From: a virus
Lineage: Duplodnaviria; Heunggongvirae; Uroviricota; Caudoviricetes
Virus record (IMG/VR): IMGVR_UViG_3300032030_000019
DNA: 64,000 bases
Direction: 5' to 3' (one strand)
Below, in pieces: positions 1-64,000 of this stretch (positions are counted from its first letter, which is position 1; the number at the start of each line of letters is the position of its first letter). Both the position numbers and the translations under genes were made by a program. The notes beneath the pieces were generated by a model. The model had not been told where the DNA came from and made no database searches. It saw nothing but the letters and a program-made list of their open reading frames with translations.

Positions 1-89
1 CTTCTCAACTCACTCTCATCTTCCGGACCTTCGTATGTACCTACGTTAATCTCTACGTTCTCTCTGTTCTTTAAGTTCGTAATTTTCAT
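1..89 (-). CDS. 5' part of a leftward gene running off the window (MKITNLKNRENVEINVGTYEGPEDESELR...)
   Basis: CAT at 87-89 with GAGGTG SD (reverse complement of 99-104) 9 nt upstream; frame open to the window edge; not in the ORF track. Confidence 0.6.
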   Translation of the reverse strand, partial: MKITNLKNRENVEINVGTYEGPEDESELR

Positions 90-366
90 GCGTATTTGCA
101 CCTCGTATTCATGTTTGTTATAATATGGTTTTCTCGTTCGGACAAAATTTGACAAAATCTCCCGTTCACGTTCTGTATAAAAGTTTGTCCTTACGTTTTT
201 CGTTAGTTTTGTTTTAAATTTTGGTTGTACTCCTATTCATAAATAAGAGGAATACCCCACTCCAATGCGTCACTTTTTAGCGCATTAACTTCATAGTGTA
301 TACAAAAACACACATATTACATCAGTGGAATTATTCGCGTACGTTACGTTTTTCACACTTTAACGT

Positions 367-399
367 GTATGAAAAAGTGCACAAAAAGTATGAAAAAGT
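367..399. repeat. Phased AAAAAGT tracts; GTATGAAAAAGT twice
   Basis: AAAAAGT at 372, 383 and 393 (11 and 10 bp spacing). Confidence 0.7.
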
Positions 400-465
400 A
401 TACACTTCGGGCATTTTTTTGATGAACATAATAAGAACAAGATGTGAAAATACGTAGAAAATTTA

Positions 466-523
466 CGAATGTTTCCACATGCGTAACTCACGTATCTACG
501 TTATTTATCGCGAATGTTTCCAC
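466..523. repeat. 13-bp direct repeat CGAATGTTTCCAC
   Basis: Exact copies at 466-478 and 511-523. Confidence 0.85.
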
Positions 524-601
524 TAATGGGAATAAGAGAGGGAGGAGATATAATAGAGCCAATAAAGACACAGGAGCGATCAGGGTACTGCTAAAAAGCT
601 G

Positions 602-629
602 ACACGGGGATCATTAAGAATCCCCGTGT
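602..629. other. Inverted repeat/hairpin
   Basis: ACACGGGGAT (602-611) pairs with ATCCCCGTGT (620-629). Confidence 0.75.
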
Positions 630-657
630 GTCATGCTATAAAGAATTATTGGTGATG

Positions 658-705
658 ACGTAAGTACATACGTAAGTACATACGTAGGTATACGTGTGTG
701 TGTGT
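658..705. repeat. 12-bp tandem ACGTAAGTACAT (x2 plus a degenerate third copy) followed by (GT)6
   Basis: Read directly from the sequence. Confidence 0.8.
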
Positions 706-730
706 CACGGCCTCCCCAAAAGGGGCCGTG
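706..730. other. GC-rich hairpin
   Basis: CACGGCC ... GGCCGTG arms around TCCCCAAAAGG. Confidence 0.7.
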
Positions 731-775
731 CCCACAACGTCAGGGTAAAATGTGTGAATTTATGTAAAAAACGTC

Positions 776-804
776 TTGACAACGTAGGGCAAATGTGGTA
801 TTAT
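776..804 (+). promoter_or_regulatory. Sigma70/sigmaA-type promoter with extended -10
   Basis: TTGACA (776-781), 17 bp spacer, TG-n-TATTAT (799-804). Confidence 0.8.
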
Positions 805-973
805 GCATTTAAGTAAATTAACGACCCCATATCGAGTTAGACGCTTTTTGTTTAAGTAAGGATTTGAGCCTGTTTTATTGGGGTGTGAGAAGAAAAAATC
901 AAAATTCAGGTTCCCAGTGAATTACGAAACGCTTACTAGTGAGATAGAGGAAGCTTGTTTTTTAGGAGTGTCT

Positions 974-1975
974 ATGTCAAAAAAATACAAGTTAACAAAC
1001 GAATACTTATCAATTGCGCATATGGTAGCAAGTAACGAGCCTTATAACCCTAGTCTTGATATTGTGAATGAGGCTTATCAACGATTTTTTAGCGAGACTT
1101 TTAAAGATTCGATAGATATACGAGGGGACATTGATTACGTATTGACATGCCTGATGACGAAACCACAAAAAGAAACAGGTTTTTTTGATCGGCTATGGGA
1201 AACCTTTATCGATGTAAGTAAACTAAAAGTCCTAACGTATAAAGATTTCAAACCCCTTTTCTACGATTTTGGCGAATTACAAATTTCAGCTTCCCCACGC
1301 GACGTAGTTCTGACGTATCGCAAAGTATACCGACGTCTGTTAAAGTATATCCGACGTACGTATAAATGCGAAGCGAAGAAAACAGATGTAGGGTTAATAT
1401 ACGATCTAGATAAAGACATTACGCAAGAACTTGATACGTTTGTTATATACAATACGTTTGGTGAAAGAGGTGCACGTCACGATTTATATCATCAGTTACG
1501 TGAATTACGTCAAACGTTACAACACCAAAACCTCGATCTTCGAACCTTACAGTTAACTAAAAAAGATATCGATTTTGATTTATTATACAGACGTTTAGAG
1601 TCTCAAATCATTGACGTATTGAAACGTTGGAATGAAATAACATGTAATGACAAAGACAACCTACGTCAATTAAGCAAACATACACGTAAGGACATTCTCA
1701 AATTATTCTACGATAGTGCTGACTTTTCGTCTAAACGTCAGGATAAGTTATGGCATAAAATAGTCGACTTAATAAACAGACGTAAGTTATATCCGTCATA
1801 CGAACTGTTCCAAGTATTCATAGGTGTACTTGATCGATTTAAGGACAAACGTTTGGTTGAAAAACGACGTAAAGAACTTGAGCTCAAAAGTATGGCAAAC
1901 GTAGTGGGAATACCGACGTTGGATGACTTTGCGAATAGGGCCCACACAAAGTCAGGTATACCGAGGGTATCCTGA
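974..1975 (+). CDS. Hypothetical basic alpha-helical protein
   Basis: Track ORF 878-1975; start moved to ATG 974 behind AGGAG at 964-968; no family recognised. Confidence 0.75.
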   Translation: MSKKYKLTNEYLSIAHMVASNEPYNPSLDIVNEAYQRFFSETFKDSIDIRGDIDYVLTCLMTKPQKETGFFDRLWETFIDVSKLKVLTYKDFKPLFYDFGELQISASPRDVVLTYRKVYRRLLKYIRRTYKCEAKKTDVGLIYDLDKDITQELDTFVIYNTFGERGARHDLYHQLRELRQTLQHQNLDLRTLQLTKKDIDFDLLYRRLESQIIDVLKRWNEITCNDKDNLRQLSKHTRKDILKLFYDSADFSSKRQDKLWHKIVDLINRRKLYPSYELFQVFIGVLDRFKDKRLVEKRRKELELKSMANVVGIPTLDDFANRAHTKSGIPRVS

Positions 1976-2002
1976 CATATAAAAACTAACAGGAGTGATG
2001 TT

Positions 2003-2677
2003 ATGATAGGTGACATTACTAATTACGAAACACAAGACGCCGAATTTTCAATACCTGAAGACGAATTACAAACGGAATTTATGCGCCTTACGTCAGCCTC
2101 AAAGAAAGAACTGACGTCATATAAAGACGCACATCCACCTACGTCTTCAGAAGCTGATGACGCACTCGATACGTTATACAAAGCGATCTCAGAGAAGTAC
2201 GGCGTTAATACACAACATAAAGACTTTAAATCATACATTAACAGCATAGCAGAGGAAACAAAACTCGATAAAGCTGTGAATGACGCAATAAGTGCAAAAG
2301 TAATCGATAGCCTAGTAACACGAACAAAAACCAAGATTATGGCATCGACGGCATTTGTGCTTGATAGAATTCAAACGCTTGTAGAACAGGAAGCGGCCTC
2401 AACGGGAGTTATAACACCTGAATTGGTCGGTGTCGCACAGAAAAACCTTGAATGGATCGACGCACTCAACAAGATAGGTGCCGGATTAACGATTAAGGAT
2501 CCTGACAAGACTATTGAACGTGCGATAGCCATGGACAAACGTGAGCATCCTGAGAAATACGTAGAAACAGATAAACAAAATACCGATTTAAGCAACAATC
2601 TAGCATTTATCAAACAAGTTCTTGCCTCACTCGACTCAAAGCAAGAACCGTCGAAAGAGGTAAAAGAGAATGCCTAA
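2003..2677 (+). CDS. Hypothetical helical protein (weak candidate terminase small subunit)
   Basis: AGGAG SD; size, helicity and TPELVGVAQKNLEWIDALNK are only loosely reminiscent of T4 gp16-type TerS. Confidence 0.55.
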   Translation: MIGDITNYETQDAEFSIPEDELQTEFMRLTSASKKELTSYKDAHPPTSSEADDALDTLYKAISEKYGVNTQHKDFKSYINSIAEETKLDKAVNDAISAKVIDSLVTRTKTKIMASTAFVLDRIQTLVEQEAASTGVITPELVGVAQKNLEWIDALNKIGAGLTIKDPDKTIERAIAMDKREHPEKYVETDKQNTDLSNNLAFIKQVLASLDSKQEPSKEVKENA

Positions 2678-3314
2678 AATTTTTATGTACAGAAACTTTG
2701 ACGGCATGGCAGCCCCGTCTACATCCGCCGGTCCTGGACTCAACGATGTAAGCAATGTAGCAGGAAATTCAGTCCGACATTTAGGTGATGACAAACGTAA
2801 AGTACTGTCTGACTTACCTAAGGACCAATTCCCACGCCGCAACATATTCTTCAACGGCTTTTCGCGGGGGCATCTGTATAAGTTTGCCGAAAGTACGGAC
2901 GACGTAAAACAGGAACCTGACACAACAGCCGCTGATAAAGCCCAAAATGATCTACAAAAAACAGCTGACGAGTTCAAAAAGCTGACACACTCATACGTAC
3001 AGCAAAACTCATGGCGATTCATGCCGTTTAACTTCGGTGGATCAATGTTTGGGGTATTAGGAAACAATGCGACTGAAACTAGCTTTAAACTCCATGATTA
3101 TAGACAGGCTGAGGCCGCAAGAAAAGCACAATCGGGTGCTATTCACAACAGAGAAACAGGCGATGCAACTCAATTTGTAAAACGAGCAGATGGTAGCGTC
3201 CAACTCGGTAATGGTAAGGGGACAATATCTCCGGAACAGATAGCATTCTGGCAAAAGCAAAAGGCTGCAGGTCAAAAATACACGCCGTACACAAATACAG
3301 TAACTGTAGGCTAA
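2670..3314 (+). CDS. Putative internal head (cargo) protein
   Basis: Leader MPKIFMYRNF-DGM; internal YKFA and PFNFG; GTISPEQ segment shared with the next gene. Confidence 0.6.
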   Translation: MPKIFMYRNFDGMAAPSTSAGPGLNDVSNVAGNSVRHLGDDKRKVLSDLPKDQFPRRNIFFNGFSRGHLYKFAESTDDVKQEPDTTAADKAQNDLQKTADEFKKLTHSYVQQNSWRFMPFNFGGSMFGVLGNNATETSFKLHDYRQAEAARKAQSGAIHNRETGDATQFVKRADGSVQLGNGKGTISPEQIAFWQKQKAAGQKYTPYTNTVTVG

Positions 3315-3343
3315 ATTCCATACACACATAAGGAGGTGACGTT

Positions 3344-4615
3344 ATGTTTTATTCACCGGCACCTACTTTCCCCACGCCGAAGACTATTCCATTTGGAGTA
3401 GGCTCAACACCGCGAATTGTGTCTCTCTTTGAAAAGGCGCACGAACCTAAGACGTGGGCTGAACGTGTAGGTATATTCAAAAAAGAAAAACCTTTGCATG
3501 AACGTCACCAAATGTTACAAAACTTAAAAACGTCATATCCAAATTATGACGGCTTCTTAGTAGGTGACAAAACACAGGTACAGTTTTCACGCTTTCCGTC
3601 ATACTTTCCCTATCGATCATACAATTTCGGATTATGGGACAAGTTGACAGGTAAGGCACAACAACCAGCTCAGCAAACACAGAAAGCAACTGAGGGCGCA
3701 TGGAATGGTGGAACGTGGAAACTGAACAATGAGGGGCATTTAATGTACCGTGGTAAGGTCGGCGGGGCACTTTCTCCTGAGCAACAACGCAGTATTTCAC
3801 AACAGCACAAGATTCCAATGAATGATTACGGACGTCTTGTCAACGCATATGCGACGGACGAAGGACGCAGCTCAGGCAACCACACCATGTATAGAACTCA
3901 GGCTATGTCCGAACGTTCCGACGTGAATGAATACGTAGGCCTCAGTGAATGCAATAAGGACGGCTACGTAGGTTTTTCAGACTTTAAGAAACAGGTACTC
4001 AACAACCTAAACAGCATCAACCAAGGCATAGAGAATTTACAGGGTGCTATGGGTGCTGGAAACATGGGAGGAATGTGGACTCCGTGGGGATTCATGCCAA
4101 ATTTTAGGTATGGTAGACCACAACAAAAAACATCCTCAACGGCAACTACCACACCCAAGAAGACCGAGGAGCCTGCCAATACATCAGAAGTAAGTAACGA
4201 CAATGAAGACACGAACAAACCTGATGAACAGCAACAACAGGAAGACACACAAAGCAAACTTGAGAAAATTGATCAGCGAATTCAACAAATAACCGAGAAG
4301 ATTCACTACCAACAGGAAGAGCGAACACGATTACAAAGAGAAATAGCTGAAAAACAAACGAAGTTAACCAGAATACAGGCTACCGGAGCATCTGATACGG
4401 CTGAACAGGTACAAAATCAGATAAACGTACTCAAGGCAAAGATGCAAGAGTGTGATTCCAAAGAGAATACGTATAACGAAGAACTGAAACGTGAGCGTGA
4501 TAAACGCAATACCATACAGACGAGTGAAAAACAGATGTCGTACGTACTCCCATATTCAGATTTACTTAACTTCTGTCGCAAATGTCGGGAGGAATTAGAC
4601 AATGACACAATCTGA
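3344..4615 (+). CDS. Putative internal head protein with C-terminal coiled coil
   Basis: AAGGAGGT SD; motifs VQFS, SYNFG, YVGFS; Q/E/K-rich heptad region at about aa 300-400. Confidence 0.6.
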   Translation: MFYSPAPTFPTPKTIPFGVGSTPRIVSLFEKAHEPKTWAERVGIFKKEKPLHERHQMLQNLKTSYPNYDGFLVGDKTQVQFSRFPSYFPYRSYNFGLWDKLTGKAQQPAQQTQKATEGAWNGGTWKLNNEGHLMYRGKVGGALSPEQQRSISQQHKIPMNDYGRLVNAYATDEGRSSGNHTMYRTQAMSERSDVNEYVGLSECNKDGYVGFSDFKKQVLNNLNSINQGIENLQGAMGAGNMGGMWTPWGFMPNFRYGRPQQKTSSTATTTPKKTEEPANTSEVSNDNEDTNKPDEQQQQEDTQSKLEKIDQRIQQITEKIHYQQEERTRLQREIAEKQTKLTRIQATGASDTAEQVQNQINVLKAKMQECDSKENTYNEELKRERDKRNTIQTSEKQMSYVLPYSDLLNFCRKCREELDNDTI

Positions 4616-5258
4616 AAAGGCAAAACGCATGAACGAACTTGTAGGTGATGAAATGATCGCACACTTACAGTATACGTTTGCGGCTAGTAAGGTCATAGGT
4701 CCTGATAATGACGCATGTAAGGCTGAATTTACAGAACATGCTCAGGAAGAGTACGATCACATGCTTAAACTTTTGGATAAAATGAACGAACAGCATATGC
4801 CAATAAACGCAGACATTTTGGCATTAACGAAGAACGCGTATTCAGGATATCAAGTTATGGATGGCGTATCTTCACATGACTTACTTCTGTTCCATCATAA
4901 TGCCGAAGTTAATGCGATTAAGGCATACAAGTCGTTCTTACGTGAGCTGAACGATGATCCTGGTTTACACAAAGTAATCGAGGATATACTTAATGACGAA
5001 CTTAAGCATCGTGTAGACCTGGAAAAGCTTGAGTCTTCCGTAGATGATCGTACGTCAAACTTAATGCCTTCTCAAGAGCTATTTTCCAAGCGCTTCGCTG
5101 CCCGGGATGAATCAAAAACATCTCTTAGAGATAGGTTTTTCGCTAGCGTAGAAGAGTTGCGTCGACGCTCACGTATGCGTATATCCGCTTATAATGGGTC
5201 TCCACGTCGGTTGGCTCGTAATCACGTATGGGCTGATGTAGGTGCCTTAAAGGGCTGA
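4602..5258 (+). CDS. Ferritin-like protein, DPS-like (DPSL)/bacterioferritin family, with basic C-terminal extension
   Basis: Four-helix di-iron ligands DEMIAHLQY, EHAQEEYDH, AEVNAI, ILNDELKH. Confidence 0.8.
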   Translation: MTQSEKAKRMNELVGDEMIAHLQYTFAASKVIGPDNDACKAEFTEHAQEEYDHMLKLLDKMNEQHMPINADILALTKNAYSGYQVMDGVSSHDLLLFHHNAEVNAIKAYKSFLRELNDDPGLHKVIEDILNDELKHRVDLEKLESSVDDRTSNLMPSQELFSKRFAARDESKTSLRDRFFASVEELRRRSRMRISAYNGSPRRLARNHVWADVGALKG

Positions 5259-5276
5259 CGTAGGAGGGCTGAAAGC

Positions 5277-5633
5277 ATGAAAGTATTCCGTTACGTGGCA
5301 TTTGCGTTAGAGAACTTGGGTGGCAATTCGTCTAATCCTATGAATGATATACTAGCCAAAAACAGACAAAAGGATGAAGAGCGTAAGTATCAAAAGCAAC
5401 TGAAATTCGAAAATGCATTGGATCGTAAGCTCTATCAGCAAGAAATGGAAGATGAATCGAAAGCACAACTTAAGCATGTGGGCGAGATGAACAGACTTCT
5501 TGCTCAGCGTGCTCAACTTACAGGAAATATGGGCGAAGGGATGCCACCACAGGCTAATCCTCAAATGTGGAACTACTATAATCCGTATTATAGCATAAAT
5601 GACCCATATTACAACAATCCATTTTCACAATAA
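5277..5633 (+). CDS. Putative internal head protein
   Basis: Leader MKVFRYVAF-A; AGGAGG SD; low-complexity N/P/Y tail. Confidence 0.65.
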   Translation: MKVFRYVAFALENLGGNSSNPMNDILAKNRQKDEERKYQKQLKFENALDRKLYQQEMEDESKAQLKHVGEMNRLLAQRAQLTGNMGEGMPPQANPQMWNYYNPYYSINDPYYNNPFSQ

Positions 5634-5648
5634 AACACGAGGTGTAAC

Positions 5649-6359
5649 ATGGGAAGTGCAATAACCGACATAGACAGAGATCTTAAACAACTAGCCGAAG
5701 ACATTATTGATGGTAAGATACAAACCCAAGATGCTACCACCTTAAGTTATTACGGCATGCGTTTAATGTCAGCTGTAGAAAAACTTGAACGACCTATGTT
5801 GAATACGTCGTTTATATACCAAATGAAACTAATGAAACAGATACAAAGACTCAAAATGGCTCTAGCGATCCTGAAAGAAAAGATCATAGAGATTCAAGGA
5901 GACGGATGTATCTATTTCAGTGATTTAGCCAAAGAGAACAAAGACTTGAAGAACAATCCTATCGTTAAAGAGCTCGATAAACACAGACTACACGGTATGA
6001 TGTTGATCAAAGCTATTAAGATAACTTCGGGAGACACAGGGATGCCCGAACTTGCATTGTCGAACTTCATCAAGAATAATGAAGTGGATTATCCAAAAAT
6101 CGATGAGACAAGTATGAGTTACCACAAAGGCCAAGAAGATGCTAGAAAACTAGTTACGGCTCGGGTACAAGCAGCTGGTGACCATATGTATGAATCTCAG
6201 CAGGATTTCCTACGACTACATCCTAAGCAGGACAAGGACTCATTATCTTACATAGCAGGTTTTTCAAACGTCGCTTCACGTGCATTTTCAAGATCGTTTA
6301 TCGAAAACGAACGTATGAAGGGTAACTTCTTGTCGACTGTTGATAAATACATTAACTAA
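5649..6359 (+). CDS. Hypothetical protein immediately upstream of the major capsid gene (possible head assembly factor)
   Basis: GAGGTG SD; assignment by position only. Confidence 0.55.
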   Translation: MGSAITDIDRDLKQLAEDIIDGKIQTQDATTLSYYGMRLMSAVEKLERPMLNTSFIYQMKLMKQIQRLKMALAILKEKIIEIQGDGCIYFSDLAKENKDLKNNPIVKELDKHRLHGMMLIKAIKITSGDTGMPELALSNFIKNNEVDYPKIDETSMSYHKGQEDARKLVTARVQAAGDHMYESQQDFLRLHPKQDKDSLSYIAGFSNVASRAFSRSFIENERMKGNFLSTVDKYIN

Positions 6360-6386
6360 AAAAATATATACAAAAGGTGATTTAAC

Positions 6387-7874
6387 ATGAGAATATCTGG
6401 AAATATTATTCAGGACCATGACGATTTTATGGCTTCTGTTAACGCAAAGATTAATGCAGCTCAGGATGATTTGATGTCTGCTGGTAATAATGACTTAGTT
6501 GGTTTCTCACACAGAGCTGACCGACTTAGTAAATCTGCTGAAAATTTATATTTCAGCATGGGTGATGACTGCTTCGATCCAGTACACGCAGCATTTACAT
6601 ACTTCTCAAACAAACCGGGTCTCAATGACGTAACTAACGTTGCCGCTGTTGACATTATCGATATTGGTATTCAGGCTACACGTCAGTCTGTAATGGGTTA
6701 CCTTACAGTTGAGCGAGCTATGGATAAACCTATCGATGTTGCATGGTATCAGACTCTCGTAGCTATCAACAACGCTGGTGGCTATAAGAAAGATGAAGCT
6801 GTATTCTCGCCGTTCAGCCCGATTTCTCCGTCCATTAACCTCGGACCGACATCACAGACAATCAACTTTGCAGCTACTGCAAGTGCTTCTGAGACTGCTT
6901 GGACAGTAAGTGGTGATACATACACACTGACCTTCTCAGGTGCTACAGCTGACAAGCCGTTGGTTGCTAAAAGCATTCAGTTGGTAGTTAAAGACGGCGA
7001 TACAGTAGTTGCTACTGCATCTGACCTTAAAGGCATGGATGAGGCAACAAAGCTCGGTACACTGTATTGGGATGTAGCTAGTGTATGTAAGAGTGCAACT
7101 ATCAATTACGAGACAGGTGTAATCACTATCGTAACAAACGAAGCCGGTGCTCTTGACACACTGAAAGTATCTGTAAAAGCTAACATTGAACGAACAGCCC
7201 AGAAATCAGGTGCCAACACCTTGAAAGTAAAGCCGAAAACAACGACAATTCAGTTGATTGCAAAACCGAACCGAATCATCCTTGAGAACTCGTTCGAAGA
7301 TAACGCTTACATGAACAAGCAGGCATTCAACCTAGCACAAAAGGGTATTCAGCTTGACTTCGGTAAGCGAGCAATCAATCAGCTGCTTCAGACATTTGTT
7401 GCTTATCTTGACTTTACTTCTGTTTCTGCAACATGGACAGCAGCATGCAAGACAGCTAACAATCACGCTGTAACTGAGTTGGATTTGACAGACTACCTGT
7501 TAAGCTCTTCACAGGCTGCTACAAAGTATGACTTCATCAATCAGGCTATGCTGAAATTGAATGATGACTTACTTATCAGAACAGGTAAGGGTGCAACATG
7601 TTGGTTGGTAGATAGTGAAGCTGCTCGTGTACTTGGTAACTGCCAGGCTCACTTCACAGCTAACCCGACACTGACAAGTAACTTGGATGGTGTTGTTGGT
7701 ACATATATGAATCTACCTGTTATTCGACACCACGTTCTTAACGGCGTAGTAGATCAAGCTATCTATCCGGATAAGAATCAGGTACATGGTCTTGTAATCG
7801 CAGTATTCAAATCTGATGATGGTCAGGCAGGACCTACAATGTACGGTGAATATTTGCCTCCGTTAACAAGTAAT
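6387..7874 (+). CDS. Major capsid protein, exon 1 (496 codons; T4 gp23/HK97-like)
   Basis: TLKVKPKTTTIQLIAKPNRI, GATCWLVDSE, GVVGTY, GPTMYGEYLPPL follow the gp23-type motif order; N-terminal propeptide with VGFS, LYFS and TYFS; track ORF overruns into the intron to 7910. Confidence 0.85.
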
Positions 7875-8268
7875 AAAAACCTGGGCGGGTTTTGTTACAT
7901 AGCGGCGTAATATGGTGACATATTATAGTTCATAAGCATAACACCACTTATGAAGGGTATTAATCTCGTGAATTGCTGGAAACTCGTAAAGATATCAGTA
8001 CTACAACGTAATCAGAAATGACATGCGTGAATGTTTGAAAAACTGATATTATATGACAATCAGCAGCCGAGCCTCTAATTAGGTTATGGAAGCCTATAGG
8101 AGGAAGGTTCAACGACTATCCCGCGAGGGAGTAGGGATGAATCCCGAAGGACGAGACATCTTATGTGAAAATGTAAGATGAAAATATAGTCTAAACTACA
8201 TAGAAATATGTAGGTGTATTAAAACATATCAATAAGCAAAAAAATAATAAAAAAAATGTGCAAAACAC

Positions 8269-8297
8269 TTGACTTATTAATTATCGTGTGCTATAAT
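8269..8297 (+). promoter_or_regulatory. Intron-internal sigma70-type promoter for the endonuclease ORF
   Basis: TTGACT (8269-8274), 17 bp spacer, TG-c-TATAAT (8292-8297), A-rich UP-like tract upstream. Confidence 0.8.
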
Positions 8298-8395
8298 ATT
8301 AAGTATGGGAACTCGCAGGAACTGCTTGTTAAGCAGCAATGATTCCCAACACTAAACTATGACAATCTACTGTCATGGAATTATAGGAACATTAT

Positions 8396-9565
8396 ATGTT
8401 AATTAAAGGTCAAGAAGTCAGTTTAACAGGCGCAAATCTAATAAGAGCCTTACTGAGAGATGAATTTGGGTATAAACATACCTGTGACTGTGGTGCAGAA
8501 CAAACGTTTGATAGTCTAAAAGCTATGCTTAAGAAAGGAGAACCTATCGAGACTGATTATAAATGTAAGCTCTGCAAAATGAACAAACCATGTACTGTAT
8601 GGGGAACAACATACAAATCCGTTAAAGAAGCTACCGAGATGACTTACAACCCAGACGTTTGTAAGTGTGAGAAGTGTGGCACACCATTTACAAAAGATCA
8701 ATGGTATCAATGGTGTCAGCGATACCTTGATGAAAATAACGGACACTTGATATGTCATTCTTGCAAAAGTTCAGATGTACGAATTTTGTTAAATGAGCAA
8801 TATCATGATGATATTTCTCAACAAACACGAGATCGAAATCTCAAAAACTGGCAAGATCCGGAATATCGAGAGAAACACGCACAAATCACAGCTGAATGGT
8901 CCTCGAGACTATGGCAAAGCGAAGAACGTAAGTATGGTGAATTCAAGAACCAGACCTTCGCAGAAGCACATAGCATTATGGCACGAAAGGAAATGAAAGC
9001 CGAGGGTGGTGGTCTGTGGTCCAAGCCCGAGTATTGGAGTGAGATGTTCTTAACTCGCACTAGATTTGCGACGGATAATTCGCTATCGGATGACCAAAAA
9101 TTTCATCTAATTTTGGACGAAGTTGATGCTTTATACAATAAGTATTTACCTCGATATCAGAACATCACAGTCTCAGACCAAAATTTAGTCGAACGTAATA
9201 TTCAAATGAAATCAGTATTAGATTCTTATGGGTTGCAGAGTCACATCTATTATAAGTATGTCATGCCAATCCTAAGTGCCAAAACAGGTCATCATGTAAT
9301 TCCGAGAAGTATACATACCTGTGATGATTTTATAATTAGTGTGGATCCCCAGGAACATATTTACGCACATTTATTTTTATTCCTAGACAATTTCACACGA
9401 ACGCTTAACGATAACATGAAGAAGGAAAAAAATTTCGTATTAACAAAAGTACAGATTCAAGTATTTATGGCATTGTTTTTTCTTGCGAGTCATTCTCTTA
9501 AGAAGGCAAGAAATAGCGAGTTAGTTGCAGATATTGAACGCATCTTGAAACTCAAAAAAAGATAA
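8396..9565 (+). CDS. Intron-encoded putative HNH homing endonuclease with N-terminal CxxC zinc-binding motifs
   Basis: HTCDC, CKLC, CKCEKC, CHSC; WQDPEYREKH; C-terminal GHHVIPRS...EHIYAHLFL. Confidence 0.75.
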   Translation: MLIKGQEVSLTGANLIRALLRDEFGYKHTCDCGAEQTFDSLKAMLKKGEPIETDYKCKLCKMNKPCTVWGTTYKSVKEATEMTYNPDVCKCEKCGTPFTKDQWYQWCQRYLDENNGHLICHSCKSSDVRILLNEQYHDDISQQTRDRNLKNWQDPEYREKHAQITAEWSSRLWQSEERKYGEFKNQTFAEAHSIMARKEMKAEGGGLWSKPEYWSEMFLTRTRFATDNSLSDDQKFHLILDEVDALYNKYLPRYQNITVSDQNLVERNIQMKSVLDSYGLQSHIYYKYVMPILSAKTGHHVIPRSIHTCDDFIISVDPQEHIYAHLFLFLDNFTRTLNDNMKKEKNFVLTKVQIQVFMALFFLASHSLKKARNSELVADIERILKLKKR

Positions 9566-9639
9566 TACCTGAGATTAGAAAAGAGAAAATACTTAATTTT
9601 AAACACCTTCTTCCTACACATAATTTTGATAGTGTATTG

Positions 9640-9771
9640 CCCGCCCTCAATTACGATAACCCCTCACAGTTCAGCCAAGCCCTGCTCTCAATGTCAACAA
9701 CCGAGCTGCTCGTTCCTGAGTTTGCTACGTTCATGACGTTCTTGACAGCTGACTTGTCTAACCAGGGCTAA
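9640..9771 (+). CDS. Major capsid protein, exon 2 (43 aa: PALNYDNPSQFSQALLSMSTTELLVPEFATFMTFLTADLSNQG)
   Basis: Joins in frame with exon 1 (...YLPPLTSN/PALNYDNPSQF...), giving 539 aa; DNPSQF resembles the gp23 DPxSFQP motif; not in the ORF track. Confidence 0.88.
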   Translation, partial: PALNYDNPSQFSQALLSMSTTELLVPEFATFMTFLTADLSNQG

Positions 9772-9779
9772 CATAACAC

Positions 9780-9811
9780 AACGTACCGTGCTCACGTTAG
9801 TACGGTACGTT
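9780..9811 (+). terminator. Stem-loop after the capsid gene (terminator or mRNA stabiliser)
   Basis: AACGTACCGTGCT / AGTACGGTACGTT, 13-bp stem with one GU pair. Confidence 0.6.
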
Positions 9812-9846
9812 ATTAAGTAAGTAAGTAGAAATAAGAGGTAACGTAT

Positions 9847-10542
9847 ATGTTAAGATTTGATAATGATTATAATCTTCTTTGCTTTGCTAAAACCACACTT
9901 AAACAAGATGGTGCTGATATTGTTAAAGGTGCTAAAGGAGTTGGTAAAAGTGTCGTAAAAGCAGGAAAAGAAATCGGAAAGAACGTTGCGACTGCAGCAA
10001 AGGGTTTCGGACGTGGTTTCTTAAAGGTAGGTAAGCGGGCTGGTGTCGGCTATAACGATTACAAAGACGCAATAGCGAAGCCATACAACGACGCAGAAGC
10101 TAGAAAAGCTAGAAATTCTGACTACAAGAAAAACATGCTTTTAAGAGGTGCTGAAGGCGCTGCTATTGGTGGTATTAGTGGTACAGCTATCGGATATGGT
10201 GTTGGTAAAGCAAAACAGAAGAAAGCTGGACGAACAGCACGTGAGGAAGCTTCAAAAGGACTCAAGAACAAGATCCTGAATGCTCTCGATAAGTCACGAC
10301 TCGATAATATAGAAAATGCTGCTAAACGTAAAGTCAACGTAGGTGCTCATGCTCTTACAGGAGGCGCTATTGGTACTCTTGGTGGTGGAGCTCTTGGACT
10401 TGGTGGTGGTGCAATCGAAACTGGTGCAAAACACGCACGTGCTCTTGCTAAAGCTTACGACGCAGCCCATCCTGGTGTAGATAAAGCAACACGAAAGGCT
10501 GGTATCAAAGAATGGCGAAAAGCAATCAGTGACGCAAAATAA
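9847..10542 (+). CDS. Lys-rich glycine-zipper protein, putative head cargo
   Basis: Leader ending YNLLCF-A; 11-residue KG repeats; GxxxG runs; AREEAS...NIENAAK segment shared with 23819 gene. Confidence 0.7.
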   Translation: MLRFDNDYNLLCFAKTTLKQDGADIVKGAKGVGKSVVKAGKEIGKNVATAAKGFGRGFLKVGKRAGVGYNDYKDAIAKPYNDAEARKARNSDYKKNMLLRGAEGAAIGGISGTAIGYGVGKAKQKKAGRTAREEASKGLKNKILNALDKSRLDNIENAAKRKVNVGAHALTGGAIGTLGGGALGLGGGAIETGAKHARALAKAYDAAHPGVDKATRKAGIKEWRKAISDAK

Positions 10543-10573
10543 ATAAACCCAAACGCGACGTAAGGAGGTGCGT

Positions 10574-11053
10574 ATGTTAGAGACGTTAGTAGACAACTTT
10601 ATTAAATACGCATCTGTTTTCTCGCAGGCACTTAGAAGATACGCGGGTCTTTATGGAAAGGACGTAACTTTTATGAAATTACCGAATAATTCCACTGAAG
10701 ACCCCTATCTTGTTGCCTTAGGTAAGCAGAACGTAAGTTTTGATTATGAAAATCCACTTATTAAAAAAGTACCAGCAAAATTAATAGTAGATTACGCAGA
10801 TTTTTACCGAAGTTATCAGGTAGAAGAAATGCAATCATTTATATACTTTAGCGAAGACGCACCAGACGTAGTTACAGCAGGCGATCTTATAATGTATCAC
10901 AAAACTGACACAGATATACTGATCTATCGCATAACAGAGCCAGCAGAGACGTATGCTAGAATTTTGTACAAAGCAACGCTGAAGTTAGCACAAAATAAGC
11001 ACGTAAAGCCTACGCATGAAGAACGTGCTAGTGACACAGGGGTTATAATATGA
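10574..11053 (+). CDS. Neck/head-completion protein (T4 gp14-like)
   Basis: RRYAGLYGKDVTFMKL resembles the gp14 N-terminal motif; AAGGAGG SD supports ATG 10574. Confidence 0.5.
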   Translation: MLETLVDNFIKYASVFSQALRRYAGLYGKDVTFMKLPNNSTEDPYLVALGKQNVSFDYENPLIKKVPAKLIVDYADFYRSYQVEEMQSFIYFSEDAPDVVTAGDLIMYHKTDTDILIYRITEPAETYARILYKATLKLAQNKHVKPTHEERASDTGVII

Positions 11054-11268
11054 TAGACATTAATACAGGCGTGGGGAATAGAGTTGGGCAATATGACGTG
11101 TCTGATAAGGACCTCGTTAAAGCTATACGTCAGTCTCAGGCCAACCGTGTAATAACCCCAATATTATGTTCACAAAAAGGAAGCCCGAATGGTGACGACG
11201 CACAACGTTACGACTTCCTTAAAACATACGTATTCAGCCCTCCGGGGACAAAAACAGAACATTTATAA
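11050..11268 (+). CDS. Small hypothetical protein
   Basis: ATGA overlap with the previous gene; GGGG SD. Confidence 0.55.
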   Translation: MIDINTGVGNRVGQYDVSDKDLVKAIRQSQANRVITPILCSQKGSPNGDDAQRYDFLKTYVFSPPGTKTEHL

Positions 11269-11286
11269 ACGTAGAGGGAATATACG

Positions 11287-12312
11287 ATGTTAGATGACGC
11301 AATTAACTTAACGATGCGAGGTTTTGGAAATACAATCACAGACGTTTTGACTGTATCACCAAAAGTATCCTTGCATCTAAAGAACTATATAGCAACTACA
11401 ATGAAAGATGACAAGAAGGAAAATGCGTTGCGATTGTTAGAGGAACTTGAAAAGCAAGCCAGACTCAATGCACATTCGAACAAACATTTCTCTCTTGATA
11501 ACACAAATGGAGATGAAGACGAAATAGACTTCTCAGCTCCATGGGCAATAGACAAAACATGGTTGGTGGCACGAAACTTTAAAATACACCCTATCATGGT
11601 TATTGCACTACTTGTTGCTTTCATTTTTTCATTATTACAAATACCGAACTTAGGCTTACGTATAGGTAATTTATTACGTAATAAGTTTCATTTATCACGT
11701 AAAGCCCAAGTAGCTGTTACAGAAGTATTCAATTTTTTGAGTAAAGTAGCCAAAGACGTAACCCAAGCATTCTCGAATGTAATTAAGTATATGGCTCCCG
11801 TAACTCCAATGTTATCTGTAACGCCCTTCCATGACACCATTATTAACCTATCACAGGATTACAATACCAAAAGTGCATTCAGAAACGCATGTGCAAAGCT
11901 CGATCCATGGGACAAGAAAATTATTGATTCCATGACAACAGGTCTCCCACGTAGTGCTAGTTTTTCACAAAAGGATACCGTGAACTTTGCGCGTATGCCT
12001 TCAGAAGTGAACTATGTGAACTTCGCGCGTATGCCATTTAATCCACAGTTACGTAGTCAACAACAAATGGAACAGGGAGATACTAGCGACATAGATGAAA
12101 TCCTAACGGCTATACGTGTAATTACGCAAATGCTAGCATATCCAGGAATTGGACAGATCGTAATGATTTTTGCGAGTCAGTTTATACCGATCACGCAATT
12201 AACTGTACTGCTTGGTGGAGCACTAGTAGGAGCGGGAGGAGCGTTGGTCACTAAAAGTATTGATTCTGTTCAAAGACTAAGGGACCAAATGGTTGCCTAT
12301 AATTCATTATAA
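11287..12312 (+). CDS. Putative membrane-associated cargo protein (two hydrophobic helical regions)
   Basis: IMVIALLVAFIFSLLQI; C-terminal VLLGGALVGAGGALV; IDFS, SASFS and VNFA twice. Confidence 0.65.
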   Translation: MLDDAINLTMRGFGNTITDVLTVSPKVSLHLKNYIATTMKDDKKENALRLLEELEKQARLNAHSNKHFSLDNTNGDEDEIDFSAPWAIDKTWLVARNFKIHPIMVIALLVAFIFSLLQIPNLGLRIGNLLRNKFHLSRKAQVAVTEVFNFLSKVAKDVTQAFSNVIKYMAPVTPMLSVTPFHDTIINLSQDYNTKSAFRNACAKLDPWDKKIIDSMTTGLPRSASFSQKDTVNFARMPSEVNYVNFARMPFNPQLRSQQQMEQGDTSDIDEILTAIRVITQMLAYPGIGQIVMIFASQFIPITQLTVLLGGALVGAGGALVTKSIDSVQRLRDQMVAYNSL

Positions 12313-12325
12313 GAGGTGATATACC

Positions 12326-12901
12326 ATGTGGAGTCCTGATAGATATCAAAATTTATTACAAAAACAGCAACAAAATTATCTACAAAAGCACACAACAAAC
12401 ATCCGCGACGCAGTATACCAACAGCGACTAAATCCGGATGACTATAATTACACAGGTGGGTCAATTTCAGGAGCCGTTAGTACCGCCGGGCAACTTATAG
12501 GTGAAAACGTAAACCCATTAGCGGGTCAAGCTGTATCGATGCTAGCGGGAAGGCCTGATATCGTAGCTTCAGCAGCTAATACGTTAGGTAATTTAGTTGG
12601 TGGAGATAAAAATCCTGTAGGACGCTTTCTAACAGGTCTCGCTGCAAATTACGAGGCGGATGAACAACAAAAGGGCGATCGTGCTGTAAATGACTACGTA
12701 CGTAAAATCGTAGGTTCATACATCACCGATAACCCAAACGCAAATCCAAACAAAATAAAGTGGCGTGTAATCAGAAATATAAAGAAAGGACGTAACCCAT
12801 ATTACAAATTATACGGGCGTAAACGTCAGGAATACGTTAATATGTCATATGTACCGGCCACACGTAAGGTATACGTATTTGTCCCTTTTAGCAAGACGTA
12901 A
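12326..12901 (+). CDS. Hypothetical G/A-rich protein
   Basis: GAGGTG SD; ends in leader-like KVYVFVPFS. Confidence 0.65.
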   Translation: MWSPDRYQNLLQKQQQNYLQKHTTNIRDAVYQQRLNPDDYNYTGGSISGAVSTAGQLIGENVNPLAGQAVSMLAGRPDIVASAANTLGNLVGGDKNPVGRFLTGLAANYEADEQQKGDRAVNDYVRKIVGSYITDNPNANPNKIKWRVIRNIKKGRNPYYKLYGRKRQEYVNMSYVPATRKVYVFVPFSKT

Positions 12902-12903
12902 AC

Positions 12904-13791
12904 ATGAAAGTATATACATTTTCATACGACATACAGGTTCCCGAAGGAGCTGTAAAAGGAGCATTGGTCGGGGCAGGTGTAGGGACGGTCGCTTCGATCA
13001 TTAAACAAATTAAGAATAAAAAGCTTAATGTAAAGGATGCTCTAAAGAAAGCTGGGGTCGGTGCGTTAGCAGGTGCAGGTGTAGGAGCAGCTTCAAGTGC
13101 GATAGGGGAACATGCTAGACATGAGAAGATGAGAAAGCTCGGGTACAGGGTTGATCACTCAGGCAACGCATACTTCGTAGATAAGAAAGGTAATCCTCAT
13201 AAAGTAGCTATACAGAAAGATGGTGGGGAACTAGCATATGGTGGATATCTGCCAACAGTTCATCCTAATTCTGTGCTCAAAGACAAAAAGGGGAGGCCTC
13301 GTCTAGTTACAGAGCGCCACATGCGTAAGCTTATACATAAACTTCAGGGGATTGATTTGCCTAGAGATGTAGATAAAAATGGAGCAATAGTCATTAACCC
13401 CAAGAAGTATAACTATGATAAAGAAAAAATGGAAGCTGTTATAGGCCACGAACTTGGTCACAAACTCAAAGACAGATCTTCCATAAAACTACGCAAGGGT
13501 AAAATATCTCAAGATGAGTTTCTACGCTTACCACCTAAAGCAAAACAAAAGAGTGAGACAACCGCAGATAAATACGCGGTAAAGCGTGGTGCTAATCCAT
13601 CGCATCTTAATAAAGAAGTTCTCAGGATCACAAAAGAATCACTTGAAAAAGCACATCCAAAATGGGCTAAAGAAACCCCGGAGAACGAGAAGAACAGAGT
13701 AGTACACGAACTCAATAAGCAATATCGTGGTACTTGGCTCGAAGATCAAGCAAGAAAATGGGAAAGTAAGCATCCCGAAGAAACAACCTGA
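12904..13791 (+). CDS. Glycine-zipper plus HExxH zinc metallopeptidase-like protein
   Basis: Leader MKVYTF-S; GALVGAGVG; AVIGHELGHK ... SETTADKYA. Confidence 0.7.
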   Translation: MKVYTFSYDIQVPEGAVKGALVGAGVGTVASIIKQIKNKKLNVKDALKKAGVGALAGAGVGAASSAIGEHARHEKMRKLGYRVDHSGNAYFVDKKGNPHKVAIQKDGGELAYGGYLPTVHPNSVLKDKKGRPRLVTERHMRKLIHKLQGIDLPRDVDKNGAIVINPKKYNYDKEKMEAVIGHELGHKLKDRSSIKLRKGKISQDEFLRLPPKAKQKSETTADKYAVKRGANPSHLNKEVLRITKESLEKAHPKWAKETPENEKNRVVHELNKQYRGTWLEDQARKWESKHPEETT

Positions 13792-13831
13792 TATACGTAT
13801 ATCGAGATTAAGGTCAGAGGCAAAAAAAGAA

Positions 13832-14167
13832 ATGAATTATTCTGAATATATATTATTTAGTGGTTATCAAGCTACTATGGAGAAGGCTCAGCAAACTGGC
13901 AATACTGCCCTAGCAGCGATGACCTCCGCTAGACATCGTGCCAGGGTAGGAGCTGGAAATGTAGATCATTATATAAATGATGCATATCGTTATCGAGACA
14001 AGAATCGAGACGCTTATAACAAAGGACTAACTCTTCAAAAAGGACTCATCGAGCAAAAACTAAACAAAGATAACTCAGAGCCTAATTTACAACAGCGTCT
14101 AGAGTCCTTCAAAGAAAAGAAACGTAAGGAAGCTCTTGCTCGCAAACCTAGAATAATGATTGGCTAA
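13832..14167 (+). CDS. Putative internal head protein
   Basis: Start moved from 13727 to ATG 13832 (AGAGG SD); leader MNYSEYILF-S. Confidence 0.65.
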   Translation: MNYSEYILFSGYQATMEKAQQTGNTALAAMTSARHRARVGAGNVDHYINDAYRYRDKNRDAYNKGLTLQKGLIEQKLNKDNSEPNLQQRLESFKEKKRKEALARKPRIMIG

Positions 14168-14203
14168 TTTAAACAACAACACACACAGACGTAGGAGTAA
14201 CGT

Positions 14204-15799
14204 ATGGGAATACAACAATCAATAAGTTCAATGATAGACAAAGTTGCGGCGAACATGGCCACAATAAGCAACTCGTACATATACACAGGTGCGAGCATAT
14301 CATTGGCAGGATCAGGTCCAAATGCAAATTCGCGTTTAAACCTGAATGATGAGGTCTATTACAGATTCCTACGTCCGTTTCACGTTGTTGGGGCGTGCGT
14401 GGATATATTCGCCTCAACGTTAGCGGAAACAATAGAGAAAGCATCGTTTGACGTAGTGATACGTGATAACCAAAATTCATACGAAACGAACTTATGTAAC
14501 AGATTCATAAAAGACGCGGGTGTACGTGAGTATATTCAAACGCATATACGTGAGTTCGTTTATCGTGGGCAACATAGTGTAGGTCTTGATCCGCACAATA
14601 ATAGGTTGTTTGAGGTTATACACAACACAGATGCCGATATAATAACCGAATTTGGGGATATTATAGGTTACCGTCTTGACTTGAAGTATATACCATTACC
14701 ATATATGGTTACGTATTACTATAAGGCGAGTCCTATACACCCACTAGACGATAAGGATAACAATATACAGGAAGTTACACCACGCGTAGCTATTCCTGGT
14801 TATGTATCTCCACCATCAGCAATGGCGAAGAGCGCCACAAACAAGAAAGCCGAGAAAAACTCTCTTAATGACATAATGGTACAGTTGGCAAAATTCAAAG
14901 GTGAATCTATTTTCCTTAATCAGCTACAACGTTTATTCCATTTGTATGTACTTGAGTATGAGCTTTTCTATCTAGGTTTACGTGATTCTCTTCGACCTGA
15001 ACTATTAGGCTTAGCAACAGGTGGTAAACAGGTAAACATACCACAGGCTCTTAATATGGCTCATAACGTTGAGTCATTATTAAACCAAAGTACAAACGGA
15101 TTAGCAAACATTGTTGATCCTATTGCGTTCATCAACAACTTAACGTTTCAGATCTTGAATTATGTTAAAGTTGTGCCTTCTGTTGAACAATATCAGCCTA
15201 TCAATGATATAAATTCGGGTGAGCTCTCAGCAAAACGTCAACAATTGCAAACAGAATACGATAAGATGTTACAGGAGATCTTGAATGATCTCACTATACC
15301 ATCAGACCTGTATAATGGAACAGCAAATAGATGGTCAGTAATGGCTAACAATGACCGTTTCATGACTACTTGTGATGTGATGCTTAGATCAGTTACTCGA
15401 TTTGTTAAAGATATTTGTAGAGCAATATTACTCGCTAATGGAATACAAGTCAAACAAACAGATATTCAGTTTGGTCTTGATTATGCATCAATGTTATCTG
15501 CATATGATGTTAAGAGTAAACTGAATAGTTTGGACGAGAAAATCGGTAGCTTACAACATATTGCACAATGTATTGGTGATATAACTCAAACGGGTATCAT
15601 TGATCAAAGGGCATTTATGCAATACCTAAAAGCCCAAATAGCGGGTATTGATGTCAGTCTTGCCAGCCTTATTCTCGATAATCCACAACCACCACCTGAT
15701 GCAAATGGTGGAGGCGGAGGAAGTGGAGGGCCACCACCTGATGATGGGGGACCACCACCTGATGACGGAGGGGGTGGCGAGATGCAATATACAGGATAA
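14204..15799 (+). CDS. Portal protein
   Basis: About 530 aa directly before the protease and scaffold; LGLRDSLRPELL and ILNDLTIPSDL...DRF parallel T4 gp20-type motifs; P/G-rich tail. Confidence 0.7.
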   Translation: MGIQQSISSMIDKVAANMATISNSYIYTGASISLAGSGPNANSRLNLNDEVYYRFLRPFHVVGACVDIFASTLAETIEKASFDVVIRDNQNSYETNLCNRFIKDAGVREYIQTHIREFVYRGQHSVGLDPHNNRLFEVIHNTDADIITEFGDIIGYRLDLKYIPLPYMVTYYYKASPIHPLDDKDNNIQEVTPRVAIPGYVSPPSAMAKSATNKKAEKNSLNDIMVQLAKFKGESIFLNQLQRLFHLYVLEYELFYLGLRDSLRPELLGLATGGKQVNIPQALNMAHNVESLLNQSTNGLANIVDPIAFINNLTFQILNYVKVVPSVEQYQPINDINSGELSAKRQQLQTEYDKMLQEILNDLTIPSDLYNGTANRWSVMANNDRFMTTCDVMLRSVTRFVKDICRAILLANGIQVKQTDIQFGLDYASMLSAYDVKSKLNSLDEKIGSLQHIAQCIGDITQTGIIDQRAFMQYLKAQIAGIDVSLASLILDNPQPPPDANGGGGGSGGPPPDDGGPPPDDGGGGEMQYTG

Positions 15800-15813
15800 G
15801 AGGACAATAACAC

Positions 15814-17163
15814 ATGAGAAACAATAACAACTATGACATTACCGTCAAAGTATGTGATTTTTCGACACCAAGTAAGAGTGCTCATAAAATCATTGACGGC
15901 GCCTTTTTTCAAAACAATGTCCTCGATAGTGCAAAATGGCAAGACAAACTAAAAAGAGGACAAGTACTCGGGTTGTTTACGCACAAAGGTAGGCAACCAC
16001 GAGAACAGATACGAGAAATACCATATGAGGACAATATTGCTCTATCCCCATACCTATGCAATGTAGCAAAGGAAGTATGGAGAGATGGCGATTCCTTATT
16101 CGCAGGACTCGATCTATTTGACAACAGGGAGTATGGAGCTCTCCTGAAAGATATGCTCAAACGAGGCATGAATGTACCTGTGTCCATGGCCGTAAGAGCA
16201 GCGGCAGACATGAATCGATTCTATGTCAAGGATCTTTTAGGCGTAGATTTCACTTTCAAGCCCGATCTAGAGGCCGAAATCGTACGCATAAACTTTAGTG
16301 AGACTGACGACAACTCAAGTAATGATGACGTGTTCTGCTATTTTTCATATTTCCCAGAAGATGATGATGTATATCTTGGAAGTAGATTAAATGTATCAGA
16401 ACCTAAGATCTACGACATGAGTAGACCAACGGATTTTTCTGATAATACTTATGAGATATTCTTACCTCCGGAAAAATACCCACAGCTTGAAGAGTTGAAT
16501 ATTAAATTCAGCAGAGATGAAACTCTTGTAAACGGCATGATGCCTATACGTATCCGTGATGTCGATTCTCTGAATTCAACTCAACGCAACTTCATAACAG
16601 AATTTGATTCTACATTCTTTACTGTCAACAACAATAAAGATAACGGGCCTACGATAGGGCTTACAGAAGATGACGAAGAAGTAGAAACGTTTAGTGACGA
16701 GAAGCTTGAAGAGATATTTTGGAATACATCTGAGATTGATTTTTCACTCCAATTATATCTACAGGAATTAAAGCTGGCTCCGCATCAAGTATTAAAGAAA
16801 CGTATTCTGGAAGTAATCAGATGGGTATCAGCAAACAGTCAAGATAAAGTAGTAAAAGCGAGTCCAACCATAAAATCGTATATTGATACGTATGTATTAA
16901 AGTGGGTACACGACACACTTAACAATCCGACTGAACATTTCAATTTAATGTTGGGTTTACGTTTGATGAATTACAACATCAATCGTACAGACCTGATTGA
17001 TTTACAACGGAATCTAAACCGATGTAAACAAACGTTACTACAGTCAGGATCCATGCAACCTGCTTTACAGACAACCCTTAACCATTCATACAGAAAAGTC
17101 ATTGACGGACTGTATGATTATATCAATGAACAGTGTGCTCGATCTGGGCATCATCTTGTGTAA
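15814..17163 (+). CDS. Prohead maturation protease with long C-terminal extension
   Basis: VLGLFTH (His), VPVSMA (Ser), GVDFTFKPD: gp21/assemblin-type order; extension contains INFS, CYFS, TDFS, IKFS, ETFS, IDFS. Confidence 0.78.
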   Translation: MRNNNNYDITVKVCDFSTPSKSAHKIIDGAFFQNNVLDSAKWQDKLKRGQVLGLFTHKGRQPREQIREIPYEDNIALSPYLCNVAKEVWRDGDSLFAGLDLFDNREYGALLKDMLKRGMNVPVSMAVRAAADMNRFYVKDLLGVDFTFKPDLEAEIVRINFSETDDNSSNDDVFCYFSYFPEDDDVYLGSRLNVSEPKIYDMSRPTDFSDNTYEIFLPPEKYPQLEELNIKFSRDETLVNGMMPIRIRDVDSLNSTQRNFITEFDSTFFTVNNNKDNGPTIGLTEDDEEVETFSDEKLEEIFWNTSEIDFSLQLYLQELKLAPHQVLKKRILEVIRWVSANSQDKVVKASPTIKSYIDTYVLKWVHDTLNNPTEHFNLMLGLRLMNYNINRTDLIDLQRNLNRCKQTLLQSGSMQPALQTTLNHSYRKVIDGLYDYINEQCARSGHHLV

Positions 17164-17175
17164 GAGGTATGCAAT

Positions 17176-18942
17176 ATGACAGCACCGGAAAATATAGAAA
17201 AAGTAGTTCAGCAATATCTTGTGCATGAAAAGAGCGATAAAAAGTTTATTGATGAACTCAAAAAACTCAAAACCTCCCCAATGGAAATCGAGAACCTAGA
17301 GCCGTTTGGTGACCAAATGTTGGGTCAAAAGATCGGCAAGGTTCAAGAAGATATAGATAACAAAAGGCCATATGAGAGGGACCTTACAGACCTAAAAATG
17401 TATATTAATGCTATTTCAAGCGGTAAAAATTTTAGCGAATCAGACAATAGCAAGAAAAATGAAACAGAGGTACGAAACATGAGTACAGACAAAGAACTGA
17501 ATATGGTTTCTGAAGAGAACGTAAACAAGATCAACGAGAAAGTTATGAACATGGAAGGCACCCTCGATAAAGTTGAGGATAAGCTTGACAACCTTGTAGA
17601 GCAACAGAAGAGTATTTTAAAGAACATTGATCCGGAGTCACAGAAGACTACGGATGAGAAAATCAAGGATACACAAGACGGTGTTAAAACACTAGCCGCT
17701 GCATTCTCTGATTTATGTGACTACATAAATTCCGGTTACTACAACTTCGATGGCATGCCTGCTCCTGGTGGTGCTCCGATGCCACCTGCACCCCCTGCTG
17801 GTGCTGCTCCGACTGGTGACCCGTCAGCAATGGCTGCACAAATTGCACAGCAAATGGGATTAATGCCAGGTGCTCCGGGATACAATGAATTCATCACTGG
17901 CTATATGGCTGCTCTAGGTATGCCACCTGCACCTCCCGCTGGTGCTGCTCCGGCTCCGGGCGCTGCTCCGGCTCCGATGAACATGTCAGAGACACCGACT
18001 ATCTCATACTCAGAGTTACATAACGCATTCTTGTCAAGCAATGGTGATATTTATACTTATTCTGCTGATCAGGATGGGTATTTCAATCAGGATGGTGAGC
18101 AGCTTTTATATTCTGAGGAATCAGATGTATTCTATTCAGAAGAGCCAACTCCGGAACCTGAGTATGTAGGCACACTTTTCTCTATAGACGGTACACAAAC
18201 AGATCTGTATGAGCTGGATGATGCACTTTTCTCAGAGAATGGCGATACAGTAATTTACAACGAAGCCGCAAATGCATTCTTCTCAGAGAATGGTGACACC
18301 CTATTCGACTATGAAGCATTCTCGGATATGGGTGGGTTCTTAGAGTTACTTGAAACAGATCCTGCTGGTAACGCCATTTTCTTCTCAACAGAGACAGGTG
18401 ACTACTACTACTATTCTGCAGAGGATAATGTATTGTTCAACGAGGATGAAGTAGCTGAAGCTCAGGCTGAAGGCAGCGACGAAGGCAGCAATGACGGTAG
18501 TGATGAAAGCGAAGGCGGTGATAACGACGACGAGACAGACGTAATCCATGTAGACGGTAGCGATGGTAACAAGATCATCATTATCGACAATGATAATTCA
18601 ATGGATACAAAAGTTGAAGGCGACACTGTAACTATTACTGATGGTGATGGTTTCGATGAATTGGAAGTAGATGAGTGCGATAGCGAGAACGGTGATGCTG
18701 TTTGCCACTCTGTTGTAACAGGTGACGAATATTTCTATTCAGCTCAAGATCACGCTTTCTTTACAACAGACGGCTTCTATGAGACATTCTCACAGTCAAA
18801 CCGTACTACCGAAGATAATCGAAGCGATGCAGCTGTAACAACATTCTCATTCATTGATGACATGGCTACAGTAGATCAGTCTAATTCACAGGCACGATAT
18901 AATGCTCTTAAGAGCTATCTTGATGCCCCCATCCACAGCTAA
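17176..18942 (+). CDS. Prohead scaffold/core protein
   Basis: Follows the protease; coiled coil, P/A hinge, very acidic C-half with many F/Y-S motifs. Confidence 0.72.
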   Translation: MTAPENIEKVVQQYLVHEKSDKKFIDELKKLKTSPMEIENLEPFGDQMLGQKIGKVQEDIDNKRPYERDLTDLKMYINAISSGKNFSESDNSKKNETEVRNMSTDKELNMVSEENVNKINEKVMNMEGTLDKVEDKLDNLVEQQKSILKNIDPESQKTTDEKIKDTQDGVKTLAAAFSDLCDYINSGYYNFDGMPAPGGAPMPPAPPAGAAPTGDPSAMAAQIAQQMGLMPGAPGYNEFITGYMAALGMPPAPPAGAAPAPGAAPAPMNMSETPTISYSELHNAFLSSNGDIYTYSADQDGYFNQDGEQLLYSEESDVFYSEEPTPEPEYVGTLFSIDGTQTDLYELDDALFSENGDTVIYNEAANAFFSENGDTLFDYEAFSDMGGFLELLETDPAGNAIFFSTETGDYYYYSAEDNVLFNEDEVAEAQAEGSDEGSNDGSDESEGGDNDDETDVIHVDGSDGNKIIIIDNDNSMDTKVEGDTVTITDGDGFDELEVDECDSENGDAVCHSVVTGDEYFYSAQDHAFFTTDGFYETFSQSNRTTEDNRSDAAVTTFSFIDDMATVDQSNSQARYNALKSYLDAPIHS

Positions 18943-18961
18943 TTGAAACAGTATACATATA

Positions 18962-18981
18962 CCCCACTTTAAATAGTGGGG
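18962..18981. terminator. Hairpin after the scaffold gene
   Basis: CCCCACT-ttaaat-AGTGGGG; no clear U-tract. Confidence 0.45.
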
Positions 18982-19005
18982 CTAATTAACTAACGGAGGT
19001 ATCAT

Positions 19006-19368
19006 ATGAATTATATTGAATATACATTCTCTCTTTTCAAAAAGAAAGAAGAGCCTAAACCGAAGTCAGCAATGGAAAGTCTCGCGGAAGCAGCAGGTGA
19101 GTTCGCAAGACAGAAGGGTATGGCAGAGCGACAGGTCTTAGCAACAGGCAAGAAAGGTCTTTTGAAAGAGTACTACAAAAACAACTCTCTAGCAGGTAAG
19201 GCAGAAAATGCTGCTCATGCAATCAAGAGTATTCGAAAGAGTATGAGTGCAACTCCATGGGAGTGGCTAACACAGGGATTAATGACCGAAAGAGGACGTA
19301 AGAACCTCAAAGCCTCAGAGAAGCTCGCTCACGCAATCGTGAAAGAAGCTAAAAAGCGAGACCAATAA
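19006..19368 (+). CDS. Basic putative internal head protein
   Basis: Leader MNYIEYTF-S; GGAGGT SD. Confidence 0.7.
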   Translation: MNYIEYTFSLFKKKEEPKPKSAMESLAEAAGEFARQKGMAERQVLATGKKGLLKEYYKNNSLAGKAENAAHAIKSIRKSMSATPWEWLTQGLMTERGRKNLKASEKLAHAIVKEAKKRDQ

Positions 19369-19404
19369 TTAAACACAACGCAAGCACAACGTGAGAGGTG
19401 ACGT

Positions 19405-20070
19405 ATGGAAGACGTGAAGACATACATAAAGGACTTAACCGAAGGTATTCTCGACAGGTATATTCCTATAGCGGATAACCTCTCTAGTTTGCTTGATCCT
19501 GATCCCGTACGTGCAACGAAAGTAATTGTACGTTTATTAAAGAAGGCAATACGTCAATTTTGTTACTATTTGCCCCTTGCGTGGGAGACGGAAATAAACG
19601 TTATTGATACTGAGTATACGTTTATTGATAATTATTTTTTATACGCAAGGAAAGAAATAACGTTTGACCAACTACAGCTTATACCTGACGCAATTGCAAG
19701 ACTTGGGTTAGGAAGTAGTTGGGAAATAACGGCTAACTTTTGGAGATACGACAGACCTACGTTAAAATGTAGTGAGGGAACGTATGTAATGAAAGCCGTG
19801 TATGAGTACCCCTTGTGTTGTGAGTACGATCAAAACGGGTTACTCAGGCCCACATCACATATATATGGTTTGTCTCGAGATATAATGAATCAATTTGAGA
19901 ATATGTTGGATTACACGTTTATTTCGAACATAAAAGCACGTTCCAACATTGTAAAACTACCCTTAAATGGTGCTGAATTTTTGAACTTTGATGACGTTCT
20001 TCAGACGTTAAATACTGCGATTGATGAGGATAAACAAGCAGCGTCAACGTTAGGTTTGGCGTGGTTGTAA
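19405..20070 (+). CDS. Head-tail adaptor/neck protein (T4 gp13-like)
   Basis: Size, position and LLKKAIRQFCYYLPL helix motif. Confidence 0.45.
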   Translation: MEDVKTYIKDLTEGILDRYIPIADNLSSLLDPDPVRATKVIVRLLKKAIRQFCYYLPLAWETEINVIDTEYTFIDNYFLYARKEITFDQLQLIPDAIARLGLGSSWEITANFWRYDRPTLKCSEGTYVMKAVYEYPLCCEYDQNGLLRPTSHIYGLSRDIMNQFENMLDYTFISNIKARSNIVKLPLNGAEFLNFDDVLQTLNTAIDEDKQAASTLGLAWL

Positions 20071-20077
20071 CGTAAGC

Positions 20078-20284
20078 ATGAACTATATAGAGTATGTTAA
20101 TTTTACATTACGTCAGGACGCTCAAAAATATCAGGACGTGCCATCACGTGAGCTCGTACGAAACATTACGCAGGAACTACGTCCACAAACAACGCAGGCA
20201 CCAAGTTCAATAGCCAAAGAAGTAAAGAAGACGTTGCGTGATGACGCCGCAAAAAGGGTATACGTTGGAGGAAATATGTTATGA
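20078..20284 (+). CDS. Small putative internal head protein
   Basis: Leader MNYIEYVNF-T; ATGA overlap with the next gene. Confidence 0.6.
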   Translation: MNYIEYVNFTLRQDAQKYQDVPSRELVRNITQELRPQTTQAPSSIAKEVKKTLRDDAAKRVYVGGNML

Positions 20285-21453
20285 TATACGCACAGCAACC
20301 GGCATATGCGCCACAACCACAGGTAGCAATAGCTCCACAACCACAACCTATCATGCAGGGATACGCACCACAAATGGCACCTCGGAATAACGGTTGGTGG
20401 AAATGGGCTCTCGCTGCAGGTTTAGGTGGCTTAGGTGTAGGTGGTGTACTTCTCGGCAATAGAATGGCTGAGAATGACAAAGAAGAAATTAAAAAGAATA
20501 ATAGACGAAAATGGATGCCAAGTTTTGATATGGATCCATTAACAATGACTTCCGTGATCACGCAATTACCTCGGTTTGCGATGAATACGCTCGGAATGGT
20601 AGACTCTATCAGAGATGCTGCTCATGGTCATAAAACGAAGAAATCTTTGGATGATGCTAAGAAACTGAATGAGGATTTAGCTTTTAAGTTCCGATATCTA
20701 AAGAAGGGTAGTAGAAATCCAGCAGAAGCTAAAAAGATGCTTGATGAGATTAAAGCTAAGAAACAGGAAGATATAGTAAGCCCCTTAATCATGGATCGAT
20801 TACAGCGTGCATCTAAAGGAACATGGAGTGATGACACATTCTCACAGGTAAGATCTACAGGCTACTATGATCGATACAAGGATTATAACTTTAATATACC
20901 TATGGCAGTACAACCACAGGTAGCAGCAGCCCCACAACCACAACCAGTAATGCAAGGGTATGCTCCTTCTGTATATCAACCTGTACAACAATACTACGCT
21001 CCTCCATCTCCAGGTAGAAACCTGTCTCGATTAGCATTAGGTCTTTCAGCACTAGCCGCATTAGGTGGCGGTGCTTACGCTCTTAAGAAAGCTAACGAAA
21101 ACAATGAGGCATTGGCTAAGAGTAGAGAGCCGAGCTTCATGAACAAGATTAATGTGGCCGATTTAATTTCACCGTTAATGGGTGCCACAAACATTGCCGC
21201 TGATAACCTGGATATTGTTAACAAACACAGAACAAAACGTATTAATGCAATTCGTGAGGATATCGACAAGAACGTCAAGAGTATTATTCGTGATGGTGAA
21301 AAATACAAAGGGAAGAAGAAAGAAGACGATCTCGGTCATATGTATAAATCCAAGGATATTGCTAGACAGGTTGTAAGTGCATTTGGTATGTTATCACCAT
21401 TTGCTAAGAAGTTTGTACAGCATCAAATGGATAAACACGACAACGAAGGATGA
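20281..21453 (+). CDS. Internally duplicated two-module protein, each module with a PQ-rich linker and a Gly/Ala hydrophobic helix
   Basis: PQVAIAPQPQPIMQGYAP and PQVAAAPQPQPVMQGYAP; modules separated by DTFS and DYNFN. Confidence 0.75.
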   Translation: MIYAQQPAYAPQPQVAIAPQPQPIMQGYAPQMAPRNNGWWKWALAAGLGGLGVGGVLLGNRMAENDKEEIKKNNRRKWMPSFDMDPLTMTSVITQLPRFAMNTLGMVDSIRDAAHGHKTKKSLDDAKKLNEDLAFKFRYLKKGSRNPAEAKKMLDEIKAKKQEDIVSPLIMDRLQRASKGTWSDDTFSQVRSTGYYDRYKDYNFNIPMAVQPQVAAAPQPQPVMQGYAPSVYQPVQQYYAPPSPGRNLSRLALGLSALAALGGGAYALKKANENNEALAKSREPSFMNKINVADLISPLMGATNIAADNLDIVNKHRTKRINAIREDIDKNVKSIIRDGEKYKGKKKEDDLGHMYKSKDIARQVVSAFGMLSPFAKKFVQHQMDKHDNEG

Positions 21454-21463
21454 GGATAGAGCC

Positions 21464-21952
21464 ATGAATATTCAGATAGGTGATATGATAGGTATCAGAA
21501 AGAGCTTTAATGTTATCTTTGGTATATACGAAGGCAAAGGTAAGATTATCTATTTTGACAAAACCCTCAAGGGCGGTGTAGTTAAGGAAGCTGATATCGG
21601 TCAAATAGCAGGGGGATTAGGATCTCCATTTATAGACACCAAAGAAGAACCCTTGTTTGAACCTGCTGAAATTGTAGCACGGGCCAAATCCATGATAGGT
21701 GTAACTCCCGTACCAAAATTCATAACAAGCTCTGAATCTTTTGCAAGTTGGGCTAAAACAGGGTGTCCTCGAAGTACAATGAAACAAGTAGGTCGAGATA
21801 TGAGCATAGGACTCTTGAATGCTTTTTTACAGAAGCCCGTAAAGGAGTATGTGGATTTAACACGTGAGGATCTTTTAGCTAATCGACCTACAAGGGATGC
21901 TAAATTCAAACAAGATGTACGGTATATATACAATAAATTTAACAGAAAATAA
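21464..21952 (+). CDS. LRAT-like (permuted NlpC/P60) fold, catalytic His and Cys apparently lost
   Basis: IGDMIGI...VIFGIYEGKGKIIY...IVARAKSMIG...TSSESFASWAKTG; start moved to ATG 21464. Confidence 0.6.
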   Translation: MNIQIGDMIGIRKSFNVIFGIYEGKGKIIYFDKTLKGGVVKEADIGQIAGGLGSPFIDTKEEPLFEPAEIVARAKSMIGVTPVPKFITSSESFASWAKTGCPRSTMKQVGRDMSIGLLNAFLQKPVKEYVDLTREDLLANRPTRDAKFKQDVRYIYNKFNRK

Positions 21953-21963
21953 CGGGTACTACT

Positions 21964-23799
21964 ATGCAAAATTACTATAATGATTACTACCAATTTGGTG
22001 TTTGGGATGGTGTCAAAAATACATGGAATACCATCAGAGCGATACCTAAGATTGCAAGTGGTATCGGAGCTATCAAGGACTTTGGCAAAACAGGTGATTT
22101 CAATAAATTGGTAGACTGGGGTAAAGAGAACTTCAAAGGGAACCCCATGATTGATAAAGCCGTGAGTTGGGCCAAAGATAATAAGGCATTACTAGGTGGT
22201 TTAGCGACCGCTGGTGTTGGTGCATTAGCAAATCACTTTGCCAATAAGAACAATCAAAAACAAGTCATGATGGGACTGATGCCAGGTATGGGCGGTGGCA
22301 TGATGCCAATGATGAATCCATACATGGGTATGATGCCAATGATGAATCCGTATATGGGCATGGGAATGATGCCAGGTATGGGCGGTGGTTACTATACTGT
22401 AACACGTGGTGGTGGAAATAACGGCAATGGGTTCTTTGGTAACTTAATGCAAGCAGCGACACCTCTTCTAGCCGCTTATGGAATCAATAAGTGGATGAAT
22501 GGTCAACAAAAGACTGAGGAAGAGAAAAATGAAAGTGATATAGAAGGAAGATTATCAAAGCTATACCAGGCCAATGCACAAAATGCAACAAATATCAAGG
22601 CAGAATATGATAAACTTGCTCAAACACTGGGAGAAAAAGGTGCTATTGCTACGCTTGAACAAAAATACAAAAATGGATATACAGTCACAGAAAACCCAGA
22701 CGACGTACAAGAACGTTTAAATAAATTATATCAAGCTAATCCTAAAAACTCACAGGCAATCAAGTCCGAATTTGACAGTCTAGTATCATCATTAGGTGAA
22801 AAGGGTGCGATAACAACTCTTGAGAACAAATATAAAGGTGGGTATTACGAAGAGAAAGAAGAAACGACTCCTCAAACAGCAGCCGATAAAATACGTAGTA
22901 CATTCGGACAGAAACGCTCGTGGTGGGATATAGCTGGAAAAATCAGAGACCGTAATGCTAAAACACGTTACGACCAAGCTATATCAGGCATGACAGAAGA
23001 TCAACGAGACGCCTTTCAGAAACATATTGTCAAGAACATGGAACAAGGTAATAGTTGGCGAAGCGCCATTAATGCACAGGTAGCCACTATAAACAGACAA
23101 GGCGGTGGTCAAAAAGTAAACAGAAAAAAGAATCAAGAACAAACTACAACAGCGCCATCCACCCAAGCTATAGCCAACGCCACTACGGATAGTCAGGATC
23201 CAACTAAGAATCCGTATGCAGATTTCTCCTACTCACCCCTTGACGAAATACAAGGACGTTTCAAAGACGTGTACTTTGGTTCGTGGGACTTCTTAACTCC
23301 TGAAACAAAAAAAAAGGACGTCAAAGCCTTAGCAGCCCGAATTAAGCCAGGTGATGGCATAAGTGTAAACAAAGGACCATACGCACACTACGCGATTTAC
23401 ATAGGTGACGGCAAAGTAATTGAACATACAGGGGTTGATAGCAAATATCAACGTGGTGGAAACAATAAATCACAAATGGGTAGTTTAAAGGATTTTATGG
23501 CTGGTCGTGGTAATGAGGCGGTAACGATTCATAAATCTAGAAAATTTAGCCCAGAAACCGTAGTACAGCGAGCCAAGAATGCATATAATTTAAAAGATTT
23601 ACCATATGATGCAGCAAAGAACAATTGTGAACATTTTATGGAAGAAATCTTAAATGGTGAACATAAATCACATCAAGTTAAAAACATACAGAATCTTGTA
23701 CGCGGAATCGGCTATATGGGGAAAGAAGGATTAAAGAATTACGACAAAGACATAGATAAAAGTGCTAAAAAATACAGTAAGATGTACAAGCACATTTAA
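21964..23799 (+). CDS. Multimodule protein with C-terminal LRAT-like domain
   Basis: Leader ending DYYQF-G; Met/Gly repeats; two ~47-aa repeats; KPGD...YAHYAIYIGDG...YDAAKNNCEHF. Confidence 0.8.
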   Translation: MQNYYNDYYQFGVWDGVKNTWNTIRAIPKIASGIGAIKDFGKTGDFNKLVDWGKENFKGNPMIDKAVSWAKDNKALLGGLATAGVGALANHFANKNNQKQVMMGLMPGMGGGMMPMMNPYMGMMPMMNPYMGMGMMPGMGGGYYTVTRGGGNNGNGFFGNLMQAATPLLAAYGINKWMNGQQKTEEEKNESDIEGRLSKLYQANAQNATNIKAEYDKLAQTLGEKGAIATLEQKYKNGYTVTENPDDVQERLNKLYQANPKNSQAIKSEFDSLVSSLGEKGAITTLENKYKGGYYEEKEETTPQTAADKIRSTFGQKRSWWDIAGKIRDRNAKTRYDQAISGMTEDQRDAFQKHIVKNMEQGNSWRSAINAQVATINRQGGGQKVNRKKNQEQTTTAPSTQAIANATTDSQDPTKNPYADFSYSPLDEIQGRFKDVYFGSWDFLTPETKKKDVKALAARIKPGDGISVNKGPYAHYAIYIGDGKVIEHTGVDSKYQRGGNNKSQMGSLKDFMAGRGNEAVTIHKSRKFSPETVVQRAKNAYNLKDLPYDAAKNNCEHFMEEILNGEHKSHQVKNIQNLVRGIGYMGKEGLKNYDKDIDKSAKKYSKMYKHI

Positions 23800-23818
23800 C
23801 ACAGTGAGGAACACAAAA

Positions 23819-25222
23819 ATGCTTTCATTAAGTGACACACAAAAATCTTACCTCAAACACGCCGGTATAGGTGCTGGGGCTGGTACTGTAGTAGGTGGCG
23901 TAGCAGGGCATCTTACAGGTAGAGCACGTCAAGCCATGTTAGCAAAGAAGGCACGCGAAGAAGCCTCAAGAGGTGTTTTTAATAAAGCCCTCAACGCAAT
24001 CAATGGTAATCGATTACGCAATATAGAAAATGCAGCCAAAAAGAAAATCAATCTAACTGAACATACTATGGTAGGTGCAGGTTTAGGCGCTCTTGGTGGG
24101 GCCGCTGGTAGTGTGGGAACGAAGTACTTCCGTGATAAGGCGGCTCAAAAGAAACAGATGGAAGCCGATGCTGAAGCACGTGCGAAAGAAATAGCCGACC
24201 TACGATGGAAGAGTTCAAAAGAATACAAAGATCTCCAAAAACAGCTAGCTAAAGACGAAAAGGAACGCACAAAGATAATAAAGAAGCGCGCCAAGAATAT
24301 AGCTATGAAAAAGGCGGAGCGTTTACAAGCAGAAGCTGACATAGCATACGAAAAGGCGATGGAAGAAAAAGCACGTCAGGCTAGAGTAAAGCGAATAGGT
24401 GAGCTCAGAAAAATGGCAAAAGCAAAACAAGAAAAAGCTAAAAAACCAAGCTCATTTGGTCTTTCAGGTGGCAATCCAAACAGCGAACGTAATCTCCAAG
24501 GTGCCGTCATACGTACACACTCCTACGTAGGCTTCTCAAAAGAAGATAAAATCCGACGTGGGAATAAAGTTGCTGATGAGTACGTACGTGAGTTACGAAA
24601 TTACAAACGTAGAATCTCAGCACGTTTGAATACACATCCGTTGAAAGGCGCAGCTATAGGTTCATTGGTAGGTGCAGGATTAGCTTCCTCTAAGACAGCT
24701 ATTTCGCACGAACGTCAGGTACGTGAGCTCGCTAAGAAGTTACGTAAACAAAATCCTGAACTTGAGTACGATGAATCAATTAAGAAAGCACGTGCTGTAT
24801 TAGGTTCATTGCGTCATAAATTAAAAGACTCAGCCATTAAGGGTGCTGTTATTGGTGGTACTGTTGGTGGTTTAGGAACGGCTGCTACAAACGCTGTTAA
24901 GAACCATATGGCGGATAAGGCTTCATGGGACAATTACACGAACGGGGATCATTTGAAGGGCCCACTGAGTCGTTTTAGCGATTCGATGAAGATGCTGAAA
25001 GCTGATGAGAAGCACACAGATAAAGCCGCTAAAGAAGCACGTAAAGTAAGAGAACTTGCGAATAAACTAGGCGCGCAAGAAATGAAACGTGCTGAACGTA
25101 AAGCACGTATGAACGGACTTATGGATCGTATGACAAAATCTAAGTACGAACAAAAGTATGACGCACTTAGAAAGTACCAACTTGAACGTGAGCAAGACGC
25201 ATTAAATATGTTGGGGTATTAA
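23819..25222 (+). CDS. Lys-rich protein with four glycine-zipper segments
   Basis: Start moved to ATG 23819 (GAGGA SD); N-half paralogous to 9847 gene; internal SYVGFS. Confidence 0.7.
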   Translation: MLSLSDTQKSYLKHAGIGAGAGTVVGGVAGHLTGRARQAMLAKKAREEASRGVFNKALNAINGNRLRNIENAAKKKINLTEHTMVGAGLGALGGAAGSVGTKYFRDKAAQKKQMEADAEARAKEIADLRWKSSKEYKDLQKQLAKDEKERTKIIKKRAKNIAMKKAERLQAEADIAYEKAMEEKARQARVKRIGELRKMAKAKQEKAKKPSSFGLSGGNPNSERNLQGAVIRTHSYVGFSKEDKIRRGNKVADEYVRELRNYKRRISARLNTHPLKGAAIGSLVGAGLASSKTAISHERQVRELAKKLRKQNPELEYDESIKKARAVLGSLRHKLKDSAIKGAVIGGTVGGLGTAATNAVKNHMADKASWDNYTNGDHLKGPLSRFSDSMKMLKADEKHTDKAAKEARKVRELANKLGAQEMKRAERKARMNGLMDRMTKSKYEQKYDALRKYQLEREQDALNMLGY

Positions 25223-25225
25223 CGT

Positions 25226-25762
25226 ATGTATAACTTTAGTGACTCACGTTTTGACGAATTTATTCACGAATTAGGTAAACGTAATAAACACGTATCTAAA
25301 GAAGGTCAACGTTTGCTTGATAAGATTAAACCAGGTGACGGACTTGAAGTTGATCGTGGATTTTATCGCCATTACGGAGTGTACTTAGGCAACAACGTTA
25401 TACTCGAATTAAACGGAAGCACGTCAGGTAAAAACAAAAGCAGACTAATTGATGTGGATACGTTTCTACGAGATCAGAAAGCAAGTGACGTAACCGCACA
25501 TGTGTCACATAAGTTTACACTTTCGCAAATACGTGAACGTGCAAAGAACGCCATAAATCATGTCAAACTTCCTTATAACTTAGTGACGAACAATTGCGAA
25601 CATTTCATGGAAGAAATACTTAATGGCAAACATGAGTCACATCAGGTCAAAAGTGTGGGTACGTACGCGGGTACAATCTCACGTGGGATCGGACGTCATT
25701 GGGATAGTTTGTACAAGAAGAACTCGGACAAGAAAAGGAAGTTCTATAGGAGCTTCTTATAA
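25226..25762 (+). CDS. Stand-alone LRAT-like domain protein
   Basis: Leader MYNF-S; KPGD...YRHYGVYLG...YNLVTNNCEHF. Confidence 0.8.
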   Translation: MYNFSDSRFDEFIHELGKRNKHVSKEGQRLLDKIKPGDGLEVDRGFYRHYGVYLGNNVILELNGSTSGKNKSRLIDVDTFLRDQKASDVTAHVSHKFTLSQIRERAKNAINHVKLPYNLVTNNCEHFMEEILNGKHESHQVKSVGTYAGTISRGIGRHWDSLYKKNSDKKRKFYRSFL

Positions 25763-25792
25763 GTTATCAAATTTTAACACATATATTTCCTC

Positions 25793-25820
25793 TTGTAATA
25801 TAGGCACGACGTTGTATTAT
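25793..25820 (+). promoter_or_regulatory. Possible sigma70-type promoter
   Basis: TTGTAA (25793-25798), 16 bp spacer, TATTAT (25815-25820). Confidence 0.35.
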
Positions 25821-25846
25821 ATATATACGGGGGGGGGCAAAAAAAA

Positions 25847-26212
25847 ATGAATTACGTAGAATATCAATTTAGCATTTACAACCAGCCAACAGTGCCGTTT
25901 TCTCTTGTGAATTTTGGATTTAATCGTCTATTACAAAGTGCGGCACGTCGTGGAGATTTTCAAAAAGTTTCTAAATTAAGAAGCTCACAGATGTATAGAG
26001 AAGGGAAAACTCTGGAGGATATGAGAAAACTAAAGAGAGATATTTGGAAAACATTACCGATTGATTCTCCAGAACGTGGCACTCTCAAGACGATGTTTAG
26101 GGCCGCTCGAAATACATTTGACAGACAGGATGATAAAAACGCCGCAGCGACTAGTGCTGCTTACAGAGAAGCTTCATATAATAATATGAAGCGTGCAATG
26201 GGAGAGCTGTAA
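25847..26212 (+). CDS. Basic putative internal head protein
   Basis: Leader MNYVEYQF-S; preceded by G9-C-A9. Confidence 0.7.
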   Translation: MNYVEYQFSIYNQPTVPFSLVNFGFNRLLQSAARRGDFQKVSKLRSSQMYREGKTLEDMRKLKRDIWKTLPIDSPERGTLKTMFRAARNTFDRQDDKNAAATSAAYREASYNNMKRAMGEL

Positions 26213-26291
26213 CAATAAACCACAACTAACAATAAACCACAATAAAAATATTCCTCCTCACATATATATATGTATATGGGGGGGGGGTATT

Positions 26292-26597
26292 ATGAATTTT
26301 TTAGAATATAACTTTACAAGATGGGGAAAATACATGACATTAGCAGCCAAAGCTGTAAAGAATAACGACCCCGAAGGTTATCGCCGATGGGCAACAAAAG
26401 GATTAGTTAAAGAAGATAGGATTTACAATAAGGGAGACCTCAAGAATCTGCCCGCTAGCAAAAGACTAGCTGCTTATAGGCAACATGATAAAGATCTGAA
26501 TGCTGTAGAAAAAGCAAATAATGTATTTCAAGCACATCCTAATCCTAAGCGATTTAACAATTTTGAAATCACTCCTCATCCATCTTACAACCCATAA
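26292..26597 (+). CDS. Basic putative internal head protein
   Basis: Start moved to ATG 26292; leader MNFLEYNF-T; preceded by G10. Confidence 0.65.
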   Translation: MNFLEYNFTRWGKYMTLAAKAVKNNDPEGYRRWATKGLVKEDRIYNKGDLKNLPASKRLAAYRQHDKDLNAVEKANNVFQAHPNPKRFNNFEITPHPSYNP

Positions 26598-26615
26598 AAA
26601 GCATAGGAGCCACAT

Positions 26616-28463
26616 ATGGTAGCGGTAAATGCAATACTAGACAAGATGTCTTCGCAAGAGACGTTAGCACTACTTGCGACAGCACTTGGGTACAAAGCAA
26701 TGCCCGTAGATATCGAGACGTTTTTAAATGACCCATACTACTTAGGCAACTCATGTGGTATAAACCCACTAACAGGACAATCCGCTATATTCCCAAAGTG
26801 GCACGAAGCTTTACACCAAATATACCCCGACGCAATTCGCACATCAACGTTTGTAGCGAACGCTGGGGCAATTGGTACAGGTAAGTCGACCGTAGGTAAG
26901 ATTATTTTAATGTATGATATATACAAAATAACCATGCTTAAAAACGCGGCGGCTTACTTTGGTTTGATTCAAAAGTACTTTCATTTTGTTATCTTTAACT
27001 TAACAAAGCTTACCGCTGAAAAGATGGTTAAAGAGATGAAGGCATGGATGGATGCAAGCCCGTATTTTCAGGAACAATTCGCTGACCCTGAATCAGTTAT
27101 ACATTGGATATCACTAGATGATGCCTCACGTATGGACGATATCATCTCAAACGACGTAATCTCAATTATATACTCAGAGATGAACTTCGTAAGGAACTTG
27201 GAACGTGGTATTCAACTTATAGACCAGGGTATAAGCCGTATTGAATCACGTTTTCAAAAGGGTTTCGGACTATTCAATCACATAATCCTTGACTCTTCTG
27301 ACACAAGCATCGAGGCGCCTGTCCCACAGTTTTTGATACATCACCCGCGTGGACGGGAAACGTTGGTCTTCAAGTTTGCAATTTGGGATGTTAAACCTGA
27401 AATGTACTTCCATATGTCTGATCCTATAACAGGTAAGAAGACGTTTACGGTATACAAAGGCGATAGTGAAACCCCACCCTGTATAGTTGATGATACAACG
27501 AAAACAGAAGACATGGATCCTGATAGATTCATGGAGGTACCACTAGAACTTAAAACAGACTTTGAAGCCAATATAGAGTTACAGCTAAATGAAAAAGCGG
27601 GTGTAACTGTAGAAACGACAACACAGTATTTTAAGGCAACGAATGTTATACCTCACATGACGTATGACATGATGATGCCTGAGATAATTACAATAGATTT
27701 TTTCGGAGAAGAATCATATATACCATATTTTGAAGATCTTATAAATAAACTACCGCATGACCGATGTCTATTTGGTAGTGTGGATTTAGGGTTATCTCAC
27801 GATAGAGCAGGCTTTTCATTAGGGTATATTGAGAATTTAAATCCAATAGATAATGATGGAGTTGTAAGTTTTGATCCGAAGGTGGTTGTACCTTGTGCAG
27901 TAGCATTTAGTAGGTACGTAGGGCAAGAAACAAGTATAGATAAGATTACGCAATTAATAGTATGGATTCACTCGCAGATACCTTTTTACAAATTCACGAT
28001 GGATACATACCAGTCAGCGGCAATCAAACAAAAGCTGATAAACACAGAAATCAATGCGGAATTCTTGTCTGTAGATCGAACAGTACAGCATCATAAAATA
28101 GCAAAACAAATGATTTACCAAGGTAAGGTCGTATTACCTAAGTCAACCCTTCTAAAAAATGAATTGATTAATTTGGTAGATCTTGGTAAAAAGATTGATC
28201 ACCATGCGACTAAAAATGCAAATGGTGATATAGGTAGTGATTCAAAAGACGTTGCCGATAGTGTAGTACGTCTGTTATCAACCATGCATAATGCAACGGC
28301 AGACGCTATGGAACCACCTCTTATCTCAAGGAGTGCGATCCAAAAGTATAACGAAGAGCTGATATCTGAATGGGTCGATACACAACGTAAACAAAAGTTT
28401 GATATGCTATACGGAACAAATTATGGCCTAACAGCTGAATTACATAATCTAGCTTACAATTAA
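26616..28463 (+). CDS. terL: Terminase large subunit
   Basis: Walker A GAIGTGKST; Walker B region HIILDSS; nuclease GSVDLGLSHD and DHH...SKDVADSV. Confidence 0.92.
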   Translation: MVAVNAILDKMSSQETLALLATALGYKAMPVDIETFLNDPYYLGNSCGINPLTGQSAIFPKWHEALHQIYPDAIRTSTFVANAGAIGTGKSTVGKIILMYDIYKITMLKNAAAYFGLIQKYFHFVIFNLTKLTAEKMVKEMKAWMDASPYFQEQFADPESVIHWISLDDASRMDDIISNDVISIIYSEMNFVRNLERGIQLIDQGISRIESRFQKGFGLFNHIILDSSDTSIEAPVPQFLIHHPRGRETLVFKFAIWDVKPEMYFHMSDPITGKKTFTVYKGDSETPPCIVDDTTKTEDMDPDRFMEVPLELKTDFEANIELQLNEKAGVTVETTTQYFKATNVIPHMTYDMMMPEIITIDFFGEESYIPYFEDLINKLPHDRCLFGSVDLGLSHDRAGFSLGYIENLNPIDNDGVVSFDPKVVVPCAVAFSRYVGQETSIDKITQLIVWIHSQIPFYKFTMDTYQSAAIKQKLINTEINAEFLSVDRTVQHHKIAKQMIYQGKVVLPKSTLLKNELINLVDLGKKIDHHATKNANGDIGSDSKDVADSVVRLLSTMHNATADAMEPPLISRSAIQKYNEELISEWVDTQRKQKFDMLYGTNYGLTAELHNLAYN

Positions 28464-28477
28464 CGAGGGACCTCACA

Positions 28478-29998
28478 ATGAGCAAGATTTACGCACCATA
28501 CAATTTTGGTTTAAAGGACGCTGTTGTAAAAGGTGCTACAACCGCTGCCATTAATAACTTAGCGAAGAATGGTCTAGAAGACACGTTAAGAAAAGCGGAT
28601 AGAATAGGTCGTGTAGTCAACGCCGGTGCAAAAGCAATACATGGTGTCAAGACTGCGGCTAAAACAGTAGGACACGGAGTAGCGACAGCGGGAAAGGCCG
28701 TTGGACATGGAGTAGCAACCGCAGGTAAAGCCGTAGGCCATGGTGTAGCTGCTACAGGCAAGGCAATTGGTAATGTTGGGAAGAATATGTGGTATGGTGG
28801 TGGTGATACGTTAGCCAAAACAGCCTTACGTGCAACCGTCGTTAACCCGATTAAAGAAACAGTCGCAGGTGTAGGTGGTGCCGCTCGAGGTTTTTGGGAT
28901 AAATTCAAACAAGGTGATATTCTCGGAAGCATTGGTGGTGCAGTTAAGGGGGCTTGGCAGTCTTCTCGATACCAAGCTAAAGAAAACCATTTACTACATG
29001 CCTTAAAGAACAAATTTGGCGATAAATACAGTCCCCAGGAACTCGAAGCTATAGCAAAACAACAGGTTACGAATGTAGCGGATGCACGTGGGGTAACAAT
29101 GGGACCTATGTGGATGAATAAAATGAGAAATCAGACAATGGCTTATCAAGGTATGCAAGGTAGCCCGTTTGCAGGATATACTCCATACGGTGGCTATTTT
29201 CAGTTCTCACGGCCAACGAATTTCTCTTATGGGGTTCAGGTAGCTTCAAACGCCATAAAAGGTCTGAAAATAGGCGTAGGCACAGGCTTAGTTGCAGGGG
29301 GCACAGGACTAGCATCAAAAAAGATTGATGCTAAAACAGCGGCCCTTCTCGCAGGCGGTACGTCACTACTTGGTGCTGGAATAGGCGCCGCTAAAGGCGC
29401 CATAAGTGAGCACCGACGTCACCGCAAAGCACGTAAGGCCGGACTTGATACAGACGTGAATGGAATAGCTACGATAAAGGATAAGGATGGCAATGAGTAT
29501 AAGATTTCGCTTCAACCTGATACAGGACGTGTAAACGGTGGTGCGTATATGCAGGAACGTAACCTTGAACACCACGCAAAAAGTCTAAAGAACAGGCTTA
29601 ACTATTATAAAAAGACAAAAGTAGATCTTCCACGTGGGGTAAAAGGGAAAGACATGATCCTGATTAATCCCAAAACAGCTGACTACGACGCAGATGCCAT
29701 TAAAGGCATTACGTTACATGAAGTAGGCCATAAACAAACGCAAGATCTTATGCATAAACATGATAAGCAATACCAGAACATGCGACGTGAGGAAGAAGCC
29801 GTTGCTGACAAGTATGCGATTGAACATGGTGCCGATCCTAAGGTAATGTTAGCACTCTTGGAAAAACAAACACGTAGGGACTATAGTAGGAACCCAAAAT
29901 TCGCGAACTTACCCAAAGAGAAACAGGACGCAATCGTACGTAGAGCCATACAAAACTATCGTGGAGATTATCTGCATAAACAGGCCGAGAAAGATTGA
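28478..29998 (+). CDS. Two-module protein: 11-mer amphipathic repeat module plus glycine-zipper/HExxH peptidase module
   Basis: Leader ending APYNF-G; KAVGHGVATAG repeats; junction YFQFS...TNFS; LHEVGHK...EAVADKYA paralogous to 12904 gene. Confidence 0.78.
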   Translation: MSKIYAPYNFGLKDAVVKGATTAAINNLAKNGLEDTLRKADRIGRVVNAGAKAIHGVKTAAKTVGHGVATAGKAVGHGVATAGKAVGHGVAATGKAIGNVGKNMWYGGGDTLAKTALRATVVNPIKETVAGVGGAARGFWDKFKQGDILGSIGGAVKGAWQSSRYQAKENHLLHALKNKFGDKYSPQELEAIAKQQVTNVADARGVTMGPMWMNKMRNQTMAYQGMQGSPFAGYTPYGGYFQFSRPTNFSYGVQVASNAIKGLKIGVGTGLVAGGTGLASKKIDAKTAALLAGGTSLLGAGIGAAKGAISEHRRHRKARKAGLDTDVNGIATIKDKDGNEYKISLQPDTGRVNGGAYMQERNLEHHAKSLKNRLNYYKKTKVDLPRGVKGKDMILINPKTADYDADAIKGITLHEVGHKQTQDLMHKHDKQYQNMRREEEAVADKYAIEHGADPKVMLALLEKQTRRDYSRNPKFANLPKEKQDAIVRRAIQNYRGDYLHKQAEKD

Positions 29999-30032
29999 GG
30001 TAATATATGTACAAACGTAGGAGGTAACGTAT

Positions 30033-31337
30033 ATGAGCGCCATGTACGCACAACACACACGCAAACGTTACCTCCACGGTATGGTACTAACGTCAGACAA
30101 GATTGACACAGTATGTTTTAAGCCCATACGTGAGTTAAGTAAGCCGTTTGAAGCTGAATATGACTTTGCGAATCGCTTACTTGAGATTACGTACGCACCT
30201 GATTGTACCACCGAAGATTTGCACAGAATTAAGGAAGTTACGTCAGTCGATTTACGTATAGTTGAAGGCTTACAGGGATGTTATGACTTAATGGATACGA
30301 TAACGTGTAATGACGTAGAGTACATACAGGGTGAAATTCCGGTGCGTACGTTAAGCCAATACTTAGTTGCGGATCGTATATGCGTAAGTTCTGACGTAGT
30401 AATGTATGATGGTTGTTGTAACATATTGATACGTGAGTCTGATTTAAAAGATGAAACGTTTGATTACTTGAACTTTGTAAACAGTCACGATGAAGTGTAT
30501 GCATGGATCAAACCTAAAGACCCATACAAAAAGGGTCCATGGTTGCCACACGTACATCCTATGTTAGCTGATTATATCAACGGACGTCAGGAAGAACATA
30601 TGTCTGACGTTGTGCTTACTAACATATATCAGGTGATTTTTGACAATCAAGAATACAAATACATAGATAAAAGTATAGCGGGATTAATACCCGATTACGA
30701 GGTGAATGATGTAAAAGTATTCGCTAGGTTTATAGAAGTATTGAAAGAAAAATACCCGACGATTAACTTTTATACAAATCCCGAAGACAGAAATAATACT
30801 GAATACAACGAATGGATTCATTATAAAATGGAACATCGGGCTGTACATAGTAACTTATGGAGTGGACGTGCTTATACGTCACCACTCGTAGGTAAATTCT
30901 GGCCAACCACAGTGGATTTTAGTCTTGAATATTCCACAACAGATTTACCGCGTCTTTTAGCGAGGCGTGATGAGCATACAACCGACTTATTTATGGTTGG
31001 CATACATAAGTTCAACATAAATGTTGGTATAAGTTACACGGGTGATAGTTTCGAAATGCCTTGCGCGATGTTTTGGGACAGAGACGAGTTGCCAAATAAT
31101 TATCAACAGCAAACAGAGCAAGATGATACAGGTTATAGCATGTATTCATGGACCTTTACAGGAAGAATACAGTACACAAACATACAATACAAGGTTCAAC
31201 CTGTCTCACCAATTATTACTGTTTTATGTTCGATTATAGCCAAAGAAAAGAACGCACCTAAGGTTATTGCGGAGTTAGAAGCTACGCAACTACAGCCCGA
31301 AGAAGATAATGAAGAAAACACGGGGGTAATCCTATGA
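30033..31337 (+). CDS. Possible tail completion/terminator protein
   Basis: C-half beta pattern PTTVDFSLEYSTTD...WTFTGRI; lies near the sheath gene. Confidence 0.4.
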   Translation: MSAMYAQHTRKRYLHGMVLTSDKIDTVCFKPIRELSKPFEAEYDFANRLLEITYAPDCTTEDLHRIKEVTSVDLRIVEGLQGCYDLMDTITCNDVEYIQGEIPVRTLSQYLVADRICVSSDVVMYDGCCNILIRESDLKDETFDYLNFVNSHDEVYAWIKPKDPYKKGPWLPHVHPMLADYINGRQEEHMSDVVLTNIYQVIFDNQEYKYIDKSIAGLIPDYEVNDVKVFARFIEVLKEKYPTINFYTNPEDRNNTEYNEWIHYKMEHRAVHSNLWSGRAYTSPLVGKFWPTTVDFSLEYSTTDLPRLLARRDEHTTDLFMVGIHKFNINVGISYTGDSFEMPCAMFWDRDELPNNYQQQTEQDDTGYSMYSWTFTGRIQYTNIQYKVQPVSPIITVLCSIIAKEKNAPKVIAELEATQLQPEEDNEENTGVIL

Positions 31338-31612
31338 TTTACAGATATGAGAACTTCGATGCAGTTATAGACGACGCTGTACGAGCACGAGCTAATAAAG
31401 TAGCAAAGGGTAATTTGTTCAGAACATTCGGCTATTACTTACAAGGTAAAAAGTTTGCAAAAGAAGATATAAGAAAACCAAAGTATGAACGTATGTACCA
31501 AAAAGCACTACGTAAGAATCCAACATTATCGCGAAAGAAATTCGAGAAAGACCTTATACGTAAGAAAGCTATAGAATACACAGTTGATCAGAGCGGATGG
31601 CAAAACAACTAA
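31334..31612 (+). CDS. Small basic putative internal head protein
   Basis: Leader MIYRYENF-D; RKNPTLSRK motif. Confidence 0.65.
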   Translation: MIYRYENFDAVIDDAVRARANKVAKGNLFRTFGYYLQGKKFAKEDIRKPKYERMYQKALRKNPTLSRKKFEKDLIRKKAIEYTVDQSGWQNN

Positions 31613-31634
31613 AGGCACTACATGGAGGTAGGAT

Positions 31635-32165
31635 ATGACAATATATCGATATGTAGATTTTGGTACTAAAAACCCGATTCAGCTGTCTCAACCGGGTGGG
31701 GCTATGGGTACTGATTGGTGGAGCCCTACTAAACTTATTAAAGAGGGCTTAGCCAAAGACGCCGCAGGAGCTATTTGGAGAAACCGTCATCGTGTAATTA
31801 AAAGTGCGAGAGAAGGTTATCAAAACGCGAAAGACAAGCTAGAAAATGAGATAGAAGAAAAATATCAGATAGCCCGAGAGATAGATCCAAATATCACACG
31901 GAAAGAGTTTGAAAAGAAGGCCGGGTTACGTGGCTGGTCAGGTTTTAAGGCCAAGCAGGGCTATAAATTAGCACACATGGGGGCTCATTTGGTTAAAAAT
32001 GATGCTCCTACAGTTCTGATTTCTGATGTCAAAGAACAAACGTACAAGAAAGCAAAACGCGAGTCCGATGCACAACATCGTATAGCTATGAAGGATCGTG
32101 ATAAGATACTTAAGGAAAACATACGCCTACGTGAACAACTTGCAAAAGCACAAAACCGAGGTTAA
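31635..32165 (+). CDS. Basic putative internal head protein
   Basis: Leader MTIYRYVDF-G; EIDPNITRKEF motif. Confidence 0.65.
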   Translation: MTIYRYVDFGTKNPIQLSQPGGAMGTDWWSPTKLIKEGLAKDAAGAIWRNRHRVIKSAREGYQNAKDKLENEIEEKYQIAREIDPNITRKEFEKKAGLRGWSGFKAKQGYKLAHMGAHLVKNDAPTVLISDVKEQTYKKAKRESDAQHRIAMKDRDKILKENIRLREQLAKAQNRG

Positions 32166-32169
32166 TGCC

Positions 32170-32541
32170 ATGAAGATATACACATACGTAGGTTTTAATG
32201 TTGACAAAAAGAAAGTATCTAAAAAGGACGACAAAGAGCTATCATGGGATAAAGGTTCGCGACGTGTGCTAACTGATGCGACAATCGGATTAGGTGTAGG
32301 CGGGGTCGTAGGCGGGATTGCGACGGCTATACGTTTTAGAAAAATGGTAAAACAATTAATGAAAGTCAACCCGAATTTAACCTTGGAACAGGCTAAGGAT
32401 ATTGCACGTAAAAAGTACAGTATTGGTGAGGGAATTGCTTCAGGAATGTCAGCAGGGTCAACGTTAGGTGGATTGGTAGGATACACGAAAAATGAGATTC
32501 AATCCACAAAATACATTCATAATCATAAAAAGGGAAAATAA
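32170..32541 (+). CDS. Glycine-zipper putative internal head protein
   Basis: Start moved to ATG 32170; leader MKIYTYVGF-N; two GxxxG helices. Confidence 0.65.
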   Translation: MKIYTYVGFNVDKKKVSKKDDKELSWDKGSRRVLTDATIGLGVGGVVGGIATAIRFRKMVKQLMKVNPNLTLEQAKDIARKKYSIGEGIASGMSAGSTLGGLVGYTKNEIQSTKYIHNHKKGK

Positions 32542-32559
32542 GCTCCCGGAGGATAGAAA

Positions 32560-35451
32560 ATGTCACTATTACCATATACCCAAACATATGCTGTAGACAT
32601 GACGAGAGGAATTACAGCAGCAACTCCTCCGGCCTCATTGAATATAGCATCACTTATTGTAGCTGATACAGGACCCGTAGATCGTGTGACTCTACGAAAT
32701 CAATCTGATTTGGTTGACGTATTCTGTACAGGCACAGCTATTTCAGCAACAGACAACGAAACAATTCAATTTAACGGTGCACTTCTAACACAGGTAGCTA
32801 CTGATGTATTTCGTGTAGACACATCAGCAATGCGTATAGGAGTAGGTTCGACAGGCTCTAAGTTGTATTTCGACAAAGAGTTTAATTTACTCGAAAAAGT
32901 GACACGTGCACAATTACTTGAGAAGCCTTCGGCACTTACGTCATTATATGTAGTTCTGACACCAGCTGATAACGCGGTTTCACCTATAGATGGGAATGTT
33001 ATGTCAGGGGATCAGATATACTATATCGGAGAAGCTCCGAGTGGTATTTCAGGAACTGCAACCAACTTAACTGTAGACGGTGAAAACATTACCATTGCAA
33101 ACTTTATTAAGATATTGCACAAAAACGGTATTGTATTGACATACACAGAGAACGCTGGTAATTATGTAAGCACACTTTGCCCAGCATTCAAAGCTATTGT
33201 GATTGAGAAAGGCAATAGATTAGGTGATTTATATAATGTTACTGAAGACAATTTCAGCAACATACTAAATATTGTTGCAGCTACAGACACACAAGTTGAT
33301 AGCAACAATTACTTTTTAACAATTGATTCACGGAAAGGATTTATCCCTGAGGGCAGCCAAGTACAAACGAATGTAAATGAGACAATCGAGATTCCTACAC
33401 ATGATATTCCGAATTACCCATCACGTTCATTCATGATTAAGGTATTGAATTCGATTTACGGAAGTACTGATCTCTCAAACCCATGGACACAGGACATCAA
33501 AATTTCTTTCAATATTGCAAAGAAACTGAGTGACGATACCAAGAGTTTCTTAAGTCAGTATGCAATAATCGAAGAAACTACTGAGACTATCACGACAGGT
33601 GGCGAACAAACTGGTGGCCAAGATACTCCTGATGATACTAGCGACGATACATACGCTCCAATAGTAACTGAAGAAGTAACAACTACAAAAATCACAGCCT
33701 ACAATGCTATTGATTTTGCTCCTGAGGGTAAGACGCTTACGAGTGAAGATGGAACACTTGAGTACATCGTAGTTGGTACAAACACAACGATGCAGTTTGT
33801 GCTTCTTGATCTGTATGAATCGAATCTCGATGTAGCTTCAGACTTAACAATTACAAACACACAAGGTGGTGATCCGTACTTCGCGTATAGTGGATTAAGT
33901 ACTACTACAGTTACAGTTGATAATGTAGCACTCACGTATTCGACTCCGGATACTACATTTGTACGTATGAACAACGCAACAGACGCAACCAACTCCACAT
34001 ACAAAGTCGAGGATGAAATCTATATTATCGTAGACAATTATTGTTTCTACGCAGGCGATAAACCTGATCAACCTGATGAGTATGATGCAGAAACAAACGG
34101 TGTATTAAGCTACGTAACTGTATCAAAGGAAAAGATGTCTATCCCTGACTTCTTGGAGGCCGTTAAGTCCAAGATAGCCGAGATATTCGTTGTAGGATCA
34201 GGTTTTGGTAGCTTCTTATTAGTAAGTGGCAAGCATGATTTCGTAACATCAGAAAACATTCAGATGAATAACGAAATGATTGTAGATCAGAGCAAAATAA
34301 CTGATTCATTCGCGATAGTATGCCGATTTACATCGTCATTACCATTATTCCGATTTGCATATGAAAGAAATAAAGATATCTCTAACTATGAAGCATATGA
34401 CTTAACATACAGATTTAAGTCTACAGAGAATACGATTACTATCGCATTTGATGGTGCAGCTATAGACGGATACGGCAAGTCACTGTACTACGATAATTAC
34501 AATGAAGGAGAAGCTTCGAATCCATATATCTTTATCAAGAAGCTAGATGGCGACGAAATTCTCTCAAGTTATGTATCGAGTGAATTTGGTAACGAAGTAC
34601 TGAATAACGCCCCAACAGAGGCCGATTATGCAGCCGCAATACTAAAATATCTCGACGTAAAAGAAAAGCAGTACGACGTTGTAACCGACGCAGGCCACGT
34701 AAGTGTATCATTAGCCAACGCATGTAAACGTGTAGCGGATGAACGCTTTACAATGTATTACCCATCGTTCCCACCAAAGAAGGACGTAGCATCACTGAAA
34801 GAGTATGGAAGCTCAATTAACTTAAACGACTCTAAAGGTTATTATCTCGTTCCGTCACATAAGAGCACCTATAACGGTCAGTTCTTGACAACAGTACCGG
34901 CTTCACTAACAATGATCTTTGCGCGAGTTAATGCCTTCTCTACTACTGTAGCGGAGTTCAGTCCTTTGTTCGGTACGGTTAAAGGTGTAGCAACTGCACC
35001 ATACATGATTAAGAATTTCACGAATGCTGAGGCTCAAGCTCTCGCAGATATGAATATTAACGTAATCACAAAAGATGTAGCAGGAACATATATACGAAGT
35101 AACTTTACCTCACAGGCAGAAAATTCATATCTGTCTGAGGAACAAAACGCGTATATGACCAACGTATTGTGTCATATCTGTGAAGAGTACAACCCGACTA
35201 TTATTGCCGAGCTGAACACACCAGACCTGAGAGCATCCGTAGTTGAGAATTTGACAAAACGTATTCAGGCACGCGTTGTTACAGGTAAGGACCCGACGAT
35301 TGCAGGATTTAAGGTTATTTGTGATGATAAATTAAATCCATTGTCAGTTATTGAGGCACGTCAGCTCGTATATCAAGTATGGGTTCAGTATACACCATCA
35401 GTTGCATACGTATTAGCTTACGTATATGTAAAGAGACTCGGATCTTTCTAA
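32560..35451 (+). CDS. Contractile tail sheath protein
   Basis: N-terminal DTGPVD..LRNQSDLVDVF; C-terminal GFKVICDDKLNPLSVIEARQLVYQVWVQYTP. Confidence 0.88.
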   Translation: MSLLPYTQTYAVDMTRGITAATPPASLNIASLIVADTGPVDRVTLRNQSDLVDVFCTGTAISATDNETIQFNGALLTQVATDVFRVDTSAMRIGVGSTGSKLYFDKEFNLLEKVTRAQLLEKPSALTSLYVVLTPADNAVSPIDGNVMSGDQIYYIGEAPSGISGTATNLTVDGENITIANFIKILHKNGIVLTYTENAGNYVSTLCPAFKAIVIEKGNRLGDLYNVTEDNFSNILNIVAATDTQVDSNNYFLTIDSRKGFIPEGSQVQTNVNETIEIPTHDIPNYPSRSFMIKVLNSIYGSTDLSNPWTQDIKISFNIAKKLSDDTKSFLSQYAIIEETTETITTGGEQTGGQDTPDDTSDDTYAPIVTEEVTTTKITAYNAIDFAPEGKTLTSEDGTLEYIVVGTNTTMQFVLLDLYESNLDVASDLTITNTQGGDPYFAYSGLSTTTVTVDNVALTYSTPDTTFVRMNNATDATNSTYKVEDEIYIIVDNYCFYAGDKPDQPDEYDAETNGVLSYVTVSKEKMSIPDFLEAVKSKIAEIFVVGSGFGSFLLVSGKHDFVTSENIQMNNEMIVDQSKITDSFAIVCRFTSSLPLFRFAYERNKDISNYEAYDLTYRFKSTENTITIAFDGAAIDGYGKSLYYDNYNEGEASNPYIFIKKLDGDEILSSYVSSEFGNEVLNNAPTEADYAAAILKYLDVKEKQYDVVTDAGHVSVSLANACKRVADERFTMYYPSFPPKKDVASLKEYGSSINLNDSKGYYLVPSHKSTYNGQFLTTVPASLTMIFARVNAFSTTVAEFSPLFGTVKGVATAPYMIKNFTNAEAQALADMNINVITKDVAGTYIRSNFTSQAENSYLSEEQNAYMTNVLCHICEEYNPTIIAELNTPDLRASVVENLTKRIQARVVTGKDPTIAGFKVICDDKLNPLSVIEARQLVYQVWVQYTPSVAYVLAYVYVKRLGSF

Positions 35452-35482
35452 AAGACGTATAGAAAAAAAGGAGGGTACAATC

Positions 35483-37318
35483 ATGTTAAATGTTAGGCCC
35501 TCCTTTACTATTGAACAAGACAACGTGGTCAATGACGCATCAACACGTATATTCGTATTGTTAGATTGCGAAGAAGGCCCGTTAGACGTTCAAATAGTTC
35601 GTTCGGAATATGAGTTCAAGACGTTATATCAATCAAAAGCCATGACGCAATCCTACGTAATGGCCATATGGCTGTTACGTTTAGGATATACGTTGGAAGT
35701 CTATCGTGTGCATAAAAGCGAGAACAAGTGTTCACTGATGTTAGCGCTACGTGATGAGGAAACGTTTGTAAGTTACCCTGATGAATTGTTGGAAGGTGTA
35801 TATAATGAAATAAGTAATACACAAGGATACAAGCTGGAAGACATAGAAGGAATACGTACATTTGGATGGCAAATTACAATTCCTAAAGAAGGCTTTGGGG
35901 ATAAAGACTATATTGCTTTCACAGTTAACTCAGACGCTCAGAGAGAAATGTTACAAATGTCATGGCTAGGTATTGCGAAGACCACAGGCGTAATAGCCAC
36001 AAACGCTACAGCCATGCAAATGATATTATCTGATCCTACGAAACCCTACTACATGACAGAAGAAGATCTTAAGAACCCTGAAAAGGTCGCAAATTGTATA
36101 TACGATCTATTATGTAGTCGTGGTGGTTTCTTGCGTAGTGTGAGTGCTAAACGTGATGAGGACACCTGGGAAATTGAATACACTATAGACAAGCCTATTG
36201 CGAATGTAGATGGATCTTATACGATACGTGTTTATTCATTACGTCCACGTTTATACGCGAATTCAACGTTTGATGTATGCGAAGATGATACATTAAATTA
36301 TGATATGTTATGCCGTTACATTGTATCAAGTAAAGTGCTTACAGCATATTCGAAGTACGATACAAGTTTGGCCAATGTTGAACTCACAATTACATCCTTA
36401 GGTGAGACATACGTAGATGGGAAACGTGATAAAACGTTTACACTTACGTTAAACAAGTACGGTGATGATGACATGATTATAATGTCGGAGACGTATTTAT
36501 TAAAAGAACATTTCGGACTAAAGTATTATAATGACTTAATTGAGGCGGAATCAAAAATAGCGGATTTAACCTTGTATAGCTTTGACTTGCCCTCAGGTAC
36601 ATTTGGGTTTGGACGCACAAAGGATTTCACTGAAGCAACATCTGATGATTATATCAACGTGATTAATCTGATGAATAATACCGCCGAGAAAATAGACACA
36701 GAGTTTGTTATCGATAGTGGTATAACAGACATAAATGTACTCAAAATGTTACAAGACAGTCTCACATTTGATAATTTATTTATAACAAGCTACGATGACA
36801 GTATGGATTATTCCTTGACATCTGAGGTTATGTTTGTTGGGGATATATATTCTGACAACTATACATTACCGTCATACATGGCATTCTTATATAAATTCAA
36901 GCAAGACAAGGCATTCGAAGGGTATCTCGATATTCCGTATCTTTACAATGAGCATCAGGTCGACAACACAAATAAGTACCAGATAAATGCTATCGAAGCA
37001 AACAATTATGGCATGAAATTATTAAACCCCTTAGCATACTACAATGGCAGCGAAATGTCATTAGAGGGTGTCGTTAAGATTGTAATGCTTCTAAGTAAGA
37101 TCAAGCGGAAGATCAAAGAAAACCCAACAATACAAACGCCTGACCTTCAACAGATAATTTCAGACGCACAATCCGAGGCAGATGCAGAGTTTAACAGCGA
37201 TGTTGAATTAGAGGTCATTACAGCCGTGGTTGAAGAAAGAACAGCTAGAATCGAACTCAGAACGGTAGTCAATTTTAGTTACAGTAAAAAGTTCAGCCTG
37301 AATATCAAAATCATATAA
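35483..37318 (+). CDS. Second sheath-family protein
   Basis: N-terminal EEGPLDVQIVRSEYEFKTLY parallels the sheath N-terminus; lies between sheath and tube. Confidence 0.6.
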   Translation: MLNVRPSFTIEQDNVVNDASTRIFVLLDCEEGPLDVQIVRSEYEFKTLYQSKAMTQSYVMAIWLLRLGYTLEVYRVHKSENKCSLMLALRDEETFVSYPDELLEGVYNEISNTQGYKLEDIEGIRTFGWQITIPKEGFGDKDYIAFTVNSDAQREMLQMSWLGIAKTTGVIATNATAMQMILSDPTKPYYMTEEDLKNPEKVANCIYDLLCSRGGFLRSVSAKRDEDTWEIEYTIDKPIANVDGSYTIRVYSLRPRLYANSTFDVCEDDTLNYDMLCRYIVSSKVLTAYSKYDTSLANVELTITSLGETYVDGKRDKTFTLTLNKYGDDDMIIMSETYLLKEHFGLKYYNDLIEAESKIADLTLYSFDLPSGTFGFGRTKDFTEATSDDYINVINLMNNTAEKIDTEFVIDSGITDINVLKMLQDSLTFDNLFITSYDDSMDYSLTSEVMFVGDIYSDNYTLPSYMAFLYKFKQDKAFEGYLDIPYLYNEHQVDNTNKYQINAIEANNYGMKLLNPLAYYNGSEMSLEGVVKIVMLLSKIKRKIKENPTIQTPDLQQIISDAQSEADAEFNSDVELEVITAVVEERTARIELRTVVNFSYSKKFSLNIKII

Positions 37319-37340
37319 AATAGAATAGAGGTAATAACAC

Positions 37341-37904
37341 ATGGGAAGTATGAATACCATGATTAATAGAGCTAATATGGCTATGCAGGGCGAGCAGGTC
37401 TTGACTACCTATGATTGGGAGTTTGAATTTCAGAACTGGGGACCTGCACTGTATCAACCGGCGGAGCTCGTATATTTCACACGGGCCAAAAGCATTACAG
37501 GCCTAAACCCGTTGCCACAAGTTAACCTAATTGAGATTAACTTACGTGGTTATACACTACTACAACCTGGCCTTGTACAAACAAAACCGCAAGATATCAC
37601 GATTAACTTCCAGGATTTCGAAGACATGACAATCCGCATTTGGTTATGGGATTGGCTGTTGAAAATGAGTAGCTTGACATCTACGGCATCATACCGACGT
37701 GAGGACTTGTTCGTAGATCTTAATATCTATCAGCTCAACTCATCACAGCAACGTGTATTCAAGTATGCATATCAGAACTGTCTTCCTAATACTCCATCGG
37801 AGGACGTTAACCTAAGTGAACAAAAAGACAAACTCGGTGACGTATCAATGACGATTGCATCAGAGTTTATGTTACCGACGCCACTTAACGTTCCTGGTTC
37901 TTAA
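37341..37904 (+). CDS. Tail tube protein (T4 gp19-like)
   Basis: YDWEFEF...DITINFQDFEDMTIRIWLWDW...YAYQNCLP. Confidence 0.82.
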   Translation: MGSMNTMINRANMAMQGEQVLTTYDWEFEFQNWGPALYQPAELVYFTRAKSITGLNPLPQVNLIEINLRGYTLLQPGLVQTKPQDITINFQDFEDMTIRIWLWDWLLKMSSLTSTASYRREDLFVDLNIYQLNSSQQRVFKYAYQNCLPNTPSEDVNLSEQKDKLGDVSMTIASEFMLPTPLNVPGS

Positions 37905-37926
37905 TATATATATAAAAGACATAATT

Positions 37927-37996
37927 GGCTCCCAACGTACTCCCTGACGTGACAACGACGCGTGTACGTGGGACAACGTGGGAGCCTTTTGTTTTT
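37927..37996 (+). terminator. Long GC stem-loop with U-tract after the tube gene
   Basis: GGCTCCCAACGT ... ACGTGGGAGCC followed by TTTTGTTTTT. Confidence 0.65.
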
Positions 37997-38068
37997 CGTG
38001 GTATATTATTCAAATGCGGTATATTACTCAAATAATGTTGATTCTACACATAATACGTGGAGGTACGT

Positions 38069-41000
38069 ATGGCAAACTTCCTTACAACAATGTATAACAC
38101 AAATGATCCTAACGTAGAGCCACCATTATTGGAAGAATATGACGCGAAGAAAGTTAAATTACAAACAGACATGAAAGACCCGAAGGCAGTTAAGTTAGAG
38201 AAATATCGTGCGCAACTACTTGAGTTCAACGCAAACCTCAACTTACATGCTAACGAAAGCAAGCCTTCAAACACAGACGTACCCCACGTTGGCGAGACGT
38301 TACCAGGTACGAACGTAAAAACGCCGTTACTTGCATCAGTTCCAAAAGTCGGCCAAACGTTTACAGGTTATAATGGTACGTTAGATAATTATGGCCGAAC
38401 GTTTGAAAAATATACGTCTGAATTTAAAGTACGTACGGCTGACATGAAGGCTAAAGAGCAGGCAAAGTATGATGCCACGCATAAGCCAACGTTTGCTGCC
38501 AACCCTACAACTGACGTAGGCACTGACATTATAATGGCCGACTTTGTGGATTCGGATGAAGGAATACAACAACGTGAGTTACAACAGATTCACGTCAATG
38601 CCCACGAAGAGTTGAAAAACAAGCCAATGCAGGCACCAACGTTAGATACGTCTGTAGAAGACTTGGATCTGACATTTCCACACTCTACGTACATGGAGTC
38701 TACGCCAACACAGGAAAACATTGGCGATTACATCAGTACAACTAATATCGGTACTAAACCTGATGTGACGGAAATAGGCGCTAGCATACGTACGACTAAC
38801 ATTGGTACTAAACCTGACGTTACGGAAATAGGTGAATATGTAAAACCGAATCCATACGTAAACGAATACGAATTTAATACGTATTACAAAGGTTTTACGT
38901 CATTACTAGACATATCTGAATATGAGGCTCTAGACATAAAGAACGAGGATTATGCTTTCTTAGAACGTTATGGGAAATTTGAGGAGTTACGTACACGATT
39001 TGAGGTTGATCCTGAAAAGACTGAAATTGAACCTCACATGTTATACGTTAGCTCTGACGTTCTTACGACTAGCGTAAATGACGAAAAGCTTAATACAGGG
39101 TTCTACGTACAGTATGACGTTAGTCCTACATCCCCGAATAAGTTTAGTGAGCACGTAGACAAAACGTCAGACTCACGTTTAACTGCATCAGGGTATACGA
39201 GAGGTGAATTGAACACACGTCAGCACTTACGTGGGGGCGCTAGTGACGATTGGATTGACACTGAGGATATGGAGTTCTATGGACAAGAAGCTAGGCCTGA
39301 AGATAGAGCTACCGATAGAGAGTTAAAGTTCGAAGCTCGAGAAGCTGAACCTGCAATCCCACGCCATAAGTATACAGGTGAATATAGACTCGACAAGACA
39401 AAGGACTCTAGTAATAGTGCGAAGGTAGCCGAAAGCACCACAGATGATTGGGTTGATACTGATGACATGAAGTTTTATGGTCAGAACAAGAGACCATACA
39501 CAAATCGTAGTCGTATTTTACCTTTTACATCTAGAGAGATTACATCTATAGCACGTCATGCACATACGGGAGTTTATGAATTAACATCTAGACCTATAAT
39601 AGCAACTGTCAATCATTGGCAGGGCTCAAGCTTTAACACGATTGGTACTAAGCCGGAGAATAATCCGTTTTCATTAATCAAGGACACTACGGGTTACGTA
39701 TACAACACTAAAGCTCTAGGTACATTCTACAATCTTTTTGACGCAGCAACAGAAGAGTTGAAAAGCAAATTTGTAGAGCATACAAACAAACCGAACGATG
39801 ATCGAAAGACATTATCAGGACTCCCACGCTGGAAAGCGTTTCAAGAGAAAGCACTCTTATCGGAAGTTGCATCTGACGATTGGATTGACACTAGTGACAT
39901 GGAGTTCTATGGTCAAGGCAAACGGCCTGACTCAAGTAAAAACCGTACACTCGACTTTGATAGAACTAGTGGTATTGTTGACAAGCTCGGCGATAATCGT
40001 TCGAGTCAAAGCAATGGATTTCCACGATTACAAAAAGTACACGAAGACAATTCACGCCCGACGCACTTAAATAACAAGAAACGTGAAGGCAATAAAGTCA
40101 GTACTACGTTTGATACACGTTCGAACGAAGAGCAGGAACATACGCAATGGTACGTTGATCTACGTCATCAGATGGAAACCGACGATATAAAGACGGAAGG
40201 TAAGTACGGGTTTGATAAGTATGTACAAGATTTAGGAACAAATTTACTGAATAACTTCAAACAACCCGCAGCGACAGCCAAAAAGGTTATAGCAGATTGG
40301 ACAGAGCGTCAAACAGAGGGGTGGAAGCAATATCTTGATACCTACATAATGGATCCGACGCATGAATTAACGGAATTAGCAGGAAATGTATTAAGCAACG
40401 CTATAACAACTACGCTTGATCCATCTAACCTATTATTCCCTTTCAAACAGCGATGGGATCCGATCTTACAGACGGCTGTATGGCAGGGGTATAGAGCCAT
40501 ACCTTATCATTGGCTACACATGCCGATATTTAGCCCATCCAATTATAGTAATATTACAATCTCCCCCCTTATAGGTAATTTTATAGCTTCATATGGCACA
40601 AAAGTCGGAACACCTATACAAGGACCAATACAATTCCGAGAGGGAGACGTAGATTTATATTGGAATACGCAGAACACGTCTAGTAGAGCATTAACCGGGA
40701 CCGTAACCTTCGATAAGGTAACCCAAATAGCATTCCATAATACAAGGATAGTTCAAGAATACGGAAGACACAATACAGGTGATACTTCTAGCGCACGTTT
40801 TAAGGGATGGAATTCTATCTCTAAGATAAAACCAAGACAATTCGTTGGTGAAAGTCAAGTGGAGACTCCTGAGTTACTTGATGAAAAAGTGAATTTTGGT
40901 ACTGAATTTTATTGGGACATGCTTTTCAGTTATCCACTAGGGAATGAACAACATCTACCCGCGATGCCTTACAAAGGGTGGATACCTGTGCAAAGTTGGA

Positions 41001-41446
41001 ACATCATAGGTACACAGATGACTTCGACGCAAGTAGATACGTTAGTTGGACAAGTGCAGTTACCTGATTCGTACCAACTACCGACGTCTCTACAGATTGT
41101 CTTACCGGAGACGTCATACTACGATGTTGATACGTGGATGCGAGCATATTTTGCATCTATCTTCTTCTTTGAGAATACGTCAGGAACAACACCAAAATTA
41201 CGTATTTTACCGTACAAAAAACAAACTATGTACATAACGATATATTGGCTGACAGAACAGTGGATGCCCGTACGTAGCAAGACGTATATATGTATACCGG
41301 ATTTTAAGTTTCAGTATAACGGAACGAGCGATAAGTCACTGAAAACGCAAGACATCACGTTTAACATCGTAGGTGTCAAAGGTTATTCCGACGTTAATTA
41401 CGTAACGGCGGGGGGTGCAAGCAAGTCTATACGTATGCTTGAATAA
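38069..41446 (+). CDS. Large protein: repetitive N-terminal region plus C-terminal tube-like (gp54/gp48-type) domain
   Basis: DDWxDTxDMxFYGQ three times; TTNIGTKPDVTEIG twice; C-terminal YWDMLF...LQIVLPET...DITFNIVG. Confidence 0.55.
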   Translation: MANFLTTMYNTNDPNVEPPLLEEYDAKKVKLQTDMKDPKAVKLEKYRAQLLEFNANLNLHANESKPSNTDVPHVGETLPGTNVKTPLLASVPKVGQTFTGYNGTLDNYGRTFEKYTSEFKVRTADMKAKEQAKYDATHKPTFAANPTTDVGTDIIMADFVDSDEGIQQRELQQIHVNAHEELKNKPMQAPTLDTSVEDLDLTFPHSTYMESTPTQENIGDYISTTNIGTKPDVTEIGASIRTTNIGTKPDVTEIGEYVKPNPYVNEYEFNTYYKGFTSLLDISEYEALDIKNEDYAFLERYGKFEELRTRFEVDPEKTEIEPHMLYVSSDVLTTSVNDEKLNTGFYVQYDVSPTSPNKFSEHVDKTSDSRLTASGYTRGELNTRQHLRGGASDDWIDTEDMEFYGQEARPEDRATDRELKFEAREAEPAIPRHKYTGEYRLDKTKDSSNSAKVAESTTDDWVDTDDMKFYGQNKRPYTNRSRILPFTSREITSIARHAHTGVYELTSRPIIATVNHWQGSSFNTIGTKPENNPFSLIKDTTGYVYNTKALGTFYNLFDAATEELKSKFVEHTNKPNDDRKTLSGLPRWKAFQEKALLSEVASDDWIDTSDMEFYGQGKRPDSSKNRTLDFDRTSGIVDKLGDNRSSQSNGFPRLQKVHEDNSRPTHLNNKKREGNKVSTTFDTRSNEEQEHTQWYVDLRHQMETDDIKTEGKYGFDKYVQDLGTNLLNNFKQPAATAKKVIADWTERQTEGWKQYLDTYIMDPTHELTELAGNVLSNAITTTLDPSNLLFPFKQRWDPILQTAVWQGYRAIPYHWLHMPIFSPSNYSNITISPLIGNFIASYGTKVGTPIQGPIQFREGDVDLYWNTQNTSSRALTGTVTFDKVTQIAFHNTRIVQEYGRHNTGDTSSARFKGWNSISKIKPRQFVGESQVETPELLDEKVNFGTEFYWDMLFSYPLGNEQHLPAMPYKGWIPVQSWNIIGTQMTSTQVDTLVGQVQLPDSYQLPTSLQIVLPETSYYDVDTWMRAYFASIFFFENTSGTTPKLRILPYKKQTMYITIYWLTEQWMPVRSKTYICIPDFKFQYNGTSDKSLKTQDITFNIVGVKGYSDVNYVTAGGASKSIRMLE

Positions 41447-41467
41447 GCCGTATGTTAGCACAACGCA

Positions 41468-41500
41468 ATACCCTAACGTTTATACCAAATGTTAGGGTAT
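41468..41500. terminator. Hairpin between genes
   Basis: ATACCCTAACGTTT / AAATGTTAGGGTAT, 14-bp stem with one GU pair. Confidence 0.55.
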
Positions 41501-41523
41501 ATTTAGTATTTTAGGAGATAAGC

Positions 41524-42339
41524 ATGAAACTACTTGTAGAATCGTTACCATCGCAAGGACATTGCAAGTCAAAACAAGATTTCATTACAATCAATCCACT
41601 GACGTATGGCCAATGTGAGCATTACGCATCGGCACATTACACAACGTCTATTGAAAATTTAATATGGGATATAGAATGTATGATACAAAATATACAGGGA
41701 TGGGAAGATCTGTCCATGTATGATCTAACGGCACTCCTTTTTACGTGTCGTTTACTAACAGCTACGTTTGGACCGACGTTAAAGTTAACACGTGGCTCTA
41801 CTGCATATGAAATTAACGTACAGGACATAAGTTTCAAAGACATGCCCAAAGAATTACGCACACTTGACACAATCTCTATTAACGGACAAACGTTCAAGTT
41901 TCGTATTCCAACGTTGTACGAATATTATAAAATACTTAAATACGCAGCCTCCGACGAGAAGAATTTAGAAGATTGGATGCTTGATGTTATTACGTTTGCA
42001 TCATGTTTAGTGCCAATGTCTATGCTAACTATGCAAGAACCTAAGGGCAAAAAGGGTGATACAACACCAAACGTAACTCCTGACGTACTTGCAAACGTAG
42101 ACGCACTTGAAGCATATAAGCAGGCAATAATGTACGTGGAAACGTCAGTGCATGAAGACATTACCGTCATTAAAACAATTCAAGTTATGCTCAAGGATCA
42201 ATTTAATGACGTTACGATCCATGGAGAAGGAGGTGATACCGCAATCAGTCTTTATGGCTTGACTGCGGACATCTTTCGACTTATATGGATCAATGCAGGG
42301 GACATCTCGCACAAAATTACGTTTAAAACAGATATTTAA
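41524..42339 (+). CDS. Tail/baseplate hub assembly chaperone (T4 gp26-like)
   Basis: SLPSQG...ITINPLT N-terminus; directly upstream of the tape measure gene. Confidence 0.55.
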   Translation: MKLLVESLPSQGHCKSKQDFITINPLTYGQCEHYASAHYTTSIENLIWDIECMIQNIQGWEDLSMYDLTALLFTCRLLTATFGPTLKLTRGSTAYEINVQDISFKDMPKELRTLDTISINGQTFKFRIPTLYEYYKILKYAASDEKNLEDWMLDVITFASCLVPMSMLTMQEPKGKKGDTTPNVTPDVLANVDALEAYKQAIMYVETSVHEDITVIKTIQVMLKDQFNDVTIHGEGGDTAISLYGLTADIFRLIWINAGDISHKITFKTDI

Positions 42340-42496
42340 CATAGATATAACCGACATGACTATTGCAGAAATCGATGACCTGCTTGAGACAATAAAAGAG
42401 ATGCAATCAACACCTACGTCAAATGGTAATACGTCCAACTCAAATAACGTACGTCCGGCTGATCTATCGCGTAACATAGCTAACGTAGGTGTATAA
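42293..42496 (+). CDS. Small chaperone-associated ORF (gp51-like, or a frameshift extension)
   Basis: QIFNIDITDMTIAEIDDLLETI; overlaps the previous gene by 47 nt in the +1 frame. Confidence 0.45.
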   Translation: MQGTSRTKLRLKQIFNIDITDMTIAEIDDLLETIKEMQSTPTSNGNTSNSNNVRPADLSRNIANVGV

Positions 42497-42513
42497 GTTG
42501 GGGGGGTAACGTT

Positions 42514-45500
42514 ATGGGTGTAGTTAGTGGTTTCTTTAAAATAGTTTTCAGGTTACCCTCCCTAATTCAGGATGCCATCAAAAATGCGAATGACAAGAAA
42601 CAACAGAAAGAGGCTGATAAGGTAGACAAAAAATTTCAGCGAGACACTCAAAATCTTGATCAGGACAACGATAAAAGCGAACTTGGTGATATTGATGATT
42701 TAGGTAATGAACTCGAACAGATTATTGAAGACGCCATGTCTGAGCATGAAGCAATATCAGCTGAAATGCAAGAGAGTATTAATACGTTACGAGGCTTCGC
42801 TCCTGAACGCATAGATTATCCAAACGACACGCCCGATCTTGTAAAACAATTCACTAATGCCAATGGTGGCAATATGGATGCTGCTACGGCTGCCCTACGA
42901 AATACAGGATACCTCATGCAAGGTCAGCAACAAATTGGACAAACAGTTCAACTGACGGGGCAAGCTGTAGCTAGTATGGCTCAGAACATGGATCAGTCAA
43001 TTCAGACCACCATGGACTTTATGGAAGAAGTACCTGAAACCATACGCGATGTCGCTGAGAACTCACACGCTGAGCTTGAGGAGTTTTTGAAAAAATGGCG
43101 TAGGGGACAGGATCGTCAATTTGCATTCTTAAATGCACTCAAAAGCGTAGCGACATGGCCACTTAGAGCAGGCAAGTTTACTATATCACGAACCGAAGCT
43201 GCAATGATAAGAGCTAAGGTTATACAACAAACACTCGCAGAGATCTTAGGTAAAAGTGCTGCGTTTAAGGTTATATTAAACGAGTTGGCAAAGAAATTCC
43301 CGTTTATTGCTAAACTACAAAAAGGATTCTATAACATAGTGAATTTTATTCCGAATTTAACGGGCTTTCTTACTGACACCTTTAAGGATTTCAAAGCTAA
43401 TTTAAAATATATAGGATTTGAACTCAAAGGGAATCTTTTGAATCTAGGAGATAAGACTGGTTTTGTAAAAAGAGAGACATTATCTCCTGAGGACACTCAT
43501 TTACTAGAAGACTGGGAAGCCATTCATGGTAACAAAAAATTACAAAAACAACGTAGCGAAGTAGCTAAAAAGGGAGCTGGCGCGATTGAACAGCTTCAAA
43601 AATATCATGGCTTTAATTTTACTGAAGAAGAAATTGATGCGATTCGATCTGGTGATTCATCTGTATTCATTGATAAAGTTCGCAAGCAAGCGAAATTAGA
43701 TGATAAGGAATGGAGGCCCTTGTTAGAACTTGAGCAATTGGCTCGGGACTTGGTAGATGAGGACTCTACTTTTAATTACACACTGGGTAAGGATACATCT
43801 AATAATATCTGGGGACGTATTCAAGATTTAATTTATGCTAAGAAATCAACAGGGAAGAATTTACCTGAACTTTATAAAGCTCTCTTGGATGAAATTAGCA
43901 AAGAAAGTCTTAAGGCACATGGAAATCAGAATAAGCTTCAAGCTCTCACGACTATTAATAATCTCATTCAGGGGCTAAATAAAGATAAGTACTTGTCGGG
44001 TCACGGCATGGTAATGGATTACGACTCTATGTCGTCGCAAAGGATACTTGCCGACTATTATGGGGTAGGCGCCCTAACTGATGCTTATCAATACACTTAT
44101 GAAGCTGATAAATTAAAAACACAAATAAATTCTCAAGATAATGAAAAACTTCAGAAGGCGTTAGACAATCAAAACCTAGAATTTGATGAAAACGGTAAAA
44201 TTGTAGTTAAAGATAGAAATAAACTAAGTTGGAACGAACGGCAAGATCAAGCGTATGAACGATCCATAGAAGGCACGGAAGCATTAGGGGGTCTACTAGG
44301 TGCACCTGATAATCGAGGGTCGCGACGTGAAGAATTCATCAACCAAATGATTAGAAAATACCATCTTGATTACCAAAGCGTCAAGAAGGAGTTTGAAAAG
44401 CACCCTGATTGTACCAAAGACCCGAGTAAGGGTGGTAACATAATGTTCTGGGAAAACACCGTAACCGAAGGCAAAACCACCCATACGTATTTCGGTATAC
44501 GCAAGAAGTGGTTCGACGCATGGTGTAAAGCACATCCGGAAGTAGGTTTCAAAGAGTCGCAAAACGACTACATTGATATAAGTGTAGATGTAGGTGGATC
44601 CCACGTAGAGACACGTAATCAAGGGACGAATGCCTATCGTGAGTTTGATGAAAATGGAAATAGTGTTGACGTGGATAAAATAAAACCACAAAACGCGATA
44701 AAACCACAAGGTAAAATCCAAGACGACTCAAACGCAGGCAGTGTAGAACCTACAAAAGCCAATGTGATTCAAGCACCTAAAATCGAAACACCAAAAGAAG
44801 AAGCTGTGGGAAGTGTTAATAATCAACTCCCACCTGAACTCGAAATGCTTGATGCAAAACCTTCGATTAGCAACGACGTAATTGATCCTGTAACAGGGAC
44901 GATGTTGAGAAAAGCCGCAAGCGACTATTATGCTCAAAAACAAAGAGAGCAGACCGAGGCGCTACGACGTCAGGAAAAAGCGCGTGAAGAAGCGTTGTTA
45001 GAAGAAGCCGCGCAAATGACAGGAATGAGCGTAGAAACTATTCGGGCAAACTACAATCGCTTACATAAAAAGCATGGAGTAACACTTGACGAGTATATTC
45101 AAACGATTAAGAATATTAATAATCTTCAAGAAGAAGTGATTACGAAAGGCACACAGAAAGCCGCCGAATTAGACAAGAAACAAACCCAATTAACAAATGA
45201 AATAGAGAAATTCACGCAGGCTCATTCATCTGTCAAAGACGCTGGATCATCGGGAATCAAGAGCTCATGGGATAACATAAAAACAATACTCACTGATGTA
45301 GATCAGCAACATCGAGATATTGTTTGGGATCCTGATTTCGAAGTTAACGACCCAAGTGTTAAGGGTGGGAAGCGAAAAGGTGCGTTTGTTAAAGTGTCTA
45401 AGCGTAGCGCAGAAAAAATACTTATAAATGCTGAGTTTGAAAAACCTGAAATCAAAAGTGCAATCCTCAAAGCCAAAGCAAATCAAGCATGGGAACGTGG

Positions 45501-45747
45501 TGAAGCATATACTCCACAGGATAATAAAGATCTAGAAGAACATGATAAAGAAACAAACCGTCAGATAGCTAAGCTACTACGACAACAGGAACAAACCAAC
45601 AACAGCTTACAGGCTATCGCGGCGTTAATTGAGGCAACAAAGAGTACTCCATCAATAGTTTACAATAACGTAACCCAAGAAGGCAATAATTCACAAAAGG
45701 ATACAGCTCAGCTTCTAGACATCAACCTGGATCAATACGTAAGGTAA
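42514..45747 (+). CDS. Tape measure protein
   Basis: 1077 aa, largely helical, placed after the chaperones and before the baseplate genes. Confidence 0.65.
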   Translation: MGVVSGFFKIVFRLPSLIQDAIKNANDKKQQKEADKVDKKFQRDTQNLDQDNDKSELGDIDDLGNELEQIIEDAMSEHEAISAEMQESINTLRGFAPERIDYPNDTPDLVKQFTNANGGNMDAATAALRNTGYLMQGQQQIGQTVQLTGQAVASMAQNMDQSIQTTMDFMEEVPETIRDVAENSHAELEEFLKKWRRGQDRQFAFLNALKSVATWPLRAGKFTISRTEAAMIRAKVIQQTLAEILGKSAAFKVILNELAKKFPFIAKLQKGFYNIVNFIPNLTGFLTDTFKDFKANLKYIGFELKGNLLNLGDKTGFVKRETLSPEDTHLLEDWEAIHGNKKLQKQRSEVAKKGAGAIEQLQKYHGFNFTEEEIDAIRSGDSSVFIDKVRKQAKLDDKEWRPLLELEQLARDLVDEDSTFNYTLGKDTSNNIWGRIQDLIYAKKSTGKNLPELYKALLDEISKESLKAHGNQNKLQALTTINNLIQGLNKDKYLSGHGMVMDYDSMSSQRILADYYGVGALTDAYQYTYEADKLKTQINSQDNEKLQKALDNQNLEFDENGKIVVKDRNKLSWNERQDQAYERSIEGTEALGGLLGAPDNRGSRREEFINQMIRKYHLDYQSVKKEFEKHPDCTKDPSKGGNIMFWENTVTEGKTTHTYFGIRKKWFDAWCKAHPEVGFKESQNDYIDISVDVGGSHVETRNQGTNAYREFDENGNSVDVDKIKPQNAIKPQGKIQDDSNAGSVEPTKANVIQAPKIETPKEEAVGSVNNQLPPELEMLDAKPSISNDVIDPVTGTMLRKAASDYYAQKQREQTEALRRQEKAREEALLEEAAQMTGMSVETIRANYNRLHKKHGVTLDEYIQTIKNINNLQEEVITKGTQKAAELDKKQTQLTNEIEKFTQAHSSVKDAGSSGIKSSWDNIKTILTDVDQQHRDIVWDPDFEVNDPSVKGGKRKGAFVKVSKRSAEKILINAEFEKPEIKSAILKAKANQAWERGEAYTPQDNKDLEEHDKETNRQIAKLLRQQEQTNNSLQAIAALIEATKSTPSIVYNNVTQEGNNSQKDTAQLLDINLDQYVR

Positions 45748-45760
45748 CGAGGTGATACGT

Positions 45761-46828
45761 ATGGCACTTACGCAAGATATGGAGGATCACTATTACATCG
45801 ACGCGTACAATCTTCTAGACACACCTATACTCCAAAACGGAGGAATGAAAGGGCATCTCGAAGGTACGCAACGTTTATACACGACCGACGAAAATGGTGA
45901 TCTTGATAAATGCATAATGATAGCACCATATATTGAACCAATGCAGTACGTAGGTCGAAACGCATGGTCTGATAGTGGTGGTACGTTCATGGATCAGGTT
46001 ACGCAGGTTTTTCAAGGCGTAATGAGTGGTTTCAATGACTTGTTGCAAAACGCAAAAAGTGACCTGCCACGTATGATGCCTTTCCTACGTGCACTTTTAC
46101 CCAACTCATTCGCAAAAATGGATGACTCACTCAACATTGAGGGTAAGCTTAGAGAATTCTTAAATCAGATCCAAAGTACGGAGTACAAGGCGATAAATAT
46201 AGGTGAATTCAAAAGACAATATCAAGGTTCATCTGTGGAGCCTCCTGTAACATCCCTGTCTGCGCTCTACTTTAGTAATGATGGGGATTTTCAGTGGTTT
46301 AATTCAACGTGGATGAAAGGTAAGGAAGCAACGCCCTTACGTAAGATGTGTGCAGCGTTATTACGTATGCTCGTAGGTGACATAACAGTCTTCAATAAGG
46401 GAGCAGGAGAACAAACTACACAAAGTATAGTTCAATACGCACCTATGGGTATACAGTCACGTCAGTTGGAATTTCAAAAAGCAGGTGTAGGTCAAAAGAA
46501 GACGTTCGATAAGGACGGGAACATGACAAATGGATCTGCGTCAGATATGTACATTGCGAATACGTTTGCCATAGTAACAGGCGACGTAACGCAACGACGT
46601 AGTGCCCCAAAAACGCTCTACAATCTTCTGCCTGAGTCGATTACGATAGCACCATCACGTATGCTAACTCCTGACAATGATTATTATTACGTAAAAATAG
46701 ACGTAACATTTTCACTTGCATCATATATCGGTGCTAAAACAGTTGCCGACTCATGGATTACTTCAGGAAACGGTGTGACTGACTATTCAGAACTATTTCA
46801 AGATAATACATGGACTGATAAAACGTAA
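45761..46828 (+). CDS. Baseplate/tube-initiator protein
   Basis: Position after the tape measure; C-terminal PESITIAPS...YVKIDVTFS. Confidence 0.45.
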   Translation: MALTQDMEDHYYIDAYNLLDTPILQNGGMKGHLEGTQRLYTTDENGDLDKCIMIAPYIEPMQYVGRNAWSDSGGTFMDQVTQVFQGVMSGFNDLLQNAKSDLPRMMPFLRALLPNSFAKMDDSLNIEGKLREFLNQIQSTEYKAINIGEFKRQYQGSSVEPPVTSLSALYFSNDGDFQWFNSTWMKGKEATPLRKMCAALLRMLVGDITVFNKGAGEQTTQSIVQYAPMGIQSRQLEFQKAGVGQKKTFDKDGNMTNGSASDMYIANTFAIVTGDVTQRRSAPKTLYNLLPESITIAPSRMLTPDNDYYYVKIDVTFSLASYIGAKTVADSWITSGNGVTDYSELFQDNTWTDKT

Positions 46829-46850
46829 AGCACATCGAGAGGGTTGACGT

Positions 46851-47150
46851 ATGTACAAATTAAGTAAAACGAATCTAGGATTTGATCCGATATTGACTAT
46901 AGAAGACAATGATATATATAATTCAAAGTTCCTCTATGACATGGATAATACGCAGCCCGACAGTGTACATAAAAACCGTTTGTATATCGGACGTTTGGAC
47001 CTCGTAGCTGATGAGATATATCCGACACATAAGGATGCTAACTACGGGGTACTTGCGTTGTATAACAGGTATTTTCAGGAAGACGATACGAAGTATGATA
47101 ATGTAAACGTACTTAACGACATGACCATACGTATGCTGAGATTAGGATAA
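46851..47150 (+). CDS. LysM-like baseplate wedge protein (gp53/gpX-like)
   Basis: GRLDLVADEIY...YGVLALYN. Confidence 0.65.
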   Translation: MYKLSKTNLGFDPILTIEDNDIYNSKFLYDMDNTQPDSVHKNRLYIGRLDLVADEIYPTHKDANYGVLALYNRYFQEDDTKYDNVNVLNDMTIRMLRLG

Positions 47151-47163
47151 CGAGGGTACAAAC

Positions 47164-48120
47164 ATGAGTGACAAACGTGAGTCTTTTGTTACGCCTAATT
47201 ATTCAATCAAGATTACGAATAAAGGTCAGGGGATTATGATACCTGATAGTGTGGTTACGAAATTAGTCATACTCGAAGGTATCAATAAAATCCCACAAAT
47301 ACAATTATACATTAAGACTGCGTTTGCTTCACAGATGGTACTGCTTGATGATCTAGACGTCACTATTGAAAACGAAGACGCATATAAGATTGAGTTTACG
47401 TTTGGTGTATTCAGAGCTAAACCGTTTGCCGAAAACATCCTATATGAAGGTTACATGTGCGAACGTGCGTTTTTCATGGAGCCCGGTAGTGAGTACTTAG
47501 GCGACACGTTAAGCGACGCAATAAATACGTTGGGCTTACGTGATAGGGTCGACGGCGTAGATAGCGTAGAGGGTGGGTATTGGCGATTAAATGAAACACG
47601 TATGGAGTCATTCAATAAGCTCATGCGTGGTGCAAAGGAAAATTCCGTATGGGTTGTTAATACCGAAGAAGTAAAAGTTTTAGACTTAAGTCAAGAACCA
47701 ATGAATGCTGAGGACTATTGGCCGCCATCATACACGGAATACATTGCCTATACGAACAGGTTTACGAGCGAGGATATATACAATCTATATTACGATGAAG
47801 ATCACGAAGAAAATACGATGTACAATGCCGTATGGAACTCAATGTCATACATAGGGTTTGATCATAAGGATTTTACACAGAACGTGATCTCATCTATGAA
47901 GTACGAATTCCCGATGGAACAGCTATTCAAGTTACATTATGACAGTCAGATACTCACGTATGATGTTGGGGCTGTGATGAAAATGGAGATGGATGAGTTC
48001 ACTACTGAAAACATGTATCTTGTGTCTAAGGTTTCATCTTTCAATACAGAGAATATAGAAACAGTTGCATATTTCAGTTTAGGAAAAGAATATGAGCCAC
48101 CCAAAGGCAGTGGCATGTAG
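47164..48120 (+). CDS. Baseplate hub protein (gp27-like)
   Basis: Size and synteny (LysM, hub, spike); ILEGINKIPQIQL. Confidence 0.55.
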   Translation: MSDKRESFVTPNYSIKITNKGQGIMIPDSVVTKLVILEGINKIPQIQLYIKTAFASQMVLLDDLDVTIENEDAYKIEFTFGVFRAKPFAENILYEGYMCERAFFMEPGSEYLGDTLSDAINTLGLRDRVDGVDSVEGGYWRLNETRMESFNKLMRGAKENSVWVVNTEEVKVLDLSQEPMNAEDYWPPSYTEYIAYTNRFTSEDIYNLYYDEDHEENTMYNAVWNSMSYIGFDHKDFTQNVISSMKYEFPMEQLFKLHYDSQILTYDVGAVMKMEMDEFTTENMYLVSKVSSFNTENIETVAYFSLGKEYEPPKGSGM

Positions 48121-48129
48121 GAGTAAGTC

Positions 48130-49260
48130 ATGATCAAGGAATATAAGTATAGGGATTTTAATAAGGTTAAATTTTACTATGGAATAGTTAATGAAGTACT
48201 CGAACATTATAATGTACGTTTTAGAATTCCTGATATCATAGACAACCTTGATGATGACGAGTATCCTATTGCCCATCCAATACTAAAGCACACGTCTGAA
48301 GTTTTCAAGAACGATACCATTATAATTATGCAACTCGACACAGACATGCAAGAGTTTGTGTATTTTAGTAATGACGTAACAGAATTTACAGGTTTACGTT
48401 TTGGCAAAGATATAATCGATCTGAGCTTAGGAAAAGAAGAGCATCCTGAACTGATCATAAAAGTAGCACAACTTAAAGCAAAAGATAAGGATAATAATGA
48501 TCTTGACGAAGGCGAAGAGTATACGGTAATGGGGCCGTATTCAGAAATTAAACTCACCGACGAACAAATATCAATCAAAAAGGCCGTACCTGATGATAAG
48601 GACGAGGGGAATGACGTTAAAACCTCTGAAACTATCATTACCGATACAGACATAACGACTACGATATATAAAAAAGATGACGATAAGACAAAAATTATCG
48701 AAATAAACATGACCAATGAAGGTGATATAACATCGAAGTCAACACCAAGTCAAACGGCGACATCAACGATCACACAAGACAAAGACGGCAACTTCAAGCT
48801 AGAAAGTACTCCTAACGTAGCTGCTGCAGCAAGTGTCGTTACAGATGGTGGCGATCTAACAGTAACGGCTAAACAAGCAACAGCTGGGGCCGGAAGTGAG
48901 ATAGCTATGAAAGGTGGTACCACAACGATCACGGCTGATGGTGGACTTAAGGCTACAGCAACTATTGATGGAGCCAAAGGAATCAATCAGAAGCATGATC
49001 TCGGTGGTGAAATTGATATTGGAGCTTTAATCGAAGCTAAAAATATGGTTGGTGGGCTTAAAGGTTCACTAGACGATATATGGACGGAGCTTACCACACT
49101 AACCCAAAATCTAATAACATGGGCAGGAATGGTCGCAGCAATAACTTTTGTTGGTCCGGGATCTACTGTTAATACCTCAGGTGGCGGTATAGGGCTCCTC
49201 GCATCAAGCCTTGCGACACAGAATGCAAAGAAAGCCCTAGTTAATGCTACATTCAAATAA
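48130..49260 (+). CDS. Baseplate central spike (gp5/gpV-like OB fold plus beta-helix)
   Basis: YYGIVNEV...VRFRIPDI...PIAHP; T/I-rich short beta repeats; no lysozyme motif seen. Confidence 0.65.
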   Translation: MIKEYKYRDFNKVKFYYGIVNEVLEHYNVRFRIPDIIDNLDDDEYPIAHPILKHTSEVFKNDTIIIMQLDTDMQEFVYFSNDVTEFTGLRFGKDIIDLSLGKEEHPELIIKVAQLKAKDKDNNDLDEGEEYTVMGPYSEIKLTDEQISIKKAVPDDKDEGNDVKTSETIITDTDITTTIYKKDDDKTKIIEINMTNEGDITSKSTPSQTATSTITQDKDGNFKLESTPNVAAAASVVTDGGDLTVTAKQATAGAGSEIAMKGGTTTITADGGLKATATIDGAKGINQKHDLGGEIDIGALIEAKNMVGGLKGSLDDIWTELTTLTQNLITWAGMVAAITFVGPGSTVNTSGGGIGLLASSLATQNAKKALVNATFK

Positions 49261-49291
49261 ACAAAAAAAACATACATTATGGGGTGATATT

Positions 49292-49591
49292 ATGTATATA
49301 GGAACAGATCTAGTTCAAAAAACAGGATTATCTGAAAAAATTGATAAGCTTGACTTTACATTCTCGATTCACCCCAAAAGTATTCCATTCCTTCATCAGT
49401 ATGGAATTTTGATTGATGCTACACGATATACACTTAACGATAAGGCATACAGTGGCATCAATCGTGCATTAGAACGTTTAGGTGACAGCGATCTTTCACT
49501 TGACAATCTTTCTATAGACGGACGTGAGATCAACGCCACCATAAAGTATAACAACGTGAGCATATTTGCGAGCACACGTGTAGTAAGTTAG
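49292..49591 (+). CDS. Baseplate wedge subunit (gp25-like)
   Basis: About 100 aa between the spike and the gp6-like gene; start moved to ATG 49292. Confidence 0.5.
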   Translation: MYIGTDLVQKTGLSEKIDKLDFTFSIHPKSIPFLHQYGILIDATRYTLNDKAYSGINRALERLGDSDLSLDNLSIDGREINATIKYNNVSIFASTRVVS

Positions 49592-49604
49592 GAGGTATAC
49601 GTAC

Positions 49605-51059
49605 ATGCAGACGTTAAATGGCATTATAAGCGATTTATCACAAATAGCGGCCGATAAACAGTATGAAGGCCCTACAGTGGACGCATTGATATACCTCATG
49701 GCAAACGGCATTTATAAGAATAATCTTAATGCGGTCAATGCTGTATTAGAGGCATCAAAGAAACGATGTAAACTGTTAAACTCTGCAATACAGCATGCAC
49801 AAGACGCAGGTTATTCAGTAAACAGAGGAACTAATCAACACATACATATAGAAAATTACACAACCGTTCTTGTAAATAAGCCTTACAAAAAATATGAACA
49901 GGCTAAGAAAATGGACGGTAAAACGTTATACTACGCACATGATGGATTTATTAATGGGGACCCTATCGACTTGATTGTAGGTATGGAACTTATCGACGAA
50001 CGTATTGACGCACGTAATGTAGATACGTTACTGAGTTTACGTTCAGTATCATCAAACATATCACAAGACGTATCTCTATTTTTGGGCGACGTAGAATTAA
50101 CGTACACAGAAGTCAGACATAAGCTGCTTGAACATTTATACACAACAGACGACATGGGATACATCTATTGGCTTCTGACTACAACAGATTATGGTATTGA
50201 GTTTTATAAATATCTAAACAATCCGATAGGAAGTACAGATCCTAGTGCTGATTTACAGAGATTTATGACTCAAGACGTATATACAATAAAGGGCATCGCA
50301 TATTCAGAAGAACAGTTCGATGATCCTACAACACAGATCAAGACGTTCCCAGGAATAAAAATTGGCGAATCAACAAGAATAACGTATGAACCGTTAGTGC
50401 CACGTGAAAACGATATTCCAACAATCTATGCAAACATGATAAAGGCACAGAATTCTGACTTTATGTTACGTACGACTGAGGATATGCAACGTGCTATTCT
50501 TGCCATTGATCAAACAAACTTAACCAGTTGCTACGTTAAGTACTACGCAACGTATGGAGCATACCAACAGGACTTTAATGAAAACCCTGACGTAAACAAC
50601 TTTCCTGCGACATACGTATTTTATCTAACGTCAACTATCAATCCTTCCACTGGTGTACCTGATGTTATTACAGAAAACGCAAAACAGACAATTTCAGATA
50701 ATCTTCTTCAGTGTTATTATGTAGATAATCATCTTGAGTTTAAAACAGGAATAAAGAAGACTCTACCTAGTGACGGAGGCGTGTCTAATTACAAACTTAA
50801 GATAGACATAGAATACACCTCTCTCCTTGATCCGAATATCGCGCAATACATTACTGATAAGTATTCACGAAAATTAGGTCAACGATGGAATCCGGATAGA
50901 ATCGTAACGGATATAACGAAACGATACTCAGGTATATCTACAGCAAAGGTAGACCTCAGTGCAACCACACCCACAGGTTCACAGTATGATGCAAAACCAT
51001 GGGAATACTTGGAAATTGATGTAGAAATATATACTACAGCAGCAACAGACTTAAGTTAA
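49605..51059 (+). CDS. Baseplate wedge protein (gp6/gpJ-like)
   Basis: LIYLMA...EAS...LLNSAIQHAQDAGYSVNRG; later RTTEDMQR. Confidence 0.65.
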   Translation: MQTLNGIISDLSQIAADKQYEGPTVDALIYLMANGIYKNNLNAVNAVLEASKKRCKLLNSAIQHAQDAGYSVNRGTNQHIHIENYTTVLVNKPYKKYEQAKKMDGKTLYYAHDGFINGDPIDLIVGMELIDERIDARNVDTLLSLRSVSSNISQDVSLFLGDVELTYTEVRHKLLEHLYTTDDMGYIYWLLTTTDYGIEFYKYLNNPIGSTDPSADLQRFMTQDVYTIKGIAYSEEQFDDPTTQIKTFPGIKIGESTRITYEPLVPRENDIPTIYANMIKAQNSDFMLRTTEDMQRAILAIDQTNLTSCYVKYYATYGAYQQDFNENPDVNNFPATYVFYLTSTINPSTGVPDVITENAKQTISDNLLQCYYVDNHLEFKTGIKKTLPSDGGVSNYKLKIDIEYTSLLDPNIAQYITDKYSRKLGQRWNPDRIVTDITKRYSGISTAKVDLSATTPTGSQYDAKPWEYLEIDVEIYTTAATDLS

Positions 51060-51083
51060 TGCTAAATTGTGAGGTGGCTTATC

Positions 51084-52127
51084 ATGCATATCTCACTGAA
51101 TCTCGATGACTACTTAAAACAATTCCCCGCGCTGACGTTCTGTGACGATATACTCAAAACGTATTTTCAGGATCGTGAGCCGGACGTAGTAACAGATGAG
51201 AATGATGGTGGACTATTCGCATATAAGACAGAATATTCACAGAATCATTATCGAACGTTGGTTGAAGAACAATATAACACCATATATAACCTTATTAATC
51301 TCTACCTTCCACCCGCTAATGAAAAGATGGCATGGAGTGATTGGTACTACGTGGCTTCAAACGCATACAAAATGAAAGGTGTTCTCGCATCTTTTCAGTA
51401 CGTACTTGATTACTTCAACATGGATCCACGTCAGGAAGGTTATTTGGATTATAAGGTCACACGTGTTGGAGCCGAGCCTAATAATTGGAATACAGGCAAT
51501 GACGTATATACGTTGGAGATACACGTCCCAATTACGTCAAGAAATGCGGACTTAACAAAAACGTATTTGGAACAATTAGCACGTGAATTGTTGATTGTAA
51601 ACGAAATATCTACACGTTTTCACGATCTTGAATACGACATTGTGGTTACGTTTACAAGTCAATTCTATGTTGGGCGTAACGATGTCAAACAAACACGTAT
51701 AGATTTTTGGGATTGTGGTGTTAAAAACGTAGTACGAAGCGTTAGAAATACAAATAATAGTTACATATACGTAGATACGTCATATAAGGAATTATATACT
51801 GAATATAAATTAAACGTTGGTACCATAACAGAAAACCGATATACGTTTGGTAACATATTCAACCCATTCCTTACGTGGTCTAATTTACAACGTTTACAGA
51901 TTAACATACCTAACGTTGCAGTAAACGTAATCAAACAGATAAAACCTGATATTGACATGCCAACGATGAGCTTTACGTATAAGGCACGTGAGCTTTATAA
52001 GATCACACAAATTGATCAAGCAGACACACGTATTAACAATCAAAGCATACGTGAGTTTGAATTTATGAACGTTGGCATTACGACATTAATAACAAATAAC
52101 CCACAAGACAAGACGCAGGAGGTTTAA
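51084..52127 (+). CDS. Baseplate wedge protein (gp7/gpI-like)
   Basis: YKMKGVLASFQYVLDYF resembles the KGT..G...L motif; follows the gp6-like gene. Confidence 0.55.
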   Translation: MHISLNLDDYLKQFPALTFCDDILKTYFQDREPDVVTDENDGGLFAYKTEYSQNHYRTLVEEQYNTIYNLINLYLPPANEKMAWSDWYYVASNAYKMKGVLASFQYVLDYFNMDPRQEGYLDYKVTRVGAEPNNWNTGNDVYTLEIHVPITSRNADLTKTYLEQLARELLIVNEISTRFHDLEYDIVVTFTSQFYVGRNDVKQTRIDFWDCGVKNVVRSVRNTNNSYIYVDTSYKELYTEYKLNVGTITENRYTFGNIFNPFLTWSNLQRLQINIPNVAVNVIKQIKPDIDMPTMSFTYKARELYKITQIDQADTRINNQSIREFEFMNVGITTLITNNPQDKTQEV

Positions 52128-52130
52128 CAT

Positions 52131-55100
52131 ATGGCAGATGGAACGACATATCCTGATGAAGAACTTGCTCGACCTACAATAGCCGAATGTGCTTCATCTC
52201 CAACAAAAACACCATTAAGTTCGGTGTCTATTATCAGTTCAGGAACAGCCACTACGTCGATTACGGAAGCATGGTTCTCGCAGGATCAGGTCGGAAGCTC
52301 TTCAGGAGTGTTCGATCGTGTATATGCTATTAACTGTACCAGCAACCTTAATTCGCCTAAATTTCCTACGTTAATCGAATATAATACGTTTGACTCAGAT
52401 TCAGTTGTAACGTCTGAGTATTGTGCATTAGGATGCTGGACTGGTGGCGCTAGCACTCCAGCAGCTATGGGGTACTATATAGGCGAGTCGTTGAATATTG
52501 AAAAAATAGCAATGTCAAAAGTAATATTTCCAGCCTCTCTTAAGAAGCTAGGATATACTTCCATGCTCATTTACGCAGGAACACCGTCATATTCAGATTG
52601 GTATAAGACGCCACACACTTCAGCATGTATGGCATCCACAGAGTACCTATATCGAGTTTCGTTAATATGTGATTCAACAGGATGCATCGTATGTCCCGAC
52701 CTAGATACTATCATTCAATTCACGAGTATCTCAGACGATTCCATTGTAGATGGGGATGGATCACATTGTCCAGGATACGAGGTGTACAATTGTATTCATA
52801 GTTGTAACTTTAGTAACCCACACTCTGATCAAATATCTCATATAGGAAGCACTGACTTAAACGGGTACATAGCTTCGCGAGTACATTATGCCGCTTTGAC
52901 AACTCCGTTTAATGGGGTAGCTATAGGTAACACCCTCATCGCATCAGATTACTCAGTGAAATATATAGGTGACCAGGTTGTTCTTAAGAAACCTGATCAC
53001 ATAGCTTCTGATGGATATTACGTATTTCATGGTGAATACGTAGAAACAGATCCTATATGGACTTGTGAGGGTAGTATAAATAATTCATGTTTGACTTATC
53101 CTGGTCGTAATTACAGCTATCTTGTTCTTGCAGGGCCTAATTCAGCAAGCTCTGTTGACACCAACATACAAATAACAGGTGTCAGATGCTCTACAAGTTG
53201 TGGTGTAAAATGTGACGGAACCGTAGTTTATGGAGTGCAATATTACGGTCAGCCTACAGGATATCCGAATGAGTTCTTCCCTGAATGGGATACGGGCTCT
53301 GATATAAAATGCATTTATTCGAGTGTATTTTTCAATCCTCTTGATGGACACCAGTACACATGTATACGTGTAGTAAATGTAAACATCTATCAGATGCAAC
53401 TTACAGCTACGGCCATTGAGAATGAAACCGTACAAGGCTCATATTGTGTATCCATAAGAAATAACACACCTAAATCAGTAAGCTTAACTATGAAACATGA
53501 TAGCAGTGACCCGAGTGACTTGGATGAAATATACGCACTTAAGCAAAATTATGATGATACAGCTTACAATGATTATTGGAGTGTATGTCTTCATGTTACA
53601 CCGACATACTATTTTGATGACGCGTGTCAATGTGCAATAACTGAAGGCGCATCTTATGAATGTCAGCGTTATGTTGCTGATCCACAATCGGGTGTTTTTA
53701 ATGCTACTTATTGTGATTATGACGGTACAGTTAACGCATTAATCGCTCCAGCTAAAACATCATGCATTCAAGAAATATATACAGATCCTAGCCTTTTGTC
53801 ACGTGGTATTCTATACTGCATGGATATGACATTATGTGTAGACGTACTTGAAACAGGCGCTACGCAAACATATAATACAATATGTGCATGTACACCACCA
53901 CTCTATTTCACCTTAGAACAGCAAGGAATCGCGTATGATCATTCAACAACTATAGATCCAGTGGTATATCAAAATGGCGCGACAGTTCCTATAAAGTGGG
54001 TCTCGACACCGTTCAAAACGTTCGTGAATGAGTTGGGTGAACAATACGCTAAATGTTCATATGTGTACGACGAATGCCGAAACGCAAGTGCATACATACG
54101 ACGTGATGCAAACGTTCAGTGCTATGACGTAGTATACAGTTATTGCGGTCAGGAGTACAATCCGAGCCAAGATGATGGTATGAACTATGTATTAACCCAG
54201 AACACAACAACATGTGAAGAAAATGGTCCTACAGTATATCTCGAAAATGGCAACCTAACCTTTACATGTTTAACCCCTATGGGAACCTGCAATACATACC
54301 CTGATAAACTTGTATTTAAAGGGGATACGTGTGGCATTGATATACCGATTATAACGTATTTCACTAACATGAATGTAACGATTCCTGACACGAGTTCACT
54401 GTGTTATATCCGTGATAATGACTATTATTTAATCGGAAATTGTATTAATGCATGTAATACAGCAGGTGCTACGCCTGATATAGTTCTCGATGCTACACCA
54501 TACAATGCTAACCATAACACACCGTACTTTGAAGTAGTCGATAATTGTGAGTTACTTGATTACAGGAATGGATATTGGTATAAGTGTCCGACGACATGTA
54601 GCCGAGAATGGCTAACGTGCTGTCCAGCTACCATACGTATGGCTTATGATACGTATCCACATATGGACGGTGACGTTGCTGTTACGCAGATCTCACGTGA
54701 CCTGAATATTTACGTATGTTATGACGTTGATCAGATTACGTTAGCTTCTACACCTACGATTGAACTGTACGAAGAAGGTGATATTCAATATATCAATTTC
54801 ATCGCACCATCGTACACTGCATGTTGGGATGCATCGACTCTTGTACATGTAGAGCCAAGTGCAGCAACATATTCTATCTGCTATAACGTACCTCCTGAAT
54901 ATAGTCTTAATAATTCGTTAAGCGTGGACTCATGTGGCAACTTGACACTAGCGATAGATAGTCAAGGTTTACCACCAACGTATGGACGAGGTGCTGTTGA
55001 GATCTCAGCAAGTAAACTATCGGATTCGAGCTGCTCAGTTTCGAAGATGTTGTATGTCTGTGTAACTTATGTGGAGCCAACTCCAACATATAGTGTAACG

Positions 55101-55628
55101 GCATCATTACCTGAAGGCGTTACCTTAATTAACACAGTTCCTTCAAACCTAACAAACTTGCTTAACAATACAGAAGTAACATTCAGCATTGATAATCAAA
55201 CAGGACGTGTCATTAATGCAGTGTATGCAAACAATGCGATACTATACGACGATCAAGGTGTGTATACATTAACTATTAACGACGCCAACATAGTAATTAC
55301 AGTAGATTTGGAACCAGAACCTACGTATAATGTTACGGTTGGCGAATTACCGACAGATGTAAGTATAACGAATTTCAACTTACCTGATTTAAATGATTTA
55401 CCAAGCGGGACTCTAGTAACCTTCAGTGTTTCAAATTTAAGTGGACGGCCCATAACGGCAGTTCGAGCTAATCAGACAGTACTCACACCAACAAACGACG
55501 TATACAGTATTATAATTTCAAATACTGATGTTGTTATCACTGTTGAGCTCGAGCCTGAACCTGAACTAGAACCCGATAATAACAATAACAACGAAAATCC
55601 TGGATCCAATACAGAGAATACTCCTTAA
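52131..55628 (+). CDS. Large cysteine-rich tail/receptor-binding protein with two C-terminal beta-sandwich (B-repeat-like) units
   Basis: About 50 Cys by hand count; YSVTASLPEG...VITVDLE and YNVTVGELPTD...VITVELE. Confidence 0.6.
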   Translation: MADGTTYPDEELARPTIAECASSPTKTPLSSVSIISSGTATTSITEAWFSQDQVGSSSGVFDRVYAINCTSNLNSPKFPTLIEYNTFDSDSVVTSEYCALGCWTGGASTPAAMGYYIGESLNIEKIAMSKVIFPASLKKLGYTSMLIYAGTPSYSDWYKTPHTSACMASTEYLYRVSLICDSTGCIVCPDLDTIIQFTSISDDSIVDGDGSHCPGYEVYNCIHSCNFSNPHSDQISHIGSTDLNGYIASRVHYAALTTPFNGVAIGNTLIASDYSVKYIGDQVVLKKPDHIASDGYYVFHGEYVETDPIWTCEGSINNSCLTYPGRNYSYLVLAGPNSASSVDTNIQITGVRCSTSCGVKCDGTVVYGVQYYGQPTGYPNEFFPEWDTGSDIKCIYSSVFFNPLDGHQYTCIRVVNVNIYQMQLTATAIENETVQGSYCVSIRNNTPKSVSLTMKHDSSDPSDLDEIYALKQNYDDTAYNDYWSVCLHVTPTYYFDDACQCAITEGASYECQRYVADPQSGVFNATYCDYDGTVNALIAPAKTSCIQEIYTDPSLLSRGILYCMDMTLCVDVLETGATQTYNTICACTPPLYFTLEQQGIAYDHSTTIDPVVYQNGATVPIKWVSTPFKTFVNELGEQYAKCSYVYDECRNASAYIRRDANVQCYDVVYSYCGQEYNPSQDDGMNYVLTQNTTTCEENGPTVYLENGNLTFTCLTPMGTCNTYPDKLVFKGDTCGIDIPIITYFTNMNVTIPDTSSLCYIRDNDYYLIGNCINACNTAGATPDIVLDATPYNANHNTPYFEVVDNCELLDYRNGYWYKCPTTCSREWLTCCPATIRMAYDTYPHMDGDVAVTQISRDLNIYVCYDVDQITLASTPTIELYEEGDIQYINFIAPSYTACWDASTLVHVEPSAATYSICYNVPPEYSLNNSLSVDSCGNLTLAIDSQGLPPTYGRGAVEISASKLSDSSCSVSKMLYVCVTYVEPTPTYSVTASLPEGVTLINTVPSNLTNLLNNTEVTFSIDNQTGRVINAVYANNAILYDDQGVYTLTINDANIVITVDLEPEPTYNVTVGELPTDVSITNFNLPDLNDLPSGTLVTFSVSNLSGRPITAVRANQTVLTPTNDVYSIIISNTDVVITVELEPEPELEPDNNNNNENPGSNTENTP

Positions 55629-55698
55629 AATGGAGATGACGAAGAGCCCTCGAATGGAGAAAATGGAGAAGGGAAATAGGTATGAATGAGGTGCTAAT

Positions 55699-58164
55699 AT
55701 GAACGAAGGATTATCTGTTCACGTACTTAAGCAATTTAAACTTGATGAGATTAAACAGGTGCGAATGGCGTTCATAAGCATCTCAGATACCATATCCATA
55801 TCAGATTATGTGATTATGACCCCTGTGGAAGTTGAAACAGGGGCTTCATATGTAAAGTTCGAGTTCACATCATCATCAAGTAATAATATAATTTTCAACT
55901 CTATTCTCATATATGATGCGAATTTAGAGCTGTTAAGTTATGTTGAGCTCGATCCACAGAATTTGAGTACGGTTGATAAATGGGTCGCAAGGATATCTAC
56001 ATCATATAGTGTTAACTCTCAAGGTGTATCTTTTGATGTGGATTTTTTAGGTGTTTACCAAGAACATACGATAAACACAGAGGAAAACCTTAGTCAGGTC
56101 CATACGAATTTAAGTTTTGACGAGGCTATAACGGTTCAGAAAACACGCGATATAACCAATGATCAAGCACATACTAAATTCATCGAACCAACAATCAATA
56201 CTGTGGCTAATACTGTATATACTTCAGTAGAACGTCTTGTTATACCAGCGACGCAAGTTGGTGGTCAAAACACGTTAATCAAGAGGTATGTAAATAAACG
56301 AGAAAAGAATTTTAACTATATAGAAATAGATTCTGTGCCTTCAACTCCAAATAGGGAAACTATGGAGCGTACAGATAACGTAGACATATTACCTGGAAAG
56401 ATCGTGGATTCATTATCTACGTGTACACTGTTTACGCATTTCCTGCCACGTTTAACGGACGTAATCTTATCAAAATTCGATATCGGTCCTGATGACCTTG
56501 CAAAATCATACCGATATGGATCTTTGTTTGTAGATCAAGAACGTGGAGCCGGATTTTTCCTACCAATATATAAACATGACGGCTCACCAACGAAAAGGAT
56601 AATACAAGGATGCGCACTTATCCCTAATGGTCTATACAGAACGGTACATTTGTACAAGTTTGAAACTAGCAACGATACTATGTGGGATTACTTCGATTTT
56701 AAACGCATCCCACCACAGTATTTTACTTTTCAATTCAATCATATTATACAAGGTGCTAATGGTCATGCCTTACACTGGGATATTGATATTGATCGTAATC
56801 CTCCTGCTGAGGAATGGAAAGAAGATACAAAACCTGGTAATCCTGATCAGAGTGTAGTAACAGGCCTAGAAAACCCATGGCTCAAGTTACAAGACGACTC
56901 TACTTCAGGCTCAGGTGCACAAGCTAAAATACCGTCTGAGCAAGAGTTATCGTTCAAGATTAGGTATTATGTAATCGCCCCTGAATGTTCAAGAATGATC
57001 GTTCCGCCTTCATTCTCACCATTACGTATGTACATTGACGTTTTAAAACAGAAGTGCCCACAAGAGATAACAGAATTCAAAAACTACTGTATTCGCACAC
57101 GTGATAAACTTCGCACAGACTTTAACGCGTCATTGGGTGACAACACAACACGTTTTTGTCCACGTAATTTCATAAGTTACGAAATACTAAGTAAAGCAGC
57201 AGCGGGGGCTAACCCATGTGTTCTTGAGTGGTCGAATGAATTGATGTACGATCAGTATTCATACAAAATAGCACCCGGAAGTATGCAATTCCTAGAAGAG
57301 CACCCTGAGTTGTTTGAATTGAAATGGAGCGATCTATTATACCAATACAATAACTTCTATAACTATAACACGTTCCGTTATTTTCAGGATACTCATAGTG
57401 GCAAAACGCAGATTTTCGGTCTCCCTGTAAACGAGGTAGAAGATTCAGAGGAGCAACAGATGGATGAATACCCAGCTATACCCGAATATAGCATGGATAC
57501 AATAAATCCTGTTCCAGCAGAAAGCGAACGTGCGCATGAAGTGTTGAATCAAATTGCGCAAGGACGTTTGCACCAAGGACAAATCATGGTGCAGGATATT
57601 GCGGACGTCATCAACACGTACATGCTTCCCAACATTGATGATCCTACGTCAGAATACATGGCATACGACAACGGAATTCTATGCGTACGTGAGGATGAAC
57701 GTGCAATCTACATTAATGTAATGAAATACACAGGACGTACAGACACACGTATTTTCAGACAAGTTATACAGAAAGAGCTTGTAAGTGAAGACGTAAATGC
57801 GAACGATCCTTACTTTCTTGCAACATATAGTGGTAACGTACTTACGTATAGACTACGTTTACCTAAGACAGGCACATTGTATACAAGTTTTTACGCATTG
57901 AATAAAGTAAACCCGTTTGCACCTATTTTGAGTAACGTAGATCAATTTATGTGTAGTACAACCAATGACGGTGAGACGACGAGCTATGAATTCAGAATAT
58001 GCACATTGTATCATGGATATGGTATATTATGTGAAACTGAATACAAGACTAACATCAGTCCTAACATGCGTTATTACGTGTATAATGATGACGTTGCCAA
58101 ACGTGAGACTAAGACACACGGACGTAAGTTAATACGTAGGGAATTTTTCTTACCTGATGACTAA
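55699..58164 (+). CDS. Tail/baseplate-associated protein, function unknown
   Basis: GAGGTG SD; beta-rich N-terminus; lies within the tail module. Confidence 0.55.
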   Translation: MNEGLSVHVLKQFKLDEIKQVRMAFISISDTISISDYVIMTPVEVETGASYVKFEFTSSSSNNIIFNSILIYDANLELLSYVELDPQNLSTVDKWVARISTSYSVNSQGVSFDVDFLGVYQEHTINTEENLSQVHTNLSFDEAITVQKTRDITNDQAHTKFIEPTINTVANTVYTSVERLVIPATQVGGQNTLIKRYVNKREKNFNYIEIDSVPSTPNRETMERTDNVDILPGKIVDSLSTCTLFTHFLPRLTDVILSKFDIGPDDLAKSYRYGSLFVDQERGAGFFLPIYKHDGSPTKRIIQGCALIPNGLYRTVHLYKFETSNDTMWDYFDFKRIPPQYFTFQFNHIIQGANGHALHWDIDIDRNPPAEEWKEDTKPGNPDQSVVTGLENPWLKLQDDSTSGSGAQAKIPSEQELSFKIRYYVIAPECSRMIVPPSFSPLRMYIDVLKQKCPQEITEFKNYCIRTRDKLRTDFNASLGDNTTRFCPRNFISYEILSKAAAGANPCVLEWSNELMYDQYSYKIAPGSMQFLEEHPELFELKWSDLLYQYNNFYNYNTFRYFQDTHSGKTQIFGLPVNEVEDSEEQQMDEYPAIPEYSMDTINPVPAESERAHEVLNQIAQGRLHQGQIMVQDIADVINTYMLPNIDDPTSEYMAYDNGILCVREDERAIYINVMKYTGRTDTRIFRQVIQKELVSEDVNANDPYFLATYSGNVLTYRLRLPKTGTLYTSFYALNKVNPFAPILSNVDQFMCSTTNDGETTSYEFRICTLYHGYGILCETEYKTNISPNMRYYVYNDDVAKRETKTHGRKLIRREFFLPDD

Positions 58165-58178
58165 TAGGAGGTATATAA

Positions 58179-59207
58179 ATGGCCAACGACACAATTTCAA
58201 AAATGTATGTAACAAGCGATTTTGTAAATGATGCTCAACGGGCTTGCAATACACTATATTTGTTCGGAGCGGCATTCAATTGGCCTTTTAACGGACCTGC
58301 CGGATCAACTGAAACTGACGTAACATGGCAGCGTGAATGTATAAAATGCTATACAAGCTGCTGGATCAATTACGCGAATGTTAACCAATGGAGTCATATT
58401 TCATTAAGACTCAATTGTACAGACCGTGCTTCAGCTGAAATCAAATGGGGATATGGTGTGCCTACCTGCATCGATTATGAGAGTAGACAACTAATAGTAA
58501 AGATTCCCTATTTATCAATATTGAATTATCAATGGATGGGTTATCTGACATACACAACAGACCTCTCTACACTTGAGTCAAGCGCATGCCAAGATAAAGT
58601 TGCGTTTTACTTCGTTATACGTGACTACATTAACGTAAACGGGCGTAACAATCAGAATGATGTGTCATACTTATGTTTTGACTTATCAGCTATGAATCTT
58701 GCTGCATCTATTCAACCTATCTATAATTGTGTTACAAAAAGTCTTGATGGAACTGTAGCGACAGGTGGTGGTGGTTACGTATGTTCACATTATCACAACT
58801 TAAGTCAATATACAATTTCTGACGTTGGATGTTCATGCGTGTCCGGATGTGACCCAAATTATGTAGACGTTGGTTCCGTAGCTCAGTGCGTACGTGAGAA
58901 TATACGTAATTATACAAGTATTACGTCCGCACTTAATAACGGAACTAATAATGGCGTACTTATGGCATCAGACGGGCGATACGTAAGTAGTGACGCAGCC
59001 ACACATTATGCCAGTGATTACGAGACAAGCTGCTCATGCGCAAAGATAGCGACTAGTGATACATGTTTATATCCTGAACGCTGCGTAGTGGATCCAACCA
59101 CGGGATGTTGTTATGAGCAATACGAATGTAATACATCAGGCGCACGTCTGTTTATTCAAACCGCTAACTCTATTCACTACGACGACATAATCTATTTCGA
59201 GGACTAA
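58179..59207 (+). CDS. Cys-rich putative baseplate/fibre protein
   Basis: AGGAGG SD; LYLFGAAFNWP...; many Cys. Confidence 0.55.
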   Translation: MANDTISKMYVTSDFVNDAQRACNTLYLFGAAFNWPFNGPAGSTETDVTWQRECIKCYTSCWINYANVNQWSHISLRLNCTDRASAEIKWGYGVPTCIDYESRQLIVKIPYLSILNYQWMGYLTYTTDLSTLESSACQDKVAFYFVIRDYINVNGRNNQNDVSYLCFDLSAMNLAASIQPIYNCVTKSLDGTVATGGGGYVCSHYHNLSQYTISDVGCSCVSGCDPNYVDVGSVAQCVRENIRNYTSITSALNNGTNNGVLMASDGRYVSSDAATHYASDYETSCSCAKIATSDTCLYPERCVVDPTTGCCYEQYECNTSGARLFIQTANSIHYDDIIYFED

Positions 59208-59219
59208 GAGGTACTCACT

Positions 59220-60677
59220 ATGGCAACAGCTTTAATAAGGATGTTAGGGCTTCCTGTTCAAGGATATACAGCACCTCAGGTCATATGTCACGGCGATGAG
59301 CCAGAAGGATACGTTTTAGGCACGAAGGGTACTGAAAGTCAGGGGCAGGTTATAACATTTGATCAGAATGGTTTCGAAACGTACTCATCCCTTTATACGG
59401 TGAGTACGCGTAGTAAAACAGGTGCACGTGGATTTCAAGTGCAGTGTCTGTCAGACTTTGTGCCCTTACTTGGTCACAATACGTACGGTCATCACTATTA
59501 TCCTGAATGTAATGATGGTCATGTAAACGTAGCCGATACGTATGACTGTAATAAAAAGATTAACGAAGCAAACATACCATATATAAGTGGTGAGTTGGTA
59601 GCATACGGTTGTTTATCTACAGAAGTACTTCCGTTAACACACGTACCCAATACGTGTTGGACAGAAATTACATGTCACGATGGCGATAATGAGTGGTCAC
59701 GTTTATATACGGCTAACGATGCTAAGTGTCTTTATGATAACATGAATACAATTACGCATAACGGTAATACTCCATTAGTGTGTACGTATGGCGTAGGTAG
59801 TATTTATAGCTCTTCACTAGATACGCTTGCATGTCAAACTAAATTTGGTGGGCGTGACCCTCAGAACAACGGCAACGGCTATATACGTATGGCTATGTTC
59901 ACCACGGACGCATACAGTGTACCGCAGGATGAATGTGCTTCTAATCCTAGCAAAATACACATTAATTGTCCACCGGCCTCAACGATTACGATGCTTGCCC
60001 CTAATTGTGGCGAATATCTTGCTACATTTTATAAAACAGAGACGACCTATTATGTTACAGGTATTCATAAATACGATATAAATACAAACACACTTGGTCC
60101 TAATATATATATGCAATGTATTGGAGATTGGTCTTGCAACGCATTAACGGAGAAAACGTTAGAATACGATAACACACACTGTGGCACATACTGCACATTA
60201 TACAAGTGTGGTGCTGCATTATTTATCTATATGGAGATCATACCTAATACAGGGACTCTACCAAGCTTGACACCGAAATGCTGTTCAACCGTATACTGTT
60301 TTCATGGATCTGAGTTCGGTAGTGCATTTATTCATAGCATGCAATATTCAGAAGAGACATGTGGTGGTACCACCAATAAATACCTGAGTTTTTATGACAT
60401 CCCGTTAAAAGGCCACATTGACAAACAAAGCTCTGTAGTTACTGATCAGGATACCGTAGCAATCTCAGATTATGCAGAACTTCCGGAAGGAACATGTATA
60501 TGTGATCACGAGATATATCGCTTGCGTCTCGATGGAGCATTCGTAAGATCATGTCTAGAAGATATAAAACAGTACCATTGGGATACTTGTGAAAAAGTTA
60601 GCAACACAAATGTACAATCCTGTATGCACATTCAAGGAACTGATACAACTACAACAAATAACAATGGAGGAACATAA
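59220..60677 (+). CDS. Cys-rich putative tail fibre protein
   Basis: Shares KINEANIPYIS motif with the next gene. Confidence 0.55.
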   Translation: MATALIRMLGLPVQGYTAPQVICHGDEPEGYVLGTKGTESQGQVITFDQNGFETYSSLYTVSTRSKTGARGFQVQCLSDFVPLLGHNTYGHHYYPECNDGHVNVADTYDCNKKINEANIPYISGELVAYGCLSTEVLPLTHVPNTCWTEITCHDGDNEWSRLYTANDAKCLYDNMNTITHNGNTPLVCTYGVGSIYSSSLDTLACQTKFGGRDPQNNGNGYIRMAMFTTDAYSVPQDECASNPSKIHINCPPASTITMLAPNCGEYLATFYKTETTYYVTGIHKYDINTNTLGPNIYMQCIGDWSCNALTEKTLEYDNTHCGTYCTLYKCGAALFIYMEIIPNTGTLPSLTPKCCSTVYCFHGSEFGSAFIHSMQYSEETCGGTTNKYLSFYDIPLKGHIDKQSSVVTDQDTVAISDYAELPEGTCICDHEIYRLRLDGAFVRSCLEDIKQYHWDTCEKVSNTNVQSCMHIQGTDTTTTNNNGGT

Positions 60678-60679
60678 TT

Positions 60680-61477
60680 ATGGCAACACTAACTCAATCA
60701 GTACAAGCATCATGTATTAGCCAATATTTAACGAGCAACCTATACAATGCGGATGACGTTATTAACACTGGTACTTTAAGTGGCTTCAATGTTCTGACAT
60801 TTGACAATATAGGGTCGGGTGGTAATCAGGTTACATCCATACAGGCTAATTGCTTTTTGCCTATAATGTATGATACGAAATATAGCTGCAATAAAGGCTA
60901 CGTATACTACGACACTAAGTTCTACATGGCTATTGGTAGCACCCCGGCTGACACCTACACCCTTGTAGCCTGTGACAACACTAAAGCGACTTGGGCTAGT
61001 ACAAGTGGTACCTGTTGTTTCTATACATGCAACGTACCTACAGGCACAACTACAACCAACATTTACAGTGACTCAGATAAGTGCACATGTGTCGATACGT
61101 TAAGTGCTACAGATATCACAATAAACACCGTAAGTGCATGTTATGAGTGTAACCTTAAAATAAACGAGGCGAACATACCTTATATTAGTGCTGAACTCAT
61201 AACACACGGTGAGCTTCCTACAACGGTTGTACCCAAGACGGATGCGAACCTATCAGAACAAGTAGGAAGCGATGTTCCGTTAACAAAAGGTGCTGTACTC
61301 GAGACAATTCAAGGTGTAGCACGTGCGGCATACTACAACAACGGGATTTTGTCATTATGGGGTTACGGAACAGATGGCAATATGTATATCACTGATGCTA
61401 TCTCTCTAGGAGCTTCAACAGATATATCAGCAGTAACCGCAGATTTTTTCGATGATCCATATCCATTAGCGACATAA
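60680..61477 (+). CDS. Cys-rich putative tail fibre protein, paralog of 59220 gene
   Basis: YECNLKINEANIPYISAEL. Confidence 0.55.
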   Translation: MATLTQSVQASCISQYLTSNLYNADDVINTGTLSGFNVLTFDNIGSGGNQVTSIQANCFLPIMYDTKYSCNKGYVYYDTKFYMAIGSTPADTYTLVACDNTKATWASTSGTCCFYTCNVPTGTTTTNIYSDSDKCTCVDTLSATDITINTVSACYECNLKINEANIPYISAELITHGELPTTVVPKTDANLSEQVGSDVPLTKGAVLETIQGVARAAYYNNGILSLWGYGTDGNMYITDAISLGASTDISAVTADFFDDPYPLAT

Positions 61478-61493
61478 CGTGAGGTTCAATACT

Positions 61494-62447
61494 ATGGCAT
61501 CTACATACGCATACACAAAATACAACGTTGGCAGGATAAACTGCCTACGTGTGTCTTATTGTTCAATTCCATTTGCGAACTTTGATGCTAACGTTCAGGC
61601 CAAGATACGTTTAGCCATAAGTCGGTATAACAGCCAACTTATGGGACGTGATATGGACGAGGAAATTCAACTCTTGATGTGGGTACTTAAACGTACGGAC
61701 ATGTTTAAGGATCTGAATATTGATCCTCATGGTTTTATAATAAAGGTGCGTGAGACGCCCACTTCGCCTATCGGCTCTTTGGGGGTACGTGAAACGAATT
61801 ACAGGTTCAGCGTACGGTGTGACGTTAGTACGATTTACTTTGAAGACTTTGACTTATGGCGCGTACGTAACATACCCGCCCACGTAAATACGTCAGTACT
61901 ATATCACACAAGTCCGTACTCACATATCACCGAACTTTACCCATCGTATGGAGGACGTACAACAAATCATTCGGTCTATTGTGACCCACGTATTTACTGT
62001 ACGTCCGAGCCTACGACAGGTGGAGGTTGGCCCTTACTTCGAGGTGACTCAGCCAAAGCCGCTATACATAACCTCGAACGTCTTTCGTTAACGAATAAAG
62101 ACAGGGCCCGCGAACTACTAATAAAGTGGCTCGCACATACAGAAGATTTAACTATATATACGTTCCCACGTGGATCACATAAGTTATATTGGGATCCTGA
62201 AACGCCAACGGGTAACGTATTCTACATAAACACATGCGACCCCATCAACGTCAAACGTATAAACAGTGATAACTTAGTTACATATGATTACGTATATAAC
62301 AATGGCTCACTTTTGATGCGTACGTTTATGGACAAACATCCTGACATACGTGATGCGGCTCAACGTCGGGCTAACATGAAGAAGCTAACGTTTGAGGCTA
62401 ACAGATTGATCATACGTGGTCCTAAATGGAATAAGGATTACGTTTAA
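61494..62447 (+). CDS. Hypothetical protein
   Basis: GAGGT SD supports ATG 61494; Arg-rich and ACGT-dense. Confidence 0.6.
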   Translation: MASTYAYTKYNVGRINCLRVSYCSIPFANFDANVQAKIRLAISRYNSQLMGRDMDEEIQLLMWVLKRTDMFKDLNIDPHGFIIKVRETPTSPIGSLGVRETNYRFSVRCDVSTIYFEDFDLWRVRNIPAHVNTSVLYHTSPYSHITELYPSYGGRTTNHSVYCDPRIYCTSEPTTGGGWPLLRGDSAKAAIHNLERLSLTNKDRARELLIKWLAHTEDLTIYTFPRGSHKLYWDPETPTGNVFYINTCDPINVKRINSDNLVTYDYVYNNGSLLMRTFMDKHPDIRDAAQRRANMKKLTFEANRLIIRGPKWNKDYV

Positions 62448-62558
62448 GTAGGTTGCACCCGTTTCGGACATACGTCCTCATCGGTACGTATAACAGCAAG
62501 GGGACACGCATCACCGTCGAATATATGAGACGGGTGTGTCCGACAAAGGAGAACACAC

Positions 62559-63620
62559 ATGGCAGATACACAGACACCACAAAAACCTGAAACCAATACT
62601 ATTTATTACGTTATCTCTACGGAAAAACACCCTACGTATGCCGAAGATTATCAATACAGATACGTACGTAGGAGTGACACACAACCCTCCATAGATCAGG
62701 ACAAAGAACAGTTACTTAATATAGCTGTTACAAAATATCCTGATGATGGAAGCGTTCTTAATACAGATCCGTTGAGTCTTCTTGGTTGGGATCCGGATAT
62801 AAATACGTGGGGTGAATGTCAGGAATGGCCTTTTTATGATGAGTCCGTAGTAAAACAGTCCGAAATTATCTCTGGGGATATTACTGGTGGATTTGTACTT
62901 AAGACTCTGACATATTACTATCACCAAGGTAATACATACAAAGGCACAGGTGAGTATAAAGATAAAGGTTCATTTGACGCTACACTTATAGCTCCACGTT
63001 ATGGCGGTGTGATTGTAAAGGATGATAAGTACAATATTACATGGAATGAAGATAATTCTGGGTGGACAGTATCTCCTAAAGGTGGAAGTGGGGGCTCTAT
63101 AGGTCCTTTTACACAAACATACAAGGTCACTGTAAATTTAGGATCGATTCCGGAAGCTTCAGTATTGCCTTCCGTAGACACGGGCATACCCGCAAGATAT
63201 GGATACTACGAAATATCCACATCATATTCAAAGGGTGCAAGTGCAACATGGAGTGGGTCCATGAGTATCTACATAGATAAATACTGGGGTTATTCTATGT
63301 ACATACGTGGTGGCGAAGGACAGACACAATATACCAAGGAAGACATAATTAGCGTCGATTGGCATGCAGGGGCAAACAACGGAACAATTAAAGTAGCCCC
63401 ATACAGTTCTGAACTTGTAAATAAAACTATTACATTTTATATACGTTATTGGCCTACGTCATATACGATAGATGATGCTAAGGCGTATGTTAAAGAGAAC
63501 ATGCTGCAGGATTACGATATGACTGACCAAAGCGAAGGTGCAGCTGAAGTCATAGATAAAATGAGCAAACTTCTTTTACGCGTAGCACATTTCACTCTTG
63601 GCCTACATAAAACTACTTAA
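62559..63620 (+). CDS. Hypothetical beta-rich virion protein
   Basis: AAGGAG SD; G/S/T/Y-rich. Confidence 0.6.
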   Translation: MADTQTPQKPETNTIYYVISTEKHPTYAEDYQYRYVRRSDTQPSIDQDKEQLLNIAVTKYPDDGSVLNTDPLSLLGWDPDINTWGECQEWPFYDESVVKQSEIISGDITGGFVLKTLTYYYHQGNTYKGTGEYKDKGSFDATLIAPRYGGVIVKDDKYNITWNEDNSGWTVSPKGGSGGSIGPFTQTYKVTVNLGSIPEASVLPSVDTGIPARYGYYEISTSYSKGASATWSGSMSIYIDKYWGYSMYIRGGEGQTQYTKEDIISVDWHAGANNGTIKVAPYSSELVNKTITFYIRYWPTSYTIDDAKAYVKENMLQDYDMTDQSEGAAEVIDKMSKLLLRVAHFTLGLHKTT

Positions 63621-63631
63621 AAGGAGGACAT

Positions 63632-64000
63632 ATGGGAAATAGAGTACAAAACTATTTATCCGATTTAGCATATGCACTAGACTATGCTTATACAACAAAG
63701 TGCTGTAAAAAACCCTCAATATGTGATGGTCAAGCACAACGATTACAGTATGTAACAGGTAACGCCGTAAGTATTAATGGACAAAGTACGGTTGTAGCTT
63801 GCTGTAATGACGGTACAGGCTTGCATTGCGATGATTTAATAACGGCTGTACTTAACTTACGTAATCCCCAAAATCAGACTAACGTTATTGCGACGTGTAT
63901 GCGTAATACTGTCTGTGCGTATAACTGCGACGGACAATTGATTAAGGGCAGTATTGTTCAAATATCAAGTGGACAGGCAAAAGTACCAGGCACAAATGTA
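63632..64000 (+). CDS. Cys-rich putative fibre protein, truncated by the window end (MGNRVQNYLSDLAYALDYAYTTKCCKKP...)
   Basis: AAGGAGG SD, ATG 63632, open to 64000; not in the ORF track. Confidence 0.7.
   Translation, partial: MGNRVQNYLSDLAYALDYAYTTKCCKKPSICDGQAQRLQYVTGNAVSINGQSTVVACCNDGTGLHCDDLITAVLNLRNPQNQTNVIATCMRNTVCAYNCDGQLIKGSIVQISSGQAKVPGTNV

Follow-up and report, generated by a model that had tools for sequence, protein, structure and literature searches.

RESULTS AND DISCUSSION

Short aromatic leaders open many genes of the head module

The DNA analyzed here, a stretch of 64,000 nt referred to below as the window, belongs to a phage that is uncultivated and has ruminant guts as its source. 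It contains genes for a major capsid protein, a predicted prohead protease and an acidic scaffold-like protein, together with a series of genes whose products begin with a short, tyrosine-rich leader (Table 1). An earlier sequence-only reading of the window had listed 16 such genes, with leaders of 3–13 aa that end in Phe (Tyr in one), and all 16 N-termini were found to read as it had stated, at the starts that it had given. Most of these starts are either preceded by a Shine–Dalgarno-like run, 5–10 nt away, or translationally coupled. Among the tagged proteins are two peptidases with HExxH, two enzymes of the LRAT/NlpC-P60 type, several Gly-zipper proteins and numerous small ones. That the bodies behind the leaders are mostly unrelated, as had been noticed earlier, was confirmed, because the only paralogous pairs among the tagged genes were 12904/28478 and 21964/25226.

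Table 1. Leaders, junctions and processing-related features in the window (↓, proposed cut)
Feature	Position	Strand	Remarks
Leader MPKIFMYRNF↓D, 214-aa protein (gene 2670-3314)	2670..2699	+	strict motif
Weak candidate leader MFY↓S, 423-aa protein (gene 3344-4615)	3344..3352	+	fails strict motif
Leader MKVFRYVAF↓A, 118-aa protein	5277..5303	+	strict motif
Major capsid protein N-terminal propeptide, aa 1-73	6387..6605	+	VGF↓S41, LYF↓S57, F70-x-x-F73↓S74
Leader MLRFDNDYNLLCF↓A, 231-aa Gly-zipper protein	9847..9885	+	fails strict motif
Leader MKVYTF↓S, 295-aa HExxH (M48-like) peptidase	12904..12921	+	strict motif
Class-A leader MNYSEYILF↓S, 111-aa protein	13832..13858	+	strict motif
Prohead protease catalytic domain, aa 1-161	15814..16296	+	ends at conserved N160-F161↓S162
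Protease linker and conserved C-terminal domain (aa ~300-449)	16297..17163	+	
Scaffold-like acidic 588-aa protein	17176..18942	+	17 [FY][ST] dipeptides
Class-A leader MNYIEYTF↓S, 120-aa protein	19006..19029	+	strict motif
Class-A leader MNYIEYVNF↓T, 68-aa protein	20078..20104	+	strict motif
Leader MQNYYNDYYQF↓G, 611-aa protein with C-terminal LRAT/NlpC-P60 domain	21964..21996	+	
Leader MYNF↓S, stand-alone 178-aa LRAT-domain protein	25226..25237	+	
Class-A leader MNYVEYQF↓S, 121-aa protein	25847..25870	+	strict motif
Class-A leader MNFLEYNF↓T, 101-aa protein	26292..26315	+	strict motif
Leader MSKIYAPYNF↓G, 506-aa protein	28478..28507	+	strict motif
Internal junction PTNF249↓S250 of 28478 protein	29213..29227	+	aligned to 12904 F6↓S7
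Leader MIYRYENF↓D, 92-aa protein	31334..31357	+	strict motif
Leader MTIYRYVDF↓G, 176-aa protein	31635..31661	+	strict motif
Leader MKIYTYVGF↓N, 123-aa protein	32170..32196	+	strict motif
Leader-like start MIKEYKYRDF↓N, 376-aa tail-module gene, absent from the earlier list	48130..48159	+	strict motif

The leaders were described by a strict motif, [YFW]-x(1-2)-F-[STGADN] starting within the first 11 residues, which corresponds to an aromatic residue at P3/P4, Phe at P1 and a small residue at P1′. The internal rate of the identical motif was used to calculate the expected count, and the significance was assessed with a binomial test. The data showed that the strict motif opens 15 of the 56 window genes, against 2.1 expected (p 1.5e-9). 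It is present in 14 of the 16 leaders listed earlier, the exceptions being those of 3344 and 9847. All 15 leaders with the strict motif have Phe at P1, while the weak candidate 3344 has Tyr there. An aromatic residue at P3/P4 was found in 15 of 22 N-terminal sites consisting of Phe and a small residue (68%), while it was present in only 63 of 308 internal ones (20%; p 5e-6).

The motif is concentrated in the head module, where it opens 14 of 33 genes, compared to 1 of the 34 genes outside, which were the tail genes of the window plus 11 genes that lie upstream on the same contig (Fisher p 9e-5). Whether non-head genes are equally rich in the motif had been proposed as a check on the sequence-only reading, and among these 34 genes it is rarer. 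On the other hand, the remark that no such leader occurs on tail genes after 32560 was inexact. The tail sheath gene (32560) and the tail tube gene (37341) mark the tail module, to which gene 48130 with its strict match belongs; one or two matches would be expected by chance, and this start may be one of them.

The leaders and their junctions are conserved across the clade

The motif and its enrichment extend to related phages. It opens 6 of 25 genes in the relative L001 (p 3e-4) and 11 of 29 genes (p 3e-8) in L004, which has 46% portal identity. The 11 unrelated L004 genes begin with a near-uniform leader, MIQYYNF (consensus M-I-[QRKN]-[YH]-Y-[NETV]-F), which is far more uniform than the internal sites and in which P4 and P3 (both Tyr) and P6 (Ile) are conserved, unlike in the protease's own site. 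The pattern MN[YF]xEY is common to the window and L001, in which the orthologues of 13832, 19006 and 20078 begin with MNFIEYNF↓G, MNFIEYNF↓A and MNYIQYINF↓T, respectively, while the leaders of the 9847 and 21964 orthologues end with YQNF↓A and DYNF↓G. The orthologue of the 12904 peptidase, P0079 (44% identical), carries a different, longer leader, which ends with NHNF↓SYDIQ. The junction is kept between orthologues, while the length and sequence of the leader differ. In farther relatives shorter leaders adjoin the protease gene (e.g., MKINF↓S, MKSNF↓S, MELNNF↓S, MTNF↓S and MDIDNKNF↓S). Because P3/P4 aromatics are enriched N-terminally, and the L004 leader is the more uniform element, the leader is richer in information than a cut site alone would be.

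The codons of the leaders are rich in AT. Synonymous codons vary within the leaders, which shows that selection acts on the peptide.

A predicted assemblin-fold protease carries the same junction

At E up to 0.01 the 15814 protein had no match among the Pfam or PHROG families, and no protease was present among its sequence hits to solved structures at E up to 10. The AlphaFold2 (AF2) model of its N-domain (pLDDT 93) matched T4 gp21 (5jbl_A) with Z of 12.1 and rmsd of 2.4 over 127 residues, and herpesvirus assemblins with Z of 7–9, while unrelated folds reached at most 4.4. As judged from this model, the N-domain has the T4 gp21/assemblin fold. In the alignment of 39 homologues H57, R60, D73, S124 and G143 are invariant, and in nearly all of them the sequence NFS directly follows the catalytic domain, which is what would be expected if the protease releases itself at NF↓S. 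The linker contains further sites of this kind (CYF↓S, TDF↓S, IKF↓S, ETF↓S and IDF↓S), and in some relatives the protease is split, so that the C-domain is encoded separately, by a gene whose own leader ends with ISF↓S. The conserved site of the protease itself, I/V-N-F↓S, is devoid of an aromatic residue at P3/P4, which suggests that the leader tyrosines are not required for cleavage.

Matching sites in the capsid protein, the scaffold and fusion proteins

[quoted passage not shown] In the AF2 model residues 11–57 are helical and residues 59–99 disordered, which places the junction at the helix-to-disorder boundary of the model. The fold of this protein matches the capsid proteins of P1, S6, T4 and phiKZ, with that of P1 as the closest structural match. 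In the scaffold-like protein the [FY][ST] dipeptides mostly have the form aromatic-aromatic-Ser-Glu/Asp; the abundance of [FY]S could also arise from a repeat structure rather than from cut sites. One scaffold sequence, YYNF↓DGMPAP, is similar to the leader junction of 2670, YRNF↓DGMAAP.

The same junction is also present in fusion proteins. The internal junction of 28478 matches the leader junction of its paralogue 12904 residue for residue (BLAST q6-285 / s249-505, E 8e-30). Similarly, in the 21964 protein YADF421↓S422 precedes the C-terminal LRAT/NlpC-P60 domain, of which 25226 is a paralogue. The F↓S junctions of fusion proteins coincide exactly with the leader position of the stand-alone paralogues.

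A proposed Phe-specific code for capsid loading and cleavage

The agreement of the tag with the probable cut site of the T4-like protease that this phage encodes suggests that the tag is most likely a signal for loading into the capsid and clipping. We consider it probable that the leaders are short N-terminal propeptides whose aromatic-x-x-Phe sequence, together with the following small residue, is recognized and cut by the 15814 protease, in a T4-type capsid-targeting system where a code with Phe at P1 replaces (L/I)-x-E. The proposal of the sequence-only reading that a Phe-specific code is read by this protease is well supported by the comparison of the fold, the NF↓S site, the capsid F↓S site, the aromatic-Ser sites and the fusion junctions, while the leader-like start of the tail-module gene 48130 departs from the distribution that it had assumed.

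In the proposed pathway, the tagged proteins and the protease would be built into a scaffold-filled prohead, where the protease would release itself at NF↓S, shred the scaffold at many aromatic-Ser sites and remove the 73-residue capsid propeptide at F73↓S74. It would also clip the leaders off the tagged proteins and cut the fusion proteins into their modules. By analogy with T4, the aromatic pair of the leader probably also serves as the address into the prohead core, so that address and cut site would overlap. The tagged proteins most likely form an internal-head or ejection-protein set, and we infer that they are targeted to the capsid, cleaved, retained in the virion and injected. The protein encoded by 48130 argues against this reading, as it would be beyond the reach of a prohead protease if assembled into the tail, and the role of the leader tyrosines is putative.

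The analogy with T4 that had been drawn in the sequence-only reading is apt. Residues 4 and 7 of the T4 capsid-targeting sequence (CTS) are Tyr and Phe, so that an aromatic pair occupies the T4 targeting positions, as it does in the leaders of this phage. The T4 CTS, which is present on the internal proteins IPI-III and Alt, is removed by the prohead protease gp21 (Mullaney & Black 1996; PMC9026906, PMC3012670), and its 10 residues include determinants of targeting (4 and 7) and of processing (8 and 10) (PMC9026906). In both phages a short leader (10–19 aa in T4) on proteins with unrelated bodies ends in a prohead protease cut site, whose code is shared by the scaffold and the capsid propeptide, here at the sequence level only; the proteases have the same fold (the Z of 12.1 to gp21), and this phage has a T4/P1-type capsid protein. 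In contrast, T4 cuts after Glu, at (L/I)-x-E, a motif that the leaders of this phage do not contain, while here the cut would be after Phe (aromatic-x-x-F↓small). The two systems also differ in that address and cut site are side by side in T4, and in that the sequence of this protease does not match the T4 family. In addition, about 40% of the head-module genes are tagged here, including several for predicted enzymes or multi-module fusions. We found no description of this cut-site code in the literature.

Alternatively, the motif could be a cut site only, with the protease trimming N-termini merely to yield the right mature N-terminus or to free the protein from the core, while entry would depend on the protein bodies, or the tagged proteins would be ordinary structural head proteins. 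The shortest leaders, of 4–6 residues (MYNF, MKINF), are barely more than Met and the cut site and leave little room for an address, orthologues keep their mature N-termini (e.g., SYDIQ), and the loss of a short propeptide is also seen in structural proteins such as T4 gp24 (PMC9026906). We nevertheless regard this explanation as unlikely, because the leader has conserved positions that are absent from the protease's own site (Y-Y, Ile at P6 and MN[YF]xEY), and because the equivalent 10 residues of T4 are sufficient for targeting (PMC9026906).

Much less probable is cleavage by a host enzyme such as the cysteine protease Prp, which removes a Phe-ended N-terminal extension from ribosomal protein L27 and, in Staphylococcus phage 80alpha, from the capsid protein and the scaffold protein (PMC5744158, PMC9405229). 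Prp, too, takes off short N-terminal leaders after Phe and before a small residue, and it is reportedly encoded by all spirochaetes, which lack the long L27 and in which FlhB may be a substrate (PMC9405229, PMC5744158). However, its motif, MLxx(D/N)LQ(F/L)F'A(S/H)KK (PMC9405229), is different, as P1′ of the leaders is mostly S, G, D, N or T, with Ala in 2 of 15 window leaders, and there is no L-Q at P4-P3. Prp is known for N-terminal leaders only, while many sites here are internal (scaffold, protease linker, capsid propeptide and fusions), and the F↓S junction is conserved right after the phage's own protease domain in 39 diverse homologues. No Prp-family Pfam hit was found among the ~40 window proteins scanned, from a genome of 133 kb. 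While the 80alpha system employs a host cysteine protease with a motif of the L-Q-F-F↓A type on two proteins only, the likely enzyme for these leaders is the phage's serine protease. It is still harder to credit that the leader stays uncleaved and acts in assembly or binding, is recognized by a modifying enzyme or, through its AT-rich first codons, serves translation initiation, since the peptide rather than the nucleotide sequence is conserved, the identical junction is also present inside proteins, at places where processing would be expected, and no radical-SAM or other modifying enzyme was found among the scanned head-module genes.

The targeting and cleavage code favored here can also be compared with two other systems. 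In phiKZ-like giant phages the prohead protease (SPN3US gp245, phiKZ gp175) likewise processes many head and ejection proteins at a motif, with several cuts in the propeptides and a C-terminal cut in the protease itself; its motif is A/S/G-x-E, and the propeptides are mostly 111–254 residues long, with two short ones of 20 and 24 (PMC10052503). The Phe-ended leaders of 3–13 residues differ from these in both motif and length. In phage P1, whose capsid protein is the one closest in structure to that of this phage, an N-terminal signal of about 30 residues loads the anti-host protein DarB into the capsid; this signal depends on other Dar proteins and is not known as a shared motif or cut site (PMC9024508).

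A more speculative extension, to which we assign a low likelihood, is that the aromatic leader is the same kind of element as the scaffold's ~15 aromatic-Ser repeats. The cargo would then join the core by multivalent aromatic contacts, and the Phe-specific assemblin-fold protease would cut exactly at these contacts, dissolving the core and freeing the cargo in one step. If so, address, glue and cut site would be a single four-residue code, and by reading it in the sequences one could list the proteins packaged throughout an uncultivated clade of phages.

Leaders ending in phenylalanine are concentrated in the head module

The window is part of a 133-kb contig from JGI sample 3300028888, and its DNA is present in sequencing runs of sheep and goat gut metagenomes; no RNA run containing it was found. 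The sample contains two related phages (L001 and L009) with a portal identity of 78%, one contig measuring 133 kb and the other 103 kb. Every long ORF of the window lies on the + strand, and the region from 32560 onward is a myovirus tail module, preceded by the head module. A search of IMG/VR for close relatives, using the portal and the 26616 protein as queries, gave no match. Cultured-phage records were matched neither by megablast (10 kb) nor by tblastn (protease), and hence no virion proteome of a cultured relative was found.

Landmark genes of the head and tail modules in the window
Feature	Position	Strand	Remark
Major capsid protein	6387-7874	+	head module; model matches known phage capsid proteins
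Portal-like protein, 531 aa	14204	+	head module
Protease, 449 aa	15814	+	head module
Acidic scaffold-like protein, 588 aa	17176-18942	+	head module
Tail sheath	32560	+	start of myovirus tail module
Tail tube	37341	+	marker of myovirus tail module

The 16 tyrosine-rich N-termini listed in the sequence-only reading were all read as given, and their starts either have a plausible ribosome-binding site or are coupled to translation of the gene before. A strict motif, defined as an aromatic residue, one or two residues, Phe, and then S/T/G/A/D/N, and required to begin in the first 11 residues, opens 15 of the 56 window genes, compared with 2.1 predicted from the protein-internal rate (p 1.5e-9). 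It is present in 14 of the 16 listed genes; 3344 (MFY↓S, where the arrow marks the proposed cut position) is a weak case, and the leader of 9847 falls outside the strict form and is supported by its L001 orthologue. The possibility that non-head genes carry the motif equally often was not borne out, as it opens 14 of 33 head-module genes and one of 34 genes outside, including 11 upstream genes on the same contig (p 9e-5). The earlier description of the downstream bodies as mostly unrelated agrees with the finding of only two paralogue pairs among the leader-bearing proteins. On the other hand, the statement that no leader occurs after 32560 has to be amended, because the strict match 48130 sits in the tail module. 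This gene (48130-49260, 376 aa), which starts with MIKEYKYRDF↓N, is located downstream of the sheath, the tube and a 1077-aa protein. The match could be due to chance (1-2 expected; about 2 predicted), or it could mark a head or ejection protein encoded amid tail genes.

Several other gene starts were also noted. Longer leaders that do not fit the strict motif may be present at 2003-2677 (MIGDITNYETQDAEF↓S) and at 11287-12312 (MLDDAINLTMRGF↓G), the latter kept in L001 as MLDAAINMTLRGF↓G. The 390-aa protein with Pro/Gln-rich repeats (APQPQ...) at 20281-21453 starts with MIY↓A and its L001 orthologue (16134-17273) with MMY↓A, which may be a minimal leader with Tyr at P1, resembling MFY↓S of 3344. 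Two genes with leaders of the MN[YF]xEY type have a run of G shortly before the start codon, namely G9, followed by C and A8, at 25829-25846 (gene 25847) and G10 at 26278-26287 (gene 26292); these runs may be ribosome-binding sites or slippage-prone tracts.

The ending of the leader is conserved in related phages

Two related phage contigs, L001 and L004, were reached via portal homologues. In L001 (portal identity 78%, same sample) the orthologous genes keep leaders that differ in length and sequence and have the same ending; thus, MQNYYNDYYQF↓G corresponds to a 14-residue leader ending in DYNF↓G, and MYNF↓S to MNFPKYINF↓N. In L004, a 158-kb contig from an NCBI assembly with a portal identity of 46%, 11 unrelated head-module genes open with a near-uniform M-I-[QRKN]-[YH]-Y-[NETV]-F with a small or polar residue after it. 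Leaders are absent from all 18 early-type genes that adjoin the two head modules on the opposite strand. An orthologue of the HExxH peptidase 12904 (44% identical) carries a 12-residue leader ending in NHNF, after which the mature start SYDIQ is unchanged. Leaders were also found beside distant members of the protease family (MKINF↓S, MKSNF↓S, MELNNF↓S, MVRKNF↓D, MTNF↓S and MDIDNKNF↓S). A scan of IMG/VR with a degenerate MIQYYNF pattern gave seven single matches, about chance level, none of which recurred in the leader-type ORF-start scan.

The same junction borders the protease domain

An exhaustive search for the 15814 protein gave 69 representative clusters, and in the alignment of 39 N-terminal domains His57, Arg60, Asp73, Ser124 and Gly143 are invariant. 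No sequence profile recognises this protease. The AlphaFold model of its domain (pLDDT 93) has T4 gp21 as the best structural match (5jbl_A; Z 12.1, rmsd 2.4 Å over 127 residues), followed by herpesvirus assemblins (Z 7-9), with unrelated folds at 4.4 or below. Self-releasing proteases of the gp21/assemblin fold have a cut site directly behind the catalytic domain. In nearly all 39 members, to about 25% identity, N-F-S is located immediately C-terminal of the protease domain. Some relatives encode the C-terminal domain in a gene of its own, and the leader with which this gene opens is 15-25 residues long and ends in (N/S)F↓S. Such a split protease is encoded at 3609-4660 of contig L012, where the 158-aa catalytic-domain gene ends in a stop and the overlapping gene for the C-terminal domain has its own 20-residue leader ending in ISF↓S. 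A covariation check on distant proteases without the NFS domain end (P0062, P0067) was limited by the shortness of the contigs; L012 alone was informative, and it retains F↓S. A metagenome scan with eight protease sequences added only three new loci, all short. For protease residues 1-158 paired with residues 1-40 of the 19006 protein, complex prediction gave a score of 0.23, which is below the mark and has no bearing either way.

Capsid, scaffold and fusion proteins contain the junction

The model of the major capsid protein, for which exon 1 only was analyzed, matches capsid proteins of phages P1 (E 7e-11), S6, T4 and phiKZ. Its N-terminus contains three F↓S sites, the last of which, F70-x-x-F73↓S74, is kept in 30 of 33 homologues, to 32% identity, with F or Y at P4 in 31 of the 33. 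In the model, F73↓S74 lies between helical residues 11-57 and disordered residues 59-99, ahead of the folded shell domain, which is where removal of a capsid propeptide would be expected. The capsid ORF has its stop at 7910, and a 389-aa ORF lies downstream of it (8396-9565; region 7875-9640). The same layout is repeated at 1995-3870 of L001, where the ORF tail (GGFCYIAA) is identical and the downstream ORF is a homologue of 396 aa, which is consistent with the earlier interpretation of the capsid gene as containing an intron with an endonuclease.

The scaffold-like protein contains 17 [FY][ST] dipeptides, chiefly aromatic-aromatic-Ser followed by Glu or Asp. When the 506-aa product of 28478 is aligned with its stand-alone paralogue 12904, the internal PTNF249↓S250-YGVQV falls position by position on KVYTF6↓S7-YDIQV, the leader junction of 12904. 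Similarly, YADF421↓S422 precedes the LRAT module of 21964, and the stand-alone paralogue 25226 opens with MYNF↓S. The protein encoded at 2670-3314 continues past its leader as DGMAAP...GPGLNDVSNVAG, combining the junction seen in the scaffold (YYNF↓DGMPAP) with the mature capsid N-terminus (SNKPGLNDVTNVAA). It could be a minor protein of the capsid, or one associated with a vertex, that copies the capsid N-arm.

The leader carries information beyond the probable cut site

The leader could be trimmed by the phage protease and still not be an address, a reading which we consider unlikely. The N-F-S site of the protease itself has no aromatic residue at P3/P4, while an aromatic residue is present there in 68% of N-terminal sites with Phe and a small residue and in 20% of internal ones (p 5e-6). 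The leaders of L004 vary far less than the internal sites of that phage, and MN[YF]xEY upstream of the cut is common to five unrelated small proteins in the window and likewise to five in L001. IPIII of T4 has Tyr at residue 4 and Phe at residue 7, and this aromatic pair has the same spacing as the pair in the window leaders. The first 10 residues of IPIII are enough for packaging, with residues 4 and 7 serving in targeting and residues 8 and 10 in processing (PMC9026906). By analogy with T4, the information beyond the cut site would fit an address function for the leader.

Cleavage by a host Prp-type protease is much less probable. Prp cuts after Phe and occurs in spirochaetes (PMC9405229), but it fits poorly because conservation of the junction extends to the domain boundary of the phage protease itself, Ala is rare at P1', and many sites are internal. 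That the leader is instead a tag recognised by a modifying enzyme is improbable, as no candidate for such an enzyme was found among the head-module genes scanned. Chance or composition is ruled out as the source of the leaders by the motif statistics, and a nucleotide-level signal by the synonymous variation of codons within them.

A leader serving as both address and cut site would follow the design of the T4 capsid-targeting sequence, although the proposed code differs from that of T4 and gp21, being aromatic-x-x-Phe↓small with overlapping address and cut site. What is new here is this code, a protease akin to gp21 in fold only, and the share of the head module that is tagged; no paper was found in the literature on a Phe-specific prohead serine protease or on these leaders. 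If correct, this reading would add a Phe-P1 class to the T4 gp21/herpesvirus-type maturation proteases, and the design of one leader for many cargo proteins would recur beyond the T4 lineage under another protease code. A second, very short tag (4-9 residues) might then be used to bring foreign proteins into capsids, a use already made of the T4 sequence.

Tagged proteins include enzymes and membrane-active segments

Among the tagged proteins there are two paralogous HExxH peptidases with M48-like matches, two LRAT/NlpC-P60-type domains (E 7e-17 and 5e-16), several proteins with glycine-zipper segments, and about ten small proteins without a recognisable family. Enzymes and membrane-active segments fit putative ejection proteins, which would be present in the virion and injected. 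If the leader is an address, sequence alone would tell which head proteins are packaged and trimmed in a clade of ruminant-gut phages without a cultured member, giving a cargo list that here includes peptidases, LRAT/NlpC-P60-type enzymes and membrane-active Gly-zipper proteins.

The head module of the window also encodes a ferritin/Dps-like protein without an N-terminal leader (4602-5258; PF00210, E 2.9e-9). In the distant relative L007, a resolvase gene and two TnpB (Cas12f1-like_TNB) genes are located in the head module beside the capsid gene (14097-15711 and 19963-21258).

Follow-up and report, generated by a model that had tools for sequence, protein, structure and literature searches.

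The stretch of viral DNA that we analysed (64,000 nucleotides, hereafter the window) carries a head-gene cluster, and the four frames that an earlier note had placed at 20281, 21964, 23819 and 28478 all proved to be open. As part of an explanation that we hold to be somewhat probable as a whole, these genes would encode two-module accessory proteins of an uncultivated large myovirus. The modules of the four proteins also occur as separate genes in the same phage or in its relatives. The fusion genes, their junctions (a slash marks the proposed bond) and their stand-alone counterparts are as follows.

9847–10542, + strand: 9847, 231 aa, stand-alone glycine-zipper protein, paralogue of the first module of 23819
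12904–13791, + strand: 12904, 295 aa, stand-alone paralogue of the 28478 C module, with a 6-residue leader, MKVYTF/S
20281–21453, + strand: 20281, 390 aa, two repeats of a PQ-rich stretch, a hydrophobic Gly-rich helix and a charged tail
20890–20892, + strand: Phe codon of the 20281 junction (YKDYNF/NI, F204), between the two repeated modules
21964–23799, + strand: 21964, 611-aa fusion of a leader, a Met/Gly-rich, repeat-bearing N module (residues 12–421) and an LRAT-type C module
23224–23226, + strand: Phe codon of the 21964 junction (NPYADF/SY, F421), at the boundary of the N module and the LRAT-type C module
23819–25222, + strand: 23819, 467 aa, two glycine-zipper modules with a long charged helix region and the junction between them
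24533–24535, + strand: Phe codon of the 23819 junction (HSYVGF/SK, F239), between the glycine-zipper modules
25226–25762, + strand: 25226, 178 aa, predicted stand-alone LRAT-type enzyme with a 4-residue leader, MYNF/S
28478–29998, + strand: 28478, 506-aa fusion of a leader, a Gly/Ala/Lys-rich repeat N module, a low-complexity linker, the junction and a C module
29222–29224, + strand: Phe codon of the 28478 junction (SRPTNF/SY, F249), preceding a Gly-zipper hairpin and HExxH metallopeptidase module
32170–32541, + strand: 32170, 123 aa, stand-alone, leader MKIYTYVGF/N, probable paralogue of the second module of 23819

Our analysis established the homology of the modules, their fused and split forms, the position, conservation and enrichment of a motif at their joints, and a modelled protease-like fold in gene 15814. 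The motif is a short tag composed of an aromatic residue, any residue, sometimes one more, Phe, and then a small residue (mostly Ser). At a gene start it forms a leader of 4–12 residues, and between units fused in frame it forms the joint. Such a leader is common to about 15 small, otherwise unrelated proteins in the head-gene region of the window, and leaders recur in the relatives L001, L003, L005 and L009. Phe is the only invariant leader residue; Glu is missing from most leaders, and a search of them for a conserved x-x-Glu site, as in T4, found none that was consistent. We found no published description of a Phe-Ser joint motif in the literature.

We built a matrix from the 15 N-terminal leaders and used it to score internal Phe residues (n = 689). 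Leave-one-out scores were 5.9–12.8 bits for 13 of the 15 leader proteins. The junction Phe received the top internal score in each of the four fusion proteins, ranking 4 (20281), 25 (21964), 16 (23819) and 7 (28478) among all 689, although at 5.7 bits (21964) and 6.6 bits (23819) two of the junctions score lower than most true leaders, which counts against cleavage. Matrix hits of at least 6 bits numbered 15 in head-region proteins versus 4.8 expected, and 8 versus 6.9 in tail proteins. FS dipeptides were likewise 2.8-fold enriched in the head region (58 versus 20.9 expected) and showed no enrichment in the tail region (20 versus 25.5). In relative L007, four genes carry a different leader, and the same variant occurs internally twice (0.002 expected). 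We also considered leader-like motifs at the ends of open reading frames as former joints, but these were weak candidates (3 of 56 in the window versus 0.8 expected, two of them not conserved in L001 or L008).

The relatives, given here by L numbers, were found by protein cluster search. Terminase pattern scans of viral_contigs and of JGI metagenome contigs yielded no relative, and neither megablast of 22 kb nor tblastn of the HExxH and LRAT modules produced a match among 50,697 phage records.

The second half of 28478 had been matched by eye to stand-alone 12904, and the alignment bore this out: residues 249–505 of 28478 correspond to residues 6–285 of 12904 (BLASTP E 3e-30), both starting at F-S-Y, that is, at the F-S junction. 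A homologue search with full-length 28478 found nothing, low-complexity words having swamped the candidate list, and homologues of the module were gathered by an HExxH profile search instead. In nine homologues, down to 26% identity, F6, S7 and Y8 (12904 numbering) are invariant, as are H182, E183, H186 and E218, which puts F-S-Y conservation on a par with that of HExxH. Invariance of F-S-Y could also stem from a role in the mature module, which counts against the cleavage reading. In the AF2 model of 12904 (pLDDT 78.6) the leader is disordered, residues 11–78 form a helical hairpin, and the remainder is a predicted M48-like domain. The M48-like signal is weak (Pfam 1.1e-4; VIA Z 5.2–6.0 to BepA, ZMPSTE24 and 3c37), and Foldseek of the HExxH model against the PDB returned nothing at E 0.001 or better.

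Comparison with related phages, a check that the earlier note had proposed, showed these modules in fused and split forms and in new combinations at the motif (L001, L005, L009). The 28478 homologue is fused in L001 at 53% identity; in L009 it is two genes, L009_256 and L009_1011, the leader of the downstream one ending in NF/S; and in L005 the same locus holds the C module alone (MQNF/S plus HExxH). L009_1011 also carries an additional C-terminal module, added in frame behind a complete internal leader-like KVYSYVNF/G, and this module had no detectable relative among the loci compared.

Downstream modules might instead be produced from the fused frames by internal translation starts (nested genes), with no proteolysis. 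At the L001_11870 junction an in-frame Met (MNYG...) is retained and GAGG lies 9 nt ahead of it, and Met208 of 28478 stands behind a G-rich stretch. Met208 is, however, 41 residues upstream of the junction, and no in-frame Met closely precedes the junctions of 20281, 21964 or 23819, so that we regard this origin as very improbable.

The LRAT end of 21964 resembles 25226, as the earlier note had stated: residues 451–609 of 21964 align with residues 25–175 of 25226 (E 1e-34). Its by-eye pairing of YADF-SYSPLDE with MYNF-SDSRFDE falls outside the significant BLAST alignment, on its upstream side, and was visible solely in a MAFFT alignment. Both proteins scored above the Pfam LRAT cut-off of 24.3 bits (21964, 7e-17 and 62.3 bits at residues 459–567; 25226, 4.7e-16 and 59.6 bits), and both contain the His of the HYG box and the Cys of NCEHF, as expected of the LRAT/NlpC-P60 superfamily (PF04970). 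A leaderless paralogue, 21464, has lost both residues. L001 has adjacent, overlapping genes for the two parts, an N module of 469 aa and an LRAT module of 184 aa with its own leader, and the split falls exactly ahead of the junction; the N-module gene, L001_6172, has an extra 85-residue tail. The near-identical strain L011 is also fused, with one frameshift in an A-run at 2.3x coverage. A search with the LRAT region for further fused forms returned the query and the near-identical strain only.

These arrangements bear on the possibility that the joints are relics of gene fusion with no cleavage. The tag would then be only an N-terminal signal for assembly, packaging or folding, carried along whenever a leader gene acquires an upstream fusion, and the products would be intact two-domain proteins. 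Genes here overlap or stand close together (the ATGA at L001 6172 and 7578, a 14-nt spacer in L009), close enough for a small indel to join two of them. For the scaffold of phage 80alpha, assembly requires the N-terminal peptide but not its cutting (PMC5744158). At least one fusion in a relative, L008_5581, has no motif at its joint, which favours relics and counts against cleavage. On the other hand, the extra tail of L001_6172 means that loss of a stop codon alone would not have produced 21964. The earlier note had made its reading depend on conserved junction motifs, and the junction Phe is indeed kept in diverged window and L001 orthologues, while the linkers around and ahead of it diverge and differ in length. 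Finally, the scaffold, the capsid N-terminus and the linker of the protease hold many conserved F-S sites close together, and these resemble degradation sites rather than relics. Taken together, we consider relics without cleavage unlikely.

Gene 20281 consists of two repeated modules, in agreement with what had been proposed from its PQ-linker and hydrophobic-helix pattern; the internal duplication was recovered by BLASTP (E 4e-6) and phmmer (5e-9). Its junction scored 12.4 bits with the leader matrix, first among the 10 Phe residues of the protein, and the YYDRY.D.NF/N form is kept in the L001 orthologue at 52% identity. An N-terminal leader is absent.

The two glycine-zipper halves of 23819 gave a mixed result. 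They match each other weakly (E 0.005), but the first strongly resembles stand-alone 9847 (E 6e-17) and has stand-alone relatives in L001, L008 and L010. The second weakly resembles 32170 (BLASTP 4.8e-5 in a small database; hhalign probability 79%, E 1.6e-5), residue 1 of which aligns to residue 231 of 23819 by BLASTP, and also, weakly, L001_15119. The Pfam Gly-zipper_Omp score of 23819 was slightly below the cut-off. We favoured ATG as its start over the GTG at 23762, and 23819 has no clear N-terminal leader.

If the tag is cut, a candidate enzyme and further candidate substrates are encoded upstream of these genes.

15814–17163, + strand: 15814, candidate prohead (head maturation) protease, encoded immediately downstream of the portal gene
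17176–18942, + strand: 17176, acidic scaffold-like protein with dense F-S/F-D sites

Protein 15814 has a conserved N domain (about residues 1–165), a variable F-S-rich linker and a conserved C domain, and its H57 and S124 are invariant in four homologues. An ESM Atlas model of residues 5–170 resembles Peptidase_S77/S80 clusters (TM 0.72–0.75, feature score 0.94–0.95) at medium confidence (pLDDT 0.56); an AF2 model of the N domain from four sequences reached a pLDDT of 35. Pfam gave no match, a PDB profile search gave chance-level matches only, and the match to the PHROG 'head maturation protease' was faint. In its modelled fold, then, 15814 resembles the T4/phiKZ-type head proteases (S77/S80). 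The linker is bordered by conserved NF/SE and [DN]F/SLQ, and FS occurs 7 times in 15814 (1.6 expected) and 9 times in 17176 (2.1 expected). In the L003 scaffold homologue a small residue follows 18 of 24 Phe residues (p 0.008). FS is also dense at the capsid N-terminus, where three sites are conserved between the window and L003. Because the motif is common to scaffold, protease linker, capsid N-terminus and leaders, and because 15814 resembles these proteases, we infer cutting by the head protease; judged from sequence, the short Phe tag is probably its cutting site. Cleavage by the known S77/S80 relatives follows Glu and not Phe (PMC10052503), which counts against Phe cleavage by 15814.

The cut could also be made by another enzyme, either a host Prp-type cysteine protease, which cuts F/A or F/S after short N-terminal extensions, or the HExxH- or LRAT-type peptidase domains of the cargo itself, on the model proposed for polyvalent proteins; we judge this quite unlikely. 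A cytoplasmic protease would account for the leader on 48130, which lies amid tail or baseplate genes and so out of reach of a prohead-confined protease, a point against the head protease. Prp (C108) acts on L27 and on the 80alpha capsid and scaffold (PMC5744158, PMC9405229), and, as here, short N-terminal extensions ending in Phe before a small residue are found on non-homologous phage proteins. The 80alpha capsid and scaffold lose 13–14 N-terminal residues by a cut between F and A, and a tail protein is among the proteins with the same motif (PMC5744158). Many spirochaetes, Treponema among them, have Prp without a long L27 (PMC9405229). The leaders, however, depart from the consensus ML..[DN]LQ[FL]F/A[SH]KK (PMC9405229) upstream of Phe and elsewhere, agreeing in Phe and the small next residue only. 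Phage 80alpha has no head protease of its own and the Prp system no known internal or multiple sites; here 15814 is a candidate with conserved sites in its linker, and the many internal scaffold sites are typical of head proteases, not of Prp. A Pfam scan of 44 window proteins found no Prp-like domain. As to the cargo's own domains, self-processing by zincin domains was proposed by Iyer et al. (PMC5512222), but most leader-bearing proteins have no peptidase domain.

Cutting by 15814 has its closest parallel in T4, where IPI, IPII, IPIII and Alt bear a capsid-targeting sequence cut by prohead protease gp21 (PMC3012670, PMC9026906). Only that sequence is common to the T4 internal proteins (PMC3012670), and here too unrelated, fast-evolving accessory proteins have an N-terminal leader of about 10 residues alone in common. 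At the end of the T4 leader stands a motif at which the head protease cuts core and capsid proteins too; here the motif is shared with scaffold, protease linker and capsid, and the protease fold is predicted to be related (S77-like). The P1 residue is Glu in T4 (hydrophobic-x-Glu) and, as proposed, Phe in this phage, whose leaders lack the Glu motif. In this phage the leader also occurs internally as a joint between modules, and its putative cargo proteins are not homologous to those of T4.

The phages phiKZ, 201phi2-1 and SPN3US, with their S80 head protease (gp175, gp245; PMC10052503, PMC5694885), are, like this one, large myoviruses with many head and ejection proteins, and this phage would share with them multiple motif copies in propeptides and a protease whose C-terminal part is lost by self-cleavage. 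The SPN3US head protease cuts itself and removes propeptides at a short motif (PMC10052503), which is A-x-E, unlike the Phe tag. Besides the protease's C-terminal self-cleavage, all reported SPN3US cuts release N-terminal propeptides, most of them no longer detected in particles, whereas here both halves look like functional modules and are also separate genes. Polyvalent proteins (Iyer et al. 2017, PMC5512222) similarly place several effector domains in one polypeptide next to virion genes, with domains also found alone or recombined, a frequent zincin-type HExxH domain and proposed processing into separate products. They differ in being usually far larger (2–15 domains), in being aimed at nucleic acids and in presumably being cut by peptidase domains that they carry themselves, and no defined junction motif common to leaders, scaffold and capsid has been described for them.

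Each module behaves as an independent evolutionary unit headed by its tag. In the mechanism that we infer, from cleavage and its exact bond to packaging, ejection and module function, protease 15814, the phage's own enzyme of T4/phiKZ type, would recognise the tag and cut after Phe inside the prohead, removing leaders and separating fused modules. Degradation of the scaffold, trimming of the capsid N-terminus and processing of its own linker would fall to this enzyme as well. Once released, the modules would remain in the head until they exit with the DNA; as glycine-zipper hairpins, LRAT-type Cys hydrolases and an M48-like metallopeptidase, they would be suited to breaching the cell envelope. 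We think this scheme, somewhat better than evenly placed, the best explanation. It does not account for the route of 20281 and 23819 into the head, since both are without a leader. The wording 'viral-style polyproteins' in the earlier note was overstated for two-module proteins; the evolutionary half of its reading stood.

The scheme may extend to uncultivated gut or rumen myoviruses as an entire clade, in which terminase identity falls to about 34%; the chances of this broader claim we put a little short of even. A head protease of T4/phiKZ fold would there have switched to Phe; the tag would address, release and concatenate fast-changing injected proteins, so that in-frame fusion could bring in new cargo and existing cargo could be exchanged at the tag. 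It would also co-evolve with the lineage (Y-x-Y-x-F, then T-E-V-x-L-I-x-F, then K-N-F). Should the tag truly serve as both address and cutting signal, one could predict from sequence alone which proteins this large phage group packages into the virion and injects. Their arsenals would then evolve as modules fuse, split or change places at a protease site, and the head protease, by cutting after Phe, would differ in specificity from its Glu-specific kin in T4 and phiKZ. The activities likely for the modules, membrane insertion by glycine zippers and catalysis by a metallopeptidase and LRAT-type hydrolases, are relevant to phage passage across the host envelope. A short tag that can be transferred to foreign proteins, to load them into a capsid and release them there, could also be of practical use, as with the T4 capsid-targeting sequence.

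One further fusion candidate was absent from the earlier note's list.

11287–12312, + strand: 11287, 341 aa, with a duplicated VNF/ARMP junction and a hydrophobic Gly-zipper C module

Its junction Phe codon (12022–12024) lies upstream of the C module. With the leader matrix this junction was the best internal site of the protein and ranked 12 overall, and the F/A.MPFN motif is conserved in L008_2852.

The DNA comes from a large, very divergent myovirus, and the window is its structural module. Every long ORF lies on the + strand, and two marker genes were recognisable:

26616, + strand: terminase
32560, + strand: tail sheath

The terminase is only 25-30% identical to those of the nearest cultured phages, and no matches to the window were found at the DNA level. 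We located metagenomic relatives through the terminase and then retrieved their neighbourhoods.

Metagenomic relatives of the window phage
L001 and L008: terminase 69% identical, syntenic
L005: terminase 69% identical
L003: terminase 58% identical
L007: terminase 44% identical
L006: terminase 37% identical
L013: terminase 34% identical
L009: located through the HExxH module; sheath 54% identical
L011 and L012: near-identical strain of the window phage

Inteins (Pfam Intein_splicing) are present in the large terminase subunits of several relatives (L005:3267-5561, L007:6890-9520 and proteins P0004, P0011, P0015, P0036 and P0043); the window terminase has none.

The earlier note had described four fused proteins (named here, like other genes, by start coordinate) whose modules recur as stand-alone genes, and we confirmed this observation. 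Residues 249-505 of 28478 align with residues 6-285 of stand-alone 12904 (E = 3e-30); the alignment starts at F-S-Y, which in 12904 comes after the six-residue leader and in 28478 after the internal motif. Stand-alone 25226 matches the LRAT end of 21964 (E = 1e-34), and both are clear Pfam LRAT matches that possess the catalytic His and the Cys of NCEHF. Protein 20281 is internally duplicated. The two halves of 23819 resemble each other weakly, and each has stand-alone relatives absent from the note. For the first half these are 9847 and several genes in relatives; for the second, with weaker support, they are 32170 and L001_15119 (hhalign probability 79%; BLASTP 4.8e-5 in a small database). 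The leader of the second-half relatives, ..TYVGF/ (a slash marks the proposed cut), aligns with the 23819 junction, ..SYVGF/. A third LRAT-like gene in the window (21464-21952, 162 aa) lacks a leader and is kept in L001; with Ser in place of its catalytic Cys and the His box gone, this paralogue has probably been inactivated or repurposed.

A comparison of fused and split forms among the relatives, which the note had suggested as a check, was positive, with split or single forms in L001, L009 and L005. L001 encodes the N module of 21964 in a separate 469-aa gene (homology stops at residue 416 of 21964); the next gene downstream overlaps it at ATGA and is a 184-aa LRAT gene that has a leader of its own. 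In L009, 28478 is represented by two genes: a 246-aa N module with a leader, and a 399-aa gene that opens with a leader ending NF/S and carries an additional unrelated module behind an internal sequence equal to a complete leader minus its Met. L005 has the HExxH module alone (MQNF/S...) downstream of the terminase. Only 12 HExxH-module relatives emerged when 1.84 billion representative proteins were searched with a profile. In all full-length ones the module begins directly after ..F/S, and across nine aligned sequences F, S and Y do not vary down to 26% identity; HExxH and the Glu downstream of it are likewise invariant. L001/L008 keep the junctions of 20281 and of a fifth candidate, 11287. 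In L011 the 21964 homologue is frameshifted in an A-run just past the junction region (L011:5600-5800, equivalent to window 23290-23330), leaving a 455-aa ORF and a 121-aa LRAT ORF; at only 2.3x coverage, the break is likely to be a sequencing error.

The 28478 orthologue of L001 (L001_11870) is also fused; its linker is shorter and divergent, and F-S-Y-G-V-Q-V is identical. At this junction (L001:12560-12600) GAGG lies 9 nt upstream of an in-frame Met that opens a perfect leader (MNYG..); this is possibly an internal start or a recent fusion scar. Synthesis of the downstream modules from internal translation starts is plausible for this gene only, and we regard that explanation as very improbable.

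Fifteen window proteins start with a leader of 4-12 residues ending in Phe followed by a small residue. When internal Phe residues were scored with a matrix built from these leaders, the junction Phe was the best of its own protein in each of the four fusions (overall ranks 4, 7, 16 and 25 among 689). Proteins encoded upstream of the sheath gene had 15 internal matches of at least 6 bits (4.8 expected), and those of the tail region had 8 (6.9 expected). F-S was the only over-represented Phe-x dipeptide, and in the head region alone (58 versus 20.9 expected; tail region, 20 versus 25.5). The excess was concentrated in the scaffold-like protein 17176 (9 versus 2.1 expected), the candidate protease 15814 (7 versus 1.6; a variable linker flanked by conserved sites) and capsid exon 1 (6 versus 1.3), and the window and L003 have three conserved N-terminal capsid sites in common. 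Since codon choice in the leaders varies (TAT/TAC, TTT/TTC), conservation is at the protein level.

The form of the leader depends on the lineage. The window, L001, L003, L005 and L009 use Y-x-Y-x(x)-F/; in L007 (3041-11997) four genes carry M-T-[DE]-V-x-L-[IV]-x-F/, and this variant also occurs twice internally (0.002 expected); and L013 (599-15207) and L006 (12790-19644) have ..K/N-N-F/S, where K/N denotes either residue. The tag thus belongs to the clade as a whole, and its internal copies match the lineage's own version. This dependence points to a tag that evolves together with its reader.

Several ORFs that lie just upstream of a leader-bearing gene also carry a leader-like motif near their end, a few residues ahead of the stop:

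window 12326-12901
window 21464-21952
L001:6172-7581
L010:935-1591
L007:11456-12007
L007:5160-5531

In the window 3 of 56 ORFs end this way (0.8 expected), and these cases are not conserved in L001/L008. Such endings may be scars left by recombination between leader-coding stretches, or chance.

Gene 15814 directly follows the portal gene. Sequence methods gave no match for it except a faint PHROG 'head maturation protease' signal. Residues 5-170 of its ESM Atlas model matched clusters dominated by Peptidase_S77 and Peptidase_S80 (TM 0.72-0.75 by query), language-model features agreed (0.94-0.95), and H57 and S124 are invariant. As the model is of medium confidence only, an S77/S80-type head protease is probable, not settled.

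The claim that the fusions are polyproteins was partly supported: tag-joined modules occur fused and split and junctions are conserved, and cutting in the prohead is putative. We lean towards a reading in which the head protease would recognise the tag and cut after Phe. N-terminal tags would serve as propeptides or addresses, and internal tags would let two units travel as a single precursor and separate in the prohead. Against this reading, the S77/S80 enzymes that have been characterised cleave after Glu (PMC10052503), the N-terminal leader is absent from two of the four fused proteins, two junctions score modestly with the leader matrix, and L008_5581 is a fusion without the tag. A 376-aa gene amid tail or baseplate genes (48130-49260) has a good leader, MIKEYKYRDF/N (9.1 bits, leave-one-out), which is hard to reconcile with a prohead-confined protease. 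That the internal tags are uncut relics of fusion seems to us rather unlikely. Alternatively, the cut could be made by a host Prp-type protease or by the cargo's own peptidase domains: Prp, which many spirochaetes possess, cuts F/A at the end of short N-terminal extensions on the capsid and scaffold proteins of 80alpha (PMC5744158, PMC9405229), and self-cutting has been proposed for polyvalent proteins (PMC5512222). Jointly, we consider these two sources of cutting unlikely.

With cutting by the head protease, the system would work like the capsid-targeting leaders and gp21 processing of T4 and like the head proteolysis of phiKZ-type phages; its domain-shuffling logic is that of polyvalent proteins. 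It would differ in its proposed Phe specificity, in a leader that doubles as an in-frame joint, and in that both halves also exist as separate genes. We found no description in the literature of a head protease cutting after Phe, or of phage cargo fusions joined at head-protease sites.

In the AF2 model of 12904 (pLDDT 78.6) the leader is disordered, residues 11-78 form a long glycine-zipper helical hairpin like membrane hairpins, and the remaining domain has moderate similarity to M48 peptidases (BepA, Z 6.0; ZMPSTE24, Z 5.6; 3c37, Z 5.2; Pfam M48, 1.1e-4). Together, the M48-like domain, the LRAT-type hydrolases and the other glycine-zipper and hydrophobic modules would suit a set of ejection proteins that breach the envelope. 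The accessory genes vary greatly among relatives whose core genes are conserved, as do T4 internal proteins (PMC3012670). Among the head genes, a ferritin/rubrerythrin-like protein (4602-5258; Pfam Ferritin 2.9e-9) has ..LQYTF/A.. at residues 22-27, and might be packaged to handle iron or oxidants.
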